Virus record (IMG/VR): IMGVR_UViG_2537562190_000015
Length of the DNA stretch: 40,105 nt
Source: a virus
Lineage: Duplodnaviria > Heunggongvirae > Uroviricota > Caudoviricetes
Reading direction: 5' to 3' (one strand)
Part shown: positions 1 through 40,105 of the stretch, in pieces
Layout of the letters: the number at the start of each line of letters is the position of its first letter
Position numbering within the stretch: the stretch's first letter is position 1
Made by a program: the position numbers and the translations under genes
Notes under the pieces: model-generated
Seen by the model: the letters and a program-made list of their open reading frames with translations, nothing else
The model's database searches: none
Told to the model about the DNA's origin: nothing

Positions 1-13807: not shown

Positions 13808-14203
13808 TCACATTTCATAGGTAATGACATAAGTCAGATCGGCTGAACTCCACAGGCCCGCATCATCGTCGCGCCGGTAGTCATAGCCACTGGCCACCAT
13901 ACTGGTGATCAAATCTGACAGTGCCGGGATATCGCTCATCACCGGATAAATCCGGGACTCCATCCACGCATCCAGCTCTGAATCCGGCACCTGAGCAGGC
14001 AGGAAAACTTCGATATGCAGCTCCGCCTGCCAGGTATCGCTGTCCAGCTCTTCGCCCGTGTATTCAGCGCCGGTGAGATAAACGGCAACTGCCGGAAAAT
14101 CCGCCTCATCAAAAACAGCGGGGCGACCATCAAAAAACGTCGCCCCGGTGTCATGCTTCTCCAGTGCATCCAGTACGGCTGCACGGAGTTCAGTATGTTT
14201 CAT
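13808..14203 (-). CDS. U: tail terminator protein U
   Basis: 131-aa [57 protein letters not shown]...; lambda U-like. Confidence 0.9.
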
Positions 14204-14778
14204 CGCTTTATTACCATCCTCAGTTGATGCTGCAGCGCATAGCCCAGCTCTTTCGGAAGACGTTCACGCCGTATCCGCTCAATATTTTGTTTAAACGCCG
14301 TGGTCAGCGGCACCGCCATCGGGATTTTCACCACATCAATGGGGTAACGGTTTTTCCCGGCCACACGCTGCATGACATGCCACCGGCCATTTTTCAGTTG
14401 CTGAATAAACGCGCCGGGAATACGACGGTTACCCACCACAAGCACGCTGCCGCCACCTTTCAGGGATGAACGCTGCCCCTTTTTACGACGCCTGCGGCGC
14501 GAAAGGACAACCCGCGCATTACCCAGCTTGATTACGGGCAAATCCCCCCGGTTAACTTTGATTCTGGCCTGCGGATTTTTGACCGTGGCCCTTTTCAGCC
14601 TGGCCCTTTCCTTTACCAGTTTCCGGCGTACCTTTGTCTCACGGGCAACCTGTGACGCCGACTGCGATATCGCGGATGAAGCAACGCGGTTAATGGCCAT
14701 TGCGGCGGCACCAGGCACCGCCGTTTTGCTGATACGGCTGAGGTTTTCAACGGCCTGCTCAAGACCTTTTATGGCCAT
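14200..14778 (-). CDS. Z: tail completion protein Z
   Basis: 192-aa ORF MAIKGLEQAVENLSRISKTAVPGAAAMAINRVASSAISQSASQVARETK...; lambda Z-like. Confidence 0.9.
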   Translation of the reverse strand: MAIKGLEQAVENLSRISKTAVPGAAAMAINRVASSAISQSASQVARETKVRRKLVKERARLKRATVKNPQARIKVNRGDLPVIKLGNARVVLSRRRRRKKGQRSSLKGGGSVLVVGNRRIPGAFIQQLKNGRWHVMQRVAGKNRYPIDVVKIPMAVPLTTAFKQNIERIRRERLPKELGYALQHQLRMVIKR

Positions 14779-14789
14779 ACATCCCCCTT

Positions 14790-15143
14790 TCAGCGGCGAC
14801 GGTTAACGGCAGGCGGTACGCCCCGTCCAAGCCAGAGATGACAACTTCCGCCATCATCCGGCGAAACCCGATCTACCCAGAAATTTTCCTCACCGATGGT
14901 CAGCGTGTCTCCACGCCGCAGCTGCCGCACCTCATCAGTCCGGACAAACAGGGACGGGCTGGAGCCTTCAACGCGCACGCCCTGTCCGGCATAGCTGATA
15001 TTTTCAGGGTCATCAAAAACACCACGTATCACCGCACCTGACTGCTCACCGGATGTAATGGTGGCTGACGTTCCCATGTACCCGCGTATCGTTTCATCGG
15101 CGCGGGCAATGGCAGCATCGAACAGGTTATCGAAATCAGCCAC
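14790..15143 (-). CDS. FII: head-tail joining protein FII
   Basis: 117-aa ORF MADFDNLFDAAIARADETIRGYMGTSATITSGEQSGAVIRGVFDDPENISYAGQGVRVEG...; lambda FII-like. Confidence 0.9.
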   Translation of the reverse strand: MADFDNLFDAAIARADETIRGYMGTSATITSGEQSGAVIRGVFDDPENISYAGQGVRVEGSSPSLFVRTDEVRQLRRGDTLTIGEENFWVDRVSPDDGGSCHLWLGRGVPPAVNRRR

Positions 15144-15154
15144 AGCGCCTCCCG

Positions 15155-15553
15155 TTATTGCATTCTGGCCAGGCCGCGCTCTGTCATTTCGGCTGCCACA
15201 CCGGCAGAGACACGAAACGCCGTTCCCGGCAGCACAAATGCCACAGGTTCATCCCGCGTGGCGTGAAGTGCATCAGTATGCAGCTTCACCAGTGCCACGA
15301 CCGTGACCAGTTCAGACGTATCCAGAATCACGGTATCCGGCTGCGCTGATCCCACCTCATTTTCATGTCCGGTCAGCACATTTTCCCGGCTGAGAGGGGT
15401 GTCCTGACCGGCAGTTTCATCCGTGTCATCAAGCTCCTCTTCCAGCTCTGCCACACGGAGCGCCAGTTCTTCTTTCGTCCCCGTCAGGCTGACATCACGG
15501 TTCAGTTGTTCACCCAGCGAGCGGAGACGGGCAATCAGTTCATCTTTCGTCAT
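15155..15553 (-). CDS. FI: DNA packaging protein FI
   Basis: Frame contains MTKDELIARLRSLGEQLNRDVSLTGTKEELALRVAELEEELDD...; start at the internal Met gives 132 aa. Confidence 0.85.
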   Translation of the reverse strand: MTKDELIARLRSLGEQLNRDVSLTGTKEELALRVAELEEELDDTDETAGQDTPLSRENVLTGHENEVGSAQPDTVILDTSELVTVVALVKLHTDALHATRDEPVAFVLPGTAFRVSAGVAAEMTERGLARMQ

Positions 15554-15594
15554 GGACTCCTCCACAGAGAAACAATGGCCCCGAAGGGCCATGA

Positions 15595-16620
15595 TTACGC
15601 CAGTTGTACGGACACGAACTCATCAGGGTCAGCCAGCAGCATCAGCGGTGCTGACTGAATCATGGTGAACTCACGCGCCGGATCGCCGGTGGTCACCCAG
15701 TTTTTCGGGTAACGGGCAGAGGCGTTAATGCCTTCGCGCTGTGCGTCCGCATCCTGAATGCAGCCATAGGTGCGCAGACCGCGTGCCTGAGTGTTCCCCA
15801 GCACCATCGTGTTGTCCGGCAGGAAGTTCTTTTTGACGCCGTTTTCCACGTACTGTCCGGAATACACGACGATGGCCACATCGCCATACATCCCCTTATA
15901 GGACACCGCTTTACCTAGGTCTTTCACCGCTGTCTCCAGCTCGGAATTAGAGCCACGACGGGTATCCAGCTTCTCCTTGACGGCTTTGAAGGAACGGAAC
16001 AGCGCCCAGCCTTTCGGATCGAACACGATGATATTCACCACACCGCTGGCGTTCAGCGCGTAGGCTTCGATATCGTCGGTCGGGTCATACGTGGACTTGT
16101 CACGCTTGCTCCACTCCGTGCCGCCGGACTGCGTGATGTTATTCTCCTCACTGCGGCCCATATCCACCTCAACCGGATCGAAGGCTTCACCGGTCATGGT
16201 GTATTTGCCCTTAAGCACGGCAGAAACTGCCTGCATCTCTTCGACCTGAGCAATGGCCAGCTCTTCGTCACGCATGTTCTGCATGATGATGCGACGGCGG
16301 CGGTAAGCCGGGTCCGCCAGATTCTGCGGATCTTCATCCGGCAGGCGACGCAGGGTCATCTGCGGATTCACTTCATGCTTCGGCTTGACATATCCCGGCG
16401 TAAATTCAGAGGTGGAGCCGCCACGGGAACGGATAACCTCACCGGAAACAATCGGCGAAACGTACAGCGCCATGTTTACCAGTCCCGGAATTTGTGAGAG
16501 ATAGACTTTCTCCGTGGTGAAGGGATAGCTCTCACGGAAAAAGAGACGCAGAAACAGCGGATCAAACTTAAATTTCTGCTCATTTGCCGCCAGCAGTTGG
16601 GCGGTTGTGTACATCGACAT
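15595..16620 (-). CDS. E: major capsid protein E
   Basis: Frame contains MSMYTTAQLLAANEQKFKFDPLFLRLFFRESYPFTTEKVYLSQIPGLVNMALYVSPIVSGEV...; 341 aa from the internal Met; lambda E-like. Confidence 0.95.
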   Translation of the reverse strand: MSMYTTAQLLAANEQKFKFDPLFLRLFFRESYPFTTEKVYLSQIPGLVNMALYVSPIVSGEVIRSRGGSTSEFTPGYVKPKHEVNPQMTLRRLPDEDPQNLADPAYRRRRIIMQNMRDEELAIAQVEEMQAVSAVLKGKYTMTGEAFDPVEVDMGRSEENNITQSGGTEWSKRDKSTYDPTDDIEAYALNASGVVNIIVFDPKGWALFRSFKAVKEKLDTRRGSNSELETAVKDLGKAVSYKGMYGDVAIVVYSGQYVENGVKKNFLPDNTMVLGNTQARGLRTYGCIQDADAQREGINASARYPKNWVTTGDPAREFTMIQSAPLMLLADPDEFVSVQLA

Positions 16621-16675
16621 AAAAAAATCCCGTAAAAAAAGCCGCACAGGCGGCCTTTAGTGATGAAGGGTAAAG

Positions 16676-17008
16676 TTAAACGATGCTGATTGCCGTTCCG
16701 GCAAACGCGGTCCGTTTTTTCGTCTCGTCGCTGGCAGCCTCCGGCCAGAGCACATCCTCATAACGGAACGTGCCGGACTTGTAGAACGTCAGCGTGGTGC
16801 TGGTCTGGTCAGCAGCAACCGCAAGAATGCCAACGGCAGCACCGTCGGTGGTGCCATCCCACGCAACCAGCTTACGGCTGGAGGTGTCCAGCATCAGCGG
16901 GGTCATTGCAGGCGCTTTCGCACTCAATCCGCCGGGCGCGGTTGCGGTATGAGCCGGGTCACTGTTGCCCTGCGGCTGGTAATGGGTAAAGGTTTCTTTG
17001 CTCGTCAT
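16676..17008 (-). CDS. D: capsid decoration protein D
   Basis: [68 protein letters not shown]...; 110 aa; lambda D-like. Confidence 0.95.
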
Positions 17009-17017
17009 AAACATCCC

Positions 17018-18317
17018 TTACACTGGTGTGTTCAGCAAATCGTTAACGGCATCAGATGCCGGGTTACCTGCAGCCAGCGGTGCCGGTGCCCCCTGCATCA
17101 GACGATCCAGCGCAGTGTCACTGCGCGCCTGTGCACTCTGTGGTGCTGCGGCCAGAATGCGGCGGGCCGTTTTCACGGTCATACCGGGGGTTTCTGCCAG
17201 CACGCGTGCCTGTTCTTCGCGTCCGTGAGCCTCCTCACAGTTGAGGATCCCCATAATGCGGCTGTTTTCTGCCGCAACCGCTGCGGTGATCTGCGCGTTC
17301 ACGTCCGGCTGCGCCGCGCTGGCGTTCTCGCCCTCCGTCGCTGGCACCACGTCAGTAACGTCAGCCTGCGAAGCAGTGGCTGAAACAGTTGTTGATTGAG
17401 TCTCTTTGGTCATTCGCCCTCCTGAGAGACGGGATTTACGTGCATCCAGTGCATCACGCATGACGGTGATCGCATCGGTGCTGTTAACAAGTTCATCAGC
17501 CAGTCCGGCATCAATGGCCTCCTGACCGCTGTACACTGCAGCCTCGGTATCCAGCACAGCCTGCACGGACAGGCCGGTATATGCCGACACCTTCTGCGCA
17601 AACATCCGGCGGGTTGCGTCCATCCGGGACTGCAGTGTCTCCCGGACGTCATCCGGAAGATGGCTGTAGGGGTTGCCATCCACCTTATGGCTGCCGCTGT
17701 AAATCAGCGTGATTTCCACACCCTGTTTCTCCAGCGCAGCACCGTAATTACTGTGAGCCATCATGACGCCGATGGAGCCTGTCCGGGCGGTCTGCGTGAC
17801 CAGACGCCGGGAGGCGGCACTGGCAAGCAACTGACCTGCACTGCAGTTCATGTCGTTGGCAAGCGCCCATACCGGTTTTATGTCACGCACACGGGCGATG
17901 ATGTCAGCGCAGTCAAATGCCCCCGCCACCATCCCGCCGGGCGTGTCCATATCGAGCAGAATGCCGTCCACCATCGGATCGCTGGCAGCCTGTTGCAGAC
18001 GGGCGATAATGCCGTTGTAACCGGTCATCCCCGAGTACGGCTGCAGCGCCCGCGTCCGGCTGACCAGCGTGCCGGACACCGGCAGCACGGCGATGCCGTT
18101 CATGACCTGATAACTGCGGGCCTGTCGTGGTCCGTCATCATCACCGGATAATGCCAGCGTCGCGAGTGCCTCCTGGGCAGTCAGGCTGTCGCCGGACACC
18201 GCATCCGTCAGGCGGCTGATCCCAAGCTGGCCTGCAAGCGCACAAAAGAAAACCCGCGCATAGGCGGGTTCAAGCATCAGCGGCTCATTAAAGGCCATGC
18301 TGGCAATATGCGGGAGA

Positions 18318-18337
<20 letters not shown>
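17018..18337 (-). CDS. C: capsid assembly protease C, with nested in-frame scaffold Nu3
   Basis: The 484-aa ORF over-extends at its 5' end; the lambda C-like sequence begins at TAELRNLPHIASMAFNEPLMLEPAYARVFF... (439 aa). The C-terminal half, in the same frame, corresponds to Nu3. Confidence 0.9.
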
Positions 18338-22017
<3,680 letters not shown>

Positions 22018-22043
<26 letters not shown>

Positions 22044-22563
22044 TCAGCAACCCCGGTATCAGTTCATCCAGCGCGGCTGCTTTGTTCATGGCTTTGATGA
22101 TATCCCGTTTCAGGAAATCAACATGTCGGTTTTCCAGTTCCGGAAAACGCCGCTGCACCGACAGGGGGAGCCCGTCGAGAATACTGGCAATTTCACCTGC
22201 GATCCGCGACAACACGAAAGTACAGAATGCGGTTTCCACCACTTCAGCGGAGTCTCTGGCATTCTTCAGTTCCTGTGCGTCGGCCTGCGCACGCGTAAGT
22301 CGATGGCGTTCGTACTCAATAGTTCCTGGCTGGAGATCTGCCTCGCTGGCCTGCCGCAGTTCTTCAACCTCCCGGCGCAGCTTTTCGTTCTCAATTTCAG
22401 CATCCCTTTCGGCATACCATTTTATGACGGCGGCAGAGTCATAAAGCACCTCATTACCCTTGCCACCGCCTCGCAGAACGGGCATTCCCTGTTCCTGCCA
22501 GTTCTGAATGGTACGGATACTCGCACCGAAAATGTCAGCCAGCTGCTTTTTGTTGACTTCCAT
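22018..22563 (-). CDS. Nu1: terminase small subunit Nu1
   Basis: 181-aa ORF MEVNKKQLADIFGASIRTIQNWQEQGMPVLRGGGKGNEVLYDSAAVIKWYAERDAEIENEKLRREVEELRQ...; lambda Nu1-like. Confidence 0.95.
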
Positions 22564-22584
22564 TGTTCATTCCACGGCCAAAAA

Positions 22585-22752
22585 CAGAGAAAGGAAACGA
22601 CAAAGGCCCAAAAGTTCGTTTTCAGCACCTGTCGTTTCCTTTCTTTTCAGGGGGTATTTTAAATAAAAACATTAAGTTACGACGAAGAAGAACGGAAACG
22701 CCTTAAACCGGAAAATTTTCATAAATAGCGAAAACCCGCGAGGTCGCCGCCC
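22585..22752. other. cos: cos site: cosB (R3/R2/R1 GGAAACG-type terminase-binding repeats) plus cosN 12-nt cohesive end (22741-22752, AGGTCGCCGCCC, reverse complement of GGGCGGCGACCT)
   Basis: Sequence upstream of Nu1 matches the lambda left end as recalled (…GGGTATTTTAAATAAAAACATTAAGTTA…GAAAACCCGCGAGGTCGCCGCCC), followed by lambda right-end-like CGTAACCTGTCGGATCGCCGGAAAGGACCCG. Confidence 0.85.
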
Positions 22753-22951
22753 CGTAACCTGTCGGATCGCCGGAAAGGACCCGCAAAATGATAATAATTA
22801 TCATCTACATGTCACAACGTGCATCTACGCCATCAAACCACGTCAAATAATCAATTATGACGCAGGTATCGTATTAATTGATCCGCATCAACTTAACGTA
22901 AAAACAACTTCAGACAATACAAATCAGCGACACTGAATACGGGGCAACCTC

Positions 22952-23146
22952 ATGTCAACGAAGAACAGAACCCGCAGAACAACAACCCGCAACATCCGCT
23001 TTCCTAACCAAATGATTGAACAAATTAACATCGCTCTTGATCAAAAAGGGTCCGGGAATTTCTCAGCCTGGGTCATTGAAGCCTGCCGTCGGAGGCTAAC
23101 GTCAGAAAAGATAGCATATACATCAATTAAAAGTGATGAAGAATGA
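22952..23146 (+). CDS. small hypothetical protein, YlcI-like (64 aa), possible ribbon-helix-helix fold
   Basis: 64-aa ORF MSTKNRTRRTTTRNIRFPNQMIEQINIALDQKGSGNFSAWVIEACRRRLTSEKIAYTSIKSDEE; same size and position as K-12 DLP12 ylcI as recalled. Confidence 0.6.
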   Translation: MSTKNRTRRTTTRNIRFPNQMIEQINIALDQKGSGNFSAWVIEACRRRLTSEKIAYTSIKSDEE

Positions 23147-23310
23147 ACATCCCGCGTTCTTCCCTCCGAACAGGACGATATTGTAAATTCACTTAATTAC
23201 GAGGGCATTGCAGTAATTGAGTTGCAGTTTTACCACTTTCCTGACAGTGACAGACTGCGTGTTGGCTCTGTCACAGGTTAAGTAGTTTGAATGATTAGCA
23301 GTTATGGTGA

Positions 23311-23517
23311 TCAGTCAACCACCAGGGAATAATCCTTCATATTATTATCGTGCTTCACCAACGCTGCCTCAATTGCCCTGAATGCTTCCAGAGACACCTT
23401 ATGTTCTATACATGCAATTACAACATCAGGGTAACTCATAGAAATGGTGCTATTAAGCATATTTTTTACACGAATCAGATCCACGGAGGGATCATCAGCA
23501 GATTGTTCTTTATTCAT
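23311..23517 (-). CDS. small hypothetical protein, YbcW-like (68 aa)
   Basis: 68-aa [71 protein letters not shown]; position and length match DLP12 ybcW as recalled. Confidence 0.55.
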
Positions 23518-23802
23518 TTTGTCGCTCCATGCGCTTGCTCTTCATCTAGCGGTTAAAATATTACTTCAAATCTTTCTGTATGAAGATTTGAGCACGTTGG
23601 CCTTACATACATCTGTCGGTTGTATTTCCCTCCAGAATGCCAGCAGGACCGCACTTTGTTACACAACCAATACTATTAATTGAAAACATTCCTAATATTT
23701 GACATAAATCATCAACAAAACACAAAGAGGTCAGACCAGATTGAAACGATAAAAACGATAATGCAAACTACGCGCCCTCGTATCACATGGAAGGTTTTAC
23801 CA

Positions 23803-24213
23803 ATGGCTCAGGTTGCCATTTTTAAAGAAATATTCGATCAAGTGCGAAAAGATTTAAACTGTGAATTGTTTTATTCTGAACTAAAACGTCACAATGTCTC
23901 ACATTATATTTACTATCTAGCCACAGATAATATTCACATTGTGTTAGAAAACGATAACACTGTGTTAATAAAAGGACTTAAAAAGGTTGTAAATGTTAAA
24001 TTCTCAAGAAATACGCATCTTATAGAAACGTCCTTTGATAGGTTGAAATCAAGAGAAATCACATTTCAGCAATACAAGGAAAATCTTGCTAAAGCAGGAG
24101 TTTTCCGATGGGTTACAAATATCCACGAACATAAAAGATATTACTATACCTTTGATAATTCATTACTATTTACTGAGAGCATTCAGAACACTACACAAAT
24201 CTTTCCACGCTAA
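23803..24213 (+). CDS. hypothetical protein, YbcV-like (136 aa from internal ATG)
   Basis: The ORF track gives 177 aa from a TTG; the ATG at 23803 with an upstream GGAAGG gives 136 aa ([51 protein letters not shown]...). Confidence 0.6.
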
Positions 24214-24503
24214 ATCATAACGTCCGGTTTCTTCCGTGTCAGCACCGGGGCGTTGGCATAATGCAATACGTGTACGCGCTAAACCCTGTGTGCATCGTTT
24301 TTAATTATTCCCGGACACTCCCGCAGAGAAGTTCCCCGTCAGGGCTGTGGACATAGTTAATCCGGGAATACAATGACGATTCATCGCACCTGACATACAT
24401 TAATAAATATTAACAATATGAAATTTCAACTCATTGTTTAGGGTTTGTTTAATTTTCTACACATACGATTCTGCGAACTTCAAAAAGCATCGGGAATAAC
24501 ACC

Positions 24504-24797
24504 ATGAAAAAAATGCTACTCGCTACTGCGCTGGCCCTGCTTATTACAGGATGTGCTCAACAGACGTTTACTGTTCAAAACAAACAGACAGCAGTAGCAC
24601 CAAAGGAAACCATCACCCATCATTTCTTCGTTTCTGGAATTGGGCAGAAGAAAACTGTCGATGCAGCCAAAATTTGTGGCGGCGCAGAAAATGTTGTTAA
24701 AACAGAAACCCAGCAAACATTCGTAAATGGATTGCTCGGTTTTATTACTTTAGGCATTTATACTCCGCTGGAAGCGCGTGTGTATTGCTCAAAATAA
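24504..24797 (+). CDS. bor: Bor lipoprotein (serum-resistance lipoprotein family)
   Basis: 97-aa ORF MKKMLLATALALLITGCAQQTFTVQNK... with lipobox LLITGC; opposite strand to the lysis genes, as in lambda. Confidence 0.9.
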   Translation: MKKMLLATALALLITGCAQQTFTVQNKQTAVAPKETITHHFFVSGIGQKKTVDAAKICGGAENVVKTETQQTFVNGLLGFITLGIYTPLEARVYCSK

Positions 24798-24828
24798 TTG
24801 CATGAGTTGCCCATCGATATGGTCAGCT

Positions 24829-25302
24829 CTATCTGCACTGCTCATTAATATACTTCTGGGTTCCTTCCAGTTGTTTTTGCATAGTGATCAGCCTCTCTCT
24901 GAGGGTGAAATAATCCCGTTCAGCGGTGTCTGCCAGTCGGGGGGAGGCTGCATTATCCACGCCGGAGGCCGTGGTGGCTTCACGCACTGACTGACAGACT
25001 GCTTTGATGTGCAACCGACGACGACCAGCGGCAACATCATCACGCAGAGCATCATTTTCAGCTTTCGCATCAGCTAACTCCTTCGTGTATTTTGCATCGA
25101 GCGCAGCAACATCACGCTGACGCATCTGCATGTCAGTAATTGCCGCGTTCGCTAGCTTCAGTTCTCTGGCATTTTTGTCGCGCTGGGCTTTGTAGGCGAT
25201 TGCGTTATCACGGTAATGATTGACCGCCCATGACAGGCTGACGATGATGCAGATAATCAGAGCGGATATAATCGCGGTTACTCTGCTCACTGTTGCCCCC
25301 AC
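24829..25302 (-). CDS. Rz: spanin inner-membrane subunit Rz
   Basis: …[65 protein letters not shown]...; lambda Rz-like. Start is a GTG, one of two candidates; the nearer one overlaps the endolysin stop. Confidence 0.85.
24888..25070 (-). CDS. Rz1: spanin outer-membrane lipoprotein Rz1, embedded in the +1 frame of Rz
   Basis: 60-aa [63 protein letters not shown]: lipobox VVGC and proline-rich; entirely inside Rz. Confidence 0.85.
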
Positions 25303-25784
25303 AAACAGACTTCACGCTCAATCTCACGACGAGTCATCAGGCCTTTCCATTGCTTACCGCCAGCGTATGTCCAGCGACGCAGCTGATCACATGCGCCTTT
25401 GATATCGCCCTGGTTTATTTTGCGAAGAAGCGTCGATGTTCTAAAATTGCCAGCACCCACATTGTAAACGAATGAGTAAAGAGCGCCGCGCGTTGTTTCC
25501 GGTATATCAACTTTGATATACGGGTTAATTTGTCTGGCGACAGTGGCAAGGTCTTTATTCAAGAGTGCTTTGCATTCTGCTTTGGTATACGTTTTACCGA
25601 GCATGATGTCTTTTCCGGTGTGTCCGTGACATACAGTCCATACACCAACAATATCTTTGTATGGTATGTAGCTGACACCTTCCAGACCATCGTTACCACT
25701 TGGGCCAGTGATTAACACTGATGCTATAGCAATTGCTCCGCCACCAATAGCAGCAGCAACGGCTTTTCGTAATGATGGAGGCAT
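25287..25784 (-). CDS. R: SAR endolysin (lysozyme with N-terminal signal-anchor-release domain)
   Basis: 165-aa [62 protein letters not shown]...; Gly/Ala-rich weakly hydrophobic N-terminal segment typical of SAR endolysins (phage 21 / DLP12 RrrD type); not lambda R. Confidence 0.85.
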
Positions 25785-25999
25785 TATTCACCTCTCGCAG
25801 CCTTGCGCTTATCTTCTTTAATCTTGAAATAAAGGTTTGTCAGGTACGTCAGCAGGCCAAATACCAGGCTACCCAGCACACCTATTGCTGCCCACTGTGA
25901 GGGAGTGACTTTATCGAGCAGCTGTAAAAACCAGTAACCGGCACTACCTGCTGAGGTGCCATAGGCGACTCCAGTTGTTAACTTATCCATGAATTTCAT
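25784..25999 (-). CDS. S: pinholin (class II holin, S21-like) with dual-start motif
   Basis: [71 protein letters not shown] (71 aa); two Met codons (M1, M4) give a candidate holin/antiholin pair; two transmembrane segments; immediately upstream of the SAR endolysin. Confidence 0.8.
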
Positions 26000-26587
26000 A
26001 ACCCCACCTCGCAGACAAAGCGGGTGTAAATTGAGGGAATACAACGTATCGCAAAAAAGCAGAAACGTAACTGACTCCGAGTCAGTGAATAACTCAGGTA
26101 TTGAGTTATCAGCTAATATCGAGACTCAAAAAATGGAAAAACCAGCTCGACGGCGGGTTTAAGCTGTGTGACGAAGTAACCACTCTTAACAGCATAACCA
26201 ATTTTTTACGTACGTAAACCACTGAATGATATTTATGAGAATGCTACCGAGTGTTCAAAACATCACCACAAATACATAAGAAAACCTCAACAAATAACCA
26301 ATAAATAATTTCCAGTGTTATTTTTAGCCGGTTTAAATTAAACAGACGAATTATAGAACCACCATAAATAACAGCCATTAATATAAATTAGCTAATAGAT
26401 TTATTTTTGTTCAAATAAGAGCCATAAATAGGTTTCGATAGAAAAAGTTCAGATAAAAATAGAGATCTACTTCACAAATTAAATGAGAAACTAAAACTTA
26501 CATCTTGAAATAATCACATTGATTAGATGAATATTTATCGCGCAGTGACATCATTTTTTAATAATAGTTCAAAAAAAAGGGCTCACG

Positions 26588-27685
26588 ATGAAAAAATTAA
26601 CAGTGGCAATTTCTGCTGTAGCTGCATCAGTACTGATGGCGATGTCTGCTCAGGCAGCTGAAATTTATAATAAAGACAGTAACAAGCTGGATCTGTACGG
26701 GAAAGTTAATGCCAAGCACTACTTTTCCTCTAACGATGCAGATGATGGTGATACTACTTATGTTCGTCTGGGCTTCAAAGGCGAAACCCAAATCAACGAT
26801 CAGCTGACTGGTTTCGGTCAGTGGGAATATGAATTCAAAGGCAACCGCGCTGAATCTCAAGGTTCCTCCAAAGACAAAACCCGTCTTGCATTTGCAGGCC
26901 TGAAATTCGGTGACTACGGCTCAATCGATTACGGCCGTAACTACGGTGTAGCATACGACATCGGTGCGTGGACTGACGTTCTGCCAGAATTCGGTGGCGA
27001 TACCTGGACCCAAACAGATGTGTTCATGACTGGTCGCACCACTGGTGTTGCAACCTATCGTAACAACGACTTCTTTGGTCTGGTTGATGGTCTGAACTTT
27101 GCTGCTCAGTACCAAGGCAAAAACGATCGTAGCGATTTCGATAACTACACCGAAGGTAACGGTGATGGCTTCGGTTTCTCTGCTACCTATGAATACGAAG
27201 GATTCGGTATCGGTGCAACTTATGCGAAATCTGATCGTACCGACACTCAAGTTAATGCAGGGAAAGTTCTTCCTGAAGTATTTGCTTCCGGTAAAAATGC
27301 AGAAGTTTGGGCCGCAGGTCTGAAATATGACGCTAACAACATTTACCTGGCCACTACCTATTCTGAAACCCAGAATATGACTGTATTTGCTGATCACTTC
27401 GTTGCTAATAAAGCTCAAAACTTCGAAGCTGTTGCACAATATCAGTTCGATTTCGGTCTGCGTCCGTCCGTTGCTTACCTGCAATCTAAAGGTAAGGATC
27501 TTGGAGTATGGGGCGATCAGGACTTAGTCAAATATGTTGATGTAGGTGCAACCTATTACTTCAACAAAAATATGTCTACTTTCGTTGATTACAAAATCAA
27601 CCTGCTTGACAAAAATGACTTCACTAAAGCACTCGGTGTAAGCACTGATGACATCGTTGCTGTAGGTCTGGTTTACCAGTTCTAA
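26588..27685 (+). CDS. OmpC/OmpF-family general porin (phage-borne, NmpC/Lc-like), intact
   Basis: 365-aa ORF with signal peptide [40 protein letters not shown]… and C-terminal …VAVGLVYQF; orientation opposite to the late genes, as nmpC is in DLP12. Confidence 0.9.
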
Positions 27686-27694
27686 TCTGATTAC

Positions 27695-27735
27695 GAAAAA
27701 GATATGTTGCGGGAGGCGTTGCCTCCCCAACATAT
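27695..27735 (-). terminator. intrinsic terminator on the late-transcript strand (tR'-like) downstream of the Q/pR' region
   Basis: Minus strand: ATATGTTGGGGAGGC-aacg-CCTCCCGCAACATAT followed by CTTTTT. Confidence 0.5.
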
Positions 27736-27822
27736 AAGTGGCTCCCTCAAGCCACTTCCTTTAGGAGCACAACCTTGCTTCTAACTATATAAACCTTCTG
27801 TTATATATTACCCTTTATTTTT

Positions 27823-27847
27823 GGGGGCGTTGCAACGCCCCTTTTTT
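27823..27847 (+). terminator. intrinsic terminator of the porin gene
   Basis: Plus strand GGGGGCGTTGCAACGCCCC followed by TTTTTT. Confidence 0.65.
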
Positions 27848-27874
27848 AATAACTTTCAGTAAACAATTGGCATA

Positions 27875-28273
27875 TTAATTAGAGTTATTAACAACGATAT
27901 CCATCTCTAACCGGATATCTAATGCCATTAACATCCCTTCAATTATGCCCTCAGCCTTCTGTAACCTTTTCCCGATATAACCATCAGAGCAGCAATGCTT
28001 ACCTGCCAGTGACATGAATGTCATACCGACTACATAATAATCTACTAATAAATCGTGCAAATCGCTGTTGTTCTTTTTCAGACGGGCCATGCACCCGCAA
28101 ATGATCATCGCGTCATCGTCACAACATTGCGGGCGAGATTTTACTTTTGAAGGAATTAATCCCTTAAAACCGGCGGCAATGGACGACCAGGTCACATCTT
28201 CATGATTATTAGCCGCCCACGCTCCCCAACGTTCAAGAACCATCTGAATATCACACATTAACTTTCTCCACAA
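27875..28273 (-). CDS. Q: late-gene antiterminator Q (short phage 21/82/DLP12 QuuD type)
   Basis: …[74 protein letters not shown]…; about 127 aa from the internal Met; Cys-rich zinc-binding region; sits just upstream of the lysis cassette. Confidence 0.8.
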
Positions 28274-28275
28274 AA

Positions 28276-29271
28276 TCAGGCCAGCACACCAATCGCCAGT
28301 GCGCGATCGATAAAACGAAATATCAGCTCCAGCTGGGAGCCATACTTCTCTTCAAATGCCACGGTATCCGCATGCAGTTCGTCGTGGTGTTTTCTGCACA
28401 AAGGCAGCACAAAAAGGTCATGCGCTTTTGTACCCATTCCACCCTGACCATGGCCTATCAGATGATGCGGATCATCAGCTGGCTTTCCACAACATGCACA
28501 CGGCTGTGTCTTAACCCAGCGCGTGTACTTTTCATTAACCCAGCGGCGACGTTTTGGGCGTAACATAAAAGACTCCGGCGACTCCGGATCCACTTTCAGC
28601 GCCAGCACCTTTTTCGCCTTATCCTGGATGATGCTGGTGGCAGGAACCGAAGGCACAAGGTCACTTTCCCGGGTAACAGACGGCACAACAGGCTTCGGTA
28701 ATCTCAGTGCCTTACGGGCTGCACTTTCCGGTAAGGCATCCGCCAGATCATTACGAATCAGCCACCAGCACAGTTCCGGCATTGTCACAACGTGACTGTC
28801 ATCAAAACCGAGATCCCGACGCACAACAGACAACACCCAGCGGGCACAGTTATCCGTTGCCATTGATTCCAGCCGTTCCGTGAACTGATCGCGCAGCTGG
28901 TTATCGCAGTGCCAGCACAGACGGATTGCACCCGGAGCGTGTCGCATTGTGGTCATGTTCTCGCTGTGCCAGTCGGAATGAGGCCACTGGCAGCCTTTTT
29001 CACGAAGTAACCAGCTTTCAAGACATTCCACGCCACCAGCACGACGGATCACTGCCTCATTGCGGAACACGGCCCGAACGGCAGGATCATCCGCCAGCGG
29101 TTGTGATGCCGCCGGAACGGCACCACTGGCGAAAGATGAATAACGCTCCGGCTCAGGCTCCAGCAGGACACGCCCCTGCATAAACAGGGGCATCAGCTCT
29201 GAACCTGGCCTGAACAATACGATCCCCATACGCGGGGCAATTTCAGGGGTCAGTAGTGCTCTCACGGTCAC
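28276..29271 (-). CDS. DUF968-family phage protein (YdfU-like) with C-terminal Cys/His HNH-like motif
   Basis: 331-aa ORF; C-terminal …[45 protein letters not shown]… resembles an HNH/zinc-finger nuclease motif; nin-region position. Confidence 0.55.
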
Positions 29272-29272
29272 C

Positions 29273-30082
29273 TCAATGAACGGTATCGAGCAGCTTTAAC
29301 AGCTCAGGGAATCGGGATTCGAAGAAATGCGGCTGCGTCTCGCGCGGATTTGCGGGACTGGTGATGTTCTTGCCGAACATGCAACCTTTCGCTGTCAGCG
29401 ACCAGAATTTTTTGATGTTGTTAATCGCTGTACGGCTGTATCGTTCGCGCTGCTCGACGATCCCCAGTTTCACCATCTGGTGATATGCCTGATTAGCCGT
29501 CAGGCGTATACCATACTGTTTCAGCAGTGCACTCAGTGACAGTGTCGGGCGACTTGAGCCATCGTGTGCATCAGCAGGAGCATCAATGGCATAGCGCGGT
29601 GCCAGATTCGGTAAGCCAACAGCCTCCTGGAGTTTCTGACAGGCACCAAGCACTGAAGAGTTAGACAGGTTTAACTCCCGGCGCATAAAGTCCAGCAGGA
29701 TCACGCCAGCCTGCATCTTGTCAGCAGCCTGTCCGGATAATTTTTCCGGTGCGCTGGTTACCATATCGAAAGTACGGATCACCTTCAGATGGAATGACGG
29801 GCTGATCCACATTGCATAGGCATACACCAGTTCCTTGCAGACATACGTTCCCCGTTCATTTCCCCCATGAATCACACTCACCGGGTCAACACCCAAATTC
29901 TGGGTGTTGGTCAATTCATGAACAAGCTCAACAGTTTGTTGGCTGGAAAGAAACTTTCCCGGCTCCTTGGTTCTGGCATTTGCACCAGATGCTACTGCTG
30001 CGCGATGCAGATCGTTCAGGCTGTAACGCCCATAAGCATCACGACGAACTTCAATACCATCAATGACCATCAGATTATTCAT
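29273..30082 (-). CDS. KilA-N domain protein (antirepressor-like)
   Basis: MNNLMVIDGIEVRRDAYGRYSLNDLHRAAVASGANARTKEPGKFLSSQQTVELVHEL… is a typical KilA-N N-terminus; start set at the Met preceded by AGGAGA. Confidence 0.65.
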   Translation of the reverse strand: MNNLMVIDGIEVRRDAYGRYSLNDLHRAAVASGANARTKEPGKFLSSQQTVELVHELTNTQNLGVDPVSVIHGGNERGTYVCKELVYAYAMWISPSFHLKVIRTFDMVTSAPEKLSGQAADKMQAGVILLDFMRRELNLSNSSVLGACQKLQEAVGLPNLAPRYAIDAPADAHDGSSRPTLSLSALLKQYGIRLTANQAYHQMVKLGIVEQRERYSRTAINNIKKFWSLTAKGCMFGKNITSPANPRETQPHFFESRFPELLKLLDTVH

Positions 30083-30101
30083 ACTTCGTTTCTCCTCTTG
30101 A

Positions 30102-30491
30102 TCAGGCGGCTGCACCCGCCGTTTTCTCGTACTTACTGATAGTGATCTCGACCTTCCCTTTCGGGATAACCGGTCCCCACTCCACCAGCATTCTTTTCAC
30201 CTGACTGTCGTCTTCCCACACACCCGCATGGGTCAGGGCGTCAAACAGCGCCTTGTTATAGTTGTCCAGATCGCGGATCCGGTTATCCGGAGGAAACAAC
30301 ACGATCTCCACTGAAGCAGGTGCCGACGTTGGTTTCGGCAGACGACGTAACTGCTCAACTATTGCTGCGCACGCCGCGCTCTGGAATTTGCGCCCCGCTG
30401 CGCTTATCAGACTCTTACCAGCAAACGCCCCTTTGTTGGGGTGTCGCCAGTACGTGTTCACGCTGGGAGGGAAAGGCAAGATCAGCTTCAT
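30102..30491 (-). CDS. rusA: RusA-family Holliday junction resolvase
   Basis: 129-aa ORF MKLILPFPPSVNTYWRHPNKG… with RDLDNYNKALFDALTHAGVWEDDSQV, matching the RusA catalytic acidic motif region. Confidence 0.8.
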   Translation of the reverse strand: MKLILPFPPSVNTYWRHPNKGAFAGKSLISAAGRKFQSAACAAIVEQLRRLPKPTSAPASVEIVLFPPDNRIRDLDNYNKALFDALTHAGVWEDDSQVKRMLVEWGPVIPKGKVEITISKYEKTAGAAA

Positions 30492-30814
30492 ACTTTCAGG
30501 CCCCTCTCATGTAACCAGTGGGCTGCACGCAGCCTGGCGTTTTCCTCACCGGCAAGCAGTGCGCGGATAATCCCGACCGCCTCGCTGTCGTCGTCCTTCA
30601 CCGCGGTATGAAGAGTTATCCCCCGGGCCACGCCACGCTTTATCGTGATGACGCCTTTTTTCTCCAGTGCGCGAAGATGCTCCACCGCTGCATTCACCGA
30701 ACGGTATCCCAGCATGGTTGCCACCTCCTGATTGGTTGGCGGAAAGCCACGTTCTTGCTGGTAAGAAATCAGCATATCCAGCACCTGCTGCTGGCATTGA
30801 GTTAACGTCGTCAT
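30488..30814 (-). CDS. LexA N-terminal DNA-binding-domain-like protein (no protease domain)
   Basis: 108-aa ORF MTTLTQCQQQVLDMLISYQQERGFPPTNQEVATMLGYRSVNAAVEHLRALEKKGVITIKRGVARGITL closely resembles the LexA winged-helix N-domain (…RQQEVFDLIRDH…[36 protein letters not shown]…), and there is no S24 peptidase part. Confidence 0.65.
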   Translation of the reverse strand: MTTLTQCQQQVLDMLISYQQERGFPPTNQEVATMLGYRSVNAAVEHLRALEKKGVITIKRGVARGITLHTAVKDDDSEAVGIIRALLAGEENARLRAAHWLHERGLKV

Positions 30815-31464
30815 GCCGCCATCTCCCTGACCAGTTTTTCCGCCTGCTGGCGAACCTGCGCCAGAAAGGCCTCACCACATGCCTCAAGTTCATCGCGCCC
30901 GATGTAGCTGATTGCCGGTCCCTTCCAGGTCTTGTCGAAAACAGCAATAGCACCAGCGAAGAAAGCGCCTGTCGGCACCTGCTTCTCATCCTTCGGGATA
31001 AACCAGGCAGGCAGTTCAAAACCAATACGCCCGCGAATAAAAGCAATATGGTCCGCATCTTCCGGCCACCACACTTCGCTGGTGGCAGCTTTGATCAGGA
31101 AAACATAGCGCCCGCCCTTATCACGCATGGCACTGGCATGTTTCATGATGTAACGCATGCCGGTGATGTATTGCCCCTCATGCTGACTGGCGCGGCTGTA
31201 TGGGGGATTACCAAAGGCAGCACCTTTAAGCTCCGCAAGACGTTCTGACCAGTCATGCGCCAGCGCGTTATCTTCCGCCGTGTAATACGCGGCACATTTG
31301 GCGTTATCACCGTCAGTAAACAGATCCAGAACAAACGGGCCAAACAGGGTGTTAATTCCCCAGAAAATGTTGTCCGGCGTGCGCCACTGATCGCCCACTT
31401 CCTTCAGTTCATGGGCTGGTTTGTTCCGCAGTTCCACCAGCGCCTGGCAATATTTATTACTCAT
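30811..31464 (-). CDS. phage Dam-type N6-adenine DNA methyltransferase
   Basis: 217 aa from the ATG overlapping the upstream stop (TAATG); contains the NPPY motif (AFGNPPYSRA) typical of N6-adenine methyltransferases. Confidence 0.7.
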   Translation of the reverse strand: MSNKYCQALVELRNKPAHELKEVGDQWRTPDNIFWGINTLFGPFVLDLFTDGDNAKCAAYYTAEDNALAHDWSERLAELKGAAFGNPPYSRASQHEGQYITGMRYIMKHASAMRDKGGRYVFLIKAATSEVWWPEDADHIAFIRGRIGFELPAWFIPKDEKQVPTGAFFAGAIAVFDKTWKGPAISYIGRDELEACGEAFLAQVRQQAEKLVREMAA

Positions 31465-31958
31465 TAAGCCCCCACGTAATTCCCTGACAGATACCACTCT
31501 TCACCCGATGCAGCGCGCTTGCTGCTTTTCCGTAAGCACCGCTCACGACGCGCCAGAAAATTGTTTCGTTCTGGCTGGGAGTGGCTTTCACGGAATGCCG
31601 CCATCCACACCGTTGCAGCACGACGGTATAAGCCCCTGGACTCCAGTTCTTCAGCCTGGCGGGTCAGGCACAAAATCACCCGTGGATCGTTAGTGCCGAC
31701 ATAGAAATTGCGCACAGGTCTGGTTTCTCGAACTGGTTGTGGTTCCGGTTCCTGCGCTCTCTCAGTCAGGCGCGGGAAATGTCTGCGTGTATCTCCTTCA
31801 CAACGGTGAGCCACACGCCCACTCTGACGTAACTTGCTTGCTGACTGCAGAACGCGCTGCCGTGAGTAACCTGCAAAAGCATCCGCAATGTCTCCGGAAG
31901 TACATCCCGGATGGGCTTCAATGAATTTCTGAACTTCATTCAAAAGACTCATGATCAC
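31464..31958 (-). CDS. PerC-like/YfdN-like protein (164 aa)
   Basis: 164-aa ORF; central …LTRQAEELESRGLYRRAATVWMAAFRE… resembles the PerC-family signature as recalled; start overlaps the replication-gene stop (ATGA). Confidence 0.45.
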   Translation of the reverse strand: MIMSLLNEVQKFIEAHPGCTSGDIADAFAGYSRQRVLQSASKLRQSGRVAHRCEGDTRRHFPRLTERAQEPEPQPVRETRPVRNFYVGTNDPRVILCLTRQAEELESRGLYRRAATVWMAAFRESHSQPERNNFLARRERCLRKSSKRAASGEEWYLSGNYVGA

Positions 31959-32896
31959 CCCCTGAATCCTGCCGGGATCTGGCTGTAGTCCACGTTGTCG
32001 TAACTGGATTTGAAGTACGGGTCTTCGCGTTTTTCGGTGTACGTGCTGACGGACGGTGATAAGCGCAGGGAAAGCTCATCCCATTTTTCCCGCAACTTCG
32101 ACGGGCTGAGCACGTTACGGCACCAGAACGGATCGCGGCTGACGCGGCTGTACATCTCGCAGATTTGTTTGTGAGTACGACCATCCTGCACACACATCAG
32201 GCGAATTTCGTTTGCCCAGGCTGTCCAGTTCGGTTCTTTGGGACGAACCACCTCGCCGTCACATTCGGCGGCTTGCTCGTACAGGGCGATGATTTTTTTC
32301 CAGAGCCACTGTGCGCAGGTCAAATCATCCTGCGTTCCCCACTGGCGCTTTTTAGGGCTGAATACAACCGCATCAGGATGGCGAGTTAAAAAATCCTGTT
32401 CATCCGTCTGCGTGTCCGGTTGCGAAGCGTCCGGACGAGAAGGTTTTTTATCTGACGGATCATGTTTTGATTTTACTGACGGATCCCCGCCAGATTCTGA
32501 CGGGTGAAAACCCGCTTTTTTGCCAGATTTCGACGCATCAAATTTTGACGGGTCAGATTTTGATGCGTCAGATTTTGACGGGTCAGAATCTGACAGTTGA
32601 GAAAATGCCGCTGCCTGAAGCTTCGCAACGTTAAGCTGATAAACATTCGACGCATTGCGGTTACCCTGGCGACGCGCCTTACGCGTTAACCAGCCTTCTG
32701 CTTCCAGCCGTGCGATAGCCGTCCTGACGGTACTCATCCCCGCGCCAATCTGACGGGCAATAGTTTCAATTGATGGCCAGCACACACCTTCGTCATTACT
32801 GAAATCAGCCAGGCGGGCCATAATTGCCACGCTGGATAATTTCATGCCTGATGCAGCGCAACCATCCCATACATAGCCGGTTAATTTAGTGCTCAT
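31955..32896 (-). CDS. replication initiator protein (O-like) containing the origin iterons
   Basis: N-terminal winged-HTH …SSVAIMARLADFSNDEGVCWPSIETIARQIGAGMSTVRTAIARLEAEGWLTRK; the middle encodes repeated SDSDPSKSDASKSDPSKFDASKSG, reflecting DNA iterons, as in lambda O. Confidence 0.75.
   Translation of the reverse strand: MSTKLTGYVWDGCAASGMKLSSVAIMARLADFSNDEGVCWPSIETIARQIGAGMSTVRTAIARLEAEGWLTRKARRQGNRNASNVYQLNVAKLQAAAFSQLSDSDPSKSDASKSDPSKFDASKSGKKAGFHPSESGGDPSVKSKHDPSDKKPSRPDASQPDTQTDEQDFLTRHPDAVVFSPKKRQWGTQDDLTCAQWLWKKIIALYEQAAECDGEVVRPKEPNWTAWANEIRLMCVQDGRTHKQICEMYSRVSRDPFWCRNVLSPSKLREKWDELSLRLSPSVSTYTEKREDPYFKSSYDNVDYSQIPAGFRG
32440..32600. repeat. ori: origin-of-replication iterons (about 6-7 copies of a ~15-17-bp CAGATTTTGACGGGT-like unit)
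   Basis: …CAGATTCTGACGGGT…CAGATTTCGACGCAT CAAATTTTGACGGGT CAGATTTTGATGCGT CAGATTTTGACGGGT CAGAATCTGACAG…, located inside the initiator gene. Confidence 0.75.
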
Positions 32897-32905
32897 GACC
32901 GACCT

Positions 32906-33244
32906 CTATTTCCCTGAATTTACGACGAAACTGTTCGAGCGGGCTGAAGCACTCATGCTCATAGCCTTCGCGGAGGTAGATAACTCGTTGTGTTTCCGGC
33001 TCCCAACGAATGACTCTGACGGGTACTCCGTAGTGATCTTTGAACCAGCGGTTAACTTGTCGCAAAGGACTGTCTCCTTCTGCCGGTTAAAATCACCCAC
33101 AGCCCACTCTGCAAAGCTGTGGGTTACAATTACCCTGCCACCTGGTACATTAACTGCATAGCAATACTCCACCTTCGCTTTTCCACCCGGTACAGGAAGC
33201 GCAATCAGTTGCGAGCGACGGTAGTGTGTTGTTAAACTGTTCAT
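32906..33244 (-). CDS. hypothetical protein (112 aa), translationally coupled between the CII-like and O-like genes
   Basis: Start overlaps the upstream stop; a GAGG lies between its own stop and the O-like ATG; no family recognised; a competing 90-aa antisense ORF exists. Confidence 0.4.
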
Positions 33245-33792
33245 GCGTTAGTTTCTCCACAGTCACGACACGCCACGGCGCCCGGAGCTGCACACTCGCG
33301 GGCGTCATTACTTTCTGAAATGCAAAAAATTTTGTAGACCAGTGCTGCATGCTCCTGCAGCTTCGAAATTGAGAGGTACAGCTCGTCGTTAATTGCTGTC
33401 TTCTCATGCGGTTCCACTACACCGTCTTCAATTGCTGAACGAATCTGTTTTGAATAACTGCCGATCTGTTCAATGACCTCCAGCAGGCGTTGGTTGATAT
33501 CGGCGTTGTCCACATCCTCGACATCAGGAAGAGACACAAAGACGCCATTTGCAGACTGCGCCACAGCGTCAGCAATGAAGTGAGTTCCACCAGCACGTTG
33601 CAAAATCATTGCCCATCCCAGCGGGAAAATCTGATCGCCATCGGCACGAAGGCGGTTAAATAATGCGTTCTCTGTTACATCCAGCCAGTCAGCAGCTTCA
33701 GCGTACCCCCCCGGCAACGCTGCGATAGTTTTTCTGACAGCTTTCACGTACCACTCAGGCTGTTTTTCTACTTTCCAGTGATGCTTACCCAC
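33241..33792 (-). CDS. CII-like / YdaT-like early regulatory protein (183 aa)
   Basis: Sits immediately downstream of cro and overlaps it; family assignment is from position and vague recollection only. Confidence 0.4.
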
Positions 33793-34045
33793 GGTTCACC
33801 TCCTGTTCCTGTGGTTTAAACCCATTCTGGTTTTGGCTAGATTGAAAACGTGCCGGATAAAGAATCTGCATTTCGCTGACTTCACCCTTAAAAAAATTGG
33901 CTAAACGTTCTGCAAGCTCGATAGATGGAATCTGCTCCAGCCTCTCAATACGACTCAACGTCGCTGGATTGACTTGAACACCCGCAGCAACATGCTGCAA
34001 AGTGAAACCATGCGCCTTACGCACATTTCGTAATGGTGATTGCAT
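33785..34045 (-). CDS. cro: Cro-like HTH repressor
   Basis: 86-aa ORF MQSPLRNVRKAHGFTLQHVAAGVQVNPATLSRIERLEQIPSIELAERLANFF…; XRE-type HTH; divergent from cI. Confidence 0.75.
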   Translation of the reverse strand: MQSPLRNVRKAHGFTLQHVAAGVQVNPATLSRIERLEQIPSIELAERLANFFKGEVSEMQILYPARFQSSQNQNGFKPQEQEVNRG

Positions 34046-34049
34046 ACGT

Positions 34050-34140
34050 CCTCCAAATATTGCGCGTTATGCATGTTATTTCACGCAATTATTTTGCGCA
34101 AGTTGATTTGCTTATCACGCAATAAAGAAATGTAATAAAC
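34050..34140. promoter_or_regulatory. OR operator/promoter region (pR / pRM) between cro and cI
   Basis: Repeated TCACGCAA / TTGCGCAA half-sites (TTTCACGCAATTATTTTGCGCAAG, TTATCACGCAATAAA) in a 97-bp divergent intergenic region. Confidence 0.6.
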
Positions 34141-34142
34141 GC

Positions 34143-34835
34143 ATGAACATAGGAAACCGAGTCAGACAACTTCGCCAAGCGAAGAACATGAAAATCGCCG
34201 ATCTCGCTGAAGCGATAGGAGTAGATGCGGCGAACATCTCGCGCTTAGAAACGGGTAAGCAAAAACAATTTACCGAACAAACACTGAGTAATATTGCCAA
34301 GAGCTTAGGTGTTGATATTGCTGATCTCTTTACCTCTGCCCACAAAAGTAATACTGTATATAAAAACAGTAATAATGAGGATGTTGCGCAGGTGAAGGAT
34401 GTGTTCCGTATTGAAATGCTGGATATCAGTGCCAGTGCGGGAAATGGCCTTATCCAGGGCGGTGATGTCATTGATGTGATTCATGCCATCGAATACAGAA
34501 CTGATAATGCTGTATCAATGTTCGGCGGACGACCAGCCAATCACATCAAAGTTATCAACGTTCGTGGGGACAGTATGTGTCCAACCATTGAGCCAGGAGA
34601 TCTCATCTTCGTTGATGTCAGCATCAATCAGTTTGATGGTGATGGTATATATGTCTTTGGTTTTGATGACAAAATATACGTTAAAAGACTTCAAATGATT
34701 CCTGACAAACTGCTGGTGATTTCTGATAACCAGATTTACCGTGAATGGGGAATTACTAGCGAAAACGAACACCGATTCATGGTCTTTGGAAAGGTCTTAA
34801 TCAGTCAGTCGCAAACCCTTAAGAGACATAATTAA
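34143..34835 (+). CDS. cI: CI-type prophage repressor (HTH plus S24 LexA-like autopeptidase)
   Basis: 230-aa ORF; N-terminal XRE HTH (KIADLAEAIGVDAANISRLETGK); Ala-Gly cleavage site (SASAGNG); S24 motifs GDSMCPTI (Ser) and KRL (Lys). Confidence 0.9.
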   Translation: MNIGNRVRQLRQAKNMKIADLAEAIGVDAANISRLETGKQKQFTEQTLSNIAKSLGVDIADLFTSAHKSNTVYKNSNNEDVAQVKDVFRIEMLDISASAGNGLIQGGDVIDVIHAIEYRTDNAVSMFGGRPANHIKVINVRGDSMCPTIEPGDLIFVDVSINQFDGDGIYVFGFDDKIYVKRLQMIPDKLLVISDNQIYREWGITSENEHRFMVFGKVLISQSQTLKRHN

Positions 34836-34854
34836 CCTCAATATCCCATCCATC

Positions 34855-34876
34855 GGCCACCGAAAGGTGGCTTTTT
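34855..34876 (+). terminator. intrinsic terminator after cI
   Basis: GGCCACC-gaaa-GGTGGC followed by TTTTT. Confidence 0.6.
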
Positions 34877-34877
34877 A

Positions 34878-34940
34878 TTACCTATAAATTTGCATATCAC
34901 GCAAATATCACTTGCATATCTCGCAATTTAATTTTATCTT
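34878..34940 (+). promoter_or_regulatory. OL operator / candidate pL promoter region
   Basis: TTGCATATCACGCAAATATCACTTGCATATCTCGCAATTTAATTTTATCTT: same TCACGCAA-type half-sites as OR, and a TTGCAT…17 nt…TATCTT -35/-10 candidate. Confidence 0.5.
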
Positions 34941-35100
34941 TTGTTCCAGACCAACTACAGGATTACAACAAAATCTGGTTGCAACACGGTGCATGTGTCG
35001 TAAGCAGTCAGTAAATGTCAAAAACGAACAGGCAGGACGCCCACGAAGTAGCCGCCTGGGGCATATGAAGTCCAGGATGATTCGTTAGCAACAAAAAAGC

Positions 35101-35126
35101 GCCCTACAGGACGCTTAGCTCTTTAA
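35101..35126 (-). terminator. intrinsic terminator of the antisense zinc-ribbon gene
   Basis: Minus strand AAGCGTCC-tgta-GGGCGCTT followed by TTTTTT, 30 bp after the stop at 35155. Confidence 0.55.
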
Positions 35127-35154
35127 CAATCTGGATATCCACAACAGTAGTAAT

Positions 35155-35646
35155 CTACAGATTGCCGTTAAGTTTTCTGGACAACTCCTCAATGGATGGA
35201 GGCGATACGTAATCCGGATTTTTATTCATCAGAAACTTATTTTCACAGTGGAGGCACCTGCTTTTATGAAAAAGCTCATCTTCGCTAACCGGGAATGGTT
35301 GAAGTATCGATACTATCTTTTGTCCAAAACATTTTGGGCAAAGATGCATGGTTATGCTGCCACCGTTCACGATTACCTCCTTCGAGTATACAAAAGTACC
35401 CGACTCAAGTTGGTTAAGGATATAGCCTTCCGTCTGAGCCTCAAAGTTTTCGAATTCTGCAATTTTAGCTTTGAGAGAAGCATTTATTTCTTGATAAGAG
35501 CCCACCAGTTCAACGAGAGACACGCATTCGCGCTGAATAGACGCAAGCTTTGAGTTCAGCTCACCAATAGCCGCATTTACTTCAGCTTGAGTTTTTGCCT
35601 CGTTCATTAGTTTTGCAATCTGGGCTGTTTCACGAATAGCCGTCAT
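35155..35646 (-). CDS. hypothetical coiled-coil plus C-terminal zinc-ribbon protein (~163 aa); candidate lysogen-expressed moron
   Basis: MTAIRETAQIAKLMNEAKTQAEVNAAIGELNSKLASIQRECVSLVELVGSYQEINASLKAKIAEFENFEAQ… then …HLCPKCFGQKIVSILQPFPVSEDELFHKSRCLHCENKF (CxxC…CxxC). The upstream part of the 259-aa ORF-track frame is Arg/Pro-rich and was judged non-coding. Confidence 0.55.
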   Translation of the reverse strand: MTAIRETAQIAKLMNEAKTQAEVNAAIGELNSKLASIQRECVSLVELVGSYQEINASLKAKIAEFENFEAQTEGYILNQLESGTFVYSKEVIVNGGSITMHLCPKCFGQKIVSILQPFPVSEDELFHKSRCLHCENKFLMNKNPDYVSPPSIEELSRKLNGNL

Positions 35647-35946
35647 TGCTGCCGTTAATTCAGCGATCACATTGAATACTCTTATTGTTGTTGGGGATAT
35701 CCAGATTAACCGAATCCTTGTTGTTGGGGAATAACCAGGTCCACCTCGCCTGATGTGGCTAAAAGCAGGCACATAACAGCTAAGTATTTTCAACCAGAGA
35801 GAATCCTTAGCGTTGTGGTGAATGCGGCTCAGCGCACGCGGGTTAAGGTTGAGGCTGACAGTCGACCTTCTGTGGATACCCACCCGCCTGGTGTGCAACC
35901 TTCGCCAGGCACCGGGAGGCACCCGGCACCACAACTTTATGCTGTG

Positions 35947-36003
35947 TGTAGTCCTGGCGGTACCAGTTTGTACCCTTGCTTCCGGCTGGTACCGTCCTTT
36001 TTT
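35947..36003 (+). ncRNA. candidate small RNA 3' end / intrinsic terminator with partial resemblance to DicF
   Basis: 9-bp stem CGGTACCAG…CTGGTACCG followed by TCC TTTTTT; the segment CCTGGCGGTACCAGTTTGTACCC resembles the DicF core TTGGCGGTATCAGTTTTACTCC as recalled from memory. Confidence 0.3.
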
Positions 36004-36004
36004 G

Positions 36005-36091
36005 CAAAACAGAGAAGAGCATCACCGGACGACGGGCTCATAACCCAATCCATCCGGGCGGCTGCCACCGCAGGTGTTCTTCTCTGTTTTG
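36005..36091 (+). other. long imperfect hairpin (14-bp perfect arms CAAAACAGAGAAGA / TCTTCTCTGTTTTG plus 4 bp), candidate RNase III processing site in the early leader
   Basis: Inverted repeat read directly; it encloses a ~46-nt GC-rich loop and sits 50 nt upstream of the first early ORF's RBS. Confidence 0.5.
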
Positions 36092-36140
36092 TGGAGAAAC
36101 CAACCGACCTTGCAAGGTCGATATGATGAGGAGCAGCAAA

Positions 36141-36503
36141 ATGGCTAGCGAACGCAGTACTGATGTGCAGGCATTTATCGGGGAGCTGGACGGCGGCGTA
36201 TTTGAAACCAAAATCGGCGCAGTTCTCAGTGAGGTCGCTTCCGGTGTGATGAACACGAAAACCAAAGGGAAGGTCTCACTCAATCTGGAAATCGAACCGT
36301 TTGATGAGAACCGTGTGAAAATCAAACACAAACTCTCATATGTTCGCCCAACTAACCGCGGGAAAATTTCCGAAGAAGACACCACCGAAACGCCGATGTA
36401 TGTCAATCGCGGTGGTCGCCTGACTATTCTGCAGGAAGACCAGGGACAATTACTGACTCTTGCCGGTGAACCTGACGGAAAACTCCGCGCAGCAGGTCGT
36501 TAA
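36141..36503 (+). CDS. hypothetical early protein (YfdP-like, 120 aa)
   Basis: ATG preceded by GAGGAG at 7-nt spacing; MASERSTDVQAFIGELDGGVFETKIGAVLSEVASGVMNTKTKGKVSLNLEIEPFDENRVKIK…. Confidence 0.6.
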   Translation: MASERSTDVQAFIGELDGGVFETKIGAVLSEVASGVMNTKTKGKVSLNLEIEPFDENRVKIKHKLSYVRPTNRGKISEEDTTETPMYVNRGGRLTILQEDQGQLLTLAGEPDGKLRAAGR

Positions 36504-36568
36504 TATCGTTCGTAATAAACTGATTATTTATCTCATCACTGAATATCTTTATATAGTGAGGACTTATT

Positions 36569-37393
36569 ATGTCTCAGAACTTAGACGCAACCGCAATTAA
36601 TCAAATCCATGCCCTTATTTCTGCTCAGGGTGTTAATGAAATTATCAGTAAGATTGGTGCCGATGCTGTGGCATTGCCTGAGAATTTCCGCATTCATGAT
36701 CTGGAAAAATTTAATTTAAATCGCTTCCGTTTCCGTGGTGCACTTTCCACTGCCAGCATCGATGATTTTACCCGTTATTCTAAAGATCTTGCAGATGAAG
36801 GCACCCGCTGCTTTATCGATGCCGATAATATGCGTGCCGTCAGTGTGCTTAACCTGGGTACTATTGATGAGCCAGGTCACGCAGATAACACTGCCACTCT
36901 CAAACTGAAAAAGACAGCACCGTTCTCTGCTCTGTTGTCTGTTAACGGCGAGCGTAACTCCCAGAAGTCACTGGCAGAATGGATCGAAGACTGGGCCGAC
37001 TACCTTGTGGGCTTTGATGCTAATGGTGACGCCATTCAAGCAACAAAAGCGGCTGCGGCAGTCCGTAAAATCACGATTGAAGCAAACCAGACCGCTGATT
37101 TTGAAGATAATGACTTCAGCGGCAAACGCTCCCTGATGGAGTCTGTCGAAGCGAAGACCAAAGACATTATGCCAGTGGCATTTGAATTTAAATGCGTTCC
37201 GTTTGAAGGTCTGAAAGAACGTCCGTTTAAATTACGCCTCAGCATTATCACTGGCGATCGTCCTGTACTGGTTCTGCGCATTATTCAGCTGGAAGCGGTG
37301 CAGGAAGAAATGGCTAACGAATTTCGTGATCTGCTTGTTGAGAAATTCAAAGACAGCAAAGTAGAAACCTTTATTGGTACTTTCACCGCCTGA
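36569..37393 (+). CDS. hypothetical early protein (YfdQ-like, 274 aa)
   Basis: 274-aa [51 protein letters not shown]…; length and neighbourhood match the CPS-53 yfdQ family as recalled. Confidence 0.6.
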
Positions 37394-37520
37394 TTTCATT
37401 ACTGCAAATGCCCCTGCGGGGGCATTTATGGAAACGTAATTAACTCAATAATCACCGGATGGTGAGGGCTTCCTTTTACCAGAATTCAGCGCGGTGCAGT
37501 GCATATACGTGGAGAACAAA

Positions 37521-38057
37521 ATGTCATTTATTAAAACTTTTTCCGGGAAGCATTTTTATTATGACAAGATAAATAAAGACGACATCGATATTAACGATAT
37601 CGCGGTTTCCCTTTCAAATATCTGTCGCTTTGCCGGTCATCTTTCGCACTTCTACAGCGTCGCCCAACATGCGGTTCTTTGCAGCCAGCTGGTGCCGCAG
37701 GAATTTGCTTTTGAAGCGTTAATGCATGATGCAACAGAAGCGTATTGCCAGGACATTCCCGCACCACTGAAACGCCTTCTTCCTGACTATAAACGGATGG
37801 AAGAAAAAATAGACGCCGTAATCCGTGAGAAATACGGGTTACCCCCAGTTATGAGTACACCCGTGAAATATGCCGATCTCATCATGCTGGCAACCGAACG
37901 CCGCGATCTCGGGCTTGATGATGGCTCTTTCTGGCCTGTACTGGAAGGCATCCCGGCAACAGAAATGTTCAACGTGATTCCACTGGCACCGGGTCATGCC
38001 TACGGGATGTTTATGGAACGTTTTAACGATTTATCGGAGTTACGCAAATGCGCATGA
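37521..38057 (+). CDS. HD-domain phosphohydrolase (YfdR-like, 178 aa)
   Basis: His and Asp motif residues in …FAGHLSHFYSVAQHAVLCSQLVPQEFAFEALMHDATEAYCQDIP…; start at the Met preceded by GGAG. Confidence 0.65.
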   Translation: MSFIKTFSGKHFYYDKINKDDIDINDIAVSLSNICRFAGHLSHFYSVAQHAVLCSQLVPQEFAFEALMHDATEAYCQDIPAPLKRLLPDYKRMEEKIDAVIREKYGLPPVMSTPVKYADLIMLATERRDLGLDDGSFWPVLEGIPATEMFNVIPLAPGHAYGMFMERFNDLSELRKCA

Positions 38058-38410
38058 ATGTTTTCGAAATGGAAGGGTTTCTTCGCGGGAAATGTGTACC
38101 GCGAGATCTGAAAGTGAACGAAACAAATGCTGAGTACCTGTTACGTAAATTCGACGCGCTTGAAGCTAAATGTGCGGCACTGGAAAACAAAATAATACCA
38201 GTGTCAGCTGAACTGCCACCAGCAAATGAAAGTGTTCTGTTATTTGATGCTAATGGAGAAGGCTGGCTGATTGGCTGGCGTTCTCTCTGGTACACCTGGG
38301 GACAAAAAGAAACCGGAGAATGGCAGTGGACATTTCAGGTCGGGGACCTTGAAAACGTCAATATCACTCACTGGGCAGTAATGCCAAAAGCACCGGAGGC
38401 TGGAGCATAA
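38048..38410 (+). CDS. hypothetical protein (YfdS-like, 120 aa)
   Basis: 120-aa ORF, Trp-rich C-terminus (…GWLIGWRSLWYTWGQKETGEWQWTFQVGDLENVNITHWAVMP…); overlaps neighbours in operon fashion. Confidence 0.55.
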   Translation: MRMNVFEMEGFLRGKCVPRDLKVNETNAEYLLRKFDALEAKCAALENKIIPVSAELPPANESVLLFDANGEGWLIGWRSLWYTWGQKETGEWQWTFQVGDLENVNITHWAVMPKAPEAGA

Positions 38411-38715
38411 TGACCACATTTACCAATAAAGAACTGATTAAAGAAATCAAAGAACGAATCAGCAGCCTAGAGGTTCGAGACGATATTGAGCGCCGTGCTT
38501 ATGAAATCGCACTCGTATCTCTGGAAGTAGAGCCAGATGAACGCGAAGCCTATGAATTATTCATGGAAAAGCGTTTCGGTGACTTAGTAGATCGTCGGAG
38601 AGCAAAAAACGGCGATAACGAATACATGGCATGGGATATGACTCTCGGTTGGATCGTCTGGCAGCAACGAGCTGGTATCCATTTTTCAACAATGTCACAG
38701 CAAGAGGTGAAATAA
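38410..38715 (+). CDS. hypothetical protein (YfdT-like, 101 aa)
   Basis: 101-aa ORF MTTFTNKELIKEIKERISSLEVRDDIERRAYEIALVSLEVEPDEREAYELFMEKRF…; ATGA overlap with the upstream gene. Confidence 0.55.
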   Translation: MTTFTNKELIKEIKERISSLEVRDDIERRAYEIALVSLEVEPDEREAYELFMEKRFGDLVDRRRAKNGDNEYMAWDMTLGWIVWQQRAGIHFSTMSQQEVK

Positions 38716-39086
38716 TGGAGCCATACAGCCTCACACTCGATGAGGCCTGTCATTTTCTCAAAATATCCAGACCGACTGCCATTAACTGGATACGCACAGG
38801 CCGCCTACAGGCAACACGTAAAGATCCAACCAAGCCAAAATCTCCTTACCTCACAACACGGCAAGCTTGCATTGCGGCGCTTCAGTCTCCGCTGCATACT
38901 GTCCAGGTGAGCGCGGGTGATGGCATAACAGAGGAAAGAAAATGTCACTCTTCCGCAGAAATGAAATATGGTATGCCTCGTATTCGCTCCCGGGCGGGAA
39001 ACGAATTAAGGAATCTCTTGGCACAAAGGACAAGCGGCAAGCTCAGGAGTTGCACGACAAGCGAAAAGCAGAACTCTGGCGAGTAG
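38715..39086 (+). CDS. xis: excisionase-like HTH protein (Xis/AlpA family); 3' extent uncertain
   Basis: [38 protein letters not shown]… is a typical excisionase/AlpA HTH; sits directly upstream of and overlapping int. The frame runs 145 nt into int, so the true stop may be earlier. Confidence 0.55.
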
Positions 39087-40105
39087 AAAAGCTAGGGGAT
39101 TTACCTGATGTCACTTTTGAAGAGGCCTGCCTAAGATGGCTTGAGGAAAAAGCTGATAAAAAATCTCTCGATTCAGATAAAAGCCGGATTGAGTTCTGGC
39201 TTGAACATTTTGAGGGTATAAGGCTTAAAGATATCTCGGAGGCAAAGATTTACTCTGCTGTAAGCAGAATGCATAACAGAAAGACGAAAGAAATATGGAA
39301 ACAGAAAGTTCAGGCCGCCATCAGGAAAGGTAAAGAACCGCCTGTTTATGAACCAAAGCCAGTATCAACTCAGACAAAGGCAAAGCATCTTGCCATGATA
39401 AAGGCCATTCTCCGTGCTGCAGAACGCGACTGGAAGTGGCTGGAAAAAGCGCCTGTCATCAAGATACCAGCGGTCAGAAACAAGCGAGTCAGATGGCTGG
39501 AAAAGGAGGAAGCAAAACGCCTTATTGATGAGTGCCCCGAACCACTGAAATCTGTCGTCAAGTTTGCGCTGGCAACTGGTCTGAGAAAGTCGAACATCAT
39601 AAATCTGGAATGGCAACAAATCGACATGCAGCGACGAGTTGCCTGGGTGAATCCAGAAGAGAGCAAATCAAACCGCGCCATTGGTGTGGCGCTGAACGAT
39701 ACCGCCTGTAAAGTGTTGCGTGATCAAATAGGCAAGCATCACAAATGGGTGTTTGTACATACCAAGGCGGCTAAGCGAGCAGATGGAACATCAACGCCTG
39801 CGGTCAGGAAGATGCGCATCGACAGCAAGACATCATGGCTATCAGCTTGTCGTCGTGCAGGAATTGAAGATTTCCGTTTCCATGACCTCAGACACACCTG
39901 GGCAAGCTGGCTGATCCAGTCAGGCGTCCCATTATCTGTGCTTCAGGAAATGGGCGGATGGGAGTCCATAGAAATGGTTCGTAGGTATGCTCACCTTGCG
40001 CCTAATCATTTGACAGAGCATGCAAGGAAAATAGACGACATTTTTGGTGATAATGTCCCAAATATGTCCCACTGTGGAATTATGGAGGATATAAAGAAGG
40101 CGTAA
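38942..40105 (+). CDS. int: tyrosine site-specific integrase (DLP12 IntD-like)
   Basis: 387-aa [53 protein letters not shown]… with C-terminal catalytic R…[11 protein letters not shown]…Y motifs; the stop codon is the last 3 nt of the window. Confidence 0.9.

Follow-up and report, generated by a model that had tools for sequence, protein, structure and literature searches.

Positions 22564-40105 of the DNA analysed here, a viral stretch of 40,105 nt (the window; IMG/VR record IMGVR_UViG_2537562190_000015, Caudoviricetes), raise the question of whether modules deleted from the cryptic prophages of Escherichia coli K-12 are retained in an intact relative. The initial annotation had described this span as a mosaic combining lambda-like, DLP12/phage-21-like and CPS-53-like modules.

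A prophage ~99.98% identical to the window is present in E. coli O103:H2 strains 12009 and FWSEC0007 (NC_013353.1, NZ_CP031908.1). In these genomes, it is flanked by argU/fimZ and ompT/envY, the same flanks as DLP12, and the tRNA-Arg gene (argU) begins 15 bp past the right end of the window, where a flanking tRNA had been predicted. The attL in argU starts just outside the window, and the att site is a 47-bp repeat found at both ends of the prophage in strain 12009, K-12 and phage PhiR29_1. The DLP12 att is located at argU, and prophages at the DLP12 site occur in 74% of E. coli/Shigella genomes (PMC6379469). The element is a lambda-like prophage of a well-known kind, borne at argU in O103:H2-type E. 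coli, and the span covers its regulatory and lysis half (Table 1). RefSeq already annotates the genome, prophages at the DLP12 site have been reported and a near-identical phage has been deposited; the element is already known and little in it is new.

Table 1. Features of the window, with position, strand and supporting evidence
Feature	Position	Strand	Evidence
Lambda-type late module (outside the flagged span)	98-22563	-	blastn to lambda, per-protein identities, RefSeq annotation
Canonical loxP in 42-nt scar (9822-9863)	9826-9859	+	Exact match, 0 expected by chance
80-nt deletion junction in H	11918-11925	-	MAFFT alignment to lambda
cosN	22728-22761	-	Exact 34-nt match, identical to lambda
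Accessory genes between cos and lysis	22952-24797	both	97-100% protein identity to DLP12 and lambda right end
ylcI (accessory)	22952-23146	+	
ybcW (accessory)	23311-23517	-	
ybcV/DUF1398 (accessory)	23803-24213	+	
bor (accessory)	24504-24797	+	
Phage-21/DLP12-type lysis cassette	24829-25990	-	EssD, RrrD, RzpD
Spanin RzpD with embedded Rz1	24829-25290	-	99.3% to K-12 RzpD
SAR endolysin RrrD	25287-25784	-	100% to K-12 RrrD; PF00959 (phage lysozyme)
Pinholin EssD, two-TMD	25784-25990	-	100% to K-12 EssD; PF04971 (P21 holin S), E = 1.7e-35
Intact porin, 365 aa	26588-27685	+	Pfam Porin_1, E = 1.8e-156
Short Q antiterminator, QuuD type, 127 aa	27875-28258	-	98.4% to K-12 QuuD; PF06530 (Phage_antitermQ), E = 1.5e-52
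nin-like block	28276-31464	-	Pfam matches
DUF968/HNHc_6	28276-29265	-	Pfam
KilA-N	29273-30082	-	Pfam
RusA	30102-30491	-	Pfam
LexA-DNA-binding-domain-only protein	30488-30814	-	Pfam
Dam-type N6-adenine methyltransferase	30811-31464	-	Pfam
yfdN, PerC-domain protein, 164 aa	31464-31958	-	97.6% to K-12 YfdN; Pfam PerC
O-like replication initiator, 313 aa	31955-32896	-	Pfam HTH_36; weak DnaD_N/RP-C matches
Putative ori iterons in O-like gene	32524-32587	-	15-bp period, 4.3 copies (Tandem Repeats Finder)
Recurrent deletion breakpoint	32659-32666	-	Sense strand GGG-TA-ACC; crossover TA at 32662-32663
ymfM-like ORF, 112 aa	32906-33244	-	94.6% to e14 YmfM
Immunity core	33241-34835	both	PF06892, HTH_3, Peptidase_S24; translation
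CII-like YmfL	33241-33792	-	PF06892; 95.1% to e14
Cro-like HTH	33785-34045	-	Divergent from cI; Pfam
Putative operator region	34046-34142		Repeated TTGCGC/GCGCAA motifs
CI-like repressor	34143-34835	+	HTH + S24 peptidase domain
Hypothetical ORF, 171 aa	35155-35670	-	Annotation
Frameshifted ymfH-like ORF	35815-36126	+	89% nt to e14 ymfH
yfdP-T block	36141-38715	+	98.3-99.4% protein identity to K-12 CPS-53; Pfam
yfdP	36141-36503	+	
yfdQ/DUF2303	36569-37393	+	
yfdR 5'-deoxynucleotidase	37521-38057	+	
yfdS/DUF551	38048-38410	+	
yfdT	38410-38715	+	
Recombination module	38631-40105	+	xis-like ORF + integrase IntD
xis-like ORF	38631-39086	+	N-terminal part ypdJ-like (CPS-53), C-terminal part xisD-like (DLP12)
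Integrase IntD	38942-40105	+	99.2% identical to K-12 IntD

The structural module, described earlier as near-identical to lambda at the protein level, proved to be so. Its genes are arranged in the order Tfa, Stf, Lom-like, J, I, K, L, (M deleted), H (broken), T, G, V, U, Z, FII, FI, E, D, C, B, W, A and Nu1. By blastn, window 11918-22752 (cos to T) is 99.77% identical at the nucleotide level to lambda 1-10837, window 9861-11925 is 99.6% identical to lambda 10910-12975 (H) and window 4761-9821 is 93.6% identical to lambda 13378-18461 (M-J). Protein identity to lambda is 100% for Nu1, most of A, W, E, D, FII, Z, U, G and T (tblastn). The cohesive-end sequence GGGCGGCGACCT is located at 22741-22752, and the lambda 1/48502 boundary corresponds to window 22752/22753 (blastn).

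Two lesions are found in the tail genes. The segment missing from H corresponds to lambda ~10838-10917, between G-runs, and leaves this tape-measure gene frameshifted (MAFFT); the frameshift is also marked by RefSeq in strains 12009 and FWSEC0007. The loxP scar stands in place of ~402-405 bp comprising the 3' end of H and most of M, which are retained in natural O103:H2 genomes, and it is absent from every complete E. coli genome in the collection searched. Given this scar, the source of the window copy looks engineered. Both genes are essential for the tail of lambda. With H frameshifted and its end removed by the scar together with M, the window copy is unable to make tails alone, and working as a phage holds for its close relatives only. 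A fully functional inducible phage, with function as well as architecture intact, is accordingly an improbable reading of the element: every lambdoid module is in its proper place, along with cos and int/xis, the repressor is intact and the PhiR29_1 record is near-identical, but these two lesions, the first of them shared with natural strains, and the frameshifted ymfH-like ORF speak against it. The earlier description as an intact-architecture relative fits the architecture but not this copy, which is defective or engineered in its tail genes.

The lysis and late-control genes follow the DLP12/phage-21 pattern that had been proposed. Window 21736-27627 is 97.9% identical to DLP12 from aaaD' to nmpC, and window 27619-28293 is 97.6% identical to the nmpC end and quuD (blastn). 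The N-terminus of RrrD, read directly, is a G/A-rich signal-anchor-release segment. The porin gene lies on the opposite strand, with Q on one side and the lysis genes (S) on the other. The porin shares 99.1% identity over 347 aa with the IS5-split K-12 nmpC, whose IS5 insertion point is the exact place where DLP12 homology in the gene breaks, and it is the uninterrupted form of nmpC. At the opposite end of the span, window 38847-40105 is 99.4% identical to DLP12 at the nucleotide level (blastn).

The early ORFs, matched from their sizes to the CPS-53 yfd series, do belong to it, as the encoded proteins are 97.6-99.4% identical to their CPS-53 counterparts. Window 31198-32663 shows 98.1% identity with yfdM'-yfdN-yfdO' and window 36122-38771 shows 97.8% identity with yfdP-Q-R-S-T-ypdJ (blastn). 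YfdM is 100% identical to residues 1-89 of the Dam-type methyltransferase, the only 89 codons kept in the K-12 remnant, and yfdN lies directly 3' of the replication initiator gene. Window 28294-31197 is covered by no K-12 remnant at ≥89% nucleotide identity; the DUF968 protein encoded there shows 57% identity with YdfU of Qin.

The two CPS-53 blocks adjoin in K-12 (L004 11586/11587), and the window therefore carries 3,458 bp (32664-36121) without a CPS-53 counterpart. This segment contains cI, cro, a CP76-type CII gene, ymfM and the N-terminus of the O-like gene, and it bears out the immunity region that had been placed between the yfd blocks. Its far end, away from the O-like gene, was resolved at the base level to 36121/36122. 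The repressor contains the S24 serine motif GDSM and lysine motif VKR, read as YVKRL. The "CII" is a member of the CP76 family (PF06892) and not of the lambda CII family. No DNA match to cro and cI was detected in K-12 or PhiR29_1 by blastn, which points to a different immunity specificity. The flanks of the immunity block consist of e14-type sequence, which the initial annotation had not named. YmfM of e14 carries the annotation of a cell-division inhibitor; in place of the ymfM-like ORF, RefSeq calls an overlapping DUF4222 ORF at 32886-33065.

From these sequence comparisons, the span very probably makes up the half of a mosaic lambdoid prophage at argU that contains the early-regulatory, replication, late-control and lysis genes. 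The whole prophage would measure ~46.5 kb and be inserted by an IntD-type tyrosine integrase at the 3' end of tRNA-Arg argU in enterohaemorrhagic E. coli of the O103:H2 type. It is a mosaic of modules that circulate in temperate phages of E. coli and Shigella. The heads, tails and cos are those of lambda; Q, the porin moron, pinholin, SAR endolysin, spanins and bor are of the DLP12/phage-21 type; the early block, with yfdP-T, the O-like initiator, yfdN and Dam, is of the SfII/SfV/CPS-53 type; and the immunity block has e14-like flanks and a cI/cro pair with a specificity of its own. Judged by homology to lambda and phage 21, a self-cleaving repressor of the LexA kind would hold the divergent promoters, SOS induction would lead to expression of Cro and CII, the O-like protein would fire at iterons in its own gene, Q would allow readthrough into the lysis and structural genes, and Int/Xis would excise the element at argU.

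The O-like protein has a winged HTH at its N-terminus and a C-terminal part that is 30% identical to lambda O (tblastn). The iterons within its gene are a putative ori, placed as the lambda ori is inside O; further degenerate copies reach ~32478 and are followed by an A-rich stretch. No homologue of P (helicase loader) was identified in the element, so the replication mechanism would be only partly lambda-like.

Codons 1-78 of the O-like gene (N-terminal 234 nt) are kept by e14 (oweE) and codons 79-313 by CPS-53 (yfdO), and both truncations have their junction at one and the same TA (32662-32663). Public phage, prophage and metagenome contigs yielded at least 17 more independent deletions with one end at this TA. 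Among 19 distinct collinear deletions of 1.2-31 kb, 18 cross at the same TA, with left ends of ...GGGTA, right ends of TAACC... and an overlap of 2 nt. TA is present at the crossover in every intact partner site recoverable for the TA-crossing joints; position +2 of the partner sites is C in 15/18 (p = 3e-7), with a tendency to G at -3 and -2. All joints combine microhomology with collinear deletion. In unbiased samples, a joint at the TA was found in 5 of 120 loci vs 0 of 126 at a control GGTNACC site, and the breakpoint rate per nucleotide at the TA is ~200 times as high as elsewhere in the gene.

The cause has about an even chance of being a sequence-directed, staggered break in the DNA, or a strand-transfer enzyme, at GGG-TA-ACC (GGGTAACC). 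The break would be joined to TA-containing, partly similar prophage sites, leaving the prophage "grounded". The near-exclusive use of one TA, the short overlap, the TA-bearing partners and the excess over the control site argue for such an activity. Against it, no candidate nuclease was identified, the gyrase consensus does not fit the breakpoint, and the local ssDNA fold is unremarkable (z = -0.99). The O gene also has many other breakpoints, which indicates a contribution of selection against replication-competent trapped prophages, and the later scans were built around the TA and are hence biased toward it. A BstEII-type enzyme is unlikely to be the cutter because 13 such sites occur in the window and the control site is cold.

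Alternatively, and more tentatively, the breakpoint may be a replication template-switch point, or a product of pure selection and ascertainment, with no dedicated cleavage. It is located ~60 nt upstream of the iterons, and two further breaks fall at the same position of successive iterons; microhomology and collinearity fit copy-choice or microhomology-mediated joining. Prophages that cannot excise are expected to be under selection to lose O or ori ("replicative killing" in the lambda literature). Selection cannot, however, fix one dinucleotide for both the left- and right-retaining classes, no strong hairpin is present, and the clustering is already seen in the unbiased samples. That e14 and CPS-53 arose together, as the products of a single reciprocal or cut-and-paste event, is most improbable. 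Their truncated O genes are exactly complementary at the same TA, and what e14 retains (ymfH to O') approximates the block missing from CPS-53, but homology between e14 and the window extends 8-9 nt beyond the CPS-53 junction at the other end, so that the two pieces overlap, the deletions with different partners in unrelated genomes make a common hot spot sufficient to account for the coincidence, and reciprocal exchange geometry would, by reasoning only, yield mismatched att sites.

Among phages, PhiR29_1 (PV340556) and PhiR49_1 have the same int-to-ompT gene order as the window, 98-99% nucleotide identity over window 11918-33820 and 35020-40105, and the argU att fragment at their genome ends, as in the window element. 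PhiR29_1 differs in that its H is full-length (2,562 nt), M is present and the cI/cro pair is of the e14 type (other immunity), and parts of its tail fibre differ too; it is presumed to be plaque-forming from its deposited phage record with a listed host. The right end of lambda (Rz, bor, lambdap78/79) matches the window at 98%, whereas its int/xis, exo-bet-gam region, N, cI/cro/cII, P, nin region, Q, S and R do not resemble it, and the identity between lambda O and the O-like protein extends over part of lambda O alone. The Shigella serotype-converting phages SfII, SfIV and SfV match window 28.2-39.2 kb at ~96%. Phage 21 (S21 pinholin/R21 SAR endolysin) is linked to the window lysis genes via DLP12 and Pfam only, through the P21 holin S match and the SAR-type endolysin N-terminus.

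Three K-12 remnants together match 72% of window 22564-40105 at ≥89% nucleotide identity; Qin and Rac were also compared with the window. The alignments resolve the remnant junctions to the base, collinear with the window architecture, and DLP12, CPS-53 and e14 are best read as derived by deletion and IS decay from phages of this architecture. As had been suggested, the window "fills in" the gaps in them because they are such decayed derivatives, and the presence in it of parts that they have lost is ordinary. Like the window, e14 contains O codons 1-78, ymfM and ymfL (95% nt) and ymfH (89%), but it has another integrase and att site (icd), another cI/cro pair (ymfK/ymfT) and SfV/Mu-like late genes, with its O gene joined to a terminase fragment (ymfN). 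CPS-53 (KpLE1) matches at 98% nt in yfdM'-N-O' and yfdP-T and lacks window 32664-36121 and all downstream of Dam codon 89; unlike the window, it has argW as its site and carries IntS/TorI and gtr genes. That CPS-53 and e14 descend from exactly the window architecture cannot be proven, as modules alone are shared and att sites and integrases differ. DLP12 shares the argU site, the 47-bp att and IntD, and is collinear over ylcG'-quuD-nmpC-essD-rrrD-rzpD-bor-ybcV-ybcW-ylcI-nohD-aaaD' at ~98% nt (tfaD, 94.5% nt). It lacks window 528-21735 (terminase A interior to tfa, with all head and tail genes), carries IS5 in nmpC and IS3 in renD, and has a lambda/P22-like early region (exoD', peaD', renD, emrE, ybcK-ybcO and rusA) instead of the yfd/O-like/immunity block. 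The window element is more than a relative of DLP12; it is its full-length counterpart at the same site.

The segment at 22564-40105 matched the chromosomes of Escherichia coli O103:H2 (12009, FWSEC0007 and relatives) at 100% and the deposited phage PhiR29_1 at 99% in megablast searches. The flanking tRNA sought past the right end of the window is present: the annotation of strain 12009 places a tRNA-Arg gene 15 bp past the window end and, after it, fimZ and the sfm genes. ARAGORN found no tRNA inside the window, which is consistent with argU lying just outside. The homologous locus of K-12 reads argU-intD...nohD-aaaD'-tfaD...ompT-envY, and the 47-bp 3' part of argU recurs between ompT and envY in both K-12 and strain 12009. 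The PhiR29_1 record, which begins with 55 nt of argU-proximal sequence, has the same 47-mer close to its end. This att repeat has already been published, and DLP12-site prophages occur in 74% of 638 genomes (PMC6379469). The element also carries IntD and the quuD-nmpC-essD-rrrD-rzpD late block of the DLP12-site family (98.4-100% identity in protein, 97.6-99.4% in nucleotides). The shared locus and the 47-bp repeat in K-12, strain 12009 and PhiR29_1 identify the O103 element as a full-length occupant of the DLP12 site; it measures about 46.5 kb, of which 40.1 kb are inside the window. In strain 12009 the att repeat lies beyond ompT (L002, the fetched locus of this strain, 28012-29434; NC_013353.1 617011-618433), and the PhiR29_1 record (L010, 43326-46223) carries ompT together with an alpha/beta hydrolase gene and a ybcY-type methyltransferase gene. 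Given these two positions of ompT, the outer-membrane protease OmpT appears to be cargo travelling with the argU phage family.

Read from right to left, the genes annotated in strain 12009 are intD, a partial xis-like gene, yfdT, a "phage protein" gene (yfdS homologue), yfdR, yfdQ and yfdP, followed by a frameshifted small ORF, a hypothetical gene, an XRE-family repressor gene, an HTH (Cro-like) gene, ymfL, a DUF4222 gene and an HTH "O"-like gene. These are followed by yfdN, genes for an N6-adenine methylase, a LexA-family protein, RusA, KilA-N and DUF968, and then by quuD, a porin gene on the opposite strand, essD, rrrD, rzpD, bor, ybcV, ybcW, ylcI and nohD. The left 22.5 kb of the window contains head and tail genes in lambda order. 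The plan is that of a lambdoid temperate siphophage (cos, then the Nu1/A terminase, then head and tail genes ordered as in lambda), and Pfam hits and gene order give the lambdoid regulatory arrangement of divergent repressor and cro, a cII-like gene, replication genes, and Q upstream of the lysis genes.

The repressor contains HTH and S24 peptidase domains (Pfam), and GDSM and VKR (YVKRL) motifs were read in its sequence. A Cro-like HTH protein (Pfam) is encoded divergently from it, and the 98-bp cI-cro spacer is occupied by operator-like TTGCGC/GCGCAA repeats; a simple, uninformative scan of this spacer gave no sigma-70 matches. The sole Pfam hit of the next protein is PF06892, "Phage regulatory protein CII (CP76)". 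It does not belong to PF05269, lambda cII gave no match to it by tblastn, and it may be called CII-like by position and family name only. Of the cI-cro-CII region that the initial annotation described between the yfd blocks, the repressor and Cro are supported, and the third member belongs to the CP76 family and not to that of lambda CII. The O-like initiator has an N-terminal winged HTH (Pfam) and a C-terminal part 30% identical to lambda O, and its gene contains a 15-bp iteron array, as in lambda. A homologue of the P helicase loader was not found; the gene next to the O-like gene is yfdN, which encodes a PerC domain (Pfam). Q belongs to family PF06530, and the porin is also supported by Pfam. 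The lysis cassette is of the proposed DLP12/phage 21 type, with a two-TMD holin (PF04971, E = 1.7e-35) and a lysozyme with a SAR-like N-terminus, as found by Pfam and by reading the sequences. In the nin-like region, a 108-aa protein consisting of a LexA DNA-binding domain without the peptidase domain is encoded; it is present in no K-12 remnant and could be an uncleavable SOS-box binder. Within 32886-33244, RefSeq annotates a DUF4222 ORF but leaves out an overlapping ORF of 112 aa, whose product shares 94.6% identity with YmfM, the cell-division inhibitor of e14.

The element had been described as an intact-architecture relative of elements that survive as remnants in K-12. Its architecture bears this out, but this copy is itself not intact. 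Relative to lambda, the tape-measure gene H lacks 80 nt between G-runs, which shifts its reading frame. RefSeq marks H as frameshifted in both 12009 and FWSEC0007, so this deletion is natural and older than a second lesion, a 42-nt insert that replaces 402-405 bp present in those two strains. The insert consists of CGTA, ATAACTTCGTATAGCATACATTATACGAAGTTAT and ACGA and contains a perfect 34-bp loxP site with 13-bp inverted arms and the spacer GCATACAT (chance expectation 0). It deprives H of its 3' end and the tail gene M of most of its length, and a search of 5,426 complete E. coli genomes did not find it. The scar bears the mark of Cre/lox engineering or of sequence editing; the window is therefore not purely natural in provenance and either stems from an engineered derivative or was edited. 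The H frameshift and the loxP scar argue that this copy would be unable to form viable particles. In PhiR29_1, which was deposited as a phage record, H is full-length and M is present, unlike in the window copy.

Positions of features and homologous blocks in the window (identities are of nucleotides)
Feature	Window position	Remark
DLP12 tfaD	111-527	94.5%
Lambda 13378-18461	4761-9821	93.6%
Insert with loxP	9822-9863	loxP at 9826-9859
Lambda 10910-12975	9861-11925	99.6%
80-nt deletion in H	11918-11925	
Lambda 1-10837	11918-22752	99.77%
DLP12	21736-27627	97.9%; stops at IS5 insertion in nmpC
Lambda cosN	22728-22761	exact copy
Lambda right end 48502-45967	22753-25289	98.2%
DLP12	27619-28293	97.6%
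Uncovered by DLP12, CPS-53 and e14	28294-31197	DUF968, KilA-N, RusA, LexA DNA-binding domain, rest of Dam
108-aa LexA DNA-binding domain protein	30488-30814	
CPS-53	31198-32663	98.1%
O-like gene	31955-32896 (-)	313 aa
Breakpoint site	32659-32666	sense GGG-TA-ACC, GGGTAACC; proposed synonymous-type change: GGCTTACG
Crossover TA	32662-32663 (-)	codon 78
e14 (oweE, ymfM, ymfL)	32663-33820	95.2%
DUF4222 ORF	32886-33065	
112-aa YmfM-like ORF	32906-33244	
Uncovered by DLP12, CPS-53 and e14	33821-35740	cro, cI, 171-aa ORF
e14 ymfH	35741-36130	89%
Mosaic boundary	36104-36130	end of ymfH-like ORF
CPS-53	36122-38771	97.8%
DLP12	38847-40105	99.4%

The O-like gene contains one point, resolved to the base, at which homology to e14 ends and homology to CPS-53 begins (...CGCCAGGGT|AACCGCAATG...); the ori iterons lie about 60 nt downstream of it. 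In K-12, e14 has the oweE-aaaE fusion and ymfN, and CPS-53 a truncated yfdO. A scan of IMG/VR with the 24-mer left of the break returned 120 loci; 115 were intact, two were of the e14 type and three were joined at the same nucleotide to other partners (lom, capsid gene E and an Rz1-like region). Two further joints were obtained with the right-hand 28-mer, and targeted patterns and one metagenome scan completed the catalogue, which covers IMG/VR and gut-metagenome contigs; a scan of genome contigs gave only chance hits in unrelated phyla. The catalogue contains 19 distinct joints, 14 of them left-retaining and 5 right-retaining; each is a collinear deletion, and besides the e14 and CPS-53 junctions at least 17 independent deletions have one end at the TA. 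Partners that could be placed are the LexA DNA-binding domain gene, KilA-N, DUF968 (twice), the holin gene, Rz, capsid gene E, lom, stf, an SfV-type terminase gene and an e14-type tail gene, and, for the leftward joints, the cro/cII region (twice), the region upstream of yfdP (CPS-53 type) and yfdR/S. Where the partner could be placed, the deletions span 1.2-31 kb.

Eighteen of the 19 joints cross at TA, with left ends in ...GGGTA and right ends in TAACC..., and TA is present at the crossover in every recoverable intact partner site of these. The partner base two positions past the TA is C in 15/18 (p = 3e-7), and G tends to occupy positions -3 and -2, giving a loose GGnTAnC pattern. A control GGTNACC site in the KilA-N gene yielded no novel joint among 126 loci, against 5/120 (Fisher p = 0.026), and the remaining O gene in the same loci showed scattered single breaks only. 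Protein searches returned many other fusions of O (with the LexA DNA-binding domain, DUF968, Q, tail sheath and others), so the O gene is generally prone to deletion, with a sharp peak at codon 78 above this background. In two of the scanned loci (L018 and L086), breaks were seen at window 32557 and 32572, the identical position (...TCAAAAT|) of successive iterons; these two independent breaks hint that iterons are also preferred break points.

Sequence-directed breakage or exchange at GGG-TA-ACC in codon 78 may be a major route by which prophages of this phage family are permanently grounded, with e14 and CPS-53 among at least 19 independent products; we rate this reading at an even chance. 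The break would be staggered with a 2-nt TA overlap, and microhomology-assisted joining would follow, a scheme to which we give roughly half of our credence. An origin-linked template switch is the alternative to the staggered break. A single reciprocal or cut-and-paste event between e14 and CPS-53 was rejected, as 8-9 nt at the ymfH end are common to both pieces, and is further opposed by the many independent joints at the same site. Cutting of the BstEII/Eco91I type at GGTNACC is unlikely, since the window contains 13 such sites, the control site gave no joints and the position that varies among partners differs from the N of GGTNACC. A hairpin-driven event was dismissed because the 91-nt single-stranded fold was no better than shuffles (z = -0.99). 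An assembly artefact was likewise discarded: the microhomology amounts to just 2-6 nt, different isolates supplied the joints, and finished K-12 genomes contain the junctions of e14 and CPS-53. To our knowledge, the features of Pin/Hin-type invertase crossover sites, lambda terminase pseudo-cos sites, IS608-type TTAC targets, Dcm/Vsr nicks at the adjacent CCAGG, RusA or RuvC cleavage preferences and the gyrase consensus do not fit the TA-centred pattern with a 2-nt overlap. Window 32650-32680 (+) reads GGTTAC-CCT-GGCGAC, and lambda cosN reads GGTTAC-GGGGC-GGCGAC; this likeness is probably a coincidence, because the spacing and the 2-nt overlap misfit a terminase cut.

No description of a recurrent TA breakpoint was found in literature searches. 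If sequence-directed breakage at the TA is true, a nuclease, recombinase or origin-linked process with a 2-nt TA overlap and a loose preference for GGnTAnC partners awaits discovery. One dinucleotide that ends many independent prophage-inactivating deletions could matter more than the mosaic relationship first flagged, and it bears on prophage domestication and on whether a specific enzymatic activity drives such deletions. The recurrent breakpoint also accounts for the complementary yfdO and oweE fragments of K-12. The interest of the element is limited to two incidental points, the engineered loxP scar and this breakpoint. The mosaic boundary beside the GACCTTGCAAGGTC palindrome, in which the CPS-53 deletion has its left end (36121/2) and e14 homology stops (36130), was considered as a second TA hot spot and rejected: related phage contigs run on from it into at least 8 different downstream sequences, as at an ordinary module boundary that is followed by alternative modules.

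Module-by-module comparison with lambda, DLP12, CPS-53, e14, Qin and Rac matched the modules to the first four, and the observation and interpretation of the initial annotation are correct. The structural module is close to lambda, with collinearity extending through the J-Tfa region. The early ORFs, which that reading needed to be related to the yfd series, are collinear with yfdM, N, O, P, Q, R, S and T of CPS-53 in matching orientation and encode homologues with 97.6-100% protein identity. YfdM represents codons 1-89 of a 217-aa Dam-type methylase and YfdO codons 79-313 of the O-like protein. The two CPS-53 blocks abut in K-12, so CPS-53 lacks window 32664-36121; the DLP12 match ends at 21736 and 527, so the K-12 aaaD'/tfaD joint is a deletion of window 528-21735. 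DLP12, CPS-53 and e14 together cover 72% of 22564-40105 at nucleotide identities of at least 89%. Qin and Rac share with the window only tail-fibre, nohA/ylcI-type and Rz fragments and YdfU (57% identical). Late-region loss was observed in Qin (L239, 6799-7368, nohA/stfQ) from window 22035 to about 1322, and in DLP12 (L003, 21354-22098, aaaD/tfaD) from 21736 to 527; these end points differ, and a large deletion of this kind, from terminase to side-tail-fibre/tfa, arose twice. The element can serve as a reference for base-level reading of K-12 remnant junctions, in which yfdO and oweE are read as two halves of one initiator gene. Its modules match those of lambda, DLP12, CPS-53/SfII and e14, and it is therefore an ordinary, already known DLP12-site lambdoid prophage, with a RefSeq annotation and a counterpart among deposited phages, and a textbook case of how the K-12 cryptic prophages derive by deletion from mosaic lambdoid phages, intact forms of which still circulate.

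Follow-up and report, generated by a model that had tools for sequence, protein, structure and literature searches.

Why would a phage encode the DNA-binding domain of LexA without the protease that makes LexA sensitive to RecA*? The question is raised by a small gene in IMG/VR record IMGVR_UViG_2537562190_000015, a tailed-phage sequence of 40,105 nucleotides, the whole of which is called the window below. The window is a lambdoid prophage from the argU/DLP12 site of Escherichia coli O103:H2 strain 12009 (100% match over 6 kb). RefSeq lists the gene, with an identical start codon, as ECO103_RS02730 (WP_000210187.1, "LexA family transcriptional regulator"), and it is referred to here as the LexA-like gene.

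A LexA-like gene in the early-right operon

The LexA-like gene is one of a series of genes on the minus strand that make up the early-right operon of the prophage. In the order of the operon, these are:

33785..34045, minus strand: cro-like gene (RefSeq/Pfam)
following the cro-like gene, minus strand: cII-like ymfL, then a DUF4222 gene (RefSeq/Pfam)
31955..32896, minus strand: replication-initiator-like HTH_36 gene (RefSeq/Pfam)
between the HTH_36 gene and the Dam gene, minus strand: PerC-like yfdN (RefSeq/Pfam)
30811..31464, minus strand: Dam-family phage N-6-adenine methyltransferase, upstream of the LexA-like gene (PF05869, E 1.1e-45; RefSeq)
30488..30814, minus strand: LexA-like gene, encoding a LexA N-terminal domain only, 108 amino acids (ORF list; PF01726; PHROG 362; RefSeq)
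30102..30491, minus strand: RusA Holliday-junction resolvase, downstream of the LexA-like gene (PF05866)
between RusA and Q, minus strand: KilA-N protein gene, then a DUF968/HNH-like gene (RefSeq/Pfam)
27875..28258, minus strand: Q antiterminator (RefSeq/Pfam)

The general order is (replication genes)-(methyltransferase)-LexA-like-RusA-(antirepressor-like/DUF968)-Q, and the position of the LexA-like gene within it is fixed. The Dam stop codon and the LexA-like start codon share a 4-nucleotide ATGA, as do the LexA-like stop codon and the RusA start codon, all on the same strand, and a Shine-Dalgarno sequence (AGGGAG) is found 5' of the LexA-like ATG. Such overlaps at both junctions are most naturally read as a sign that the gene is co-transcribed and translationally coupled with Dam and RusA. 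This fits the original prediction, made from the sequence without database searches, that the gene is co-transcribed with a Dam-type methyltransferase and RusA; the identities of both neighbors are confirmed by their Pfam matches. A consensus promoter scan of the minus strand near the LexA-like gene found no promoter, but the same scan also missed the pR promoter implied upstream of cro, so this negative result carries little weight.

The gene is widespread. Of 5426 complete E. coli genomes, 2233 (about 41%) carry it with an intact open reading frame and at least 90% nucleotide identity, in up to four copies per genome, and more than 587 IMG/VR contigs have it as well. It is also found in about 50 deposited phage records, including those of SfV (orf42), SfII, SfIV, cdtI, mEp460 and Ayreon and those of phages converting for Stx2a, Stx2c and Stx2k. 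Depositors have named the product "LexA-like protein", "LexA DNA binding domain protein" or "repressor, lexA family"; some use "SOS-response repressor and protease LexA", which is the wrong name for this gene. The existence of the gene and its family assignment are already on record in RefSeq, PHROG 362 and these deposits. A literature search for the binding or role of the protein returned no experimental study, only work on gp6 of phage GIL01 and genome annotations.

More distant relatives show which neighbors are retained. Those at 49-52% identity keep the arrangement methyltransferase(s)-LexA-like-RusA-(ANT or DUF968)-antiterminator. A Citrobacter relative at 67% identity (locus L089) keeps LexA-like-RusA-KilA-N and has no Dam gene. 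In SfIV, the same Citrobacter locus and many E. coli prophages, the LexA-like gene directly follows a PerC-like gene, without Dam. RusA is therefore the most constant neighbor. When contigs were scanned with a profile from a narrower family alignment, only Shigella and Citrobacter members of the family were recovered, along with ordinary lexA genes.

The pattern of substitutions indicates that the protein is in use. In a set of 80 IMG/VR loci and others, the 324-nucleotide coding sequence occurs as 56 distinct nucleotide alleles, which specify 13 proteins. On average, pN/pS is 0.05 for the gene, 0.035 for its DNA-binding domain and 0.069 for its tail. The LexA-like gene is a working gene, and both of its modules are under strong purifying selection.

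A LexA winged helix joined to a helical hairpin

The encoded protein can be divided into the following parts:

30611..30814, minus strand: winged helix-turn-helix, codons 1-68 (AF2, Foldseek, phmmer)
30659..30697, minus strand: recognition helix, codons 40-52, VNAAVEHLRALEK (phmmer alignment, family alignment)
30593..30610, minus strand: acidic flexible linker, codons 69-74 (pLDDT below 50 at residues 72-74; length differs among orthologues)
30491..30592, minus strand: two-helix hairpin tail, codons 75-108, with helices at 75-88 and 93-103 (AF2 pLDDT about 90)

The N-terminal ~70 residues had been proposed to match the LexA winged-helix domain, and three kinds of comparison bear this out. The profile search suggested as a check, with LexA_DNA_bind (PF01726), gives a full-length match in which residues 1-65 correspond to model positions 1-65 of 65 (69.2 bits versus a cutoff of 23.7; E 2.6e-19). 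By phmmer against PDB sequences, residues 2-70 align without gaps to residues 2-70 of E. coli LexA (E 6e-16). An AF2 model, built with an 18-sequence alignment as input and having a mean pLDDT of 85, contains a winged helix with helices at residues 6-22 and 28-35, the recognition helix at 40-52 and wing strands at 56-58 and 66-68 (pLDDT about 90). By Foldseek, this model is closest in the PDB to the LexA-operator complexes 3JSO and 3JSP, with an rmsd of 0.9-1.0 Å over 67-69 residues and 49-51% identity; for 3JSO the values are 1.0 Å over 68 residues and 50% identity. The first 68 residues of the protein are a genuine LexA winged-helix domain, and the similarity is far beyond chance. The PHROG 362 profile ("transcriptional repressor") covers the entire protein, with residues 1-108 on profile positions 1-106 of 106 (E 2.6e-59).

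The residues expected to read the operator are mostly retained. In E. coli LexA, the DNA-contacting residues of this region are Ser39, Asn41, Ala42, Glu44 and Glu45 (PMC3091678). Four of these five helix-3 contacts are identical in the LexA-like protein, Glu44 being the exception: within the segment SVNAAVEHLRAL, N41, A42 and E45 are the same as in E. coli LexA and Glu44 is replaced by Val, and Ser39, directly before the recognition helix, is also identical, as is R64-G65 of the wing. In the family alignment, S39, N41, R64 and G65 are invariant throughout, and position 44 is occupied by V, A, T, F or L, with Glu in no member. E45 is lost in some lineages; for example, helix 3 of the Citrobacter orthologue reads NTITG (E45G).

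The protein was also predicted to be without both the Ala-Gly cleavage site and the S24 protease domain. For the protease this is correct: a Pfam search with all 108 residues found no Peptidase_S24, and the chain ends at residue 108. The protein also scores below the cutoff of the NCBIfam lexA equivalog model TIGR00498 (70.3 bits versus 110.95) and covers only model positions 1-91 of 203. As to the cleavage site, the prediction holds for a functional site but not for the literal dipeptide. Ala88-Gly89 is present, and HMMER sets "...IIRALLAGE" against the LexA sequence "...VGRVAAGE", so that the dipeptide falls on the Ala84-Gly85 scissile bond of LexA. The dipeptide is not conserved, with orthologues having AN, VG, ER, TR, SG, DD and others at this position, and it lies at the end of the confidently predicted helix at residues 75-88. 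Because it is non-conserved and predicted to be helical, Ala88-Gly89 is not a cleavage site, and its use as a trans-cleavable site or decoy for LexA or RecA* was rejected on the same grounds. At most, it is a vestige of a truncated lexA ancestor. As it has neither an S24 domain nor a conserved cleavage site, the LexA-like protein cannot be inactivated through self-cleavage stimulated by RecA*, so the architecture supports the earlier view that RecA* would leave it intact.

The C-terminal 35 residues are a conserved helical hairpin, not a leftover. The tail is kept at the same length in relatives down to 40% identity, in which it follows the pattern ΦxxΦΦRALLx-turn-xARxRAxxWLxxxG and A97 and L101 are invariant. 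A profile of 15 tails had no match among PDB sequences at E <= 10, and the Foldseek matches of the AF2 model are confined to the winged helix, with none on the tail. The hairpin stands in place of the S24/dimerisation domain of LexA and is a putative dimerisation or partner-binding module.

Comparison with E. coli LexA (1LEA, 1JHH, 3JSO) summarizes these relationships. The N-terminal winged helices are homologous (50% identity, gapless over residues 2-70, rmsd 1.0 Å), and weak residual similarity continues through the hinge up to the Ala-Gly position. Beyond this, E. coli LexA has an S24 Ser/Lys protease that is also its dimerisation domain, whereas the LexA-like protein has the two-helix hairpin. 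The E. coli gene is chromosomal and autoregulated, whereas the LexA-like gene is phage-borne and resides in an early-right operon.

A second useful comparison is with the N-terminal product of LexA cleavage, the 1-84 fragment. Cleavage leaves a ClpX degron exposed at the new C-terminus of this fragment, which makes it unstable. Unlike the fragment, the LexA-like protein has a folded hairpin, its own putative dimerisation element, followed by the C-terminal residues ...RGLKV. The two share the same domain, and LexA 1-84 retains some SOS-box binding and repression (PMC10584840). Indeed, the isolated LexA N-terminal domain remains able to bind SOS boxes and repress, and its removal by ClpXP is needed for the SOS response to turn on (PMC10584840).

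The LexA-like family belongs to the phage truncated LexA homologues, a kind already known from GIL01 gp6. The gp6 protein of Bacillus tectiviruses, a truncated LexA homologue, has 66 amino acids and no hairpin (PMC6182141). It binds a non-LexA palindrome overlapping a -35 element and activates the late promoter P3; K38 is critical, and its recognition helix differs from that of the LexA-like protein (PMC6182141). Alignment of the family (alignment A3) to gp6 with hhalign yields a probability of 96.4% (E 1.2e-9, 33% identity over 63 columns), and BLASTP of gp6 against the LexA-like protein gives no match. Like the LexA-like protein, GIL01/Bam35 gp6 is a phage-encoded LexA DNA-binding domain only; it is expressed from an early operon. 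It derives from a Gram-positive-type LexA in a tectivirus, whereas the LexA-like protein is from a lambdoid siphovirus.

Many other phages also encode proteins consisting only of LexA domains, among them mycobacteriophage Wildcat, tectiviruses and uncultured Caudovirales. A search of representative proteins also revealed phage proteins with tandem double LexA DNA-binding domains, which fits the need for two domains per operator. In one natural fusion cluster (P0154), the LexA DNA-binding domain is followed by a C-terminal DUF968 domain resembling that encoded two genes downstream of the LexA-like gene. The PADLOC defense-system models give no membership, and the marginal match to a CARF protein model (E 4.7e-4) is at the level of the winged helix-turn-helix.

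An SOS box within the cI coding sequence

If the LexA-like protein recognizes LexA-type operators, such sites might be present in the prophage itself. One outstanding candidate was found, within the immunity repressor gene:

34143..34835, plus strand: CI-like repressor gene, XRE HTH + S24 (Pfam HTH_3/HTH_26 and Peptidase_S24; RefSeq)
34352..34371, no strand assigned: 20-bp SOS box TACTGTATATAAAAACAGTA, candidate cis target, in the hinge-coding part of cI

The CI-like protein is the RecA*-cleavable immunity repressor of the prophage. The box within its gene is identical at 20 of 20 positions to the umuDC operator of MG1655, and it is the sole outstanding LexA-type site in the window. Comparison with the cI alleles of ST64B (sb38), Klebsiella phage 1 LV-2017 and phages Flotzy and phiNP shows that the core CTGTA..A.A..CAGT is invariant across alleles having 70-77% DNA identity. 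The surrounding hinge is hypervariable, with indels directly beside the box. Third-codon positions are invariant at six of seven sites in the box versus 30 of 224 elsewhere (Fisher p 6e-5). Such invariance amid a variable hinge argues for selection on the DNA, so the box is most likely a real LexA operator. This suggests that host LexA directly regulates the immunity region of the prophage. We found no description in the literature of a LexA operator within a cI open reading frame, and this umuDC-identical operator is the most intriguing by-product of the analysis.

The relationship of the box to the LexA-like gene is less direct. The LexA-like gene is present in every one of the ten distinct deposited phages that have a close cI allele, and a relative at 49% identity is likewise linked to a cI gene bearing such a box. 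The two genes are 3.5 kb apart, and the co-occurrence of the LexA-like gene with the cI allele may reflect linkage alone. Among complete E. coli genomes, 1040 contain the cI allele, and 542 contain the entire 4.3-kb interval at a coverage of at least 80%. The box is also present in the cI genes of ST64B and Klebsiella phage 1 LV-2017, neither of which is among the tblastn matches listed for the LexA-like query. In the Citrobacter locus, an intact cI-internal box is found beside the E45G orthologue. Because the box is intact next to a protein with this substitution, it is probably maintained for host LexA instead of the LexA-like protein.

Additional boxes occur in loci that carry the LexA-like gene. 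These loci contain 51 SOS boxes in 1.34 Mb versus 0.3 expected from shuffled sequences, a comparison in which the loci are mutually related. One recurrent box lies over the start codon of a late-region methyltransferase gene (L003:14086), and another is upstream of a variant KilA-N gene just after rusA (L046:10765). For 20 of the 53 carrier loci with enough flanking sequence, a scan from 5.5 kb upstream to 7 kb downstream shows no strong SOS box. Within the window, CTGT...ACAG palindromes with spacers of 0-24 nucleotides are not enriched (17 versus 12.2 expected), and a scan of the 25.5-36.5 kb region for short inverted repeats found nothing recurrent.

Possible roles of the LexA-like protein

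The original prediction, that the protein binds CTGT-N8-ACAG SOS boxes and modulates the SOS response or prophage induction, is plausible in light of the four DNA contacts that are retained and of the ability of the LexA N-terminal domain to bind SOS boxes by itself (PMC10584840). Several observations speak against it: no family member has Glu44, the Citrobacter orthologue has lost Glu45, many carrier phages have no SOS box close to the gene, and gp6, the only characterised phage protein of this kind, reads another site and activates transcription (PMC6182141). The reading we favor, with a probability of roughly 45%, is that the LexA-like protein is a delayed-early, RecA-insensitive surrogate of LexA that acts as a hairpin-mediated dimer to re-occupy host and phage LexA-type operators after LexA has been cleaved. 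The protein is a phage paralogue of LexA cut down to a winged helix, linker and hairpin. It would be produced in the delayed-early phase after infection or induction, and not in a quiescent lysogen. The hairpin, to go by its sequence pattern, would permit dimerisation, and the dimer would bind operators of the LexA type, which contain CTGT. Being resistant to RecA*, the protein would re-impose repression at SOS operators once host LexA is cleaved. Its targets would be host SOS genes and boxes borne by the phage, such as the umuDC-identical box in its own cI gene. The SOS response would thereby be damped and the lytic program locked in. The strong over-representation of SOS boxes around the gene in related phages speaks for the availability of such targets.

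The proposed outcome is shared with known proteins. Plasmid-encoded PsiB and phage- or host-encoded DinI act on RecA filaments. Under the favored explanation, the LexA-like protein would, like these proteins, allow a mobile element to damp the SOS response. There is no homology, and the LexA-like protein would, unlike PsiB and DinI, act downstream of RecA, taking the place of LexA at the operators.

The main contender, which we regard as somewhat unlikely, is that the protein is a phage-specific transcription factor resembling gp6, which has retained the LexA fold but recognizes a diverged operator, activates or represses one or a small number of phage promoters, and leaves the host SOS regulon largely unaffected. 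The precedent is direct, in that gp6 is itself a truncated LexA whose binding to a non-LexA palindrome activates a late promoter (PMC6182141), and the hhalign probability of 96.4% indicates that it is homologous to the LexA-like family. The replacement of Glu44 throughout the family and the loss of Glu45 in some lineages are consistent with drifting specificity, and many carrier loci lack SOS boxes. On the other hand, the recognition helix (SxNAAxEHLxAL) is far nearer to that of E. coli LexA than the gp6 helix is to the LexA-like family, and no alternative conserved palindrome was found in the early or regulatory region of the window. Moreover, late transcription in this lambdoid phage is already served by Q.

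The surrogate reading favored above can be extended to a fuller, and unlikely, version in which this RecA-proof stand-in for LexA is an anti-SOS device that commits the phage to lysis. The stand-in would close operators of the host (shutting off recA, sulA, umuDC and ruvAB), of rival prophages (whose antirepressors are under LexA control), of colicin lysis genes and of its own cI gene. Occupancy of the cI-internal operator would prevent resynthesis of the immunity repressor, and the partner RusA would substitute for the SOS-dependent RuvAB resolvase.

RusA also features in a different and improbable scheme, in which the protein is not a classical repressor but a DNA-tethering adaptor. Its hairpin would bind a partner (RusA, the DUF968/HNH-like protein, the methyltransferase or a host factor) and bring it to specific DNA sites. 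Such a role could account for a tail that is conserved and under selection without matching any known dimerisation domain, and it would be compatible with the constancy of RusA as a neighbor. The natural fusion of a LexA DNA-binding domain to DUF968 (P0154) also speaks for it, but it is a single cluster, and its DNA-binding domain is without the hairpin tail. In addition, a winged helix-turn-helix followed by a short helical module is a common layout for homodimeric repressors.

Still less probable is a role as controller of the adjacent methyltransferase or RusA module, in the manner of the C proteins of restriction-modification systems. The gene is directly downstream of one or two methyltransferase genes, also in the relatives at 49-52% identity, and appears to be translationally coupled to Dam. 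However, SfIV, the Citrobacter locus and many E. coli prophages have a PerC-like gene in front of it and no Dam, and no promoter or operator is evident upstream of the LexA-like gene. Finally, the slight extension of homology past the DNA-binding domain into the hinge and cleavage region (TIGR00498 positions 1-91) might point to a functionless, decaying remnant of a captured lexA, but this is excluded by the selection data (pN/pS 0.05, with 56 nucleotide alleles giving 13 proteins), and the length and tail are conserved to 40% identity and the reading frame is intact in 2233 of 5426 E. coli genomes.

In E. coli, SOS induction triggers prophage induction, Shiga-toxin release, mutagenesis and much horizontal gene transfer. 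If the operator is private, as for gp6, the LexA-like protein would be one more phage regulator. If the surrogate reading is true, the protein would change the duration and amplitude of the SOS response in induced cells and the competition between co-resident prophages. Since carriers include Stx2a, Stx2c and Stx2k phages, the yield of Stx after treatment with SOS-inducing antibiotics might also be altered. In the fuller, unlikely version of that reading, the LexA-like protein would represent a new type of viral device for anti-SOS action and lytic commitment, one that about 40% of E. coli genomes carry, Shiga-toxin phages included.

SOS box within the cI repressor gene

One SOS box lies inside a coding region of the prophage, in the hinge-coding segment of the gene for its CI-like repressor.

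34352..34371, within cI (34143..34835, + strand): 20-bp SOS box, TACTGTATATAAAAACAGTA, with the same sequence as the E. coli umuDC operator

The core of this box is unchanged among cI alleles that share just 70-77% DNA identity (ST64B, Klebsiella phage 1 LV-2017, Flotzy and phiNP), whereas the hinge around it is hypervariable. Among these alleles, third-codon positions are invariant at 6 of 7 sites in the box, compared with 30 of 224 elsewhere (p = 6e-5). This pattern of sequence conservation makes it likely that the box is a LexA operator that functions from within the gene. It may act as a roadblock, an internal promoter or an antisense promoter.

SOS boxes in related loci

A second recurrent SOS-like box, TACTGTAAAAATAAACAGTG, is found at L003:14086..14105 (L003 being an IMG/VR locus that carries the LexA-like gene) and in about 35 further IMG/VR loci. 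Its distance from the LexA-like gene, on the downstream side, is about 4-5 kb (mostly 3.9-5.0 kb). In related (Stx-type) phages, a DNA methyltransferase ORF of 350 aa lies downstream of Q, and the box overlaps its start codon. The window lacks this methyltransferase gene.

In one related locus, L046, the 150-bp spacer that separates rusA from a variant of the KilA-N gene includes an SOS box, TACTGTATTTATGAACAGTG (L046:10765..10784). The position of this box suggests that an antirepressor-like gene adjoining the LexA-like gene would be under LexA control in L046. The KilA-N gene of the window (29273..30082) lies directly against rusA, with no spacer or box of the L046 type between them.

State and cargo of the prophage

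Two further genes bear on the condition and contents of this prophage copy.

about 9730..12212, - strand: tail tape-measure gene, frameshifted (pseudogene) according to RefSeq
26588..27685, + strand: porin gene, flanked by the Q antiterminator and the lysis cassette

The tape-measure gene is also split in the ORF list (9972..11906 and 11749..12213), so this copy may be defective for virion production. The porin gene occupies a typical lambdoid moron position. Its strand is opposite to that of both flanking elements, Q and the lysis cassette.

Names and architectures of LexA-domain proteins

Several deposited phage records name the 108-aa LexA-like protein "SOS-response repressor and protease LexA" or "RecA-mediated autopeptidases", despite its lack of a protease domain, and some RefSeq phage records label the neighboring Dam gene "phosphoadenosine phosphosulfate reductase". 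These names are probably annotation errors.

Other arrangements of the domain occur in the representative-protein library. P0154 (240 aa) is a natural fusion in which a LexA DNA-binding domain is joined to a C-terminal domain of the DUF968/HNH-like kind, and the latter closely resembles the C-terminus of the DUF968 protein in the window.

28276..29265, - strand: DUF968 gene, two genes downstream of the LexA-like gene

Four other library proteins (P0128, P0135, P0156 and P0163; 140-222 aa) each comprise a tandem pair of LexA DNA-binding domains, and are single-chain pseudo-dimers that lack a protease domain.

Follow-up and report, generated by a model that had tools for sequence, protein, structure and literature searches.

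Candidate replication origin iterons within the O-like initiator gene of a lambdoid prophage

The placement of iterons inside the initiator gene is a textbook principle of lambdoid phage replication. In phages lambda, P22 and L, the coding region of O or of gene 18 contains iterons particular to each phage (PMC8022706), and the anatomy of the lambda origin has been described (PMC7466680). Gene 18 of P22 contains four repeats of about 20 bp, and gene 18 of L contains six imprecise 11-bp repeats, each set having been proposed as an origin (PMC8022706). The Stx phages 933W and P27 have six-iteron origins, and the number of iterons varies among related phages, which changes the length of the O linker (PMC7466680).

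Given that intragenic iterons are so well established in lambdoid initiator genes, a specialist should not be surprised to meet another example. The set presented here is a new instance of this principle, and our literature search found no paper describing this iteron set or origin. It lies in a stretch of 40,105 nucleotides from a tailed phage (IMG/VR record IMGVR_UViG_2537562190_000015), which we analysed as a whole and refer to as the window. On the basis of sequence comparisons, we consider it likely that these repeats are the iterons of the phage replication origin, bound by the phage's own initiator and located, as in lambda, inside the gene for that initiator.

The initiator gene, its repeats and the adjoining A-rich block

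The gene that carries the repeats (31955-32896, minus strand) encodes a replication initiator of 313 amino acids and corresponds to the gene named O or 'primosomal protein' in phages SfII and SfIV. The whole product aligns with the PHROG 391 family 'replication initiation O-like' (E = 1.2e-135), its residues 1-313 spanning profile positions 1-298 of 298. Nucleotide identity to the O genes of phages SfII, SfIV, vB_EcoM-689R6 and several E. coli phages is 98.6-99.9%, and the SfIV version (98.7% identity) belongs to an isolated and characterised phage. The gene or parts of it are present in 2724 of 5426 complete E. coli genomes. Its neighbourhood is a lambdoid early region, with cI-like, cro-like and cII-like genes and two small ORFs upstream, and with a PerC-like gene, a Dam methylase, a LexA-like DNA-binding protein and RusA downstream.

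The first 100 residues of the protein (32597-32896, minus strand) form a helix-turn-helix DNA-binding domain that presumably binds the iterons. Pfam assigns this region to HTH_36 (aa 23-70, E = 4e-11), with weaker matches to GntR, HTH_29, PaaX, DnaD_N, RP-C and MarR. The Pfam scan returned no N-terminal domain of the lambda O type, and BLASTP against lambda O gave no convincing alignment for the N-terminal part. Among solved structures, a sequence search yielded marginal matches to MarR-type helix-turn-helix proteins alone (E about 0.008), and NCBIfam gave no match to the initiator above its cut-offs. The predicted structure of residues 1-170, based on a 13-sequence alignment, had a mean pLDDT of 52 and was too poor for a fold search; this low-confidence model shows no secondary structure after residue 99, a point that we have used only weakly. 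The segment 31985-32386 (minus strand) encodes the last part of the linker followed by a C-terminal domain that is homologous to that of lambda O, as seen by BLASTP; PHROG 2357 and PHROG 277 also match this part. The BLASTP alignment with lambda O (E = 7e-26) covers 216 residues at 31% identity and is densest where query residues 182-277 meet lambda O residues 187-270. A preliminary description of the window had called this gene O-like, a term that fits the PHROG 391 match and the C-terminal part but not the N-terminal domain, which is of the HTH_36 type and outside the lambda O family.

The repeats occupy nucleotides 300-407 of the gene, between the parts that code for the DNA-binding domain and the C-terminal domain. 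This is the lambda-style placement of the origin inside O that the preliminary description had put forward. Five abutting 15-bp iterons (32522-32596) each combine a 12-bp core, TCAAAATCTGAC on the coding strand, with a variable spacer of 3 bp. Read along the coding (minus) strand, they are CTGTCAGATTCTGAC (32596-32582), CCGTCAAAATCTGAC (32581-32567), GCATCAAAATCTGAC (32566-32552), CCGTCAAAATTTGAT (32551-32537) and GCGTCGAAATCTGGC (32536-32522). Tandem Repeats Finder reports the array at 32524-32587 with a period of 15 (4.3 copies, 81% matches, consensus CAGATTTTGACGGGT) and also scores it with a period of 30 (88% matches), while a repeat search places copies in strict 15-bp register at 32521-32603 and one more copy at 32488-32510. 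An 18-bp spacer (32504-32521; AAAAAAGCGGGTTTTCAC on the coding strand) separates the fifth unit from an origin-proximal sixth site (32489-32503; CCGTCAGAATCTGGC on the coding strand). By column conservation, the GGTTTT.ACCCG part of this spacer is kept in homologues and the remainder varies. The sixth site includes the near-perfect palindrome CAGAATCTG, its columns are among the most conserved of 72 aligned sequences, and it is kept even where the core of the array differs (homologues L073, L074 and L076).

The core, written as TCA[A/G]AATCTGA, is itself a near-palindrome, and inverted-repeat pairs (I3, I5 and I9) occur within the array; the repeats thus have internal dyad symmetry, as do those of ori-lambda. 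The translation of ORF 31955-32896 contains ...SDSDPSKSDASKSDPSKFDASKSG... where the array is read as protein, which is the peptide given in the preliminary description. The 'six to seven' copies counted there are a fair estimate, because two CCGTCAG half-sites in the A-rich stretch accompany the six clear copies.

This clustering is not a chance event. When up to two mismatches are allowed, TCARAATCTGAC has 16 matches in the 40-kb window, compared with 5.4 +/- 2.3 in shuffled sequences, and none of 100 shuffles reached 16. Ten of the 16 matches fall within the 106 bp from 32489 to 32594. The 40-kb window has no second cluster of this type of motif, and the parts of the window examined contain no alternative origin candidate. 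Rfam recognised no RNA family at the repeat site. A terminator-like hairpin on the plus strand (32501-32514) overlaps the spacer, and we have treated it as a chance occurrence because its stem is not conserved in homologues.

Beyond the sixth site are two A-rich units of 24 bp (32438-32485) that form a candidate DNA-unwinding element. On the coding strand the units are GATCCGTCAGTAAAATCAAAACAT (32485-32462) and GATCCGTCAGATAAAAAACCTTCT (32461-32438), and each begins with GATCCGTCAG. Nowhere else in the gene is the G+C content as low as in this block, with a GC fraction of 0.42 per 60-nt window versus roughly 0.5-0.6 over most of the gene, and it is conserved at all three codon positions. An AT-rich stretch just downstream of the repeats had been expected in the preliminary description; there is one at this place, but it is only moderately A+T-rich, reaching about 69% in the richest 35 nt, and GATCCGTCAG breaks it up. 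A Gilliamella homologue (L082) has an uninterrupted run of about 35 nt of A and T alone at the position of the block. Two GATC (Dam) sites lie 24 bp apart in the block, the first (32482-32485) being present in all 71 loci in which the block can be anchored, and the second (32458-32461) in 61 of these 71.

Conservation of the repeats and exchange of modules

A search with the N-terminal 100 amino acids retrieved mostly truncated or fused fragments and served to seed a genome scan, which used one genome per species and took the N-terminal-domain alignment as its query. The scan yielded 80 loci from Citrobacter, Kosakonia, Kluyvera, Buttiauxella, Yersinia, Rosenbergiella, Tatumella, Pantoea, Erwinia, Rahnella, Ewingella, Providencia, Proteus, Gilliamella and other genera. 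An identical copy, two truncated fusions and two fragments were excluded, and the 74 loci that were kept make 75 homologues when Citrobacter phage phiNP is added. N-terminal identity runs from 100% to 56% across the 80 loci and from 90% down to 56% across the 75 homologues, which represent more than 25 genera of Enterobacterales and Gilliamella. In all 75 homologues the array begins about 300 nt into the gene and has a period of 15 bp. Its copy number ranges from 2 to 9, with 4-5 copies being commonest. A lack of conservation in homologous initiator genes would, according to the preliminary description, have spoken against its reading; instead, the repeats recur at the same place and period and are conserved as DNA rather than as peptide.

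Several features of this sample bear on how widely the iteron type is shared. The preliminary description held that a distinct iteron sequence defines the replication specificity of this prophage. Its iteron type is indeed its own with respect to lambda, to whose iterons it is unrelated, and different repeats are found in O genes whose N-terminal domains are of other types. However, a very wide family has this core in common, and the specificity is accordingly not confined to this prophage. We also considered co-variation between the recognition helix and the iterons within the family, and we do not claim it, as the most distant members (Gilliamella) retain the common core. The array core is unchanged at 56% N-terminal identity, and the fact that fine co-variation of protein and site was not seen counts against the origin reading. 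Some distant members (L073-L076) combine an extended palindrome, GTTCAGATTCTGAAC, with a change of STVRTAI to STVITAI. The module was considered as the replicon of bona fide plasmids as well, but the records of small circular 'plasmids' that carry it (37-41 kb) turned out to be complete phage genomes that lack replicon typing, and hence are not independent evidence of origin function.

The 12-bp core and the 3-nt spacer differ sharply in their conservation. A sequence logo built from 339 units of 70 loci gives the core TCAAAATCTGAC 1.2-2.0 bits, third codon positions included, compared with 0.5-0.8 bits for the spacer. The spacer codon, which takes up the first three positions of the unit, can be GCA, CCG, CTG, GCG, ACG, GGG and others. 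For codon statistics we used 375 in-register units from 69 loci, with arrays parsed without a sequence filter. Lysine in these units is encoded by AAA 235 times and by AAG never, whereas the N-terminal domains of the same genes use the two codons in a ratio of 217:154. The first serine is encoded by TCA in 323 of 354 cases, whereas in the N-terminal domains TCA accounts for 79 of 686 serines; AGC, AGT, TCC and TCT never occur at this place, such that codons other than TCA or TCG number 0 of 354. The residues themselves change radically, with codon 3 of the unit encoding K (235), E (64), D (37) or N (35), codon 4 encoding S, F or P, and codon 5 encoding D, S, E, G or V. Because units and loci are related to one another, nominal Fisher P values (1e-40 for Lys, 7e-151 for the first Ser and 1e-11 for Asp) exaggerate the independence of the data, although the direction of the bias is unambiguous.

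The non-repetitive block that adjoins the array (32438-32515) can be aligned unambiguously and gives the same result. Where the amino acid is the same, its codons are identical to those of the window in 88% of cases, versus 42% in the N-terminal domain, where synonymous sites are nearly saturated among homologues. Conservation at the three codon positions is 0.85, 0.84 and 0.82 in this block, compared with 0.86, 0.92 and 0.55 in the N-terminal domain. Relative to phiNP, the region has two uninterrupted identical runs of 46-50 nt, whereas identity over the rest of the gene is about 80%, with many differences at third codon positions. The bias among synonymous codons, the radical residue changes and the 88% versus 42% codon identity together argue for selection on the DNA rather than on the peptide. 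In sequence terms, then, the repeats behave as elements constrained as DNA and not as peptide, and they provide an unusually clean example of such selection within a coding sequence.

Comparison of related phages further reveals that the gene is assembled from exchangeable parts. Phage phiNP has the same N-terminal domain and repeat region (82.7% nucleotide identity) joined to a different C-terminal half. Phage mEp460_4F5 has the same C-terminal half (96.8%), a different N-terminal domain and its own repeat with a 23-bp period at the equivalent position, and SfV orf39 has a third type of N-terminal domain with its own repeat of about 24 bp, again at the equivalent position. These SfV and mEp460_4F5 repeats are weak arrays with Tandem Repeats Finder scores of 74-77, which counts against the comparison between types. 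Identity breakpoints place a mosaic junction zone, across which C-terminal modules are swapped, at the distal edge of the origin (32418-32446): identity with mEp460_4F5 begins at about 32443-32446, the distal edge of the A-rich block, and identity with phiNP stops at about 32418. A single module of N-terminal domain plus repeats is joined to at least four C-terminal types, namely Pfam Phg_2220_C with a ...PxGFRG tail (44 loci), Phg_2220_C with a long extension and no tail (16 loci), a lambda-O-like domain with an extension and no tail (8 loci), and a lambda-O-like domain with the tail (4 loci, including the window). Irrespective of the C-terminal type attached, the repeats are always co-inherited with the N-terminal DNA-binding domain.

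The origin reading and its alternatives

By analogy with lambda O and ori-lambda, we can propose how such an origin might operate. Copies of the initiator would bind the near-palindromic cores through their N-terminal helix-turn-helix domains, and the occupation of six sites would create a nucleoprotein complex. This complex might strain the adjacent A-rich stretch, with its two GATC sites, until it opens, after which the C-terminal domain and its tail would bring in the host helicase DnaB. The phage itself encodes neither a helicase nor a loader, and host factors, probably DnaC and possibly the partner of DnaT, would therefore have to carry out this recruitment. That no helicase loader is encoded for the recruitment step is a point that we count against the origin reading.

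Other explanations of the repeats deserve to be weighed against this one. They might be a feature of the protein alone, with slippage having produced a low-complexity, disordered Ser/Asp/Lys/Pro linker whose DNA has no function of its own. The peptide at residues 100-170 is of low complexity and has no predicted secondary structure in the low-confidence model, and the range of 2-9 copies among homologues is what slippage predicts. However, alternatives that would be neutral for the peptide are essentially absent (AAG 0 of 235; Ser other than TCA or TCG 0 of 354), whereas radical changes (K/E/D/N, S/F/P and D/V/G) are common, and the adjoining block is equally conserved at its three codon positions. 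Moreover, slippage or concerted evolution homogenises repeats within a lineage and should not maintain the same 12-mer in more than 25 genera while the 3-nt spacer drifts. We therefore regard a linker without any DNA function as most improbable. Equally hard to sustain is the proposal that conservation at the DNA level reflects recent horizontal spread of a small segment among diverged initiator genes, rather than selection. These genes are strongly mosaic, their junctions lie directly beside the segment, and the difference-free runs shared with phiNP could, taken alone, be read as recent exchange. A recently transferred block, in contrast, should not show conserved and variable positions that alternate on a scale of 12 + 3 nt, nor should copy number, spacer triplets and the spacer between array and block differ among loci as they do here. 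Given also that the pattern is present from Escherichia to Providencia, Rahnella and Gilliamella, recent spread seems a very unlikely cause.

A functional DNA element that is not an origin has somewhat more in its favour, although we still consider it unlikely. The array might be a set of operators for autoregulation, a site for another protein, or a locus for copy control or incompatibility. Comparative data reveal selection on the DNA and not its purpose, and the repeats of iteron plasmids also serve copy control. Against these roles stand the location of the array between the two domain-coding halves and next to a conserved A-rich block, its strict co-inheritance with the N-terminal DNA-binding domain over four C-terminal types, the lack of any other cluster of the motif in the 40-kb window and of an alternative origin in the parts examined, and the precedent of lambda, P22 and L (PMC8022706). 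These observations lead us to favour an origin whose iterons are bound by the initiator in whose gene they lie.

If this origin is indeed defined to the base pair, it provides a replication-specificity type by which these prophages can be classified and a target with which the replication competence of cryptic copies could be tested. The compact replicon, consisting of the initiator and about 160 bp, could also become a vector. Its relevance would be wide, since the gene or parts of it reside in about half of the complete E. coli genomes and in the serotype-converting Shigella phages SfII and SfIV.

Possible helicase recruitment and methylation, and comparison with known origins

The last nine codons of the initiator gene (31958-31984, minus strand) encode SQIPAGFRG, which matches the C-terminus of host DnaT. 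The E. coli DnaT sequence is SQIPPGFRG, such that 8 of 9 residues are identical, and the motif forms the extreme C-terminus of both proteins. A similar tail ends two unrelated types of C-terminal domain as well as SfV orf39. We considered the initiator as a homologue of DnaT (primosomal protein I) and rejected this assignment, as there is no similarity between the two proteins beyond the last nine residues. The shared tail probably explains the database label 'primosomal protein', which is consequently not a family assignment. With respect to neighbouring genes, no helicase or helicase-loader gene (P-like, DnaC-like or DnaB-like) was found next to the initiator in the window, no such gene occurs in 25 homologous loci that were inspected, and the annotation of the second half of SfIV (about 16 kb) lists no helicase or loader gene and no replication gene besides O.

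A phage gene for a Dam-type adenine methyltransferase (30811-31497, minus strand; Pfam Dam, E = 1e-45) lies near the initiator gene. Of 71 homologous loci, 47 likewise have an adenine methylase gene less than 3 kb away from the initiator gene. Both oriC and the origin of plasmid P1 contain GATC sites methylated by Dam in their unwinding regions. The phage Dam gene may possibly be functionally tied to the GATC sites of the candidate origin, and the conserved sites together with the neighbouring gene suggest, more weakly than the steps proposed above, that methylation state modulates firing.

These elements can be combined into a more specific and more speculative reading. The locus might be a 'solo-initiator' origin, at which the host DnaB-DnaC complex is recruited through a tail copied from DnaT, and at which firing is gated by methylation of the two GATC sites by the phage's own Dam enzyme. 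A 2006 review of phage replication modules reportedly uses the term 'initiator-solo'. The tail identity, the two C-terminal types that bear the tail, the missing loader, and the GATC sites with their methylase are all compatible with this combination, which we put forward only tentatively and hold to be possible rather than probable. If it were true, the tail would point to the partner at which DnaT itself docks to recruit the helicase. The way in which DnaT brings in DnaB-DnaC is described as unknown (PMC13377028), and thus an initiator that lacks a loader but carries a DnaT tail is a lead worth testing.

Among described systems, the closest parallel to the proposed origin is ori-lambda in gene O (NC_001416, iterons 39034-39118). 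In both phages, direct repeats with dyad symmetry lie in the middle of the gene and form part of the linker between domains, and their relative place is the same (nucleotides 349-433 of O in lambda, 300-407 here). An A-rich stretch follows the repeats in the direction of transcription in each case, and the C-terminal domains of the two initiators are homologous. The lambda record also annotates recombination junctions just past the origin, and junctions mark the distal edge of the origin here too.

The differences from lambda are equally instructive. Lambda has four 18-bp iterons whose starts are 20-24 bp apart, whereas the present array consists of five 12-bp cores in an abutting 15-bp register and a single separate site, and the iteron sequences of the two phages are unrelated. 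A period of 15 bp corresponds to about 1.4 helical turns, and this departure from the lambda iteron spacing is counted against the origin reading, as is the fact that the A-rich stretch is much less extreme than that of lambda; two conserved GATC sites are present here. The N-terminal domain is HTH_36 rather than the lambda-O N-terminal family. Lambda needs the P loader encoded beside O, whereas no P-like gene is found here.

Comparison with other phages adds further points of agreement and contrast. The short and numerous repeats of Salmonella phage L resemble the 12-bp cores, but the repeat sequences and the initiator family of both P22 and L are unlike those described here, and both of these phages encode their own DnaB-type helicase (gene 12), in contrast to the present phage. 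The O-like genes of SfV (orf39) and mEp460_4F5 share gene position, C-terminal tail or domain, and downstream genes with the gene in the window, whereas their N-terminal domains and their repeats (periods of about 24 bp and 23 bp, respectively) differ. Variation in iteron number is common to Stx phages 933W and P27 and to the homologues analysed here, with their 2-9 copies. Those Stx phages differ in having true lambda-type iterons and O/P pairs, which have been tested biochemically.

Initiator tail, neighbouring genes and conserved GATC sites

The last nine codons of the initiator gene (31958-31984, minus strand) encode SQIPAGFRG, which is identical at eight of nine positions to SQIPPGFRG, the residues with which E. 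coli DnaT ends, and outside this tail no further similarity between the initiator and E. coli DnaT was detected. A similar tail, [IV]PxGFR[GS], closes two unrelated types of C-terminal domain among the homologues and SfV orf39. This short match may reflect mimicry of a host protein that serves helicase recruitment. No gene for a helicase or helicase loader was found beside the initiator in the window (positions 29273-32896 of it), in the annotated second half of SfIV (L085) or at 25 inspected homologous loci. Downstream of the initiator, these same regions carry genes for PerC-like, LexA-like, RusA, DUF968 and ParB-HTH proteins and for methylases.

The A-rich part of the candidate origin contains a pair of GATC sites, spaced 24 bp apart, that is conserved in the homologues: the site at 32482-32485 is kept in all 71 homologous loci and the site at 32458-32461 in 61 of them. 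A Dam gene is located at 30811-31497 (minus strand), and an adenine methyltransferase gene is present within 3 kb of the initiator at 47 of the 71 loci. The conservation of the GATC pair, taken together with the nearby methyltransferase gene, suggests that the candidate origin may be under methylation control.

Decayed, circular and expanded relatives

Decayed derivatives of the initiator gene are present in many E. coli genomes (proteins P0047-P0059 and others; hits H52-H54). Some have a RusA domain fused to the first ~80 residues of the initiator. In others the match covers no more than the gene's promoter-distal three-quarters (query positions 1-709 or 1-712), the part most remote from the start codon; one copy of this kind is annotated as ‘phage replication protein O’. 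The repeat DNA is retained in some of the frameshifted E. coli copies. The initiator module also occurs, at 86-90% identity, in two circular records, NZ_CP081716.1 (37.7 kb) and CP085522.1 (41.5 kb), which were deposited as E. coli plasmids, neither with replicon typing. Both appear instead to be circular phage genomes; NZ_CP081716.1, the annotated one of the two, has further phage genes as well, those for lysis among them.

In a distant homologue from Tatumella saanichensis (L077), the array has grown into a 60-bp super-repeat, present in four or more copies of four 15-bp sub-units each, over approximately nucleotides 315-600 of the gene. The expanded repeat encodes KTGPSEPQGPKSGLSESEGL.

Other elements and the sixth site

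Two open reading frames upstream of the initiator, both on the minus strand, have 160 nt in common but are read in different frames. The one at 32886-33065 matches Pfam DUF4222 (E = 9e-19) and is annotated by RefSeq, and the one at 32906-33244 matches PHROG 1170 (E = 1e-67) and is annotated in the SfIV record. Probably one of these two calls arose as an artefact of annotation and has since propagated into a family. The sole Rfam match in the window is a full-length one to RF02111 (IS009) at 132-330 (minus strand); its score is 224 bits, where the gathering score is 117.

The spacer that separates the array from the sixth site holds, at 32501-32514 on the plus strand and thus antisense to the initiator, a hairpin of terminator-like form (CGGGTGAAAACCCG and then CTTTTTTG). 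Because its stem is not conserved among the homologues, this predicted structure is probably a chance occurrence. The sixth site with its flank, CCGTCAGAATCTGGCGGGGATCC (32481-32503), resembles, as judged by eye only, a palindromic lambda segment, CGTCAGAGAATTCTGGCGAATCC (approximately 862-884 of the lambda locus, L084). The lambda segment sits just beyond that phage's A/T-rich region, and the two elements lie on opposite sides of the A-rich stretch.

Follow-up and report, generated by a model that had tools for sequence, protein, structure and literature searches.

Genetic organization of the locus

The window analyzed here is the full 40,105-nucleotide stretch of a Caudoviricetes genome recorded in IMG/VR as IMGVR_UViG_2537562190_000015. 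Its immunity region contains a plus-strand gene (34143–34835) for a cI-type repressor with an HTH motif and an S24 peptidase domain, followed by a terminator at 34855–34872. Just beyond this terminator are two plus-strand 17-mers, ATTTGCATATCACGCAA (34888–34904) and ACTTGCATATCTCGCAA (34910–34926), which match the OR copy at 34106–34122 and represent the OL operators. They are overlapped by a plausible pL promoter, TTGCAT-17-TATCTT (34912–34940, plus strand), whose hexamers were read from the sequence. The first early-left gene past the antisense cassette described below is yfdP (36123–36503, plus strand, coordinates from the PhiR49_1 annotation), and the plus-strand order continues with yfdQ (DUF2303), yfdR and its neighbors, and then xis and int.

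Between OL/pL and yfdP, the minus strand carries a gene of 171 codons (35155–35670) with a GTG start and a TAG stop at 35155–35157, which we term rip1-like. As the operator 17-mers are located just after the cI terminator, the gene is predicted to lie within the rightward pL transcription unit in antisense orientation, in agreement with an initial annotation of this DNA that had placed an antisense ORF between OL/pL and the first early gene. An intrinsic terminator is found on the minus strand 3′ of the stop codon (35087–35116). It consists of an 8-bp stem (5 GC) closed by a 4-nt loop (35097–35116), followed by TTTTTTGTTG with the U-run at 35087–35096, has a calculated ΔG of −12.1 kcal/mol, and is conserved downstream of two orthologues (L009 and L012). 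The initial annotation was thus correct in assigning a terminator of its own to this gene, although the position it gave (35101–35126) was a few bases off. Together with its own promoter region (see below), the terminator makes the gene the self-contained unit, convergent with cI, that had been described.

The minus-strand ORF ending at 35155 had initially been read as ∼163 residues from an ATG at 35646. We place the start at GTG 35670, which is 24 nt (8 codons) further 5′, on the basis of homologue lengths, alignment offset, orthologue start codons and a Shine-Dalgarno sequence. When 1.84 billion cluster representatives (50% identity) were searched, residues 1–4 of the 163-aa query align to residues 9–12 of the homologues' own numbering in nearly all matches, and the homologues are mostly 170–175 residues long. 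All six orthologues compared, from E. coli O157, Salmonella, Citrobacter, Rac-like and Trabulsiella prophages, begin with GTG-ATx-GCT/GTT (“VIAEL/VIVEF”). The Shine-Dalgarno sequence AAGAG (35679–35683, minus strand) is located 8 nt before the GTG, and the same motif or a near variant is present in the orthologue leaders. A longer frame, extending to TTG 35934 (259 aa), was rejected; it crosses the promoter region and a non-coding leader common to unrelated genes, and the extension is without homologue support. A version of this longer frame is annotated in PhiR49_1 as a 242-aa protein, a call that we consider a probable annotation artefact.

The rip1-like ORF is a real gene, conserved and under purifying selection. 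Pairwise dN/dS values among six orthologues range from 0.09 to 0.28, at dS values from 0.18 to >2, where dS is saturated. Matches at E≤1e-3 comprise 415 representative clusters, almost all of 145–180 residues, and a 654-bp cassette is present (coverage ≥80%) in 686 of 5426 complete E. coli genomes, essentially always on the chromosome. Conservation of the ORF in related prophages, on which the initial annotation had staked its reading, is borne out by both the substitution rates and the number of clusters. These data also bear on whether the unit matters mainly as a source of antisense transcription that damps or insulates pL, the ORF being incidental. Such a role would fit the location on the opposite strand inside the pL leader, and the presence of other cargos behind the same leader in this slot. 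However, the strong purifying selection, the conservation of the protein down to ∼25% identity with invariant cysteines, and its recurrence in quite different operons make this reading extremely unlikely. Antisense interference, such as silencing of the rip1-like gene once pL is active, may occur in addition but cannot account for the ORF.

Protein architecture

The structure of the 171-residue protein was modeled with AlphaFold2 from the family alignment (mean pLDDT 89.7). The model consists of two long helices (residues 2–24 and 28–79), followed by seven strands and a short C-terminal helix. Three regions can be distinguished: the helical N-terminal region (residues 1–79), which agrees with the helical segment noted initially; a β-rich domain containing a C4 zinc ribbon (residues 84–150); and a subfamily-specific tail (residues 151–171). 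The CPKC…CLHC pair that had been read as a zinc ribbon is present, and its two CxxC knuckles are carried on strands of the predicted β domain. The four putative zinc ligands (Cys111, Cys114, Cys139 and Cys142) are invariant in an alignment of 27 members with identities down to ∼25%, as are Tyr83, Gly91 and Leu123.

The N-terminal helices are only moderately amphipathic. Their maximum hydrophobic moment (0.44) is reached by 30% of shuffled sequences and is thus not significant, and their mean hydrophobic moment exceeds that of the shuffles by no clear margin (p of about 0.05). No transmembrane or hydrophobic segment was detected in the 171-residue protein (maximum 19-residue Kyte-Doolittle mean of 0.85), which is consistent with a soluble, pre-pore form (see below).

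Assignment to the Rip1 family

The protein matches PHROGs family phrog_1244 (E = 2.4e-58), annotated as function unknown. The family profile identifies chain L of PDB 9oox, “ring interacting pore 1 (Rip1)”, with an E-value of 7.6e-35, and the single sequence also detects this chain in phmmer (E = 2.7e-7). This entry, released on 2026-02-04, contains Rip1 of Escherichia phage HK446 together with the small terminase of Enterobacteria phage T6. BLASTP aligns the window protein with HK446 Rip1 (HK446_037) with 27% identity over 148 residues (E = 4e-11), and hhalign gives probabilities of 99.6% to HK446 Rip1 and 99.9% to DMS3 gp25. When the AlphaFold2 model was compared with the PDB using Foldseek, the only matches at E≤1e-3 were 9oox chains L and M (probability 1.00, TMt 0.53/0.74), and the next-best match had an E-value of 0.2. 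The CxxC…CxxC core, with a SILQ motif between the knuckles, is also present in HK446 Rip1 and DMS3 gp25. The window protein resembles the Rip1 family in sequence, fold and zinc-ribbon core, and, like its relatives, is encoded by a prophage in what is predicted to be an independent transcription unit. Judged from sequence and model, the gene is a divergent new member of the known Rip1 family (phrog_1244) and not a new kind of system.

The HMM and structure-prediction searches that had been recommended in the initial annotation thus gave the same answer by profile and by fold. That annotation had recognized no family and had called the gene uncharacterized; neither description can be retained, as phrog_1244 corresponds to Rip1, for which both a mechanism and a cryo-EM structure have been published. 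No meaningful match to the 171-residue protein was found in Pfam or NCBIfam, and no model of PADLOC-DB 2.0.0 (2023) matched it above chance level (E = 0.059). Since this database predates Rip1 and contains no model for the family, the assignment is without an independent defense-database call.

The initial annotation had also offered a regulatory gene as an alternative, for which we found no support. A helical hairpin combined with a four-cysteine zinc site, next to an immunity region, has a superficial likeness to DksA/TraR, and the protein could in principle be a regulator of this or another type that binds nucleic acid or RNA polymerase and acts on prophage or host transcription. However, neither Pfam nor NCBIfam gave a match to DksA/TraR or to any DNA-binding family, no such structure was retrieved in the fold search, and the zinc site is predicted to reside in a seven-stranded β domain, in contrast to the helix-zinc finger at the C terminus of DksA. 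We regard a regulator of this kind as most improbable.

The putative sieB-type promoter and leader

The ∼110 nt upstream of the GTG are conserved far above the level of the coding sequence, with ∼90% identity between cassettes whose coding sequences have dS >2, and the leader is still recognizable in HK446 and HK620, where the proteins are only 27–29% identical. Homologous leaders are found ahead of sieB in P22 and lambda and in many related phages, and the P22 record (BK000583) annotates both the sieB promoter and the sieB RNA start inside the homologous region. The comparison with sieB made in the initial annotation, from gene position, therefore extends to the promoter region itself and to the homologues in HK446, HK620 and HK629, which occupy the sieB position after N.

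Promoter positions in the window were transferred by alignment to P22 sieB (BK000583) and to the orthologue leaders, and should be read as homology-based. The putative sieB-type promoter segment spans 35685–35729 on the minus strand. A first copy of the repeat CCCCAACAACAA would occupy the −35 position (35718–35729), a −10-like TAATCT is found at 35703–35708, transcription probably starts near 35697, and a second copy of CCCCAACAACAA (35685–35696) would form the 5′ end of the mRNA. The rip1 leader contains the CCCCAACAAC repeats as well as the core described below. A σ70 consensus scan of positions 33700–36700 returned no promoter, and no Rfam family covers the leader; the one hit, to STnc100, is below threshold and lies further upstream, on the opposite strand.

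The nearly invariant core of the leader is a 30-nt element, GCCTGCTTTTAGCCACATCAGGCGAGGTGG (35741–35770, minus strand), which lies upstream of the promoter and corresponds to approximately −73 to −43 relative to the sieB start in P22. It is present once in the window, compared to 0.02 copies expected by chance, and was found in at least 120 viral contigs. In 66 of 80 contigs examined from this set, an ORF of at least 50 codons starts within 140 nt of the core on the same strand. Six of these 66 ORFs are Rip1-like; the other cargos include SieB (Pfam E = 3.2e-25), an ECs1072-like protein of 144 residues, small zinc-ribbon proteins and many orphans. A literature search with the core sequence and its complement returned nothing relevant, and no description of the leader as a portable module was found.

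In a shorter variant of the leader, distinct from that of the window, TATxCT comes directly after the core and leads into a hairpin, the 3′ arm of which adjoins the Shine-Dalgarno sequence. The hairpin pairs involving position x are C-G (15 cases), G-C (6), U-A (5) and A-U (4), a clear covariation, and TATxCT resembles an extended −10 element (TGgTATxCT). The structure may act in RNA, in the transcript of the antisense operon or in DNA. An H-type pseudoknot in the core (GCCUG/CAGGC plus CCAC/GUGG) was also considered but found no support, as changes in the 5′ GCCTG usually occur without compensation and the 3′ halves were fixed by the search pattern.

The leader raises the question of whether the protein itself is a SieB-like exclusion or abortive-infection protein that acts by a mechanism unrelated to ring sensing. 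The sieB promoter cassette and the occupation of the sieB slot in HK446, HK620 and HK629 would agree with this, as would the homologue hkaP of HK620, which was annotated as a “putative superinfection exclusion protein” in 2001 (a literature search for hkaP returned only unrelated matches). However, the Pfam SieB family, which readily detects a genuine SieB encoded behind this leader, gives no match to the window protein. The window protein also has no hydrophobic segment, and it shows strong homology to Rip1 instead. We consider a SieB-like protein very unlikely.

Genomic contexts

In each of seven contexts examined, the rip1-like gene is antisense to the surrounding lytic operon. In the window prophage it is located in the pL leader, and in HK446, HK620 and HK629 it directly follows N, which is the classical sieB position. 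A Salmonella prophage carries it in the pR operon, where it follows cro, and in Citrobacter-type prophages it separates cI from xis-int. It is also found in the early-left operons of Rac-like and Trabulsiella prophages and, in DMS3-like phages, in the interval from terS to terL. Among 76 IMG/VR loci of close relatives, 70 have a convergent downstream neighbor. These neighbors are mostly repressors, belong to at least 10 unrelated types, and many contain the S24 “GDSM” motif. The initial annotation had proposed to look for homologues next to cI in other prophages, and such a recurrence is what these loci display.

Inverted repeat and cargo exchange

The gene is flanked by an inverted repeat of 26 nt with 85% complementarity between its arms. 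Arm 1 (35128–35153) is directly 3′ of the stop codon, and arm 2 (35682–35707) covers the −10 element, the putative transcription start and the 5′ UTR. The repeat is kept around the orthologues, and a degenerate form surrounds the cargo of E. coli strain D2 described below. Pairing of the 5′ and 3′ UTRs through this repeat was considered but is not supported; it is used in neither the MFE nor the centroid fold of the predicted transcript, and the 3′ arm instead pairs locally with the end of the coding sequence.

Comparisons with related prophages delineate the boundaries of the variable slot. SfII shares 34001–35086 and 35741–36109 with the window, and mEp460 shares the window up to position 34995 and again from 35955. 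PhiR49_1 shares 35020–36700, with a different repressor. Strain D2 shares 35020–35134 and from 35687 onward, with an ECs1072-family gene in between. SfII, mEp460 and strain D2 all carry other genes in the slot occupied here by the rip1-like gene. The junction in strain D2 (35686/35687) is located inside arm 2, just after repeat 2, which indicates that the promoter and the first ∼10 transcribed bases have been kept while the ribosome-binding site and the cargo were exchanged. These alignments support the view that the rip1-like gene is an exchangeable cargo in a variable slot.

Proposed function and mechanism

In published summaries, Rip1 is described as a prophage protein whose gene was found in a Pseudomonas prophage, flanked by the terminase genes. 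As given there, Rip1 alone is not toxic, and cells round up upon superinfection. Escape mutants map to the portal in Pseudomonas phages or to the small terminase in E. coli phages. By cryo-EM, 12 Rip1 subunits surround an 11-mer small-terminase ring; the C-terminal half forms the contact with the ring, while the pore, through which dye escapes from liposomes, is made by amphipathic helices of the N-terminal part. Homologues are reported to be widespread in proteobacterial prophages (a 2026 review, PMC13434031; a meeting report, PMC12908700; and a citing paper, PMC13601566). The primary study is that of Patel, McCarthy, Taylor et al. (Nature 651:1060, 2026; doi 10.1038/s41586-025-10075-1), as cited in PMC13434031.

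We propose that the window gene encodes a Rip1-family anti-phage protein and is a moron of a lambda-like prophage, a reading to which we assign a probability of roughly three in four on the basis of sequence comparison and modeling. The initial suggestion of a defense gene, which had been made from its position next to the immunity region, gains substance from the homology to anti-phage Rip1, a support that comes through homology alone and at 27% identity to the HK446 protein. By homology, the same mechanism is assigned to the window protein. In the lysogen, leftward transcription of the gene would run from its own sieB-type promoter to its own terminator and would not depend on the pL operon, which is repressed; this is suggested by the anatomy of the cassette and by the homology of its promoter region to the one mapped for sieB in P22. 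The 171-residue product would be soluble and, as for published Rip1, harmless by itself. Upon infection, the zinc-ribbon/β domain would bind the outer rim of ring oligomers (small terminase or portal) made late by the incoming phage, in analogy to PDB 9oox and the published description. The ring would then template a collar of ∼12 subunits, whose N-terminal helices may form a pore in the inner membrane, such that the cell collapses before progeny mature; this abortive-infection step is modeled on published Rip1. The window protein would thus combine sensor and effector in one polypeptide. As it is only 27% identical to HK446 Rip1 and ∼30% identical to the Pseudomonas homologues, it may respond to a different trigger and may even differ in pore formation.

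This divergence allows for a Rip1-fold protein with a different role, for example one that binds the rings of its own phage to time lysis or packaging, or one that senses a non-ring trigger. In addition to the low identity to the studied protein, the subfamily-specific C-terminal tail and the weak result of the amphipathicity test leave room for such a role, and the resident prophage itself has lambda-type Nu1, gpA and portal, which may or may not act as Rip1 triggers. On the other hand, the length, the secondary structure and all invariant residues are common to the family, including its studied members, and the orientation against every lytic operon, together with the sieB-type lysogen promoter, argues for expression in the prophage state and against expression during lytic growth of the phage itself. 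We therefore regard a diverged role as unlikely and favor the anti-phage function.

The packaging genes of the resident prophage encode a lambda-type Nu1, gpA and a lambda-family portal. Elsewhere, self-protection is provided by dedicated proteins, such as Esc against SieB in P22 and anti-Tab against Tab in JBD26, while no partner gene conferring self-immunity against the rip1-like gene is evident in the window prophage. One may speculate that transcription from the derepressed pL promoter, running head-on through the rip1-like gene, shuts it off during induction, or that the phage's own rings are not recognized.

Two further readings may be considered. First, the enterobacterial 171-residue subfamily, with its own tail and its location behind OL/pL, may recognize a ring trigger different from that of HK446 Rip1, with self-silencing by pL. 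Second, the 30-nt core and the structured leader may constitute a portable regulatory and recombination module, structured as RNA or DNA, that both expresses and shuffles defense cargo. Taken jointly, these two readings are tentative, and we would give them a rather low probability.

The family assignment allows a “hypothetical protein” found in approximately one in eight complete E. coli genomes, including the O157:H7 prophages, to be named as a probable Rip1-type defense protein, which bears on the host range of phages used in therapy and on the reading of prophage immunity regions. It would also add a divergent subfamily to Rip1, together with a new genomic slot in the pL leader of SfII/CPS-53-like prophages that lack N. 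The occurrence of the sieB-type leader before many small cargo genes may be the more useful observation and could provide a handle for mining prophage defense genes.

Comparison with known systems

Tab (tail assembly blocker) of Pseudomonas phage JBD26 resembles the proposed system in being a small, single-gene prophage defense that has a promoter of its own, is encoded on the minus strand and targets a virion-assembly protein (PMC10884400). However, it is an unrelated protein of 83 residues that acts through the tape measure protein to prevent the assembly of tails and is paired with anti-Tab (PMC10884400).

SieB of P22 and lambda shares the promoter/leader cassette with the window gene, and it is likewise antisense within the early-left operon, expressed from the prophage and responsible for an abortive type of exclusion. 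The proteins themselves are unrelated: SieB is a 192-residue membrane protein (Pfam PF14163), whereas the window protein has neither a transmembrane segment nor a SieB match.

DMS3 gp25 is ∼30% identical to the window protein over 88% of its length (hhalign 99.9%), and its gene likewise runs against the operon around it, in the moron slot that is occupied by the Tab defense gene in JBD26. In contrast to the window gene, it is located in the late (packaging) operon and not in an early one, without a sieB-type leader and in genomes of high GC content.

HK446 Rip1, the structurally characterized protein, is similar in size (164 residues, compared to 171) and has the same predicted organization of long N-terminal helices followed by a C-terminal β/zinc-ribbon domain with the CxxC…SILQ…CxxC pattern. 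Both genes are carried by prophages in antisense orientation in the pL operon near the immunity region, and both are preceded by a sieB-type leader. They differ in their exact location, which is after N in HK446 and directly after OL/pL in the window, where the phage is without a recognizable N gene. The window protein additionally starts at a GTG codon and carries a C-terminal tail of 21 residues (151–171) that is absent from HK446 Rip1.

A conserved core upstream of mutually unrelated genes

Upstream of rip1, the Rip1-family gene lying antisense in the pL leader, a 30-nt core is present on the minus strand (35741–35770). Its consensus, GCCTG(T)CTTTTAACCACATCAGGC(GAG/TCG)GTGG, shows almost no variation between the window and the related loci L020–L139. 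The core occurs in at least 120 viral contigs, with one copy per contig, and is located upstream of the annotated P22 sieB promoter, at positions −73 to −43. The small ORFs that follow it on the same strand are many and mutually unrelated, including SieB, ECs1072-like proteins, small zinc-ribbon proteins and orphans, and only 6 of 66 are Rip1-like. No description of the core as a shared cassette was found in a literature search.

The cassette with other cargo and in other positions

In E. coli strain D2 (NZ_CP010137; locus L008, 3049–3716), the rip1 slot is occupied by an ECs1072-family phage-associated protein and a second small ORF. The flanks of this slot match the window on the terminator side (35020–35134) and on the leader side (from 35687 onward), with rip1 replaced between them. 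The two loci thus represent a clean swap of cargo between a conserved promoter and a conserved terminator.

The rip1 CDS is flanked by a 26-nt inverted repeat (arms 35128–35153 and 35682–35707; 85% complementary) with a palindromic core, GGATATCC. The repeat extends from the −10/5′UTR region at one end to just past the rip1 stop codon at the other. It is kept around rip1 orthologues and, in a degenerate form, around the alternative cargo of strain D2. The arms are unused in the predicted fold of the rip1 mRNA.

A Salmonella enterica prophage (L009/L010, 5001–5516) carries, also in antisense orientation, a rip1 of 75% identity behind the same leader. Here, it forms part of the pR operon, with a YdaS/cro-like gene on one side and the replication genes on the other; therefore, the cassette is not confined to the pL side.

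Putative structured elements of the leader regions

A shorter form of the cassette leader, variant a, is seen at loci L025, L099, L129, L134 and others, and is absent from the window. In this form, TGgTATxCT comes immediately after the core and is succeeded by a hairpin, the 3′ arm of which adjoins the Shine-Dalgarno sequence. Covariation is seen between position x and its pairing partner (C-G in 15 cases, G-C in 6, U-A in 5 and A-U in 4). The structure may act as RNA, within either the cargo mRNA or the antisense transcript of the operon, or as DNA, because TATxCT also resembles an extended −10 element.

The pL leader of the window contains, between the rip1 cassette and yfdP, an STnc100-like stretch (35782–36005, plus strand) that is kept in SfII-like phages. 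This match to the sRNA family RF02076 covers the full model length and is below the Rfam threshold (40.3 bits; gathering score, 47; E = 6.8e-7). A 24-nt inverted repeat (36005–36028 and 36068–36091; 83% complementary, arms 39 nt apart) either overlaps the yfdP start region or stands just upstream of it, and could form a leader hairpin or an attenuator.

Protein boundaries and comparison with known systems

The frame upstream of the rip1 GTG codon is open for a further 88 codons (35671–35934, minus strand). The PhiR49_1 protein (GenBank PV340568; L001, 3137–3865) is annotated as 242 residues, and some database entries have 186–243 residues. These N-terminal extensions, which cross the conserved promoter and leader, are probably mis-annotations.

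The packaging genes of the resident prophage (18318–22563, minus strand) encode a lambda-type small terminase (Nu1) and gpA, and a lambda-family portal. No gene for an anti-Rip1 partner analogous to Esc or anti-Tab, which protect against SieB of P22 and Tab of JBD26, respectively, is evident in this prophage. The window protein ends in a tail, NPDYVSPPSIEELSRKLNGNL (residues 151–171; 35155–35220), with a predicted short helix at residues 160–167. The tail is conserved in the enterobacterial 171-residue subfamily and in some distant members. HK446 Rip1 lacks it, as does the modelled part of the HK446 Rip1 complex with the T6 small terminase (PDB 9oox).

Follow-up and report, generated by a model that had tools for sequence, protein, structure and literature searches.

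The interval between positions 35680 and 36140 of the window (the whole 40,105-nt stretch of phage DNA analyzed here) is a conserved untranslated leader cassette in the early-left (PL) operon of an N-less lambdoid prophage of the SfV/e14/CPS-53 type. Its center is a domain of about 125 nt, with four helices and a pseudoknot, that belongs as a divergent member to the STnc100/PasD family of prophage small RNAs. The initial annotation had read the interval as structured non-coding RNA in an immunity-proximal early operon, and this is supported by our analysis: every stem it named, the T-run, and the 14-bp arms lie where it had placed them. Several of the identities it proposed for these elements turn out differently, as described below.

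An untranslated leader in the early-left operon

As had been proposed, the leader fills the space between a minus-strand gene, here termed the antisense moron, and the first early ORF, and our ORF list likewise contains no N-like gene (Table 1). The region is indeed GC-rich, with a local G+C content of 57-59% compared to 39-46% in the flanks and 52% in the whole window. The accompanying claim that it is open in nearly every frame on both strands is weaker than stated, the openness being unexceptional; over six frames there are 26 stops, against a window mean of 33 +/- 10 (27th percentile). Folding of segment 35782-36005 relative to shuffled sequences is stronger on the plus strand (z = -2.0) than on the minus strand (only -0.9), and each part of the leader folds better than its shuffled controls. 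A tRNA- or tmRNA-like reading was rejected, with none found by ARAGORN.

A promoter next to the leader, which the initial annotation implied, is replaced in our analysis by one much farther upstream. The 17-nt operator of the cI-cro intergenic region recurs at OL with 94% and 82% identity, and because these copies lie there we place PL at about 34890-34945, which puts the flagged interval about 730-860 nt downstream of the predicted promoter. This PL was missed by a strict consensus promoter scan, and a consensus scan of 34700-36700 found no promoter-like sites. A promoter belonging to the leader itself was rejected: none was found by scan or by comparison with the promoters of canonical family members, and the weak -10-like hexamers that can be picked out by eye are unconserved.

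The two direct repeats and their inverted copy flank the antisense moron and fall at mosaic breakpoints, and phage homology begins at 35687 or 35741, depending on the phage. Module M2 is a weak candidate for a small H-type pseudoknot, judged from only two or three sequence variants; SfV-type and Rac-type leaders both keep it ahead of their type-2 cores (as CCACC/GGUGG and CCCGG/CCGGG in Rac), and it gives short BLAST matches in Klebsiella, Hafnia, and Providencia phages. Of 5,426 complete E. coli genomes, 2,780 match the leader, and in 1,823 of these the match covers 80% of it or more. In K-12 e14 the same cassette stands before xisE-intE, and Rac has a rearranged version before kilR. The literature on ymfH and on kilR/sieB sRNAs yielded no transcript information.

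Table 1. Features of the leader cassette and its surroundings, in window coordinates
Feature	Position	Strand	Details
OL operator copies	34888-34904, 34910-34926	+	Recurrence of the operator 17-mer ATTTGCTTATCACGCAA; outside the leader
Predicted PL	-35 TTGCAT 34911-34916; -10 TATCTT 34934-34939	+	Read by eye; outside the leader
Element A	35021-35092	+	72-nt three-way-junction RNA; start of the PL transcript, outside the leader
Inverted repeat copy	35128-35153		Inverted pair I1, 26 nt, 85% complementary
Antisense moron	35155-35646	-	From the ORF list
Direct repeat of ~33 nt, two copies	35679-35711, 35712-35745	+	TTGTTGTTGGGGAWAWCCAG...; repeat families D2/D3, from a repeat search
Candidate H-type pseudoknot (module M2)	35741-35777	+	S1, CCAC 35741-35744 with GUGG 35755-35758; S2, CCUG 35749-35752 with CAGG 35766-35769; then conserved CACAUAAC
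Spurious 123-codon ORF	35755-36126	+	Homologue of the K-12 e14 'ymfH' CDS; overlaps core, terminator, and long hairpin
STnc100/PasD-type RNA core	35811-35936	+	Promoter-less 'type 2'; from covariance models, covariation, and MFE fold
Core P1	35812-35820 with 35927-35935	+	Junction AAU 35821-35823
Core P2	35824-35828 with 35834-35839	+	A35836 bulged; loop UCAGC
Core pseudoknot	35845-35851 with 35896-35902	+	AAGGUUG with CAACCUU
Core P5	35886-35891 with 35905-35910	+	GCCTGG with CCAGGC
Core P6	35912-35916 with 35922-35926	+	CCGGG, loop AGGCA, CCCGG
Linker	35936-35955	+	Unpaired in core and terminator helices; includes UGCUGUGUGUAGUC (35940-35953)
Intrinsic terminator	35956-36003	+	DicF-like architecture; GGCGGUACCAG 35956-35966 with CUGGUACCGUC 35986-35996; 9-bp stem of CGGTACCAG (35958) with CTGGTACCG (35986); U6 (T6 in the DNA) 35998-36003
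Long hairpin	36000-36096	+	97 nt; 5' arm starts in the terminator U-tract; 14 perfect bp, 36005-36018 with 36078-36091
Small hairpin CGACCUUGCAAGGUCG	36105-36120	+	From the fold
Shine-Dalgarno GAGGAG	36128-36133	+	Precedes ATG 36141
First early-left gene, yfdP-like, phrog_204	ATG 36141	+	PHROG match 1.2e-49; RefSeq label yfdP

A divergent STnc100/PasD-type core

The Rfam STnc100 model (RF02076) aligns over its full length (1-206) to 35782-36005 with 40.3 bits (E 3.4e-7), short of the gathering score of 47 bits, and the window is accordingly absent from a gathering-threshold Rfam scan. A covariance model built from 23 type-1 (canonical) members only, with window-like sequences excluded (model R1), matches the core over positions 1-116 of 116 with 62.2 bits (E 2e-13), and it recovers the SfV, ST64B, P1, Rac-type, and e14 copies with 46-60 bits. 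A second, weak R1 match at 37397-37504 (14.7 bits, E 0.13) contains no core and was rejected.

The MFE fold gives P1, P2, P5, and P6, and across 84 distinct sequences all five helices show compensatory changes, the pseudoknot included. In the alignment, 94.9% of cells are paired compared to 77% in shuffles, and the covariation score of 0.426 compares with 0.140 in shuffles (0 of 500 reach the observed value) and at most 0.129 in slid controls. For the nested helices, the alignment follows the model to which it was fitted; the pseudoknot, absent from that model, still pairs in 76% of cells. P6 covaries from CCGGG/CCCGG to CCUGG/CCAGG, in a search anchored on the 5' motif. The initial annotation had called for a check of covariation across homologous prophages, and for the core helices the outcome is positive; the two stems it had read in isolation are present and are P5 and P6 of this larger fold. 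The segments GGUGAAU, UNRGC (the P2 loop), and AGGCA (the P6 loop) are invariant, while the helices vary freely with covariation. Loops, junctions, and pseudoknot are unusually conserved for a base-pairing sRNA scaffold, an observation that sits uneasily with such a scaffold. The P6 hairpin, fixed elsewhere, has lesions in the e14 copy, and data from K-12 may therefore not transfer to other copies.

Cores of this family are found in the late region, in early-left leaders, and in the P1 ban operon, and canonical members often form tandem arrays of 3-5 copies with a period of ~255 nt. A terminator starts 9-39 nt after the core motif in 106 of the 140 family instances. The type-2 core in the P1 ban operon precedes tciA, and that operon also has an annotated 'dicF-like region'. 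In the Rac-type leader (locus L135), the core instead follows a DicF-like terminator and lies directly before an ORF, an order that does not fit easily with an attenuator. Since the order is reversed there, core-then-terminator is not obligatory and the core may have a separate role. Expression of family members is documented: PasD has been seen on Northern blots and has Hfq-dependent stability, RIL-seq places it among ordinary Hfq-bound base-pairing sRNAs (PMC8550237), and EDL933 has 11 transcribed STnc100 copies, one of them Northern-verified (PMC5331693).

Linker, terminator, and long hairpin

The linker that follows the core, with its 14-nt segment, is kept in SfV, e14, ST64B (as AUUGCUGUGUGAAGUC), and L135 and is a candidate seed. 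In L135, AUUGCUGUGUGUAGUC aligns with the consensus of the Rfam RprA model at 28 bits, below threshold. An extended P1, in which part of the linker pairs with 35794-35810, appears in the full-length MFE fold and was rejected after manual comparison of the A2 alignment, as it is unconserved in ST64B; a riboswitch-like competition between P1 and the terminator was likewise rejected, inspection having turned up no alternative pairing.

The hairpin and T-run that had been called a terminator are genuine (-22.7 kcal/mol, z = -2.9): ST64B has another stem sequence, with U5, at the same place, and thus the position is kept while the sequence is not. A consensus terminator scan missed it, the loop exceeding 8 nt, and because the loop is large (about 15-19 nt) the efficiency of termination may be low.

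The perfect arms that had been noted after the terminator belong to a lower stem of about 24 bp, counting G-U pairs. Region 36000-36141 folds with -57.2 kcal/mol (z = -5.24), none of 200 shuffles folding as well, and the long hairpin is kept in 19 variants. In ST64B a compensatory change turns AGAGAAG/CUUCUCU into AGAAAAG/CUUUUCU, and the changes seen in e14 preserve the pairs. Mosaic junctions to differing downstream genes fall just 3' of it. With ~24 bp, 14 of them perfect, the helix is as long as an RNase III substrate (roughly 20 bp or more, near-perfect, about two helical turns), and the hairpin fits the part of a candidate RNase III processing site.

A conserved RNA close behind PL

Element A occurs in 51 phage records from seven or more genera, in other phages always 15-30 nt after an early sigma-70 promoter, and nine of its 14 pairs are compensatory. 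Its covariance model (R2) scores 94.5 bits on the window, and it has no Rfam match. We regard element A as a candidate early-leader or antitermination RNA. A reading as an Arg-rich small ORF was rejected, since by inspection no start codon follows the promoter and covariation in the stems alters the peptide.

The initial annotation had raised the possibility of put-like, RNA-based antitermination within the leader. In an N-less lambdoid phage RNA-based antitermination is plausible, but a put-like element in this interval is not borne out: it would lie about 860 nt from PL, and there is no BLAST or covariance-model link to HK022 put. No resemblance to put was found within 35680-36140 by inspection and a reverse search with the element A model (as opposed to a put-derived one), and the 21 records related to HK022 putL by BLAST include no SfV-like phage. 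Nor is element A supported as a put homologue, as the strings that the two have in common did not survive the covariance-model test, in which R2 gave no match to HK022 putL/putR even unfiltered and at E values of up to 10. Element A does lie where put would be expected, at the start of the early transcript, whereas the flagged interval does not. If processive antitermination exists here, element A is the better candidate.

Proposed function

The best explanation, which we hold to be probable though by no means secure, is that the leader cassette is an sRNA-producing attenuator or insulator in the PL operon. Transcripts would start at PL, ~860 nt upstream, and run antisense through the moron, and the core would fold as it emerges. 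A large share of polymerases would then halt at the terminator, releasing an STnc100-like RNA made up of the structured 5' domain, the free linker, and the terminator hairpin with its U-tail, which is how Hfq-dependent sRNAs are ordinarily laid out. As an attenuator or insulator, the terminator would keep the early-left genes (yfdP...xis-int in the window; in e14, xis-int directly) silent except under heavy or termination-resistant transcription. Read-through transcripts would form the long hairpin, which RNase III probably cuts, parting the sRNA from the mRNA, and this cut would determine how stable, and how well translated, the message of the first gene is. For this locus, we infer the transcript 5' end, the termination efficiency, and the RNase III cut from this model. 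The position of the cassette before xis-int in e14 and before kilR in Rac fits the gating of excision or host-toxic genes.

Alternative explanations

Two readings would give the interval a different identity altogether. The initial annotation saw a DicF-like motif, and on that reading 35953-35975 together with the hairpin would be a homologue of DicF that is processed from the early operon and represses ftsZ by antisense pairing. The architecture matches (free 5' stretch, long hairpin, U-tail), the string UGGCGGUAyCAGUUU is common to both, the operon is of the same kind as that of dicF in Qin, and there is a graded series, in that the hairpin of the Rac-type relative (L135:5721-5776) reaches 39.1 bits with the DicF model, still below the gathering score of 48, and keeps the anti-ftsZ loop; the 'dicF-like region' of P1 also lies in an operon with a type-2 core. 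The window itself, however, scores only 15.7 bits with the DicF model (RF00039) at 35943-35997 (E = 1.5 in an 801-nt search), the resemblance in sequence being real but far below threshold, and its terminator loop is GUUUGUACCC in place of AGUUUUACUCCG, the DicF segment that pairs with CGGAGAGAAACU at -12..-1 of ftsZ. In a pairing comparison over ftsZ -30..+6, the score at -12/-11..-1 is 9.5 for DicF and L135 alike, while the best score for the window is 6.5, at a different site, a value matched or beaten by 98% of shuffles; whole-molecule RNAduplex against the ftsZ leader gave just z = -0.9 even for genuine DicF. Membership in DicF is rejected on the model score and the missing loop, the DicF reading of the window is already largely refuted, and we consider a functional homologue very unlikely; the hairpin is the 3' terminator module of the STnc100/PasD-type RNA. 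Least credible of all, to the point that we would be surprised to see it hold, is that the interval encodes a small YmfH-family protein, the annotation given for K-12 e14 and for many RefSeq genomes. This reading has the open frame of 123 codons to recommend it, as well as the RefSeq practice of labeling the homologous stretch ymfH or 'hypothetical protein'. Over this ORF, however, the window, e14, SfV, and ST64B are separated by 1-nt indels, e14 YmfH runs in another frame than the window ORF for about 25 residues and then returns, and ST64B has no equivalent; substitutions keep RNA pairs, and an intrinsic terminator lies inside the supposed gene. Because the frame changes between homologues, we conclude that the ymfH ORF is not coding.

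Two other readings accept the RNA and assign it a different role. The STnc100-type domain could be a cis-acting, RNA-only processive antiterminator, functionally of the put kind, that modifies RNA polymerase to pass the terminator 20 nt downstream and the remainder of the N-less operon, which we judge improbable. In its favor, the operon lacks an N-like gene and has an untranslated leader of about 1.2 kb that should be exposed to Rho; the domain lies directly upstream of the one strong intrinsic terminator on the operon's path, is also found within the long P1 ban operon, and has a fold conserved far beyond the needs of a base-pairing sRNA. Yet canonical members stand alone, with promoter and terminator of their own, and yield discrete terminated RNAs (PMC8550237; PMC5331693), which means that the terminator works in them despite the domain; the Rac-type domain lies downstream of its terminator, and similarity to HK022 put is lacking in sequence and covariance model alike. 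Alternatively, the pseudoknotted domain could be a protein- or ligand-binding RNA (a decoy, a sponge, or a sensor of a host or defense factor), its location serving only as a means of expression. This is unlikely in our view, although the invariant loops and junctions among freely covarying helices, the high copy number (arrays, and the 11 copies of EDL933; PMC5331693), and the variety of contexts would suit it. So would a published retron result: a clone of e14 'ymfH' triggers the RcaT toxin of retron-Sen2 (bioRxiv 10.1101/2020.06.22.160242) though ymfH is unlike a protein gene, and we find that this clone starts exactly at the P1 strand and contains core, terminator, and hairpin. Against this, no binding partner is known, PasD ranks with ordinary Hfq-bound base-pairing sRNAs in RIL-seq (PMC8550237), the P6 hairpin of the e14 copy is damaged, and the retron result was read by its authors as a protein effect (bioRxiv 10.1101/2020.06.22.160242). 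The most far-reaching version, speculative and unlikely as well, is that the domain binds a machine (RNA polymerase, Rho, a ribonuclease, or an anti-phage system) and forms, together with element A, an all-RNA substitute for N/nut in SfV, e14, ST64B, Rac, and P1 ban, with the triggering of retron-Sen2 by 'ymfH' being an RNA effect.

Implications

The STnc100/PasD family takes two forms, autonomous genes with promoter and terminator and promoter-less domains in the leaders of early operons; the early-left leaders that carry a core precede xis-int, kilR, or yfdP, in addition to the P1 copy before tciA. A terminator within a ~1.2-kb untranslated leader, combined with a new conserved RNA after PL, gives a concrete and testable picture of how early-left expression may be gated in N-less lambdoid prophages. 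For annotation, ymfH of K-12 e14 and the 'hypothetical proteins' at this leader in matching E. coli genomes are relabeled as structured RNA rather than protein, and an RNA-based rereading of the published retron trigger can be offered. If the fold binds polymerase or a defense factor, it would represent a new class of phage regulatory RNA; otherwise, it is one more variant of a prophage sRNA.

Comparison with known systems

The individual parts of the cassette recall several known RNAs. DicF of Qin, which RNase E and RNase III release from a polycistronic transcript, likewise belongs to an immunity-proximal early operon, that of a defective lambdoid prophage, and likewise has a free 5' stretch leading into a long hairpin with a U-tail, but in the window the hairpin has no anti-ftsZ loop and is the terminator of a larger STnc100-type RNA. 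RprA (RF00034) has the 14-nt linker segment in its conserved 3' part, directly ahead of the terminator hairpin; the resemblance ends there, and the RprA covariance model matches nothing in the window. The lambda N leader has an RNase III site, a long hairpin that, as here, separates the early-leader signals from the start codon of the first gene under PL; unlike in lambda, to which there is no sequence relation, the hairpin of the window comes after an intrinsic terminator whose U-tract it overlaps. HK022, whose put RNAs act in antitermination that requires the beta-prime zinc-binding domain of RNA polymerase, is also an N-less lambdoid phage, and its putL, about 70 nt long, structured, and at the start of the PL transcript, is alike to element A in these respects and shares the strings ACGAAC..GGC and CAGGAUGA with it; put forms two stem-loops, in contrast to the three-way junction of element A.

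The closest relatives are STnc100, PasD1, and PasD2, which have the same closing helix (GGUG/CACC), junction AAU, P2 loop UNRGC, P5, and P6 loop AGGCA, a terminator about 25 nt downstream, and a prophage-borne, multi-copy distribution. The window differs in P2, which is GCGG/CGC rather than the canonical CCCC/GGGG, and the covariation-supported pseudoknot is a feature that the Rfam STnc100 consensus structure lacks. Canonical type-1 copies have a sigma-70 promoter (TTGACn-17-TGnTAAAT) adjoining P1 and ending about 7 nt before it, and comparison with these copies shows that it is missing from the window, SfV, e14, ST64B, P1, and Rac-type copies. The setting differs as well: canonical STnc100 lies between Q and the lysis genes or beside stx (PMC12370729; bioRxiv 10.64898/2026.05.13.724894), whereas the core of the window lies in an early-left leader.

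The early-left leader and its phage setting

The window carries an SfV/SfIV/e14/CPS-53-type lambdoid prophage's immunity and early-left region, and its closest phage records are ECOR13-induced phages (99.8% identity), followed by SfIV, SfV, SfII and mEp460-type phages. Two further copies of the 17-nt operator found between cI and cro lie at 34888-34926, directly past the cI terminator, which places the predicted PL at about 34890-34945 and not next to the flagged interval; given where the first early ORF starts, the PL leader is therefore an untranslated RNA of about 1.2 kb. The path from PL to the interval crosses element A and then a minus-strand moron, whose 163-aa product has an N-terminal coiled coil and two CxxC pairs. 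Mosaic breakpoints relative to related phages fall at ~35687, ~35741 and ~35955. Three repeat copies flank the moron at positions that are breakpoints between phages, and may be its recombination or exchange boundary.

Features of the early-left region and of related loci
Feature	Position	Strand	Remarks
CII-family gene	33241-33792	-	
cro	33785-34045	-	
cI-like repressor gene	34143-34835	+	
Element A	35021-35092	+	72-nt three-way-junction RNA near PL transcript start
Antisense moron	35155-35646	-	phrog_1244; own terminator 35097-35116
~26-33-nt repeat TTGTTGTTGGGGAWAWCCAGATT	35128-35153, 35679-35711, 35712-35745		one inverted, two direct
Flagged interval	35680-36140	+	
M2, candidate small H-type pseudoknot	35741-35777	+	CCAC/GUGG and CCUG/CAGG, then CACAUAAC
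Core	35811-35936	+	STnc100/PasD-type RNA
Terminator	35956-36003	+	
Long hairpin	36000-36096	+	
First early ORF	starts 36141	+	
yfdP-like, DUF2303/yfdQ-like, HD-phosphatase, more small genes, xis, int	downstream of interval	+	
ymfH CDS, e14 prophage of E. coli K-12	L126 3576-3887		coincides with core, terminator and long hairpin; precedes xisE-intE
Type-2 core, phage P1	L004 2001-2126		between upl and tciA, ban operon; 57 bits with R1
Rac-type leader upstream of kilR	L135 5560-5960		DicF-like hairpin, type-2 core, then kilR

The initial annotation positioned every stem, the run of Ts and the perfect 14-bp arms correctly, and its reading of a structured leader with a terminator and an RNase III-type hairpin holds. 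The fold energy of the long hairpin region is -57.2 kcal/mol (z = -5.24); z is -2.9 for the terminator hairpin and, for the 224-nt core plus terminator, -2.0 on the plus strand but only -0.9 on the minus strand. The GC-richness is real: G+C reaches a maximum of 57-59%, the flanks having about 40-45%. Openness of the frames, by contrast, is ordinary: the interval ranks at the 27th percentile among slices of the window.

A conserved pseudoknotted core

A sensitive Rfam scan gave a single meaningful match in the interval, STnc100 (RF02076), full length at 35782-36005 (40.3 bits, E 3.4e-7; slightly below the gathering score of 47), and the core portion of this model has further matches in the early-left leader of ST64B and, between upl and tciA, in the ban operon of P1. 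Elsewhere in the window, IS009 RNA (RF02111) is present at full length at 132-330 on the minus strand (224 bits, E 4.5e-55), the sole Rfam family exceeding its gathering score anywhere in the window. Querying with a 20-nt exact motif taken from the 3' part retrieved at least 120 viral contigs with 104 distinct versions, and 140 motif instances were counted over all loci collected at that stage. They share an architecture, recognised first by eye and afterwards formally: helix P1 closes the structure, AAU forms a junction, and a hairpin P2 (loop UNRGC, one bulged base), a variable insert, P5 and P6 follow, P6 being a CCGGG-AGGCA-CCCGG hairpin directly stacked on P1. For 23 canonical members RNAalifold predicted exactly P1, P2, P5 and P6, with compensatory changes in 9 of 21 pairs, and R1, the covariance model built from these 23 sequences alone, matches the window over its whole length (62.2 bits, E about 2e-13) and SfV, ST64B, P1, the Rac-type locus and e14 at 46-60 bits. 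In an alignment of 84 distinct sequences to the model, pairing holds in 94.9% of cells, against 77% in shuffles, and the covariation score is 0.426 against 0.140 (0/500 shuffles; slid controls at most 0.129). The helices are kept by compensatory change. Because the initial 3' motif imposed an invariant P6, the collection was repeated anchored on a 5' motif; in this set a G-C pair of P6 is cleanly exchanged for U-A (CCUGG/CCAGG), the loop staying the same.

The segment directly 3' of P2 is complementary to the P5 loop, in sequences that differ widely among members: AAGGUUG/CAACCUU in the window, UGGUUAU/AUAACCA in phage P1, and CCAGUC/GACUGG, GUGAUACC/GGUAUCAC and AGACUGACAAA/UUUGUCAGUCU in others. 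Native pairing averages 6.9, compared with 5.0 across sequences. This helix was left out of the model used to fit the alignment, in which double changes occur at all 5 tested pairs and pairing is kept in 76% of cells even though the register slips. The Rfam STnc100 consensus structure has no equivalent pairing. Upstream, the candidate pseudoknot M2 is conserved ahead of the type-2 core in leaders of both the SfV and the Rac type, the Rac-type variant reading CCACC/GGUGG and CCCGG/CCGGG.

Two forms of the family

Canonical (type-1) copies are the STnc100 and PasD sRNAs, known between Q and the lysis genes or beside stx; they are transcribed, can be seen on Northern blots and depend on Hfq (PMC12370729, PMC5331693, PMC8550237, bioRxiv 10.64898/2026.05.13.724894). 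Their P2 is CCCC/GGGG, and a good sigma-70 promoter (TTGACn-17-TGnTAAAT) ends about 7 nt 5' of P1. In four IMG/VR contigs (L015, L025, L034, L073), 3-5 STnc100-type genes are arrayed in tandem at a ~255-nt period, each gene with its own promoter and terminator. Across all 140 motif instances, 106 have a terminator 9-39 nt 3' of the core.

The window belongs to a second form (type 2) built into early operons, in which P2 is GCGG/CGC instead and a promoter scan and comparison with canonical copies found no canonical-type promoter. Its settings are SfV/e14/ST64B-type leaders, Rac-type leaders preceding kilR, and the P1 ban operon, which also holds an annotated 'dicF-like region' and three tRNA genes; the core itself is unannotated in the P1 record. 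An opposite-orientation gene lies just upstream of the core in the window (the phrog_1244 moron), e14 (ymfI) and P1 (upl-plp); the genes of e14 and P1 take the moron's slot, as does sieB in Rac, also on the opposite strand, with M2 and the DicF-like hairpin intervening before the core.

A mobile leader cassette and the ymfH reading frame

The long hairpin is nearly unchanged in 19 variants; ST64B shows one unambiguous double change that is compensatory, e14 has single changes that preserve pairing, and the ~24-bp stem suits a candidate RNase III substrate. Various downstream genes (yfdP, xisE and others) are attached right 3' of it, and thus core, terminator and hairpin move as one leader cassette. 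Terminator and hairpin are retained in mEp460/cdtI/Stx2c-type phages, where mEp460 has a degenerate core (21 bits) 5' of them and a model search of the cdtI locus found no core. A further hairpin, GCCCCUGCGGGGGC, lies with its flank at 37410-37450 (plus strand), 3' of the yfdQ-like gene; both recur immediately 3' of the long leader hairpin in three loci (L193, L122, L054), and those phages therefore lack yfdP-yfdQ. The mosaic joints fall at small hairpins.

A 123-codon ORF across the interval, the counterpart of K-12 e14 'ymfH', might suggest a protein instead. However, single-base indels separate close homologues, the e14 product runs in a different frame for about 25 residues before returning, and the ST64B locus has no equivalent, so we reject a protein-coding ymfH. 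The P1 strand GUGGUG is exactly where the e14 ORF begins, and the ORF contains core, terminator and hairpin. The retron-Sen2 toxin is reportedly triggered by a ymfH clone (bioRxiv 10.1101/2020.06.22.160242); in view of what the ORF contains, triggering could be an RNA effect. This is speculation, and the P6 hairpin, otherwise fixed, carries lesions in the e14 copy (a deleted loop base and a G-to-A change).

Function and comparison with known RNAs

The best-supported interpretation is that the PL leader would hold an attenuator or insulator that yields an sRNA; what goes past structure (termination efficiency, processing, targets) is inferred. With a pseudoknotted fold this strongly conserved, there is room for a more specific activity. 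Two identities raised by the initial annotation, DicF and a put-like element here, are not supported. No N-like gene was seen, as it had noted, and no resemblance to HK022 put was found in the interval. Element A is a better antitermination candidate: it occurs in 51 phage records at the early transcript start (Escherichia, Salmonella, Yersinia, Pectobacterium, Pantoea, Klebsiella and Aeromonas, and a T5-like Providencia phage), always 15-30 nt 3' of an early sigma-70 promoter in other phages, with compensatory change in 9 of 14 pairs of its three-way junction, and it lies 340-1030 nt upstream of type-2 cores (26 loci). It has no Rfam match, its own model (R2) finds neither putL nor putR, and it is no detectable member of the HK022 put family; at most, element A acts like put.

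The window's 'DicF-like' hairpin serves the STnc100-type unit as its terminator. An equivalently placed terminator in ST64B is built on a stem of unrelated sequence, which means that termination at this point is under selection. The hairpin and DicF are alike in shape and a graded series exists between them, but the window scores 15.7 bits against a DicF gathering score of 48 and its loop lacks pairing to the ftsZ Shine-Dalgarno region, and we reject its identity with DicF. Against the DicF model the hairpin of the Rac-type leader reaches 39.1 bits, and pairing between its loop AGUUUUUUUCU and that region is exactly like that of DicF's AGUUUUACUCCG. This hairpin lies upstream of the core, so the modules have been shuffled. 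It would be an unannotated DicF-like RNA beside a second division inhibitor, the FtsZ inhibitor gene kilR; of 5,426 E. coli genomes, 1,772 contain this leader sequence with a coverage of at least 80%. The linker 5' of the window hairpin holds UGCUGUGUGUAGUC, conserved in SfV, e14, ST64B and Rac-type leaders; as a lead, it may be a candidate seed, and an identical string lies in the conserved 3' part of RprA.

Follow-up and report, generated by a model that had tools for sequence, protein, structure and literature searches.

A tandemly duplicated head with promoter-like spacing precedes unrelated antisense cargo genes in enterobacterial prophages

The locus and its features

The DNA analyzed here, referred to throughout as the window, is a 40,105-nt stretch of tailed-phage sequence (Caudoviricetes; IMG/VR record IMGVR_UViG_2537562190_000015). 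It constitutes a DLP12/lambda-like prophage with quuD, essD, nohD, lambda-type tail genes and intD at a tRNA-Arg gene, and its sequence matches E. coli O103:H2 12009 at 100% identity. Its immunity region contains the divergent pair cro (33785-34045, minus strand) and an S24-type CI repressor gene (34143-34835, plus strand). The operator TTGCWTATCWCGCAA is present only at 34108, between cro and cI, and at 34890 and 34912, directly past the cI terminator. At the corresponding PL position of SfV, also directly after the cI terminator, there is a canonical TTGACA-17-ATAATG promoter, and the arrangement in ST64B is similar. Given the operators that follow cI and these parallels, PL is expected to fire rightwards from ~34940 toward yfdP-yfdQRST-xis-int, and transcription from this predicted promoter would pass antisense through the cassette described below. 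From PL to yfdP, the order of elements is a conserved leader, the cargo terminator, boxA, the antisense cargo gene, the repeats, a conserved block and an STnc100-like RNA. The individual features are as follows.

34890..34940, plus strand: OL/PL, with CI operators TTGCATATCACGCAA (34890) and TTGCATATCTCGCAA (34912) and a predicted promoter, TTGCAT-17-TATCTT
35091..35116, minus strand: intrinsic terminator ending the cargo gene (AAGCGTCCTGTAGGGCGCTT, then a stretch of Ts), which makes up the conserved left cassette border
35118..35129, plus strand: rrn-type boxA GCTCTTTAACAA, read from the sequence, on the PL-transcript strand at the entry of the cassette
35128..35140, plus strand: AATCTGGATATCC, an inverted copy of the 13-mer at 35695-35707 (-10-like hexamer plus start of the proximal unit)
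35155..35670, minus strand: cargo gene, 171 aa, coiled coil and C-terminal zinc ribbon, phrog_1244, GTG start
35679..35683, minus strand: Shine-Dalgarno AAGAG, read from the sequence, 8 nt before GTG 35670
35685..35704, minus strand: proximal repeat (copy 1), CTGGATATCCCCAACAACAA; its CCCCAACAACAA box (35696 to 35685), predicted to make up the initial ~12 nt of the mRNA, adjoins the Shine-Dalgarno
35696..35698, minus strand: position at which the cargo mRNA is predicted to start, 5-7 nt past the -10-like hexamer
35703..35708, minus strand: -10-like hexamer TAATCT, with TTCCCC 17 bp before it and the proximal CCCC 6 nt after it
35709..35725, minus strand: predicted promoter spacer of 17 bp, made up of the rest of the distal box and 4-6 free positions (~35709-35714)
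35718..35738, minus strand: distal repeat (copy 2), CTGGTTATTCCCCAACAACAA, with TTCCCC (35731 to 35726) at the -35 position; conservation at least 97%
35741..35770, plus strand: conserved block CCAC..GCCTGA.GTGG..AAAAG.CAGGC at the right border, foldable as an H-type pseudoknot (CCAC/GTGG, GCCTG/CAGGC)
35782..36005, plus strand: STnc100-like leader RNA of the early-left operon (match to Rfam RF02076), with an intrinsic terminator at ~35958-36003

In ST64B the PL leader and the STnc100-like RNA directly adjoin one another and the cassette is absent, which identifies the stretch from the terminator to the pseudoknot as an insertion into the PL leader. Specifically, phages that are otherwise collinear differ in having or lacking this segment, which brings a terminator of its own and a variable cargo; on these sequence characteristics it is a moron. 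The RF02076 match is full-length, has an E-value of 2e-7 and occupies the same position as in ST64B; as its score of 40.3 bits lies below the gathering score of 47, we refer to the RNA only as STnc100-like. In Salmonella, a noncoding RNA (STnc1310) and two genes downstream of the ST64B repressor are co-induced under prophage-inducing stress (PMC7067206).

Extent of the repeats and start of the cargo gene

On the plus strand, the exact 13-mer TTGTTGTTGGGGA occurs at 35685-35697 and again at 35718-35730. It forms the shared beginning of two units, TTGTTGTTGGGGATATCCAG (35685-35704, 20 nt) and TTGTTGTTGGGGAATAACCAG (35718-35738, 21 nt, one base extra), which are separated by 13 bp and have a start-to-start period of 33 bp. 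The gene lies opposite, and on its coding strand the distal unit reads CTGGTTATTCCCCAACAACAA and the proximal unit CTGGATATCCCCAACAACAA. A preliminary description of this DNA had reported two direct repeats 13 bp apart, and that observation is borne out, with units of 20 and 21 nt built on an exact 13-mer core. Across the whole 40-kb window, the only other exact direct repeats of at least 13 nt within 60 bp are the replication-origin iterons at 32542/32572, and only 1.5% of dinucleotide-preserving shuffles contained any such repeat. This rarity, in the window and in the shuffles, places the repeats far above chance expectation. A motif search of the 40-kb prophage, a check suggested in the preliminary description, found no further copies; the CI operators are dissimilar to the motif. 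A degenerate third copy is found at 35801-35818, inside the STnc100-like RNA.

The zinc-ribbon cargo matches phrog_1244 (function unknown) with a PHROG E-value of 9e-60, which indicates that the minus-strand gene is real; Pfam and PADLOC searches of the protein returned no assignment. With respect to its start codon, RefSeq annotates the gene at 35155-35670 with a GTG start, and a Klebsiella homologue has ATG at the codon aligned with this GTG. Translation therefore most likely begins at GTG 35670, and the ATG at 35646 assumed in the preliminary description is probably wrong. With GTG 35670 as the start, the repeats lie ~15-68 bp upstream of the start codon, so that the promoter-proximal location originally described holds while the distance of 35-95 bp from an ATG does not.

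Distribution of the head and its cargoes

A head of ~95 bp containing both repeats precedes at least four unrelated cargo families, all encoded on the minus strand. These are the zinc-ribbon protein, a membrane protein (phrog_6315) that follows a short ORF, a 98-aa protein and a 157-aa multi-pass membrane protein. Pattern scans of IMG/VR, in which gaps of 15-25 and 8-14 nt were allowed, identified both boxes in at least 116 stretches, and every match kept one and the same spacing. The head was also found in 1,525 of 5,426 complete E. coli genomes (28%), including O157:H7, O26 and O103, and it is distributed over 19 species belonging to five Enterobacterales families (Enterobacteriaceae, Hafniaceae, Pectobacteriaceae, Yersiniaceae and Erwiniaceae). 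The retention of the repeats in homologous prophages, on which the preliminary description had made its proposal depend, is complete: both copies are present in all 79 informative loci that contain a zinc-ribbon homologue.

The boundary between head and cargo is sharp. Sequence conservation stops exactly past the proximal box, and each cargo class then supplies its own Shine-Dalgarno and start codon a few nucleotides past ...CAACAA on the minus strand. In all cargo families the Shine-Dalgarno lies within 0-6 nt and the start codon within 12-20 nt of the proximal copy, with GGAG or AAGGA in other cargoes where the zinc-ribbon gene has AAGAG. When E. coli is compared with a Klebsiella phage, the element shows 88% identity, whereas the cargo coding sequences share ~57% identity globally (~70-71% over the BLAST-aligned part) and the downstream region cannot be aligned. 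The flanks of the head also diverge between loci, and its genomic surroundings differ in immunity type: in O157:H7 the head adjoins a RacR-type immunity region, as is also found in K-12, while the window carries a CI-type region.

These observations are most likely explained by the repeats being part of a portable expression head that serves unrelated cargo in many enterobacterial prophages. The presence of the same head before unrelated cargoes refutes autoregulation by the zinc-ribbon protein. The dedicated dimeric or tandem-binding regulator of the zinc-ribbon gene that was originally envisaged loses its support on the same grounds, the repeats being shared by unrelated cargoes and independent of immunity type.

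A promoter-like arrangement on the cargo strand

Read on the cargo strand, the element consists of the distal box TTCCCCAACAACAAGG, 17 bp, TAATCT, 6 nt, the proximal box CCCCAACAACAA, the Shine-Dalgarno and GTG 35670. A profile of 76 distinct elements and a cross-family alignment revealed two near-invariant blocks, TATTCCCCAACAACAAG in the distal repeat and TAATCTGGATATCCCCAAC in the proximal one, the former being the best-conserved stretch of the entire element. The 4-6 positions between these blocks are free in sequence and constant in length, whereas length differences do occur outside them, before the distal block and after the proximal one. TAATCT itself is nearly invariant among the 76 elements from 19 species, with A at -11 and T at -7, and is replaced in position by TATAAT in one subfamily (L215) and by GATAAT in some others. 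The distance from the distal CCCC to the hexamer is fixed at 21 nt, and the 17-bp spacer (18 bp in Rac) shows zero length variation among more than 200 matches, in agreement with sigma-70 spacing.

In terms of sigma-70 recognition, the individual elements differ. TAATCT conforms to a -10 element and is the only conserved -10-like hexamer carried by the upstream unit, whereas TTCCCC agrees with TTGACA at only three of six positions. A sigma-70 consensus scan for the cargo promoter found none, and a position weight matrix gives 6.0 bits, which is background level, random 210-bp windows having a median best score of the same value. The ~17 invariant nucleotides of the distal box are also more than a poor -35 element should need, and we count this against a promoter assignment. 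One locus (L254) has another sequence in place of the proximal CA box and yet keeps the distal box and TAATCTGGATATC. Folding of the predicted short leader gives less structure than that of shuffled sequence (z = +0.9). A search of published transcription-start data for the element and for K-12 sieB yielded no experimental start; the neighboring KilS RNA of K-12 has a mapped start at 1,418,502.

Several other candidate elements were considered and rejected. A structured 5′ UTR is not supported by any folding signal, and a second promoter within the pseudoknot block (TTTTCA-17-GATCCT) has an unconserved -10. Likenesses to sigma-54, sigma-E, sigma-32 and sigma-28 sites and to DnaA boxes, judged by eye, fail in spacing or in the conserved core. 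A short ORF lying upstream, with the TAA of TAATCT as its stop codon, is untenable because 1-nt length differences between loci break its frame.

On balance we consider it probable, if not strongly so, that the repeats represent the promoter of the moron, with the upstream copy providing the -35-position sequence and the -10, together with a CA-rich, unstructured 5′ leader provided by the downstream copy. The proximal copy would then be the working leader: transcription would begin at ~35696-35698, and the mRNA, starting with (AU)CCCCAACAACAA, would lead as a C/A-rich unstructured end directly into the Shine-Dalgarno and GTG 35670. The distal copy would have turned into the promoter, its CCCC box placing TTCCCC at the -35 position with the 17-bp spacer next to it, and the -10 TAATCT would derive from the segment TAATCTG, the equivalent of the start-codon region CAATGTG downstream. 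Head, cargo and terminator together form a cassette that sits antisense in the CI-repressed PL leader, between boxA and the STnc100-like RNA. By analogy with moron architecture, the cargo may be expressed in the lysogen.

Origin by tandem duplication

The similarity of the two units extends well beyond the boxes. In four lineages (the window, ev207, 606R2 and Rac) the upstream and downstream units align over ~40 nt, and no more than 0.15% of shuffles score as high as this unit-to-unit alignment. It spans a Shine-Dalgarno-like segment, AAGGA upstream and AAGAG downstream, and pairs the -10-like hexamer with the start-codon region (TAATCTG with CAATGTG, GATAAAC with GATGAAC). An alignment that runs through the Shine-Dalgarno and start-codon segments identifies the event as a tandem duplication of a leader together with its translation-initiation region. 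At the level of sequence comparison, then, the repeats are shown to have arisen by tandem duplication with a period of ~33 bp, and the upstream copy now holds promoter-like elements. The suggestion of a duplicated promoter element in the preliminary description came close to this result, with the difference that what was duplicated in tandem is the downstream leader with its Shine-Dalgarno and start-codon region, of which the upstream unit is a decayed version.

The two boxes also change together. Shared derived changes are seen in both boxes in Symbiopectobacterium, in Trabulsiella and at loci L102, L208 and L223, and boxes within a locus are more similar than boxes of different loci (permutation p ~1e-4). 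Such co-variation would be explained equally well by a shared ligand or by repeated contraction and re-duplication through slippage.

A second family of heads, found in ev207, 606R2, Kp4866-6, Pocitis76 and upstream of sieB in the K-12 Rac prophage, displays the same geometry as the main family. In these SieB-type heads the pseudoknot block is followed by a box, 21-22 nt, TAnnnT, 7 nt, the box again, a Shine-Dalgarno and ATG. Their promoter-like spacing is TACCCC, 17-18 bp, TAnnnT, 7 nt and ACCCC, where TAnnnT is TAAACT, TAATAT, TAAAAT or TAACAT (the last in Rac) and an A precedes CCCC at the seventh position past the hexamer. Both copies contain the box ACCCCTACAG.GAG, as compared with CCCCAACAAC in the main family. 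A wider set of SieB heads from IMG/VR was uninformative, as 80 of 80 loci were 99-100% identical to K-12. In both families the -10-like hexamer lies at a constant distance from the distal box, and the box-to-box period ranges over 33-35 bp. A fixed box-to-hexamer distance combined with a flexible period fits a promoter, in which -35 and -10 are fixed and -10 and +1 are flexible relative to each other, while a period varying over 33-35 bp is unexpected for two sites phased on the DNA helix.

Cassette borders

The frame around the cargo is conserved on both sides. On the left, the terminator, boxA and AATCTGGATATCC are conserved like the head, and boxA is kept at this border in nearly all cassettes, across bacterial families. 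The inverted copy at 35128..35140 means that the cargo is flanked by 13-bp inverted repeats. A pairing comparison detected no covariation between their arms, and a long-range RNA stem joining the border 13-mers was rejected: its mismatches are uncompensated, and the left arm varies past the 13-mer while the right arm is constant. The left-border 13-mer is a feature for which a promoter model offers no explanation, which we count against that model; like the pseudoknot block and the boxes that co-evolve, the inverted 13-mers lack an explanation.

On the right, the conserved block also occurs without the repeats, in SfV, SfII and phiES15. In its alignment 99.7% of cells are paired and most pairs are invariant, with two G:U variants that favor the plus strand. 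The Rac stem has GCCCGG/CCGGGC in place of GCCTG/CAGGC, a compensatory change. An HK022 put-like RNA was considered for the neighboring conserved region and dismissed, the HK022 PL region giving no STnc100 match. Insertion of cargo into a palindromic empty site, AATCTGGATATCCAGATT, was likewise dismissed, as its four IMG/VR matches are unrelated coding sequences.

Alternative explanations

An alternative that we regard as unlikely is that the boxes are DNA sites of one trans-acting regulator, positioned over the -35 and the start site and serving repression or activation plus repression. The joint change of both copies in several lineages and between the head families would fit such a regulator, as would the invariance of the distal box across ~17 nt and the compensating +1 and -1 indels that preserve the 33-bp period in the L215 subfamily. 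However, the head is independent of the cargo, of the immunity type (CI or RacR) and of the right flank, so no phage-encoded partner travels with it, nor can the co-variation be put down to a diverged host factor, because E. coli harbors both box variants. The lack of a further copy in the 40-kb prophage and of similarity to the CI operators also speaks against regulator sites. In addition, the similarity of the copies reaches into the Shine-Dalgarno and start-codon segments, which duplication predicts and a binding site does not, and the -10 hexamer keeps a fixed distance from the distal box even as the period varies over 33-35 bp. We hold it comparably unlikely that transcription starts upstream of the distal copy, giving a 5′ UTR of ~60-95 nt in which the copies act as standby or enhancer elements or as Hfq or CsrA sites on the RNA; here, the upstream unit would be a decoy initiation region without a start codon. 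The boxes are indeed C/A-rich and unstructured, the upstream unit retains its Shine-Dalgarno-like AAGGA, the proximal copy always directly adjoins the Shine-Dalgarno, and ACAAGGAU, which we take to resemble the CsrA consensus, counts in the same direction. Moreover, the proximal copy and the Shine-Dalgarno together form five consecutive A-R-N triplets (AAC AAC AAU AAG AGU). A-R-N is the motif bound by the distal face of Hfq near Shine-Dalgarno sites (PMC4104026). This likeness is one of sequence motif only, and it is partly broken in variant lineages. Against the long leader, there is no conserved promoter above the distal box, where the candidate -10 in GGTGGATCCTG reads GACCTG here and GTCCCC or GGTTCT elsewhere, and the loci are unrelated in sequence past CAGGC. 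Independent RNA sites would also not be expected to keep an invariant length between the distal box and TAATCT, several groups lack the GGA of the CsrA-like site, and shuffled sequence pairs with GcvB R1 just as well.

The remaining possibilities concern the opposite strand or deny a present function. It is quite improbable, in our judgment, that the whole frame is a docking site for antisense cargoes in the PL leader, in which an induced plus-strand RNA seed silences the cargo mRNA. Such a frame would comprise the entry boxA, the inverted 13-mers, the duplicated head and the plus-strand pseudoknot at the exit. Co-variation of the boxes would then reflect RNA cross-talk, with the distal-box complement in the STnc100-like leader pairing with the extreme 5′ end of the cargo mRNA and thereby turning the cargo off upon prophage induction. 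That the repeats act on the plus strand in the PL read-through RNA, where they are GU-rich, lie immediately 5′ of the pseudoknot and the STnc100-like RNA, and would pair with the CA-rich 5′ end of the cargo mRNA or re-fold the leader, strikes us as very unlikely. The two G:U variants of the pseudoknot fit the plus strand only, the degenerate copy in the STnc100-like RNA is predicted to pair with the distal-box region at -21 kcal/mol (reached by 0.6% of shuffles), and the ST64B counterpart STnc1310 is co-induced with the genes downstream of it (PMC7067206). Nonetheless, neither strand gives a folding signal (z = -0.3 and +0.4), transitions are not enriched over transversions, the PL read-through RNA would in any case be fully antisense to the cargo mRNA, and long-range pairing of the border 13-mers suffers from uncompensated mismatches. 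An excess of wobble-compatible changes (21 vs 2) was discarded as a sign of RNA-RNA pairing, because base composition explains it: the box consists of A and C only, and the proximal copy is the more variable. Least probable of all, and to our minds extremely doubtful, is that the repeats are a neutral duplication or insertion scar devoid of present function. Their origin by tandem duplication is clear and a related sequence lies in the neighboring RNA, but they are near-invariant across five bacterial families while both flanks diverge, their spacing is fixed in every case, and none of the 79 informative homologous loci has lost a copy.

Relation to known systems

Lambdoid morons, as characterized by Juhala et al. 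(2000) in the summary given in PMC4104026, are promoter-gene-terminator units located between conserved genes. The cassette resembles morons as outlined in that summary in having a single accessory gene, its own terminator, an apparent promoter, a mosaic presence and an orientation against the operon. It differs from that outline in that the head and both borders form a conserved, reusable frame (terminator, boxA and 13-mer on the left; duplicated head and pseudoknot block on the right) that houses unrelated cargoes across bacterial families. In open-access text we came across no account of either the duplicated head or the conserved cassette frame. The finding is functional-looking yet conceptually ordinary, a well-defined instance of a moron that requires no change to current concepts.

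With respect to individual elements, direct repeats TTGC-N6-TTGC surround the poor -35 of the CII-activated promoters of lambda (PRE, PI and PaQ). Our repeats share with these their location at a promoter, here a predicted one, that has a poor -35 and is antisense to lytic transcription; unlike them, they are 12-21 nt long, lie 33 bp apart (at the -35 position and +1) and are independent of the regulatory module, and no TTGC tetrads were present on either strand of 35700-35745. The CI operators (OL/OR) and the origin iterons are also short repeats in regulatory regions of the same prophage, but they lie elsewhere and are unrelated in sequence. Neither can be the identity of our repeats: the operator consensus is confined to its three sites and the head also occurs beside RacR-type immunity, while an iteron assignment is at odds with there being two copies only, 2.7 kb from the O-like gene, with the real iterons at 32542-32590. 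A GcvB target or AgvB-like mimicry was set aside as well, since the duplexes reach only -10 to -11 kcal/mol and 58-81% of shuffles are as good; AgvB itself sits 3′ of PR′ in the PR′ moron site, not at this locus.

A close parallel in organization is sieB of Rac, lambda and P22, a superinfection-exclusion gene within the PL operon that is expressed from the prophage. In the K-12 Rac prophage, sieB occupies the same slot, antisense and between repressor-proximal genes and the kilS/kilR leader, and has a homologous head layout, whereas its box is ACCCCTACAG rather than CCCCAACAAC and the proteins are unrelated. A diverged form of the slot is present at Rac sieB. If the promoter assignment is correct, the head would provide a clear natural case of a promoter born from a duplicated translation-initiation region. 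The cassette would likewise illustrate a way for the leader of an essential operon to harbor a gene in antisense orientation, with boxA placed where PL transcription enters an untranslated stretch.

In P2 and P4, hotspots of variable anti-phage genes are bounded by conserved flanks (PMC9122126). The slot described here resembles them in its fixed location, conserved borders and exchangeable cargo in temperate enterobacterial phages, and differs in lying within an untranslated operon leader, in holding one small gene and in having boxA at its entry. Among the cargoes, only SieB is annotated for superinfection exclusion, and a role of the others in defense is a candidate function. The head and the boxA border could together serve as a sequence tag for what would be a very common accessory-gene slot of enterobacterial prophages, and searches with this tag would be expected to yield SieB along with uncharacterized small proteins that are candidates for exclusion or defense functions.

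Sequence elements bordering the cargo

The cassette carries the zinc-ribbon gene antisense to the early-left (PL) transcript. The following elements lie at its left and right borders or, for the first, between PL and the left border.

About 34996-35091 (approximate), + strand: short ORF, very basic in composition (MCRKQSVNVKNEQAGRPRSSRLGHMKSRMIR), located after PL and before the boxA
35118-35129, + strand (that of the PL transcript): rrn-type boxA GCTCTTTAACAA, with a hairpin just upstream (35091-35116)
35128-35140 and 35695-35707, + coordinates: 13-mer AATCTGGATATCC, a perfect inverted repeat either side of the cargo
35741-35770, + strand: conserved block CCAC..GCCTGA.GTGG..AAAAG.CAGGC

The boxA is located at the exact point where PL transcription meets the untranslated antisense cargo, and it is kept at the left cassette border across bacterial families. 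Taken together, this placement and cross-family conservation suggest that the PL transcript would be shielded from Rho by Nus factors acting through boxA. With respect to the short basic ORF, its 3′ part (...GGATGATTCG...) is kept in many loci, and the region could encode an N-like peptide or could simply represent conserved leader RNA.

A perfect inverted AATCTGGATATCC pair brackets the cargo in nearly all loci. The left copy runs on into a degenerate CA box in some loci, and in a few two-gene cassettes it is directly followed by a + strand ORF. No covariation supporting pairing between the two arms was found among the loci, and a search for an empty palindromic site returned none.

Predicted structured RNA in the PL leader

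The stems of the conserved block at the right border are almost invariant, while its loops differ in length and sequence, and the block can fold into an H-type pseudoknot whose third loop is rich in A. Two G:U variants are compatible with the + strand only, and the Rac block carries the compensatory stem GCCCGG/CCGGGC. In SfV, SfII and phiES15, the block is present without the head repeats. It is followed by a further element.

35782-36005, + strand: STnc100-like RNA (RF02076, 40.3 bits, E-value 2e-7), part of the PL leader that precedes yfdP

The first hairpin of this RNA (arms 35771-35785 and 35805-18) shows covariation between species, its loop holds inserts of ~100 nt in several genera, and an intrinsic terminator closes the element. 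Its 3′ part is the counterpart of the K-12 sRNA KilS, and over a stretch of 32 nt the RNA matches phage P1, upstream of tciA, at 94% identity. RefSeq labels 35815-36126 (+) a 'frameshifted hypothetical protein', and the SfIV annotation has a fused ORF; a structured leader RNA accounts for this region better than a pseudogene does.

The Rac sieB head and other features

The head (the repeat-bearing, proposed promoter-leader of the cargo) has a counterpart in K-12.

NC_000913.3 1,418,560-1,418,675: diverged duplicated head of K-12 Rac sieB (locus L288)

An extended -10, TGT-TAACAT, lies between the boxes of this head, and the presence of the diverged duplicated head at Rac sieB makes K-12 a convenient test system for the promoter model.

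Besides the head repeats, the window contains a single exact repeat at short range, the origin-type iterons (A)TTTTGACGGGTCAGA at 32542-32590 (+), which have a 30-bp period and lie within the replication-initiator (O-like) gene. An ORF of ~100 aa (35248-35553, +) lies antisense to the zinc-ribbon gene, and nearly every phrog_1244 locus keeps it uninterrupted (94-103 aa). It is probably an artefact of codon composition in the coiled-coil gene, but its direction is that of PL. Finally, a full-length match to the Rfam IS009 RNA (RF02111, 224 bits) is found at 132-330 (-).

Follow-up and report, generated by a model that had tools for sequence, protein, structure and literature searches.

The closest described counterpart of the locus analysed here is the yfdP-yfdQ-yfdR-yfdS-yfdT module of the cryptic prophage CPS-53 (KplE1) in Escherichia coli K-12, one product of which, YfdR (b2361), was studied by Noguchi and Katayama in 2016 (PMC4776307). 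In that work, over-initiation mutants were suppressed by a multicopy yfdQ-yfdR-yfdS-yfdT fragment, initiation at oriC in wild-type cells was inhibited by extra copies of yfdQ and yfdR together with yfdS or yfdT (yfdQ being needed alongside yfdR), and oriC replication in vitro was inhibited in extracts over-supplied with YfdQ, YfdR, YfdS and YfdT. K-12 YfdR was found to bind domain I of DnaA via Phe46 in competition with DiaA and DnaB, the purified protein giving only moderate inhibition of DiaA and DnaB binding. Neither initiation nor hydroxyurea resistance changed when yfdQRST was deleted, an over-expression artefact was conceded as possible by the authors, and the function of YfdR was termed elusive. 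It was also suggested there, with mention of the SfV homologues, that the module once served phage growth, like lambda P inhibiting DnaA. As cited in PMC4776307, YfdR is structurally homologous to YfbR, its nucleotide affinities being much lower (Zimmerman 2008), and deletions of yfdQ and yfdS cause sensitivity to peroxide and MMS (Wang 2010; Rooney 2009). YfdR is treated as a prophage-borne inhibitor rivalling DnaB for DnaA domain I in PMC5448010 and PMC12122000. A literature search on prophage HD phosphatases returned no paper.

Several other proteins were used for comparison. Lambda P and Bacillus subtilis SirA, like YfdR, bind DnaA and block initiation at oriC (PMC4776307). Lambda P, however, is a helicase loader and binds DnaA domain III, whereas YfdR is an HD-fold enzyme which binds domain I at Phe46, and the two proteins are unrelated. 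YfbR, the chromosomal 5'-deoxynucleotidase of E. coli (PDB 2paq/2par), shares only local sequence similarity with YfdR and has, by the account cited in PMC4776307, a much higher nucleotide affinity. Atu1052 of Agrobacterium tumefaciens (PDB 2gz4), a structural-genomics protein, is about 26% identical to YfdR and adds information on the fold, not on the biochemistry. Dmp of phage T5 is likewise an early phage gene product with the same annotated reaction as YfdR, but it belongs to the polynucleotide-kinase/phosphatase type (PHROG 415) and is non-homologous.

The DNA stretch analysed here (IMG/VR virus record IMGVR_UViG_2537562190_000015, 40,105 nucleotides, Caudoviricetes) is referred to below as the window, and the coordinates of its relevant features are collected in the table. 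A 178-aa open reading frame had been predicted on the plus strand and was recovered with exactly the same limits. GGAG lies six bases 5' of its ATG. Starting at an in-frame GTG (37494) would lengthen the protein by nine residues; the ATG is the start used in the K-12 and SfV annotations. By side-by-side translation, the product is identical to K-12 YfdR over the full length at 177 of 178 residues (99.4%), with V23 in K-12 and D23 in the window as the sole difference, and it is 97.8% identical to the product of SfV orf30. The products of the neighbouring yfdP, yfdQ, yfdS and yfdT are 98-99% identical to their K-12 counterparts and their order is kept, so that orthology to b2361 is given by both sequence and synteny. 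Judged from its sequence, the gene is thus yfdR, a member of the YfdR orthologue group which is already named and partly characterised. Published work shows DnaA binding, and inhibition upon over-expression, for the K-12 protein with its one differing residue; because this single substitution (D23V) lies outside the conserved motifs, the DnaA-binding property was transferred to the protein of the window. Identical DNA is labelled "yfdR: 5'-deoxynucleotidase" in RefSeq, and the 5'-deoxynucleotidase activity of the protein in the window is putative, as carried over from annotation and from the cited work on the K-12 protein. The DNA from 36000 to 40105 is 98.5-99.6% identical to that of the temperate coliphage isolates PhiR49_1, PhiR29 and Kati, and the yfdR sequence was detected in 2971 of 5426 complete E. 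coli genomes, frequently in more than one copy.

Coordinates of yfdR and of the features around it in the window
Feature	Coordinates	Strand	Description
cI-like repressor	34143..34835	+	PHROG 4 and 6201; followed by a terminator-like hairpin at 34855-34872
Conserved structured leader RNA	35023..35086	+	about 64 nt; about 100 nt after the candidate oL/pL; head of the putative early-left operon
STnc100-like structured RNA	35782..36005	+	cmscan RF02076, full-length model, 40.3 bits against a gathering threshold of 47, E 2e-7
yfdP homologue	36141..36503	+	120 aa; 98.3% identical to K-12 YfdP; PHROG 204
yfdQ homologue	36569..37393	+	274 aa; Pfam DUF2303 2e-92; 99.3% identical to K-12 YfdQ
yfdR	37521..38057	+	178 aa; ATG at 37521, stop codon ending at 38057
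yfdS homologue	38048..38410	+	120 aa; DUF551; 10-nt overlap with the yfdR stop
yfdT homologue	38410..38715	+	101 aa
xis excisionase	38715..39086	+	123 aa; PHROG 2907 full-length 5e-45; HTH_17; overlaps the int start
int tyrosine integrase	38942..40105	+	Pfam Phage_integrase 5.5e-47; the window ends at its stop codon

The original prediction of an HD domain was confirmed. YfdR has the all-helical HD fold and the metal motif H...HD...D (H50, H69-D70 and D119), and a search for loss of these residues in alignments of 25 and of 59 relatives showed that they are kept: H50, H69, D70 and D119 are invariant in the 25 relatives (65-96% identity), and among the 59 cluster representatives (39-68% identity) H50 is invariant and H40, H69, D70, E73, D78 and D119 are conserved to at least 90%. 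By motif and fold, YfdR is therefore a small single-domain, metal-dependent phosphohydrolase of the HD superfamily. Its nearest structural neighbours are the nucleotide phosphohydrolases YfbR, HDDC2, DatZ and OxsA. The family is very large, with 22,939 cluster representatives (clustered at 50% identity) at E<=1e-3, and has relatives in 333 phage records, which span numerous host genera and include many virulent and jumbo phages of other hosts. Several representatives of 350-410 aa (P0122, P0127, P0128, P0137 and others) contain two YfdR-like stretches and seem to be HD-HD fusions in tandem; in a small number of E. coli entries DUF2303 (YfdQ) seems to be fused to YfdR, most likely as a frameshift or gene-calling artefact.

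Orthology to YfbR was rejected. The block MHDATEAYCQDIPAPLK of YfdR aligns with YHDASEVLTGDLPTPVK of YfbR (hhalign probability 95%), and the alignment is confined to this active-site block. The scores of YfdR against the Pfam YfbR-like model PF12917 (24.3 bits, cut-off 25.9), Pfam HD_3 (17 bits, cut-off 22.5) and the NCBIfam YfbR equivalog NF003009/PRK03826 (19.9, cut-off 122) are all under the curated thresholds, so YfdR is not a YfbR orthologue or family member. YfdR was assigned to PHROG 318, which bears the product name deoxyribonucleoside 5' monophosphate phosphatase. T5 Dmp was considered as the source of this name and was rejected, since BLASTP of Dmp against YfdR gave no alignment below E = 3 and Dmp is placed in another PHROG, as given above; the product name of PHROG 318 therefore expresses analogy, not kinship.

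The module is located between the immunity region and xis/int and is carried by SfV-like and many lambdoid prophages. Four small unknown proteins had been predicted beside yfdR; all four genes are indeed on the same strand, two 5' and two 3' of yfdR, but YfdQ with its 274 residues is not small. The rest of the window is taken up by a minus-strand virion module of the lambda type, with J, H, A and B genes, and the two modules are separated by genes for a Q-like antiterminator and an O-like replication initiator together with a cII-like gene, cro and cI. This layout is that of a mosaic lambdoid prophage, read from the tail-fibre end to int. In comparison with K-12, the module of the window is placed in an apparently complete lambda-like prophage beside its own xis and int, whereas the decayed CPS-53, in which yfdR itself is undamaged, has lost a structured leader of about 450 nt and everything 5' of the yfdP ribosome-binding site. 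SfV has the same early-left gene order from orf32 to orf28, and Salmonella ST64B carries yfdP, yfdQ and yfdR (sb35-37) after a repressor and the same leader elements as the window; the virion modules of SfV and ST64B differ from the lambda-type one of the window. Between the leader motif and the STnc100-like region is a slot whose genes differ from phage to phage. In the window it holds the minus-strand ORF 35155-35646, with its own terminator at 35116-35097, encoding 163 aa (PHROG 1244) with a predicted coiled-coil N-terminus and a C-terminal CxxC...CxxC zinc-ribbon-like motif; the presence of different genes in this slot in SfV and Kati suggests a moron expressed in lysogeny.

Further features of the window were recorded as side observations. 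IS009 (Rfam RF02111), a prophage-associated RNA, was found full-length and above threshold (224 bits) at 132-330 on the minus strand, in overlap with ORF 98-673 of the same strand, at the tail-fibre end of the prophage; it was the only match in a scan of the window at Rfam gathering thresholds. Two plus-strand ORFs are located in AT-rich islands (GC 0.38-0.42) within the late/lysis region, which is otherwise on the minus strand, and are probably morons: ORF 26588-27685, encoding 365 aa (PHROG 410), and ORF 23680-24213, encoding 177 aa and matching weakly (E 2e-4) a model of a type II restriction enzyme. In the 127 nt that separate yfdQ from yfdR, a GC-rich hairpin is present at 37411-37425 on the plus strand (GCCCC-TGC-GGGGC, then ATTTAT), which was not flagged in the terminator scan and could function in weak attenuation or in RNA stability. 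A longer YfdP of 226 aa, as annotated in Kati, was rejected on the grounds that the extension falls in a structured GC-rich region, has a composition not like that of a protein and is interrupted by a 1-nt indel in the window.

Co-transcription of yfdR from an early-left (pL) promoter had also been predicted, and the evidence for this is divided. Three plus-strand copies of the 15-mer TTGCnnATC[A/T]CGCAA are present, at 34108-34122, 34890-34904 and 34912-34926. The latter two, TTGCATATCACGCAA and TTGCATATCTCGCAA, stand at 34890-34926 just past the cI terminator, and the only other good copy is in the cI/cro intergenic region. This arrangement matches the expectation for oL/pL, and the repeats at 34890-34926 and at 34108-34122 are accordingly regarded as candidate oL/pL and oR operators, respectively. 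Genes yfdP to int follow one another closely on a single strand, and a terminator scan over them gave no convincing plus-strand terminator. On the other side, no plus-strand sigma-70 promoter was given by the consensus promoter scan near the candidate pL, and both a gene of the opposite strand with its own terminator (ORF 35155-35646) and a terminator-like hairpin followed by six U (at about 35961-36003) lie between the candidate pL and yfdP. An N-like antiterminator or N homologue was not seen in the window, so that read-through would need some antitermination, or else the yfdP-int genes have an unrecognised promoter. The operator-like repeats after cI, the leader RNA motif described below and the close packing of yfdP to int speak for the predicted operon, the empty promoter scan, the interposed gene and hairpin and the lack of an N homologue speak against it, and a place of yfdR in a repressor-controlled early-left operon is plausible. 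A boxA-like sequence, GCTCTTTAACAA, was noticed at 35118-35129 on the plus strand, directly 3' of the hairpin 35097-35116, with an exact rrn-type boxA core. It is a single site in the window with no partner on the pR side, and 20 of 100 shuffled sequences also matched at the mismatch setting used; as a chance match is possible, it was set aside as evidence.

The leader RNA motif was conserved as a block while its flanks changed when the window was compared with SfV, Kati, ST64B and a Klebsiella phage. It was detected by blastn in 51 phage records, of Escherichia, Shigella, Salmonella, Klebsiella, Citrobacter, Pantoea, Yersinia, Pectobacterium, Providencia and Aeromonas, and among the 40 records listed it is either unannotated or overlaps only a "hypothetical protein" or repeat feature. 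In all eight phage records inspected, it is on the strand of the repressor gene, about 100-400 nt downstream of it, and is followed by the early-left genes kil, recE, exonuclease, rdgC, or yfdP with yfdQ and yfdR. Nine sequences of the motif share the invariant 23-mer AGGCAGGACGCCCACGAAGTAGC. Their folding by RNAalifold gave an outer stem and an inner hairpin, with compensatory changes in 10 of 16 pairs; 98.6% of the cells of this alignment can pair, against 81% in shuffles and 22-41% with the partners slid. A 22-mer core was found in 92 stretches of species-representative genomes, almost all of Enterobacterales. In a covariance-model alignment of 89 copies, the core of which is invariant by construction, 95.1% of the cells are paired and 305 are doubly changed, with up to five pair types per position. 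Upstream sequence was sufficient at 74 genome loci; in 54 of these the same strand carries a homologue of one of nine repressors, ending at a median distance of 190 nt upstream of the motif, and YfdR homologues are encoded downstream on the same strand in 20 genome loci.

The position of the motif argues that a pL-type transcript starts just after cI. An Rfam scan of 34800-36200 by E-value (E<=5) gave nothing at the motif, the DicF and ftsZ-DE matches of the same scan (E above 1) being dismissed as noise, and a text search for the invariant core in the library of papers searched gave no match. Homology of the leader region to HK022 put was not detected (blastn at word size 7 against HK022 24-36 kb), and a search of the whole window with the covariance model, with filters off, gave no second copy, the pR side included. 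An N-type antiterminator was not seen in the prophages with the motif where these were inspected. It is hypothesized that the leader RNA acts in cis as an antitermination or processing element.

A second structured region of GC-rich sequence (35690-36140, about 450 nt) precedes yfdP. The minimum free energy of the 456-nt region is -183 kcal/mol, as compared with -153 +/- 6 kcal/mol for shuffled sequences (z = -4.7). It contains the sub-threshold STnc100-like match, which ends in the hairpin and U6 mentioned above just 5' of yfdP and is followed by a second long hairpin at about 36003-36090. The STnc100-like region is conserved to about 98% in SfV and Kati and to about 77% in Salmonella ST64B, and is absent from K-12 CPS-53. 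STnc100 is a family of prophage sRNAs, and the related sRNA PasD lies near Q genes (2026 preprint 10.64898/2026.05.13.724894), by which an early-left location of the STnc100-like RNA would be an unusual context.

As to the role of yfdR in an intact phage, it appears fairly probable that the HD phosphohydrolase and its module act as a host replication shut-off cassette after induction. The yfdPQRST genes would be silent in the lysogen and, once the repressor is lost, would be transcribed rightward toward xis and int. YfdR, with YfdQ and either YfdS or YfdT, would then occupy DnaA domain I and block DiaA-assisted assembly and DnaB recruitment at oriC, by which new rounds of chromosome replication would be halted, as expected of a delayed-early host-takeover cassette. 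Such a shut-off would be useful to the phage, which has a gene for an O-like initiator but none identified for a helicase and so depends on host DnaB. The timing of expression, the efficacy at native level, the benefit for the phage and a link between catalysis and DnaA binding are what we infer for this cassette, and the replication effect is weakened as a phage role by the need for multicopy in K-12 and by the deletion without phenotype. Moreover, the catalytic residues are conserved throughout a very large family, which implies selection on the enzymatic activity as such, a point that the binding of DnaA leaves unexplained. The main rival is for this reason a purely enzymatic role, rather unlikely in our estimation, in which YfdR dephosphorylates dNMPs or another nucleotide, the pool is reshaped for lytic growth and DnaA binding is incidental. 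Besides the HD metal ligands, the YfbR-type positions E73 and D78 are conserved across the family, the closest structures are all nucleotide phosphohydrolases, RefSeq and PHROG both give deoxynucleotidase names, and many virulent and jumbo phages infecting other hosts carry related genes. Against these stand the nucleotide affinities much below those of YfbR (Zimmerman 2008, as cited in PMC4776307), a CMP yield that was unchanged by yfdR deletion in an engineered strain (PMC10870394) and the absence of homology to T5 Dmp; conversion of dNMPs to nucleosides suits T5, which degrades host DNA, and is hard to justify for a lambdoid phage in need of dNTPs. A bifunctional YfdR, both enzyme and DnaA binder, is possible.

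A benefit for the lysogen, by which low-level expression from the prophage would damp replication initiation or aid stress tolerance, would account for retention of the module in cryptic prophages, and the intact yfdR of CPS-53, its occurrence in more than half of the complete E. coli genomes, often in multiple copies, and the peroxide and MMS sensitivity of the yfdQ and yfdS deletions (Wang 2010 and Rooney 2009, via PMC4776307) agree with it. This reading is nevertheless quite unlikely: deletion of yfdQRST left initiation and hydroxyurea resistance unaffected (PMC4776307), a site between the immunity region and xis/int typifies delayed-early lytic genes and not lysogenic-conversion morons, and the prevalence of yfdR may merely mirror the abundance of such prophages. 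The original prediction had further raised counter-defence, that is, hydrolysis by YfdR of a nucleotide second messenger used in host immunity. The location in an early operon and the occurrence of cyclic-nucleotide phosphodiesterases among HD enzymes lend it general plausibility; the likeness of YfdR to these phosphodiesterases is, however, confined to the level of the general fold, and PADLOC gave no match, either for YfdR and its four neighbours or for ORF 35155-35646 on the minus strand. No support for counter-defence was thus found, and it is regarded as highly improbable. Returning to the shut-off cassette, a more specific version can be formulated for a lambdoid phage without N, in which yfdPQRST is the cassette, an HD nucleotidase has been recruited to compete for DnaA domain I, and the leader RNA at 35023-35086 provides antitermination in cis. 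The leader RNA would there let pL transcription pass the opposite-strand gene and the STnc100-like terminator and reach yfdP-int, working like the HK022 put RNA, to which it is unrelated in sequence. In this complete form the proposal is unlikely.

The flagged gene was already known, and what is gained for it is the correct label and the removal of the speculative counter-defence reading. The binding of DnaA by YfdR has been seen only with multicopy plasmids from a cryptic prophage, and the relevance to real phage development was raised by Noguchi and Katayama; intact inducible phages with an identical module (such as PhiR49_1, Kati and SfV) make this relevance directly testable. The leader RNA motif is the more novel finding of the two. 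Being strongly covarying, without an Rfam family and placed at the head of early-left operons of Enterobacterales prophages, it could matter more than yfdR itself.
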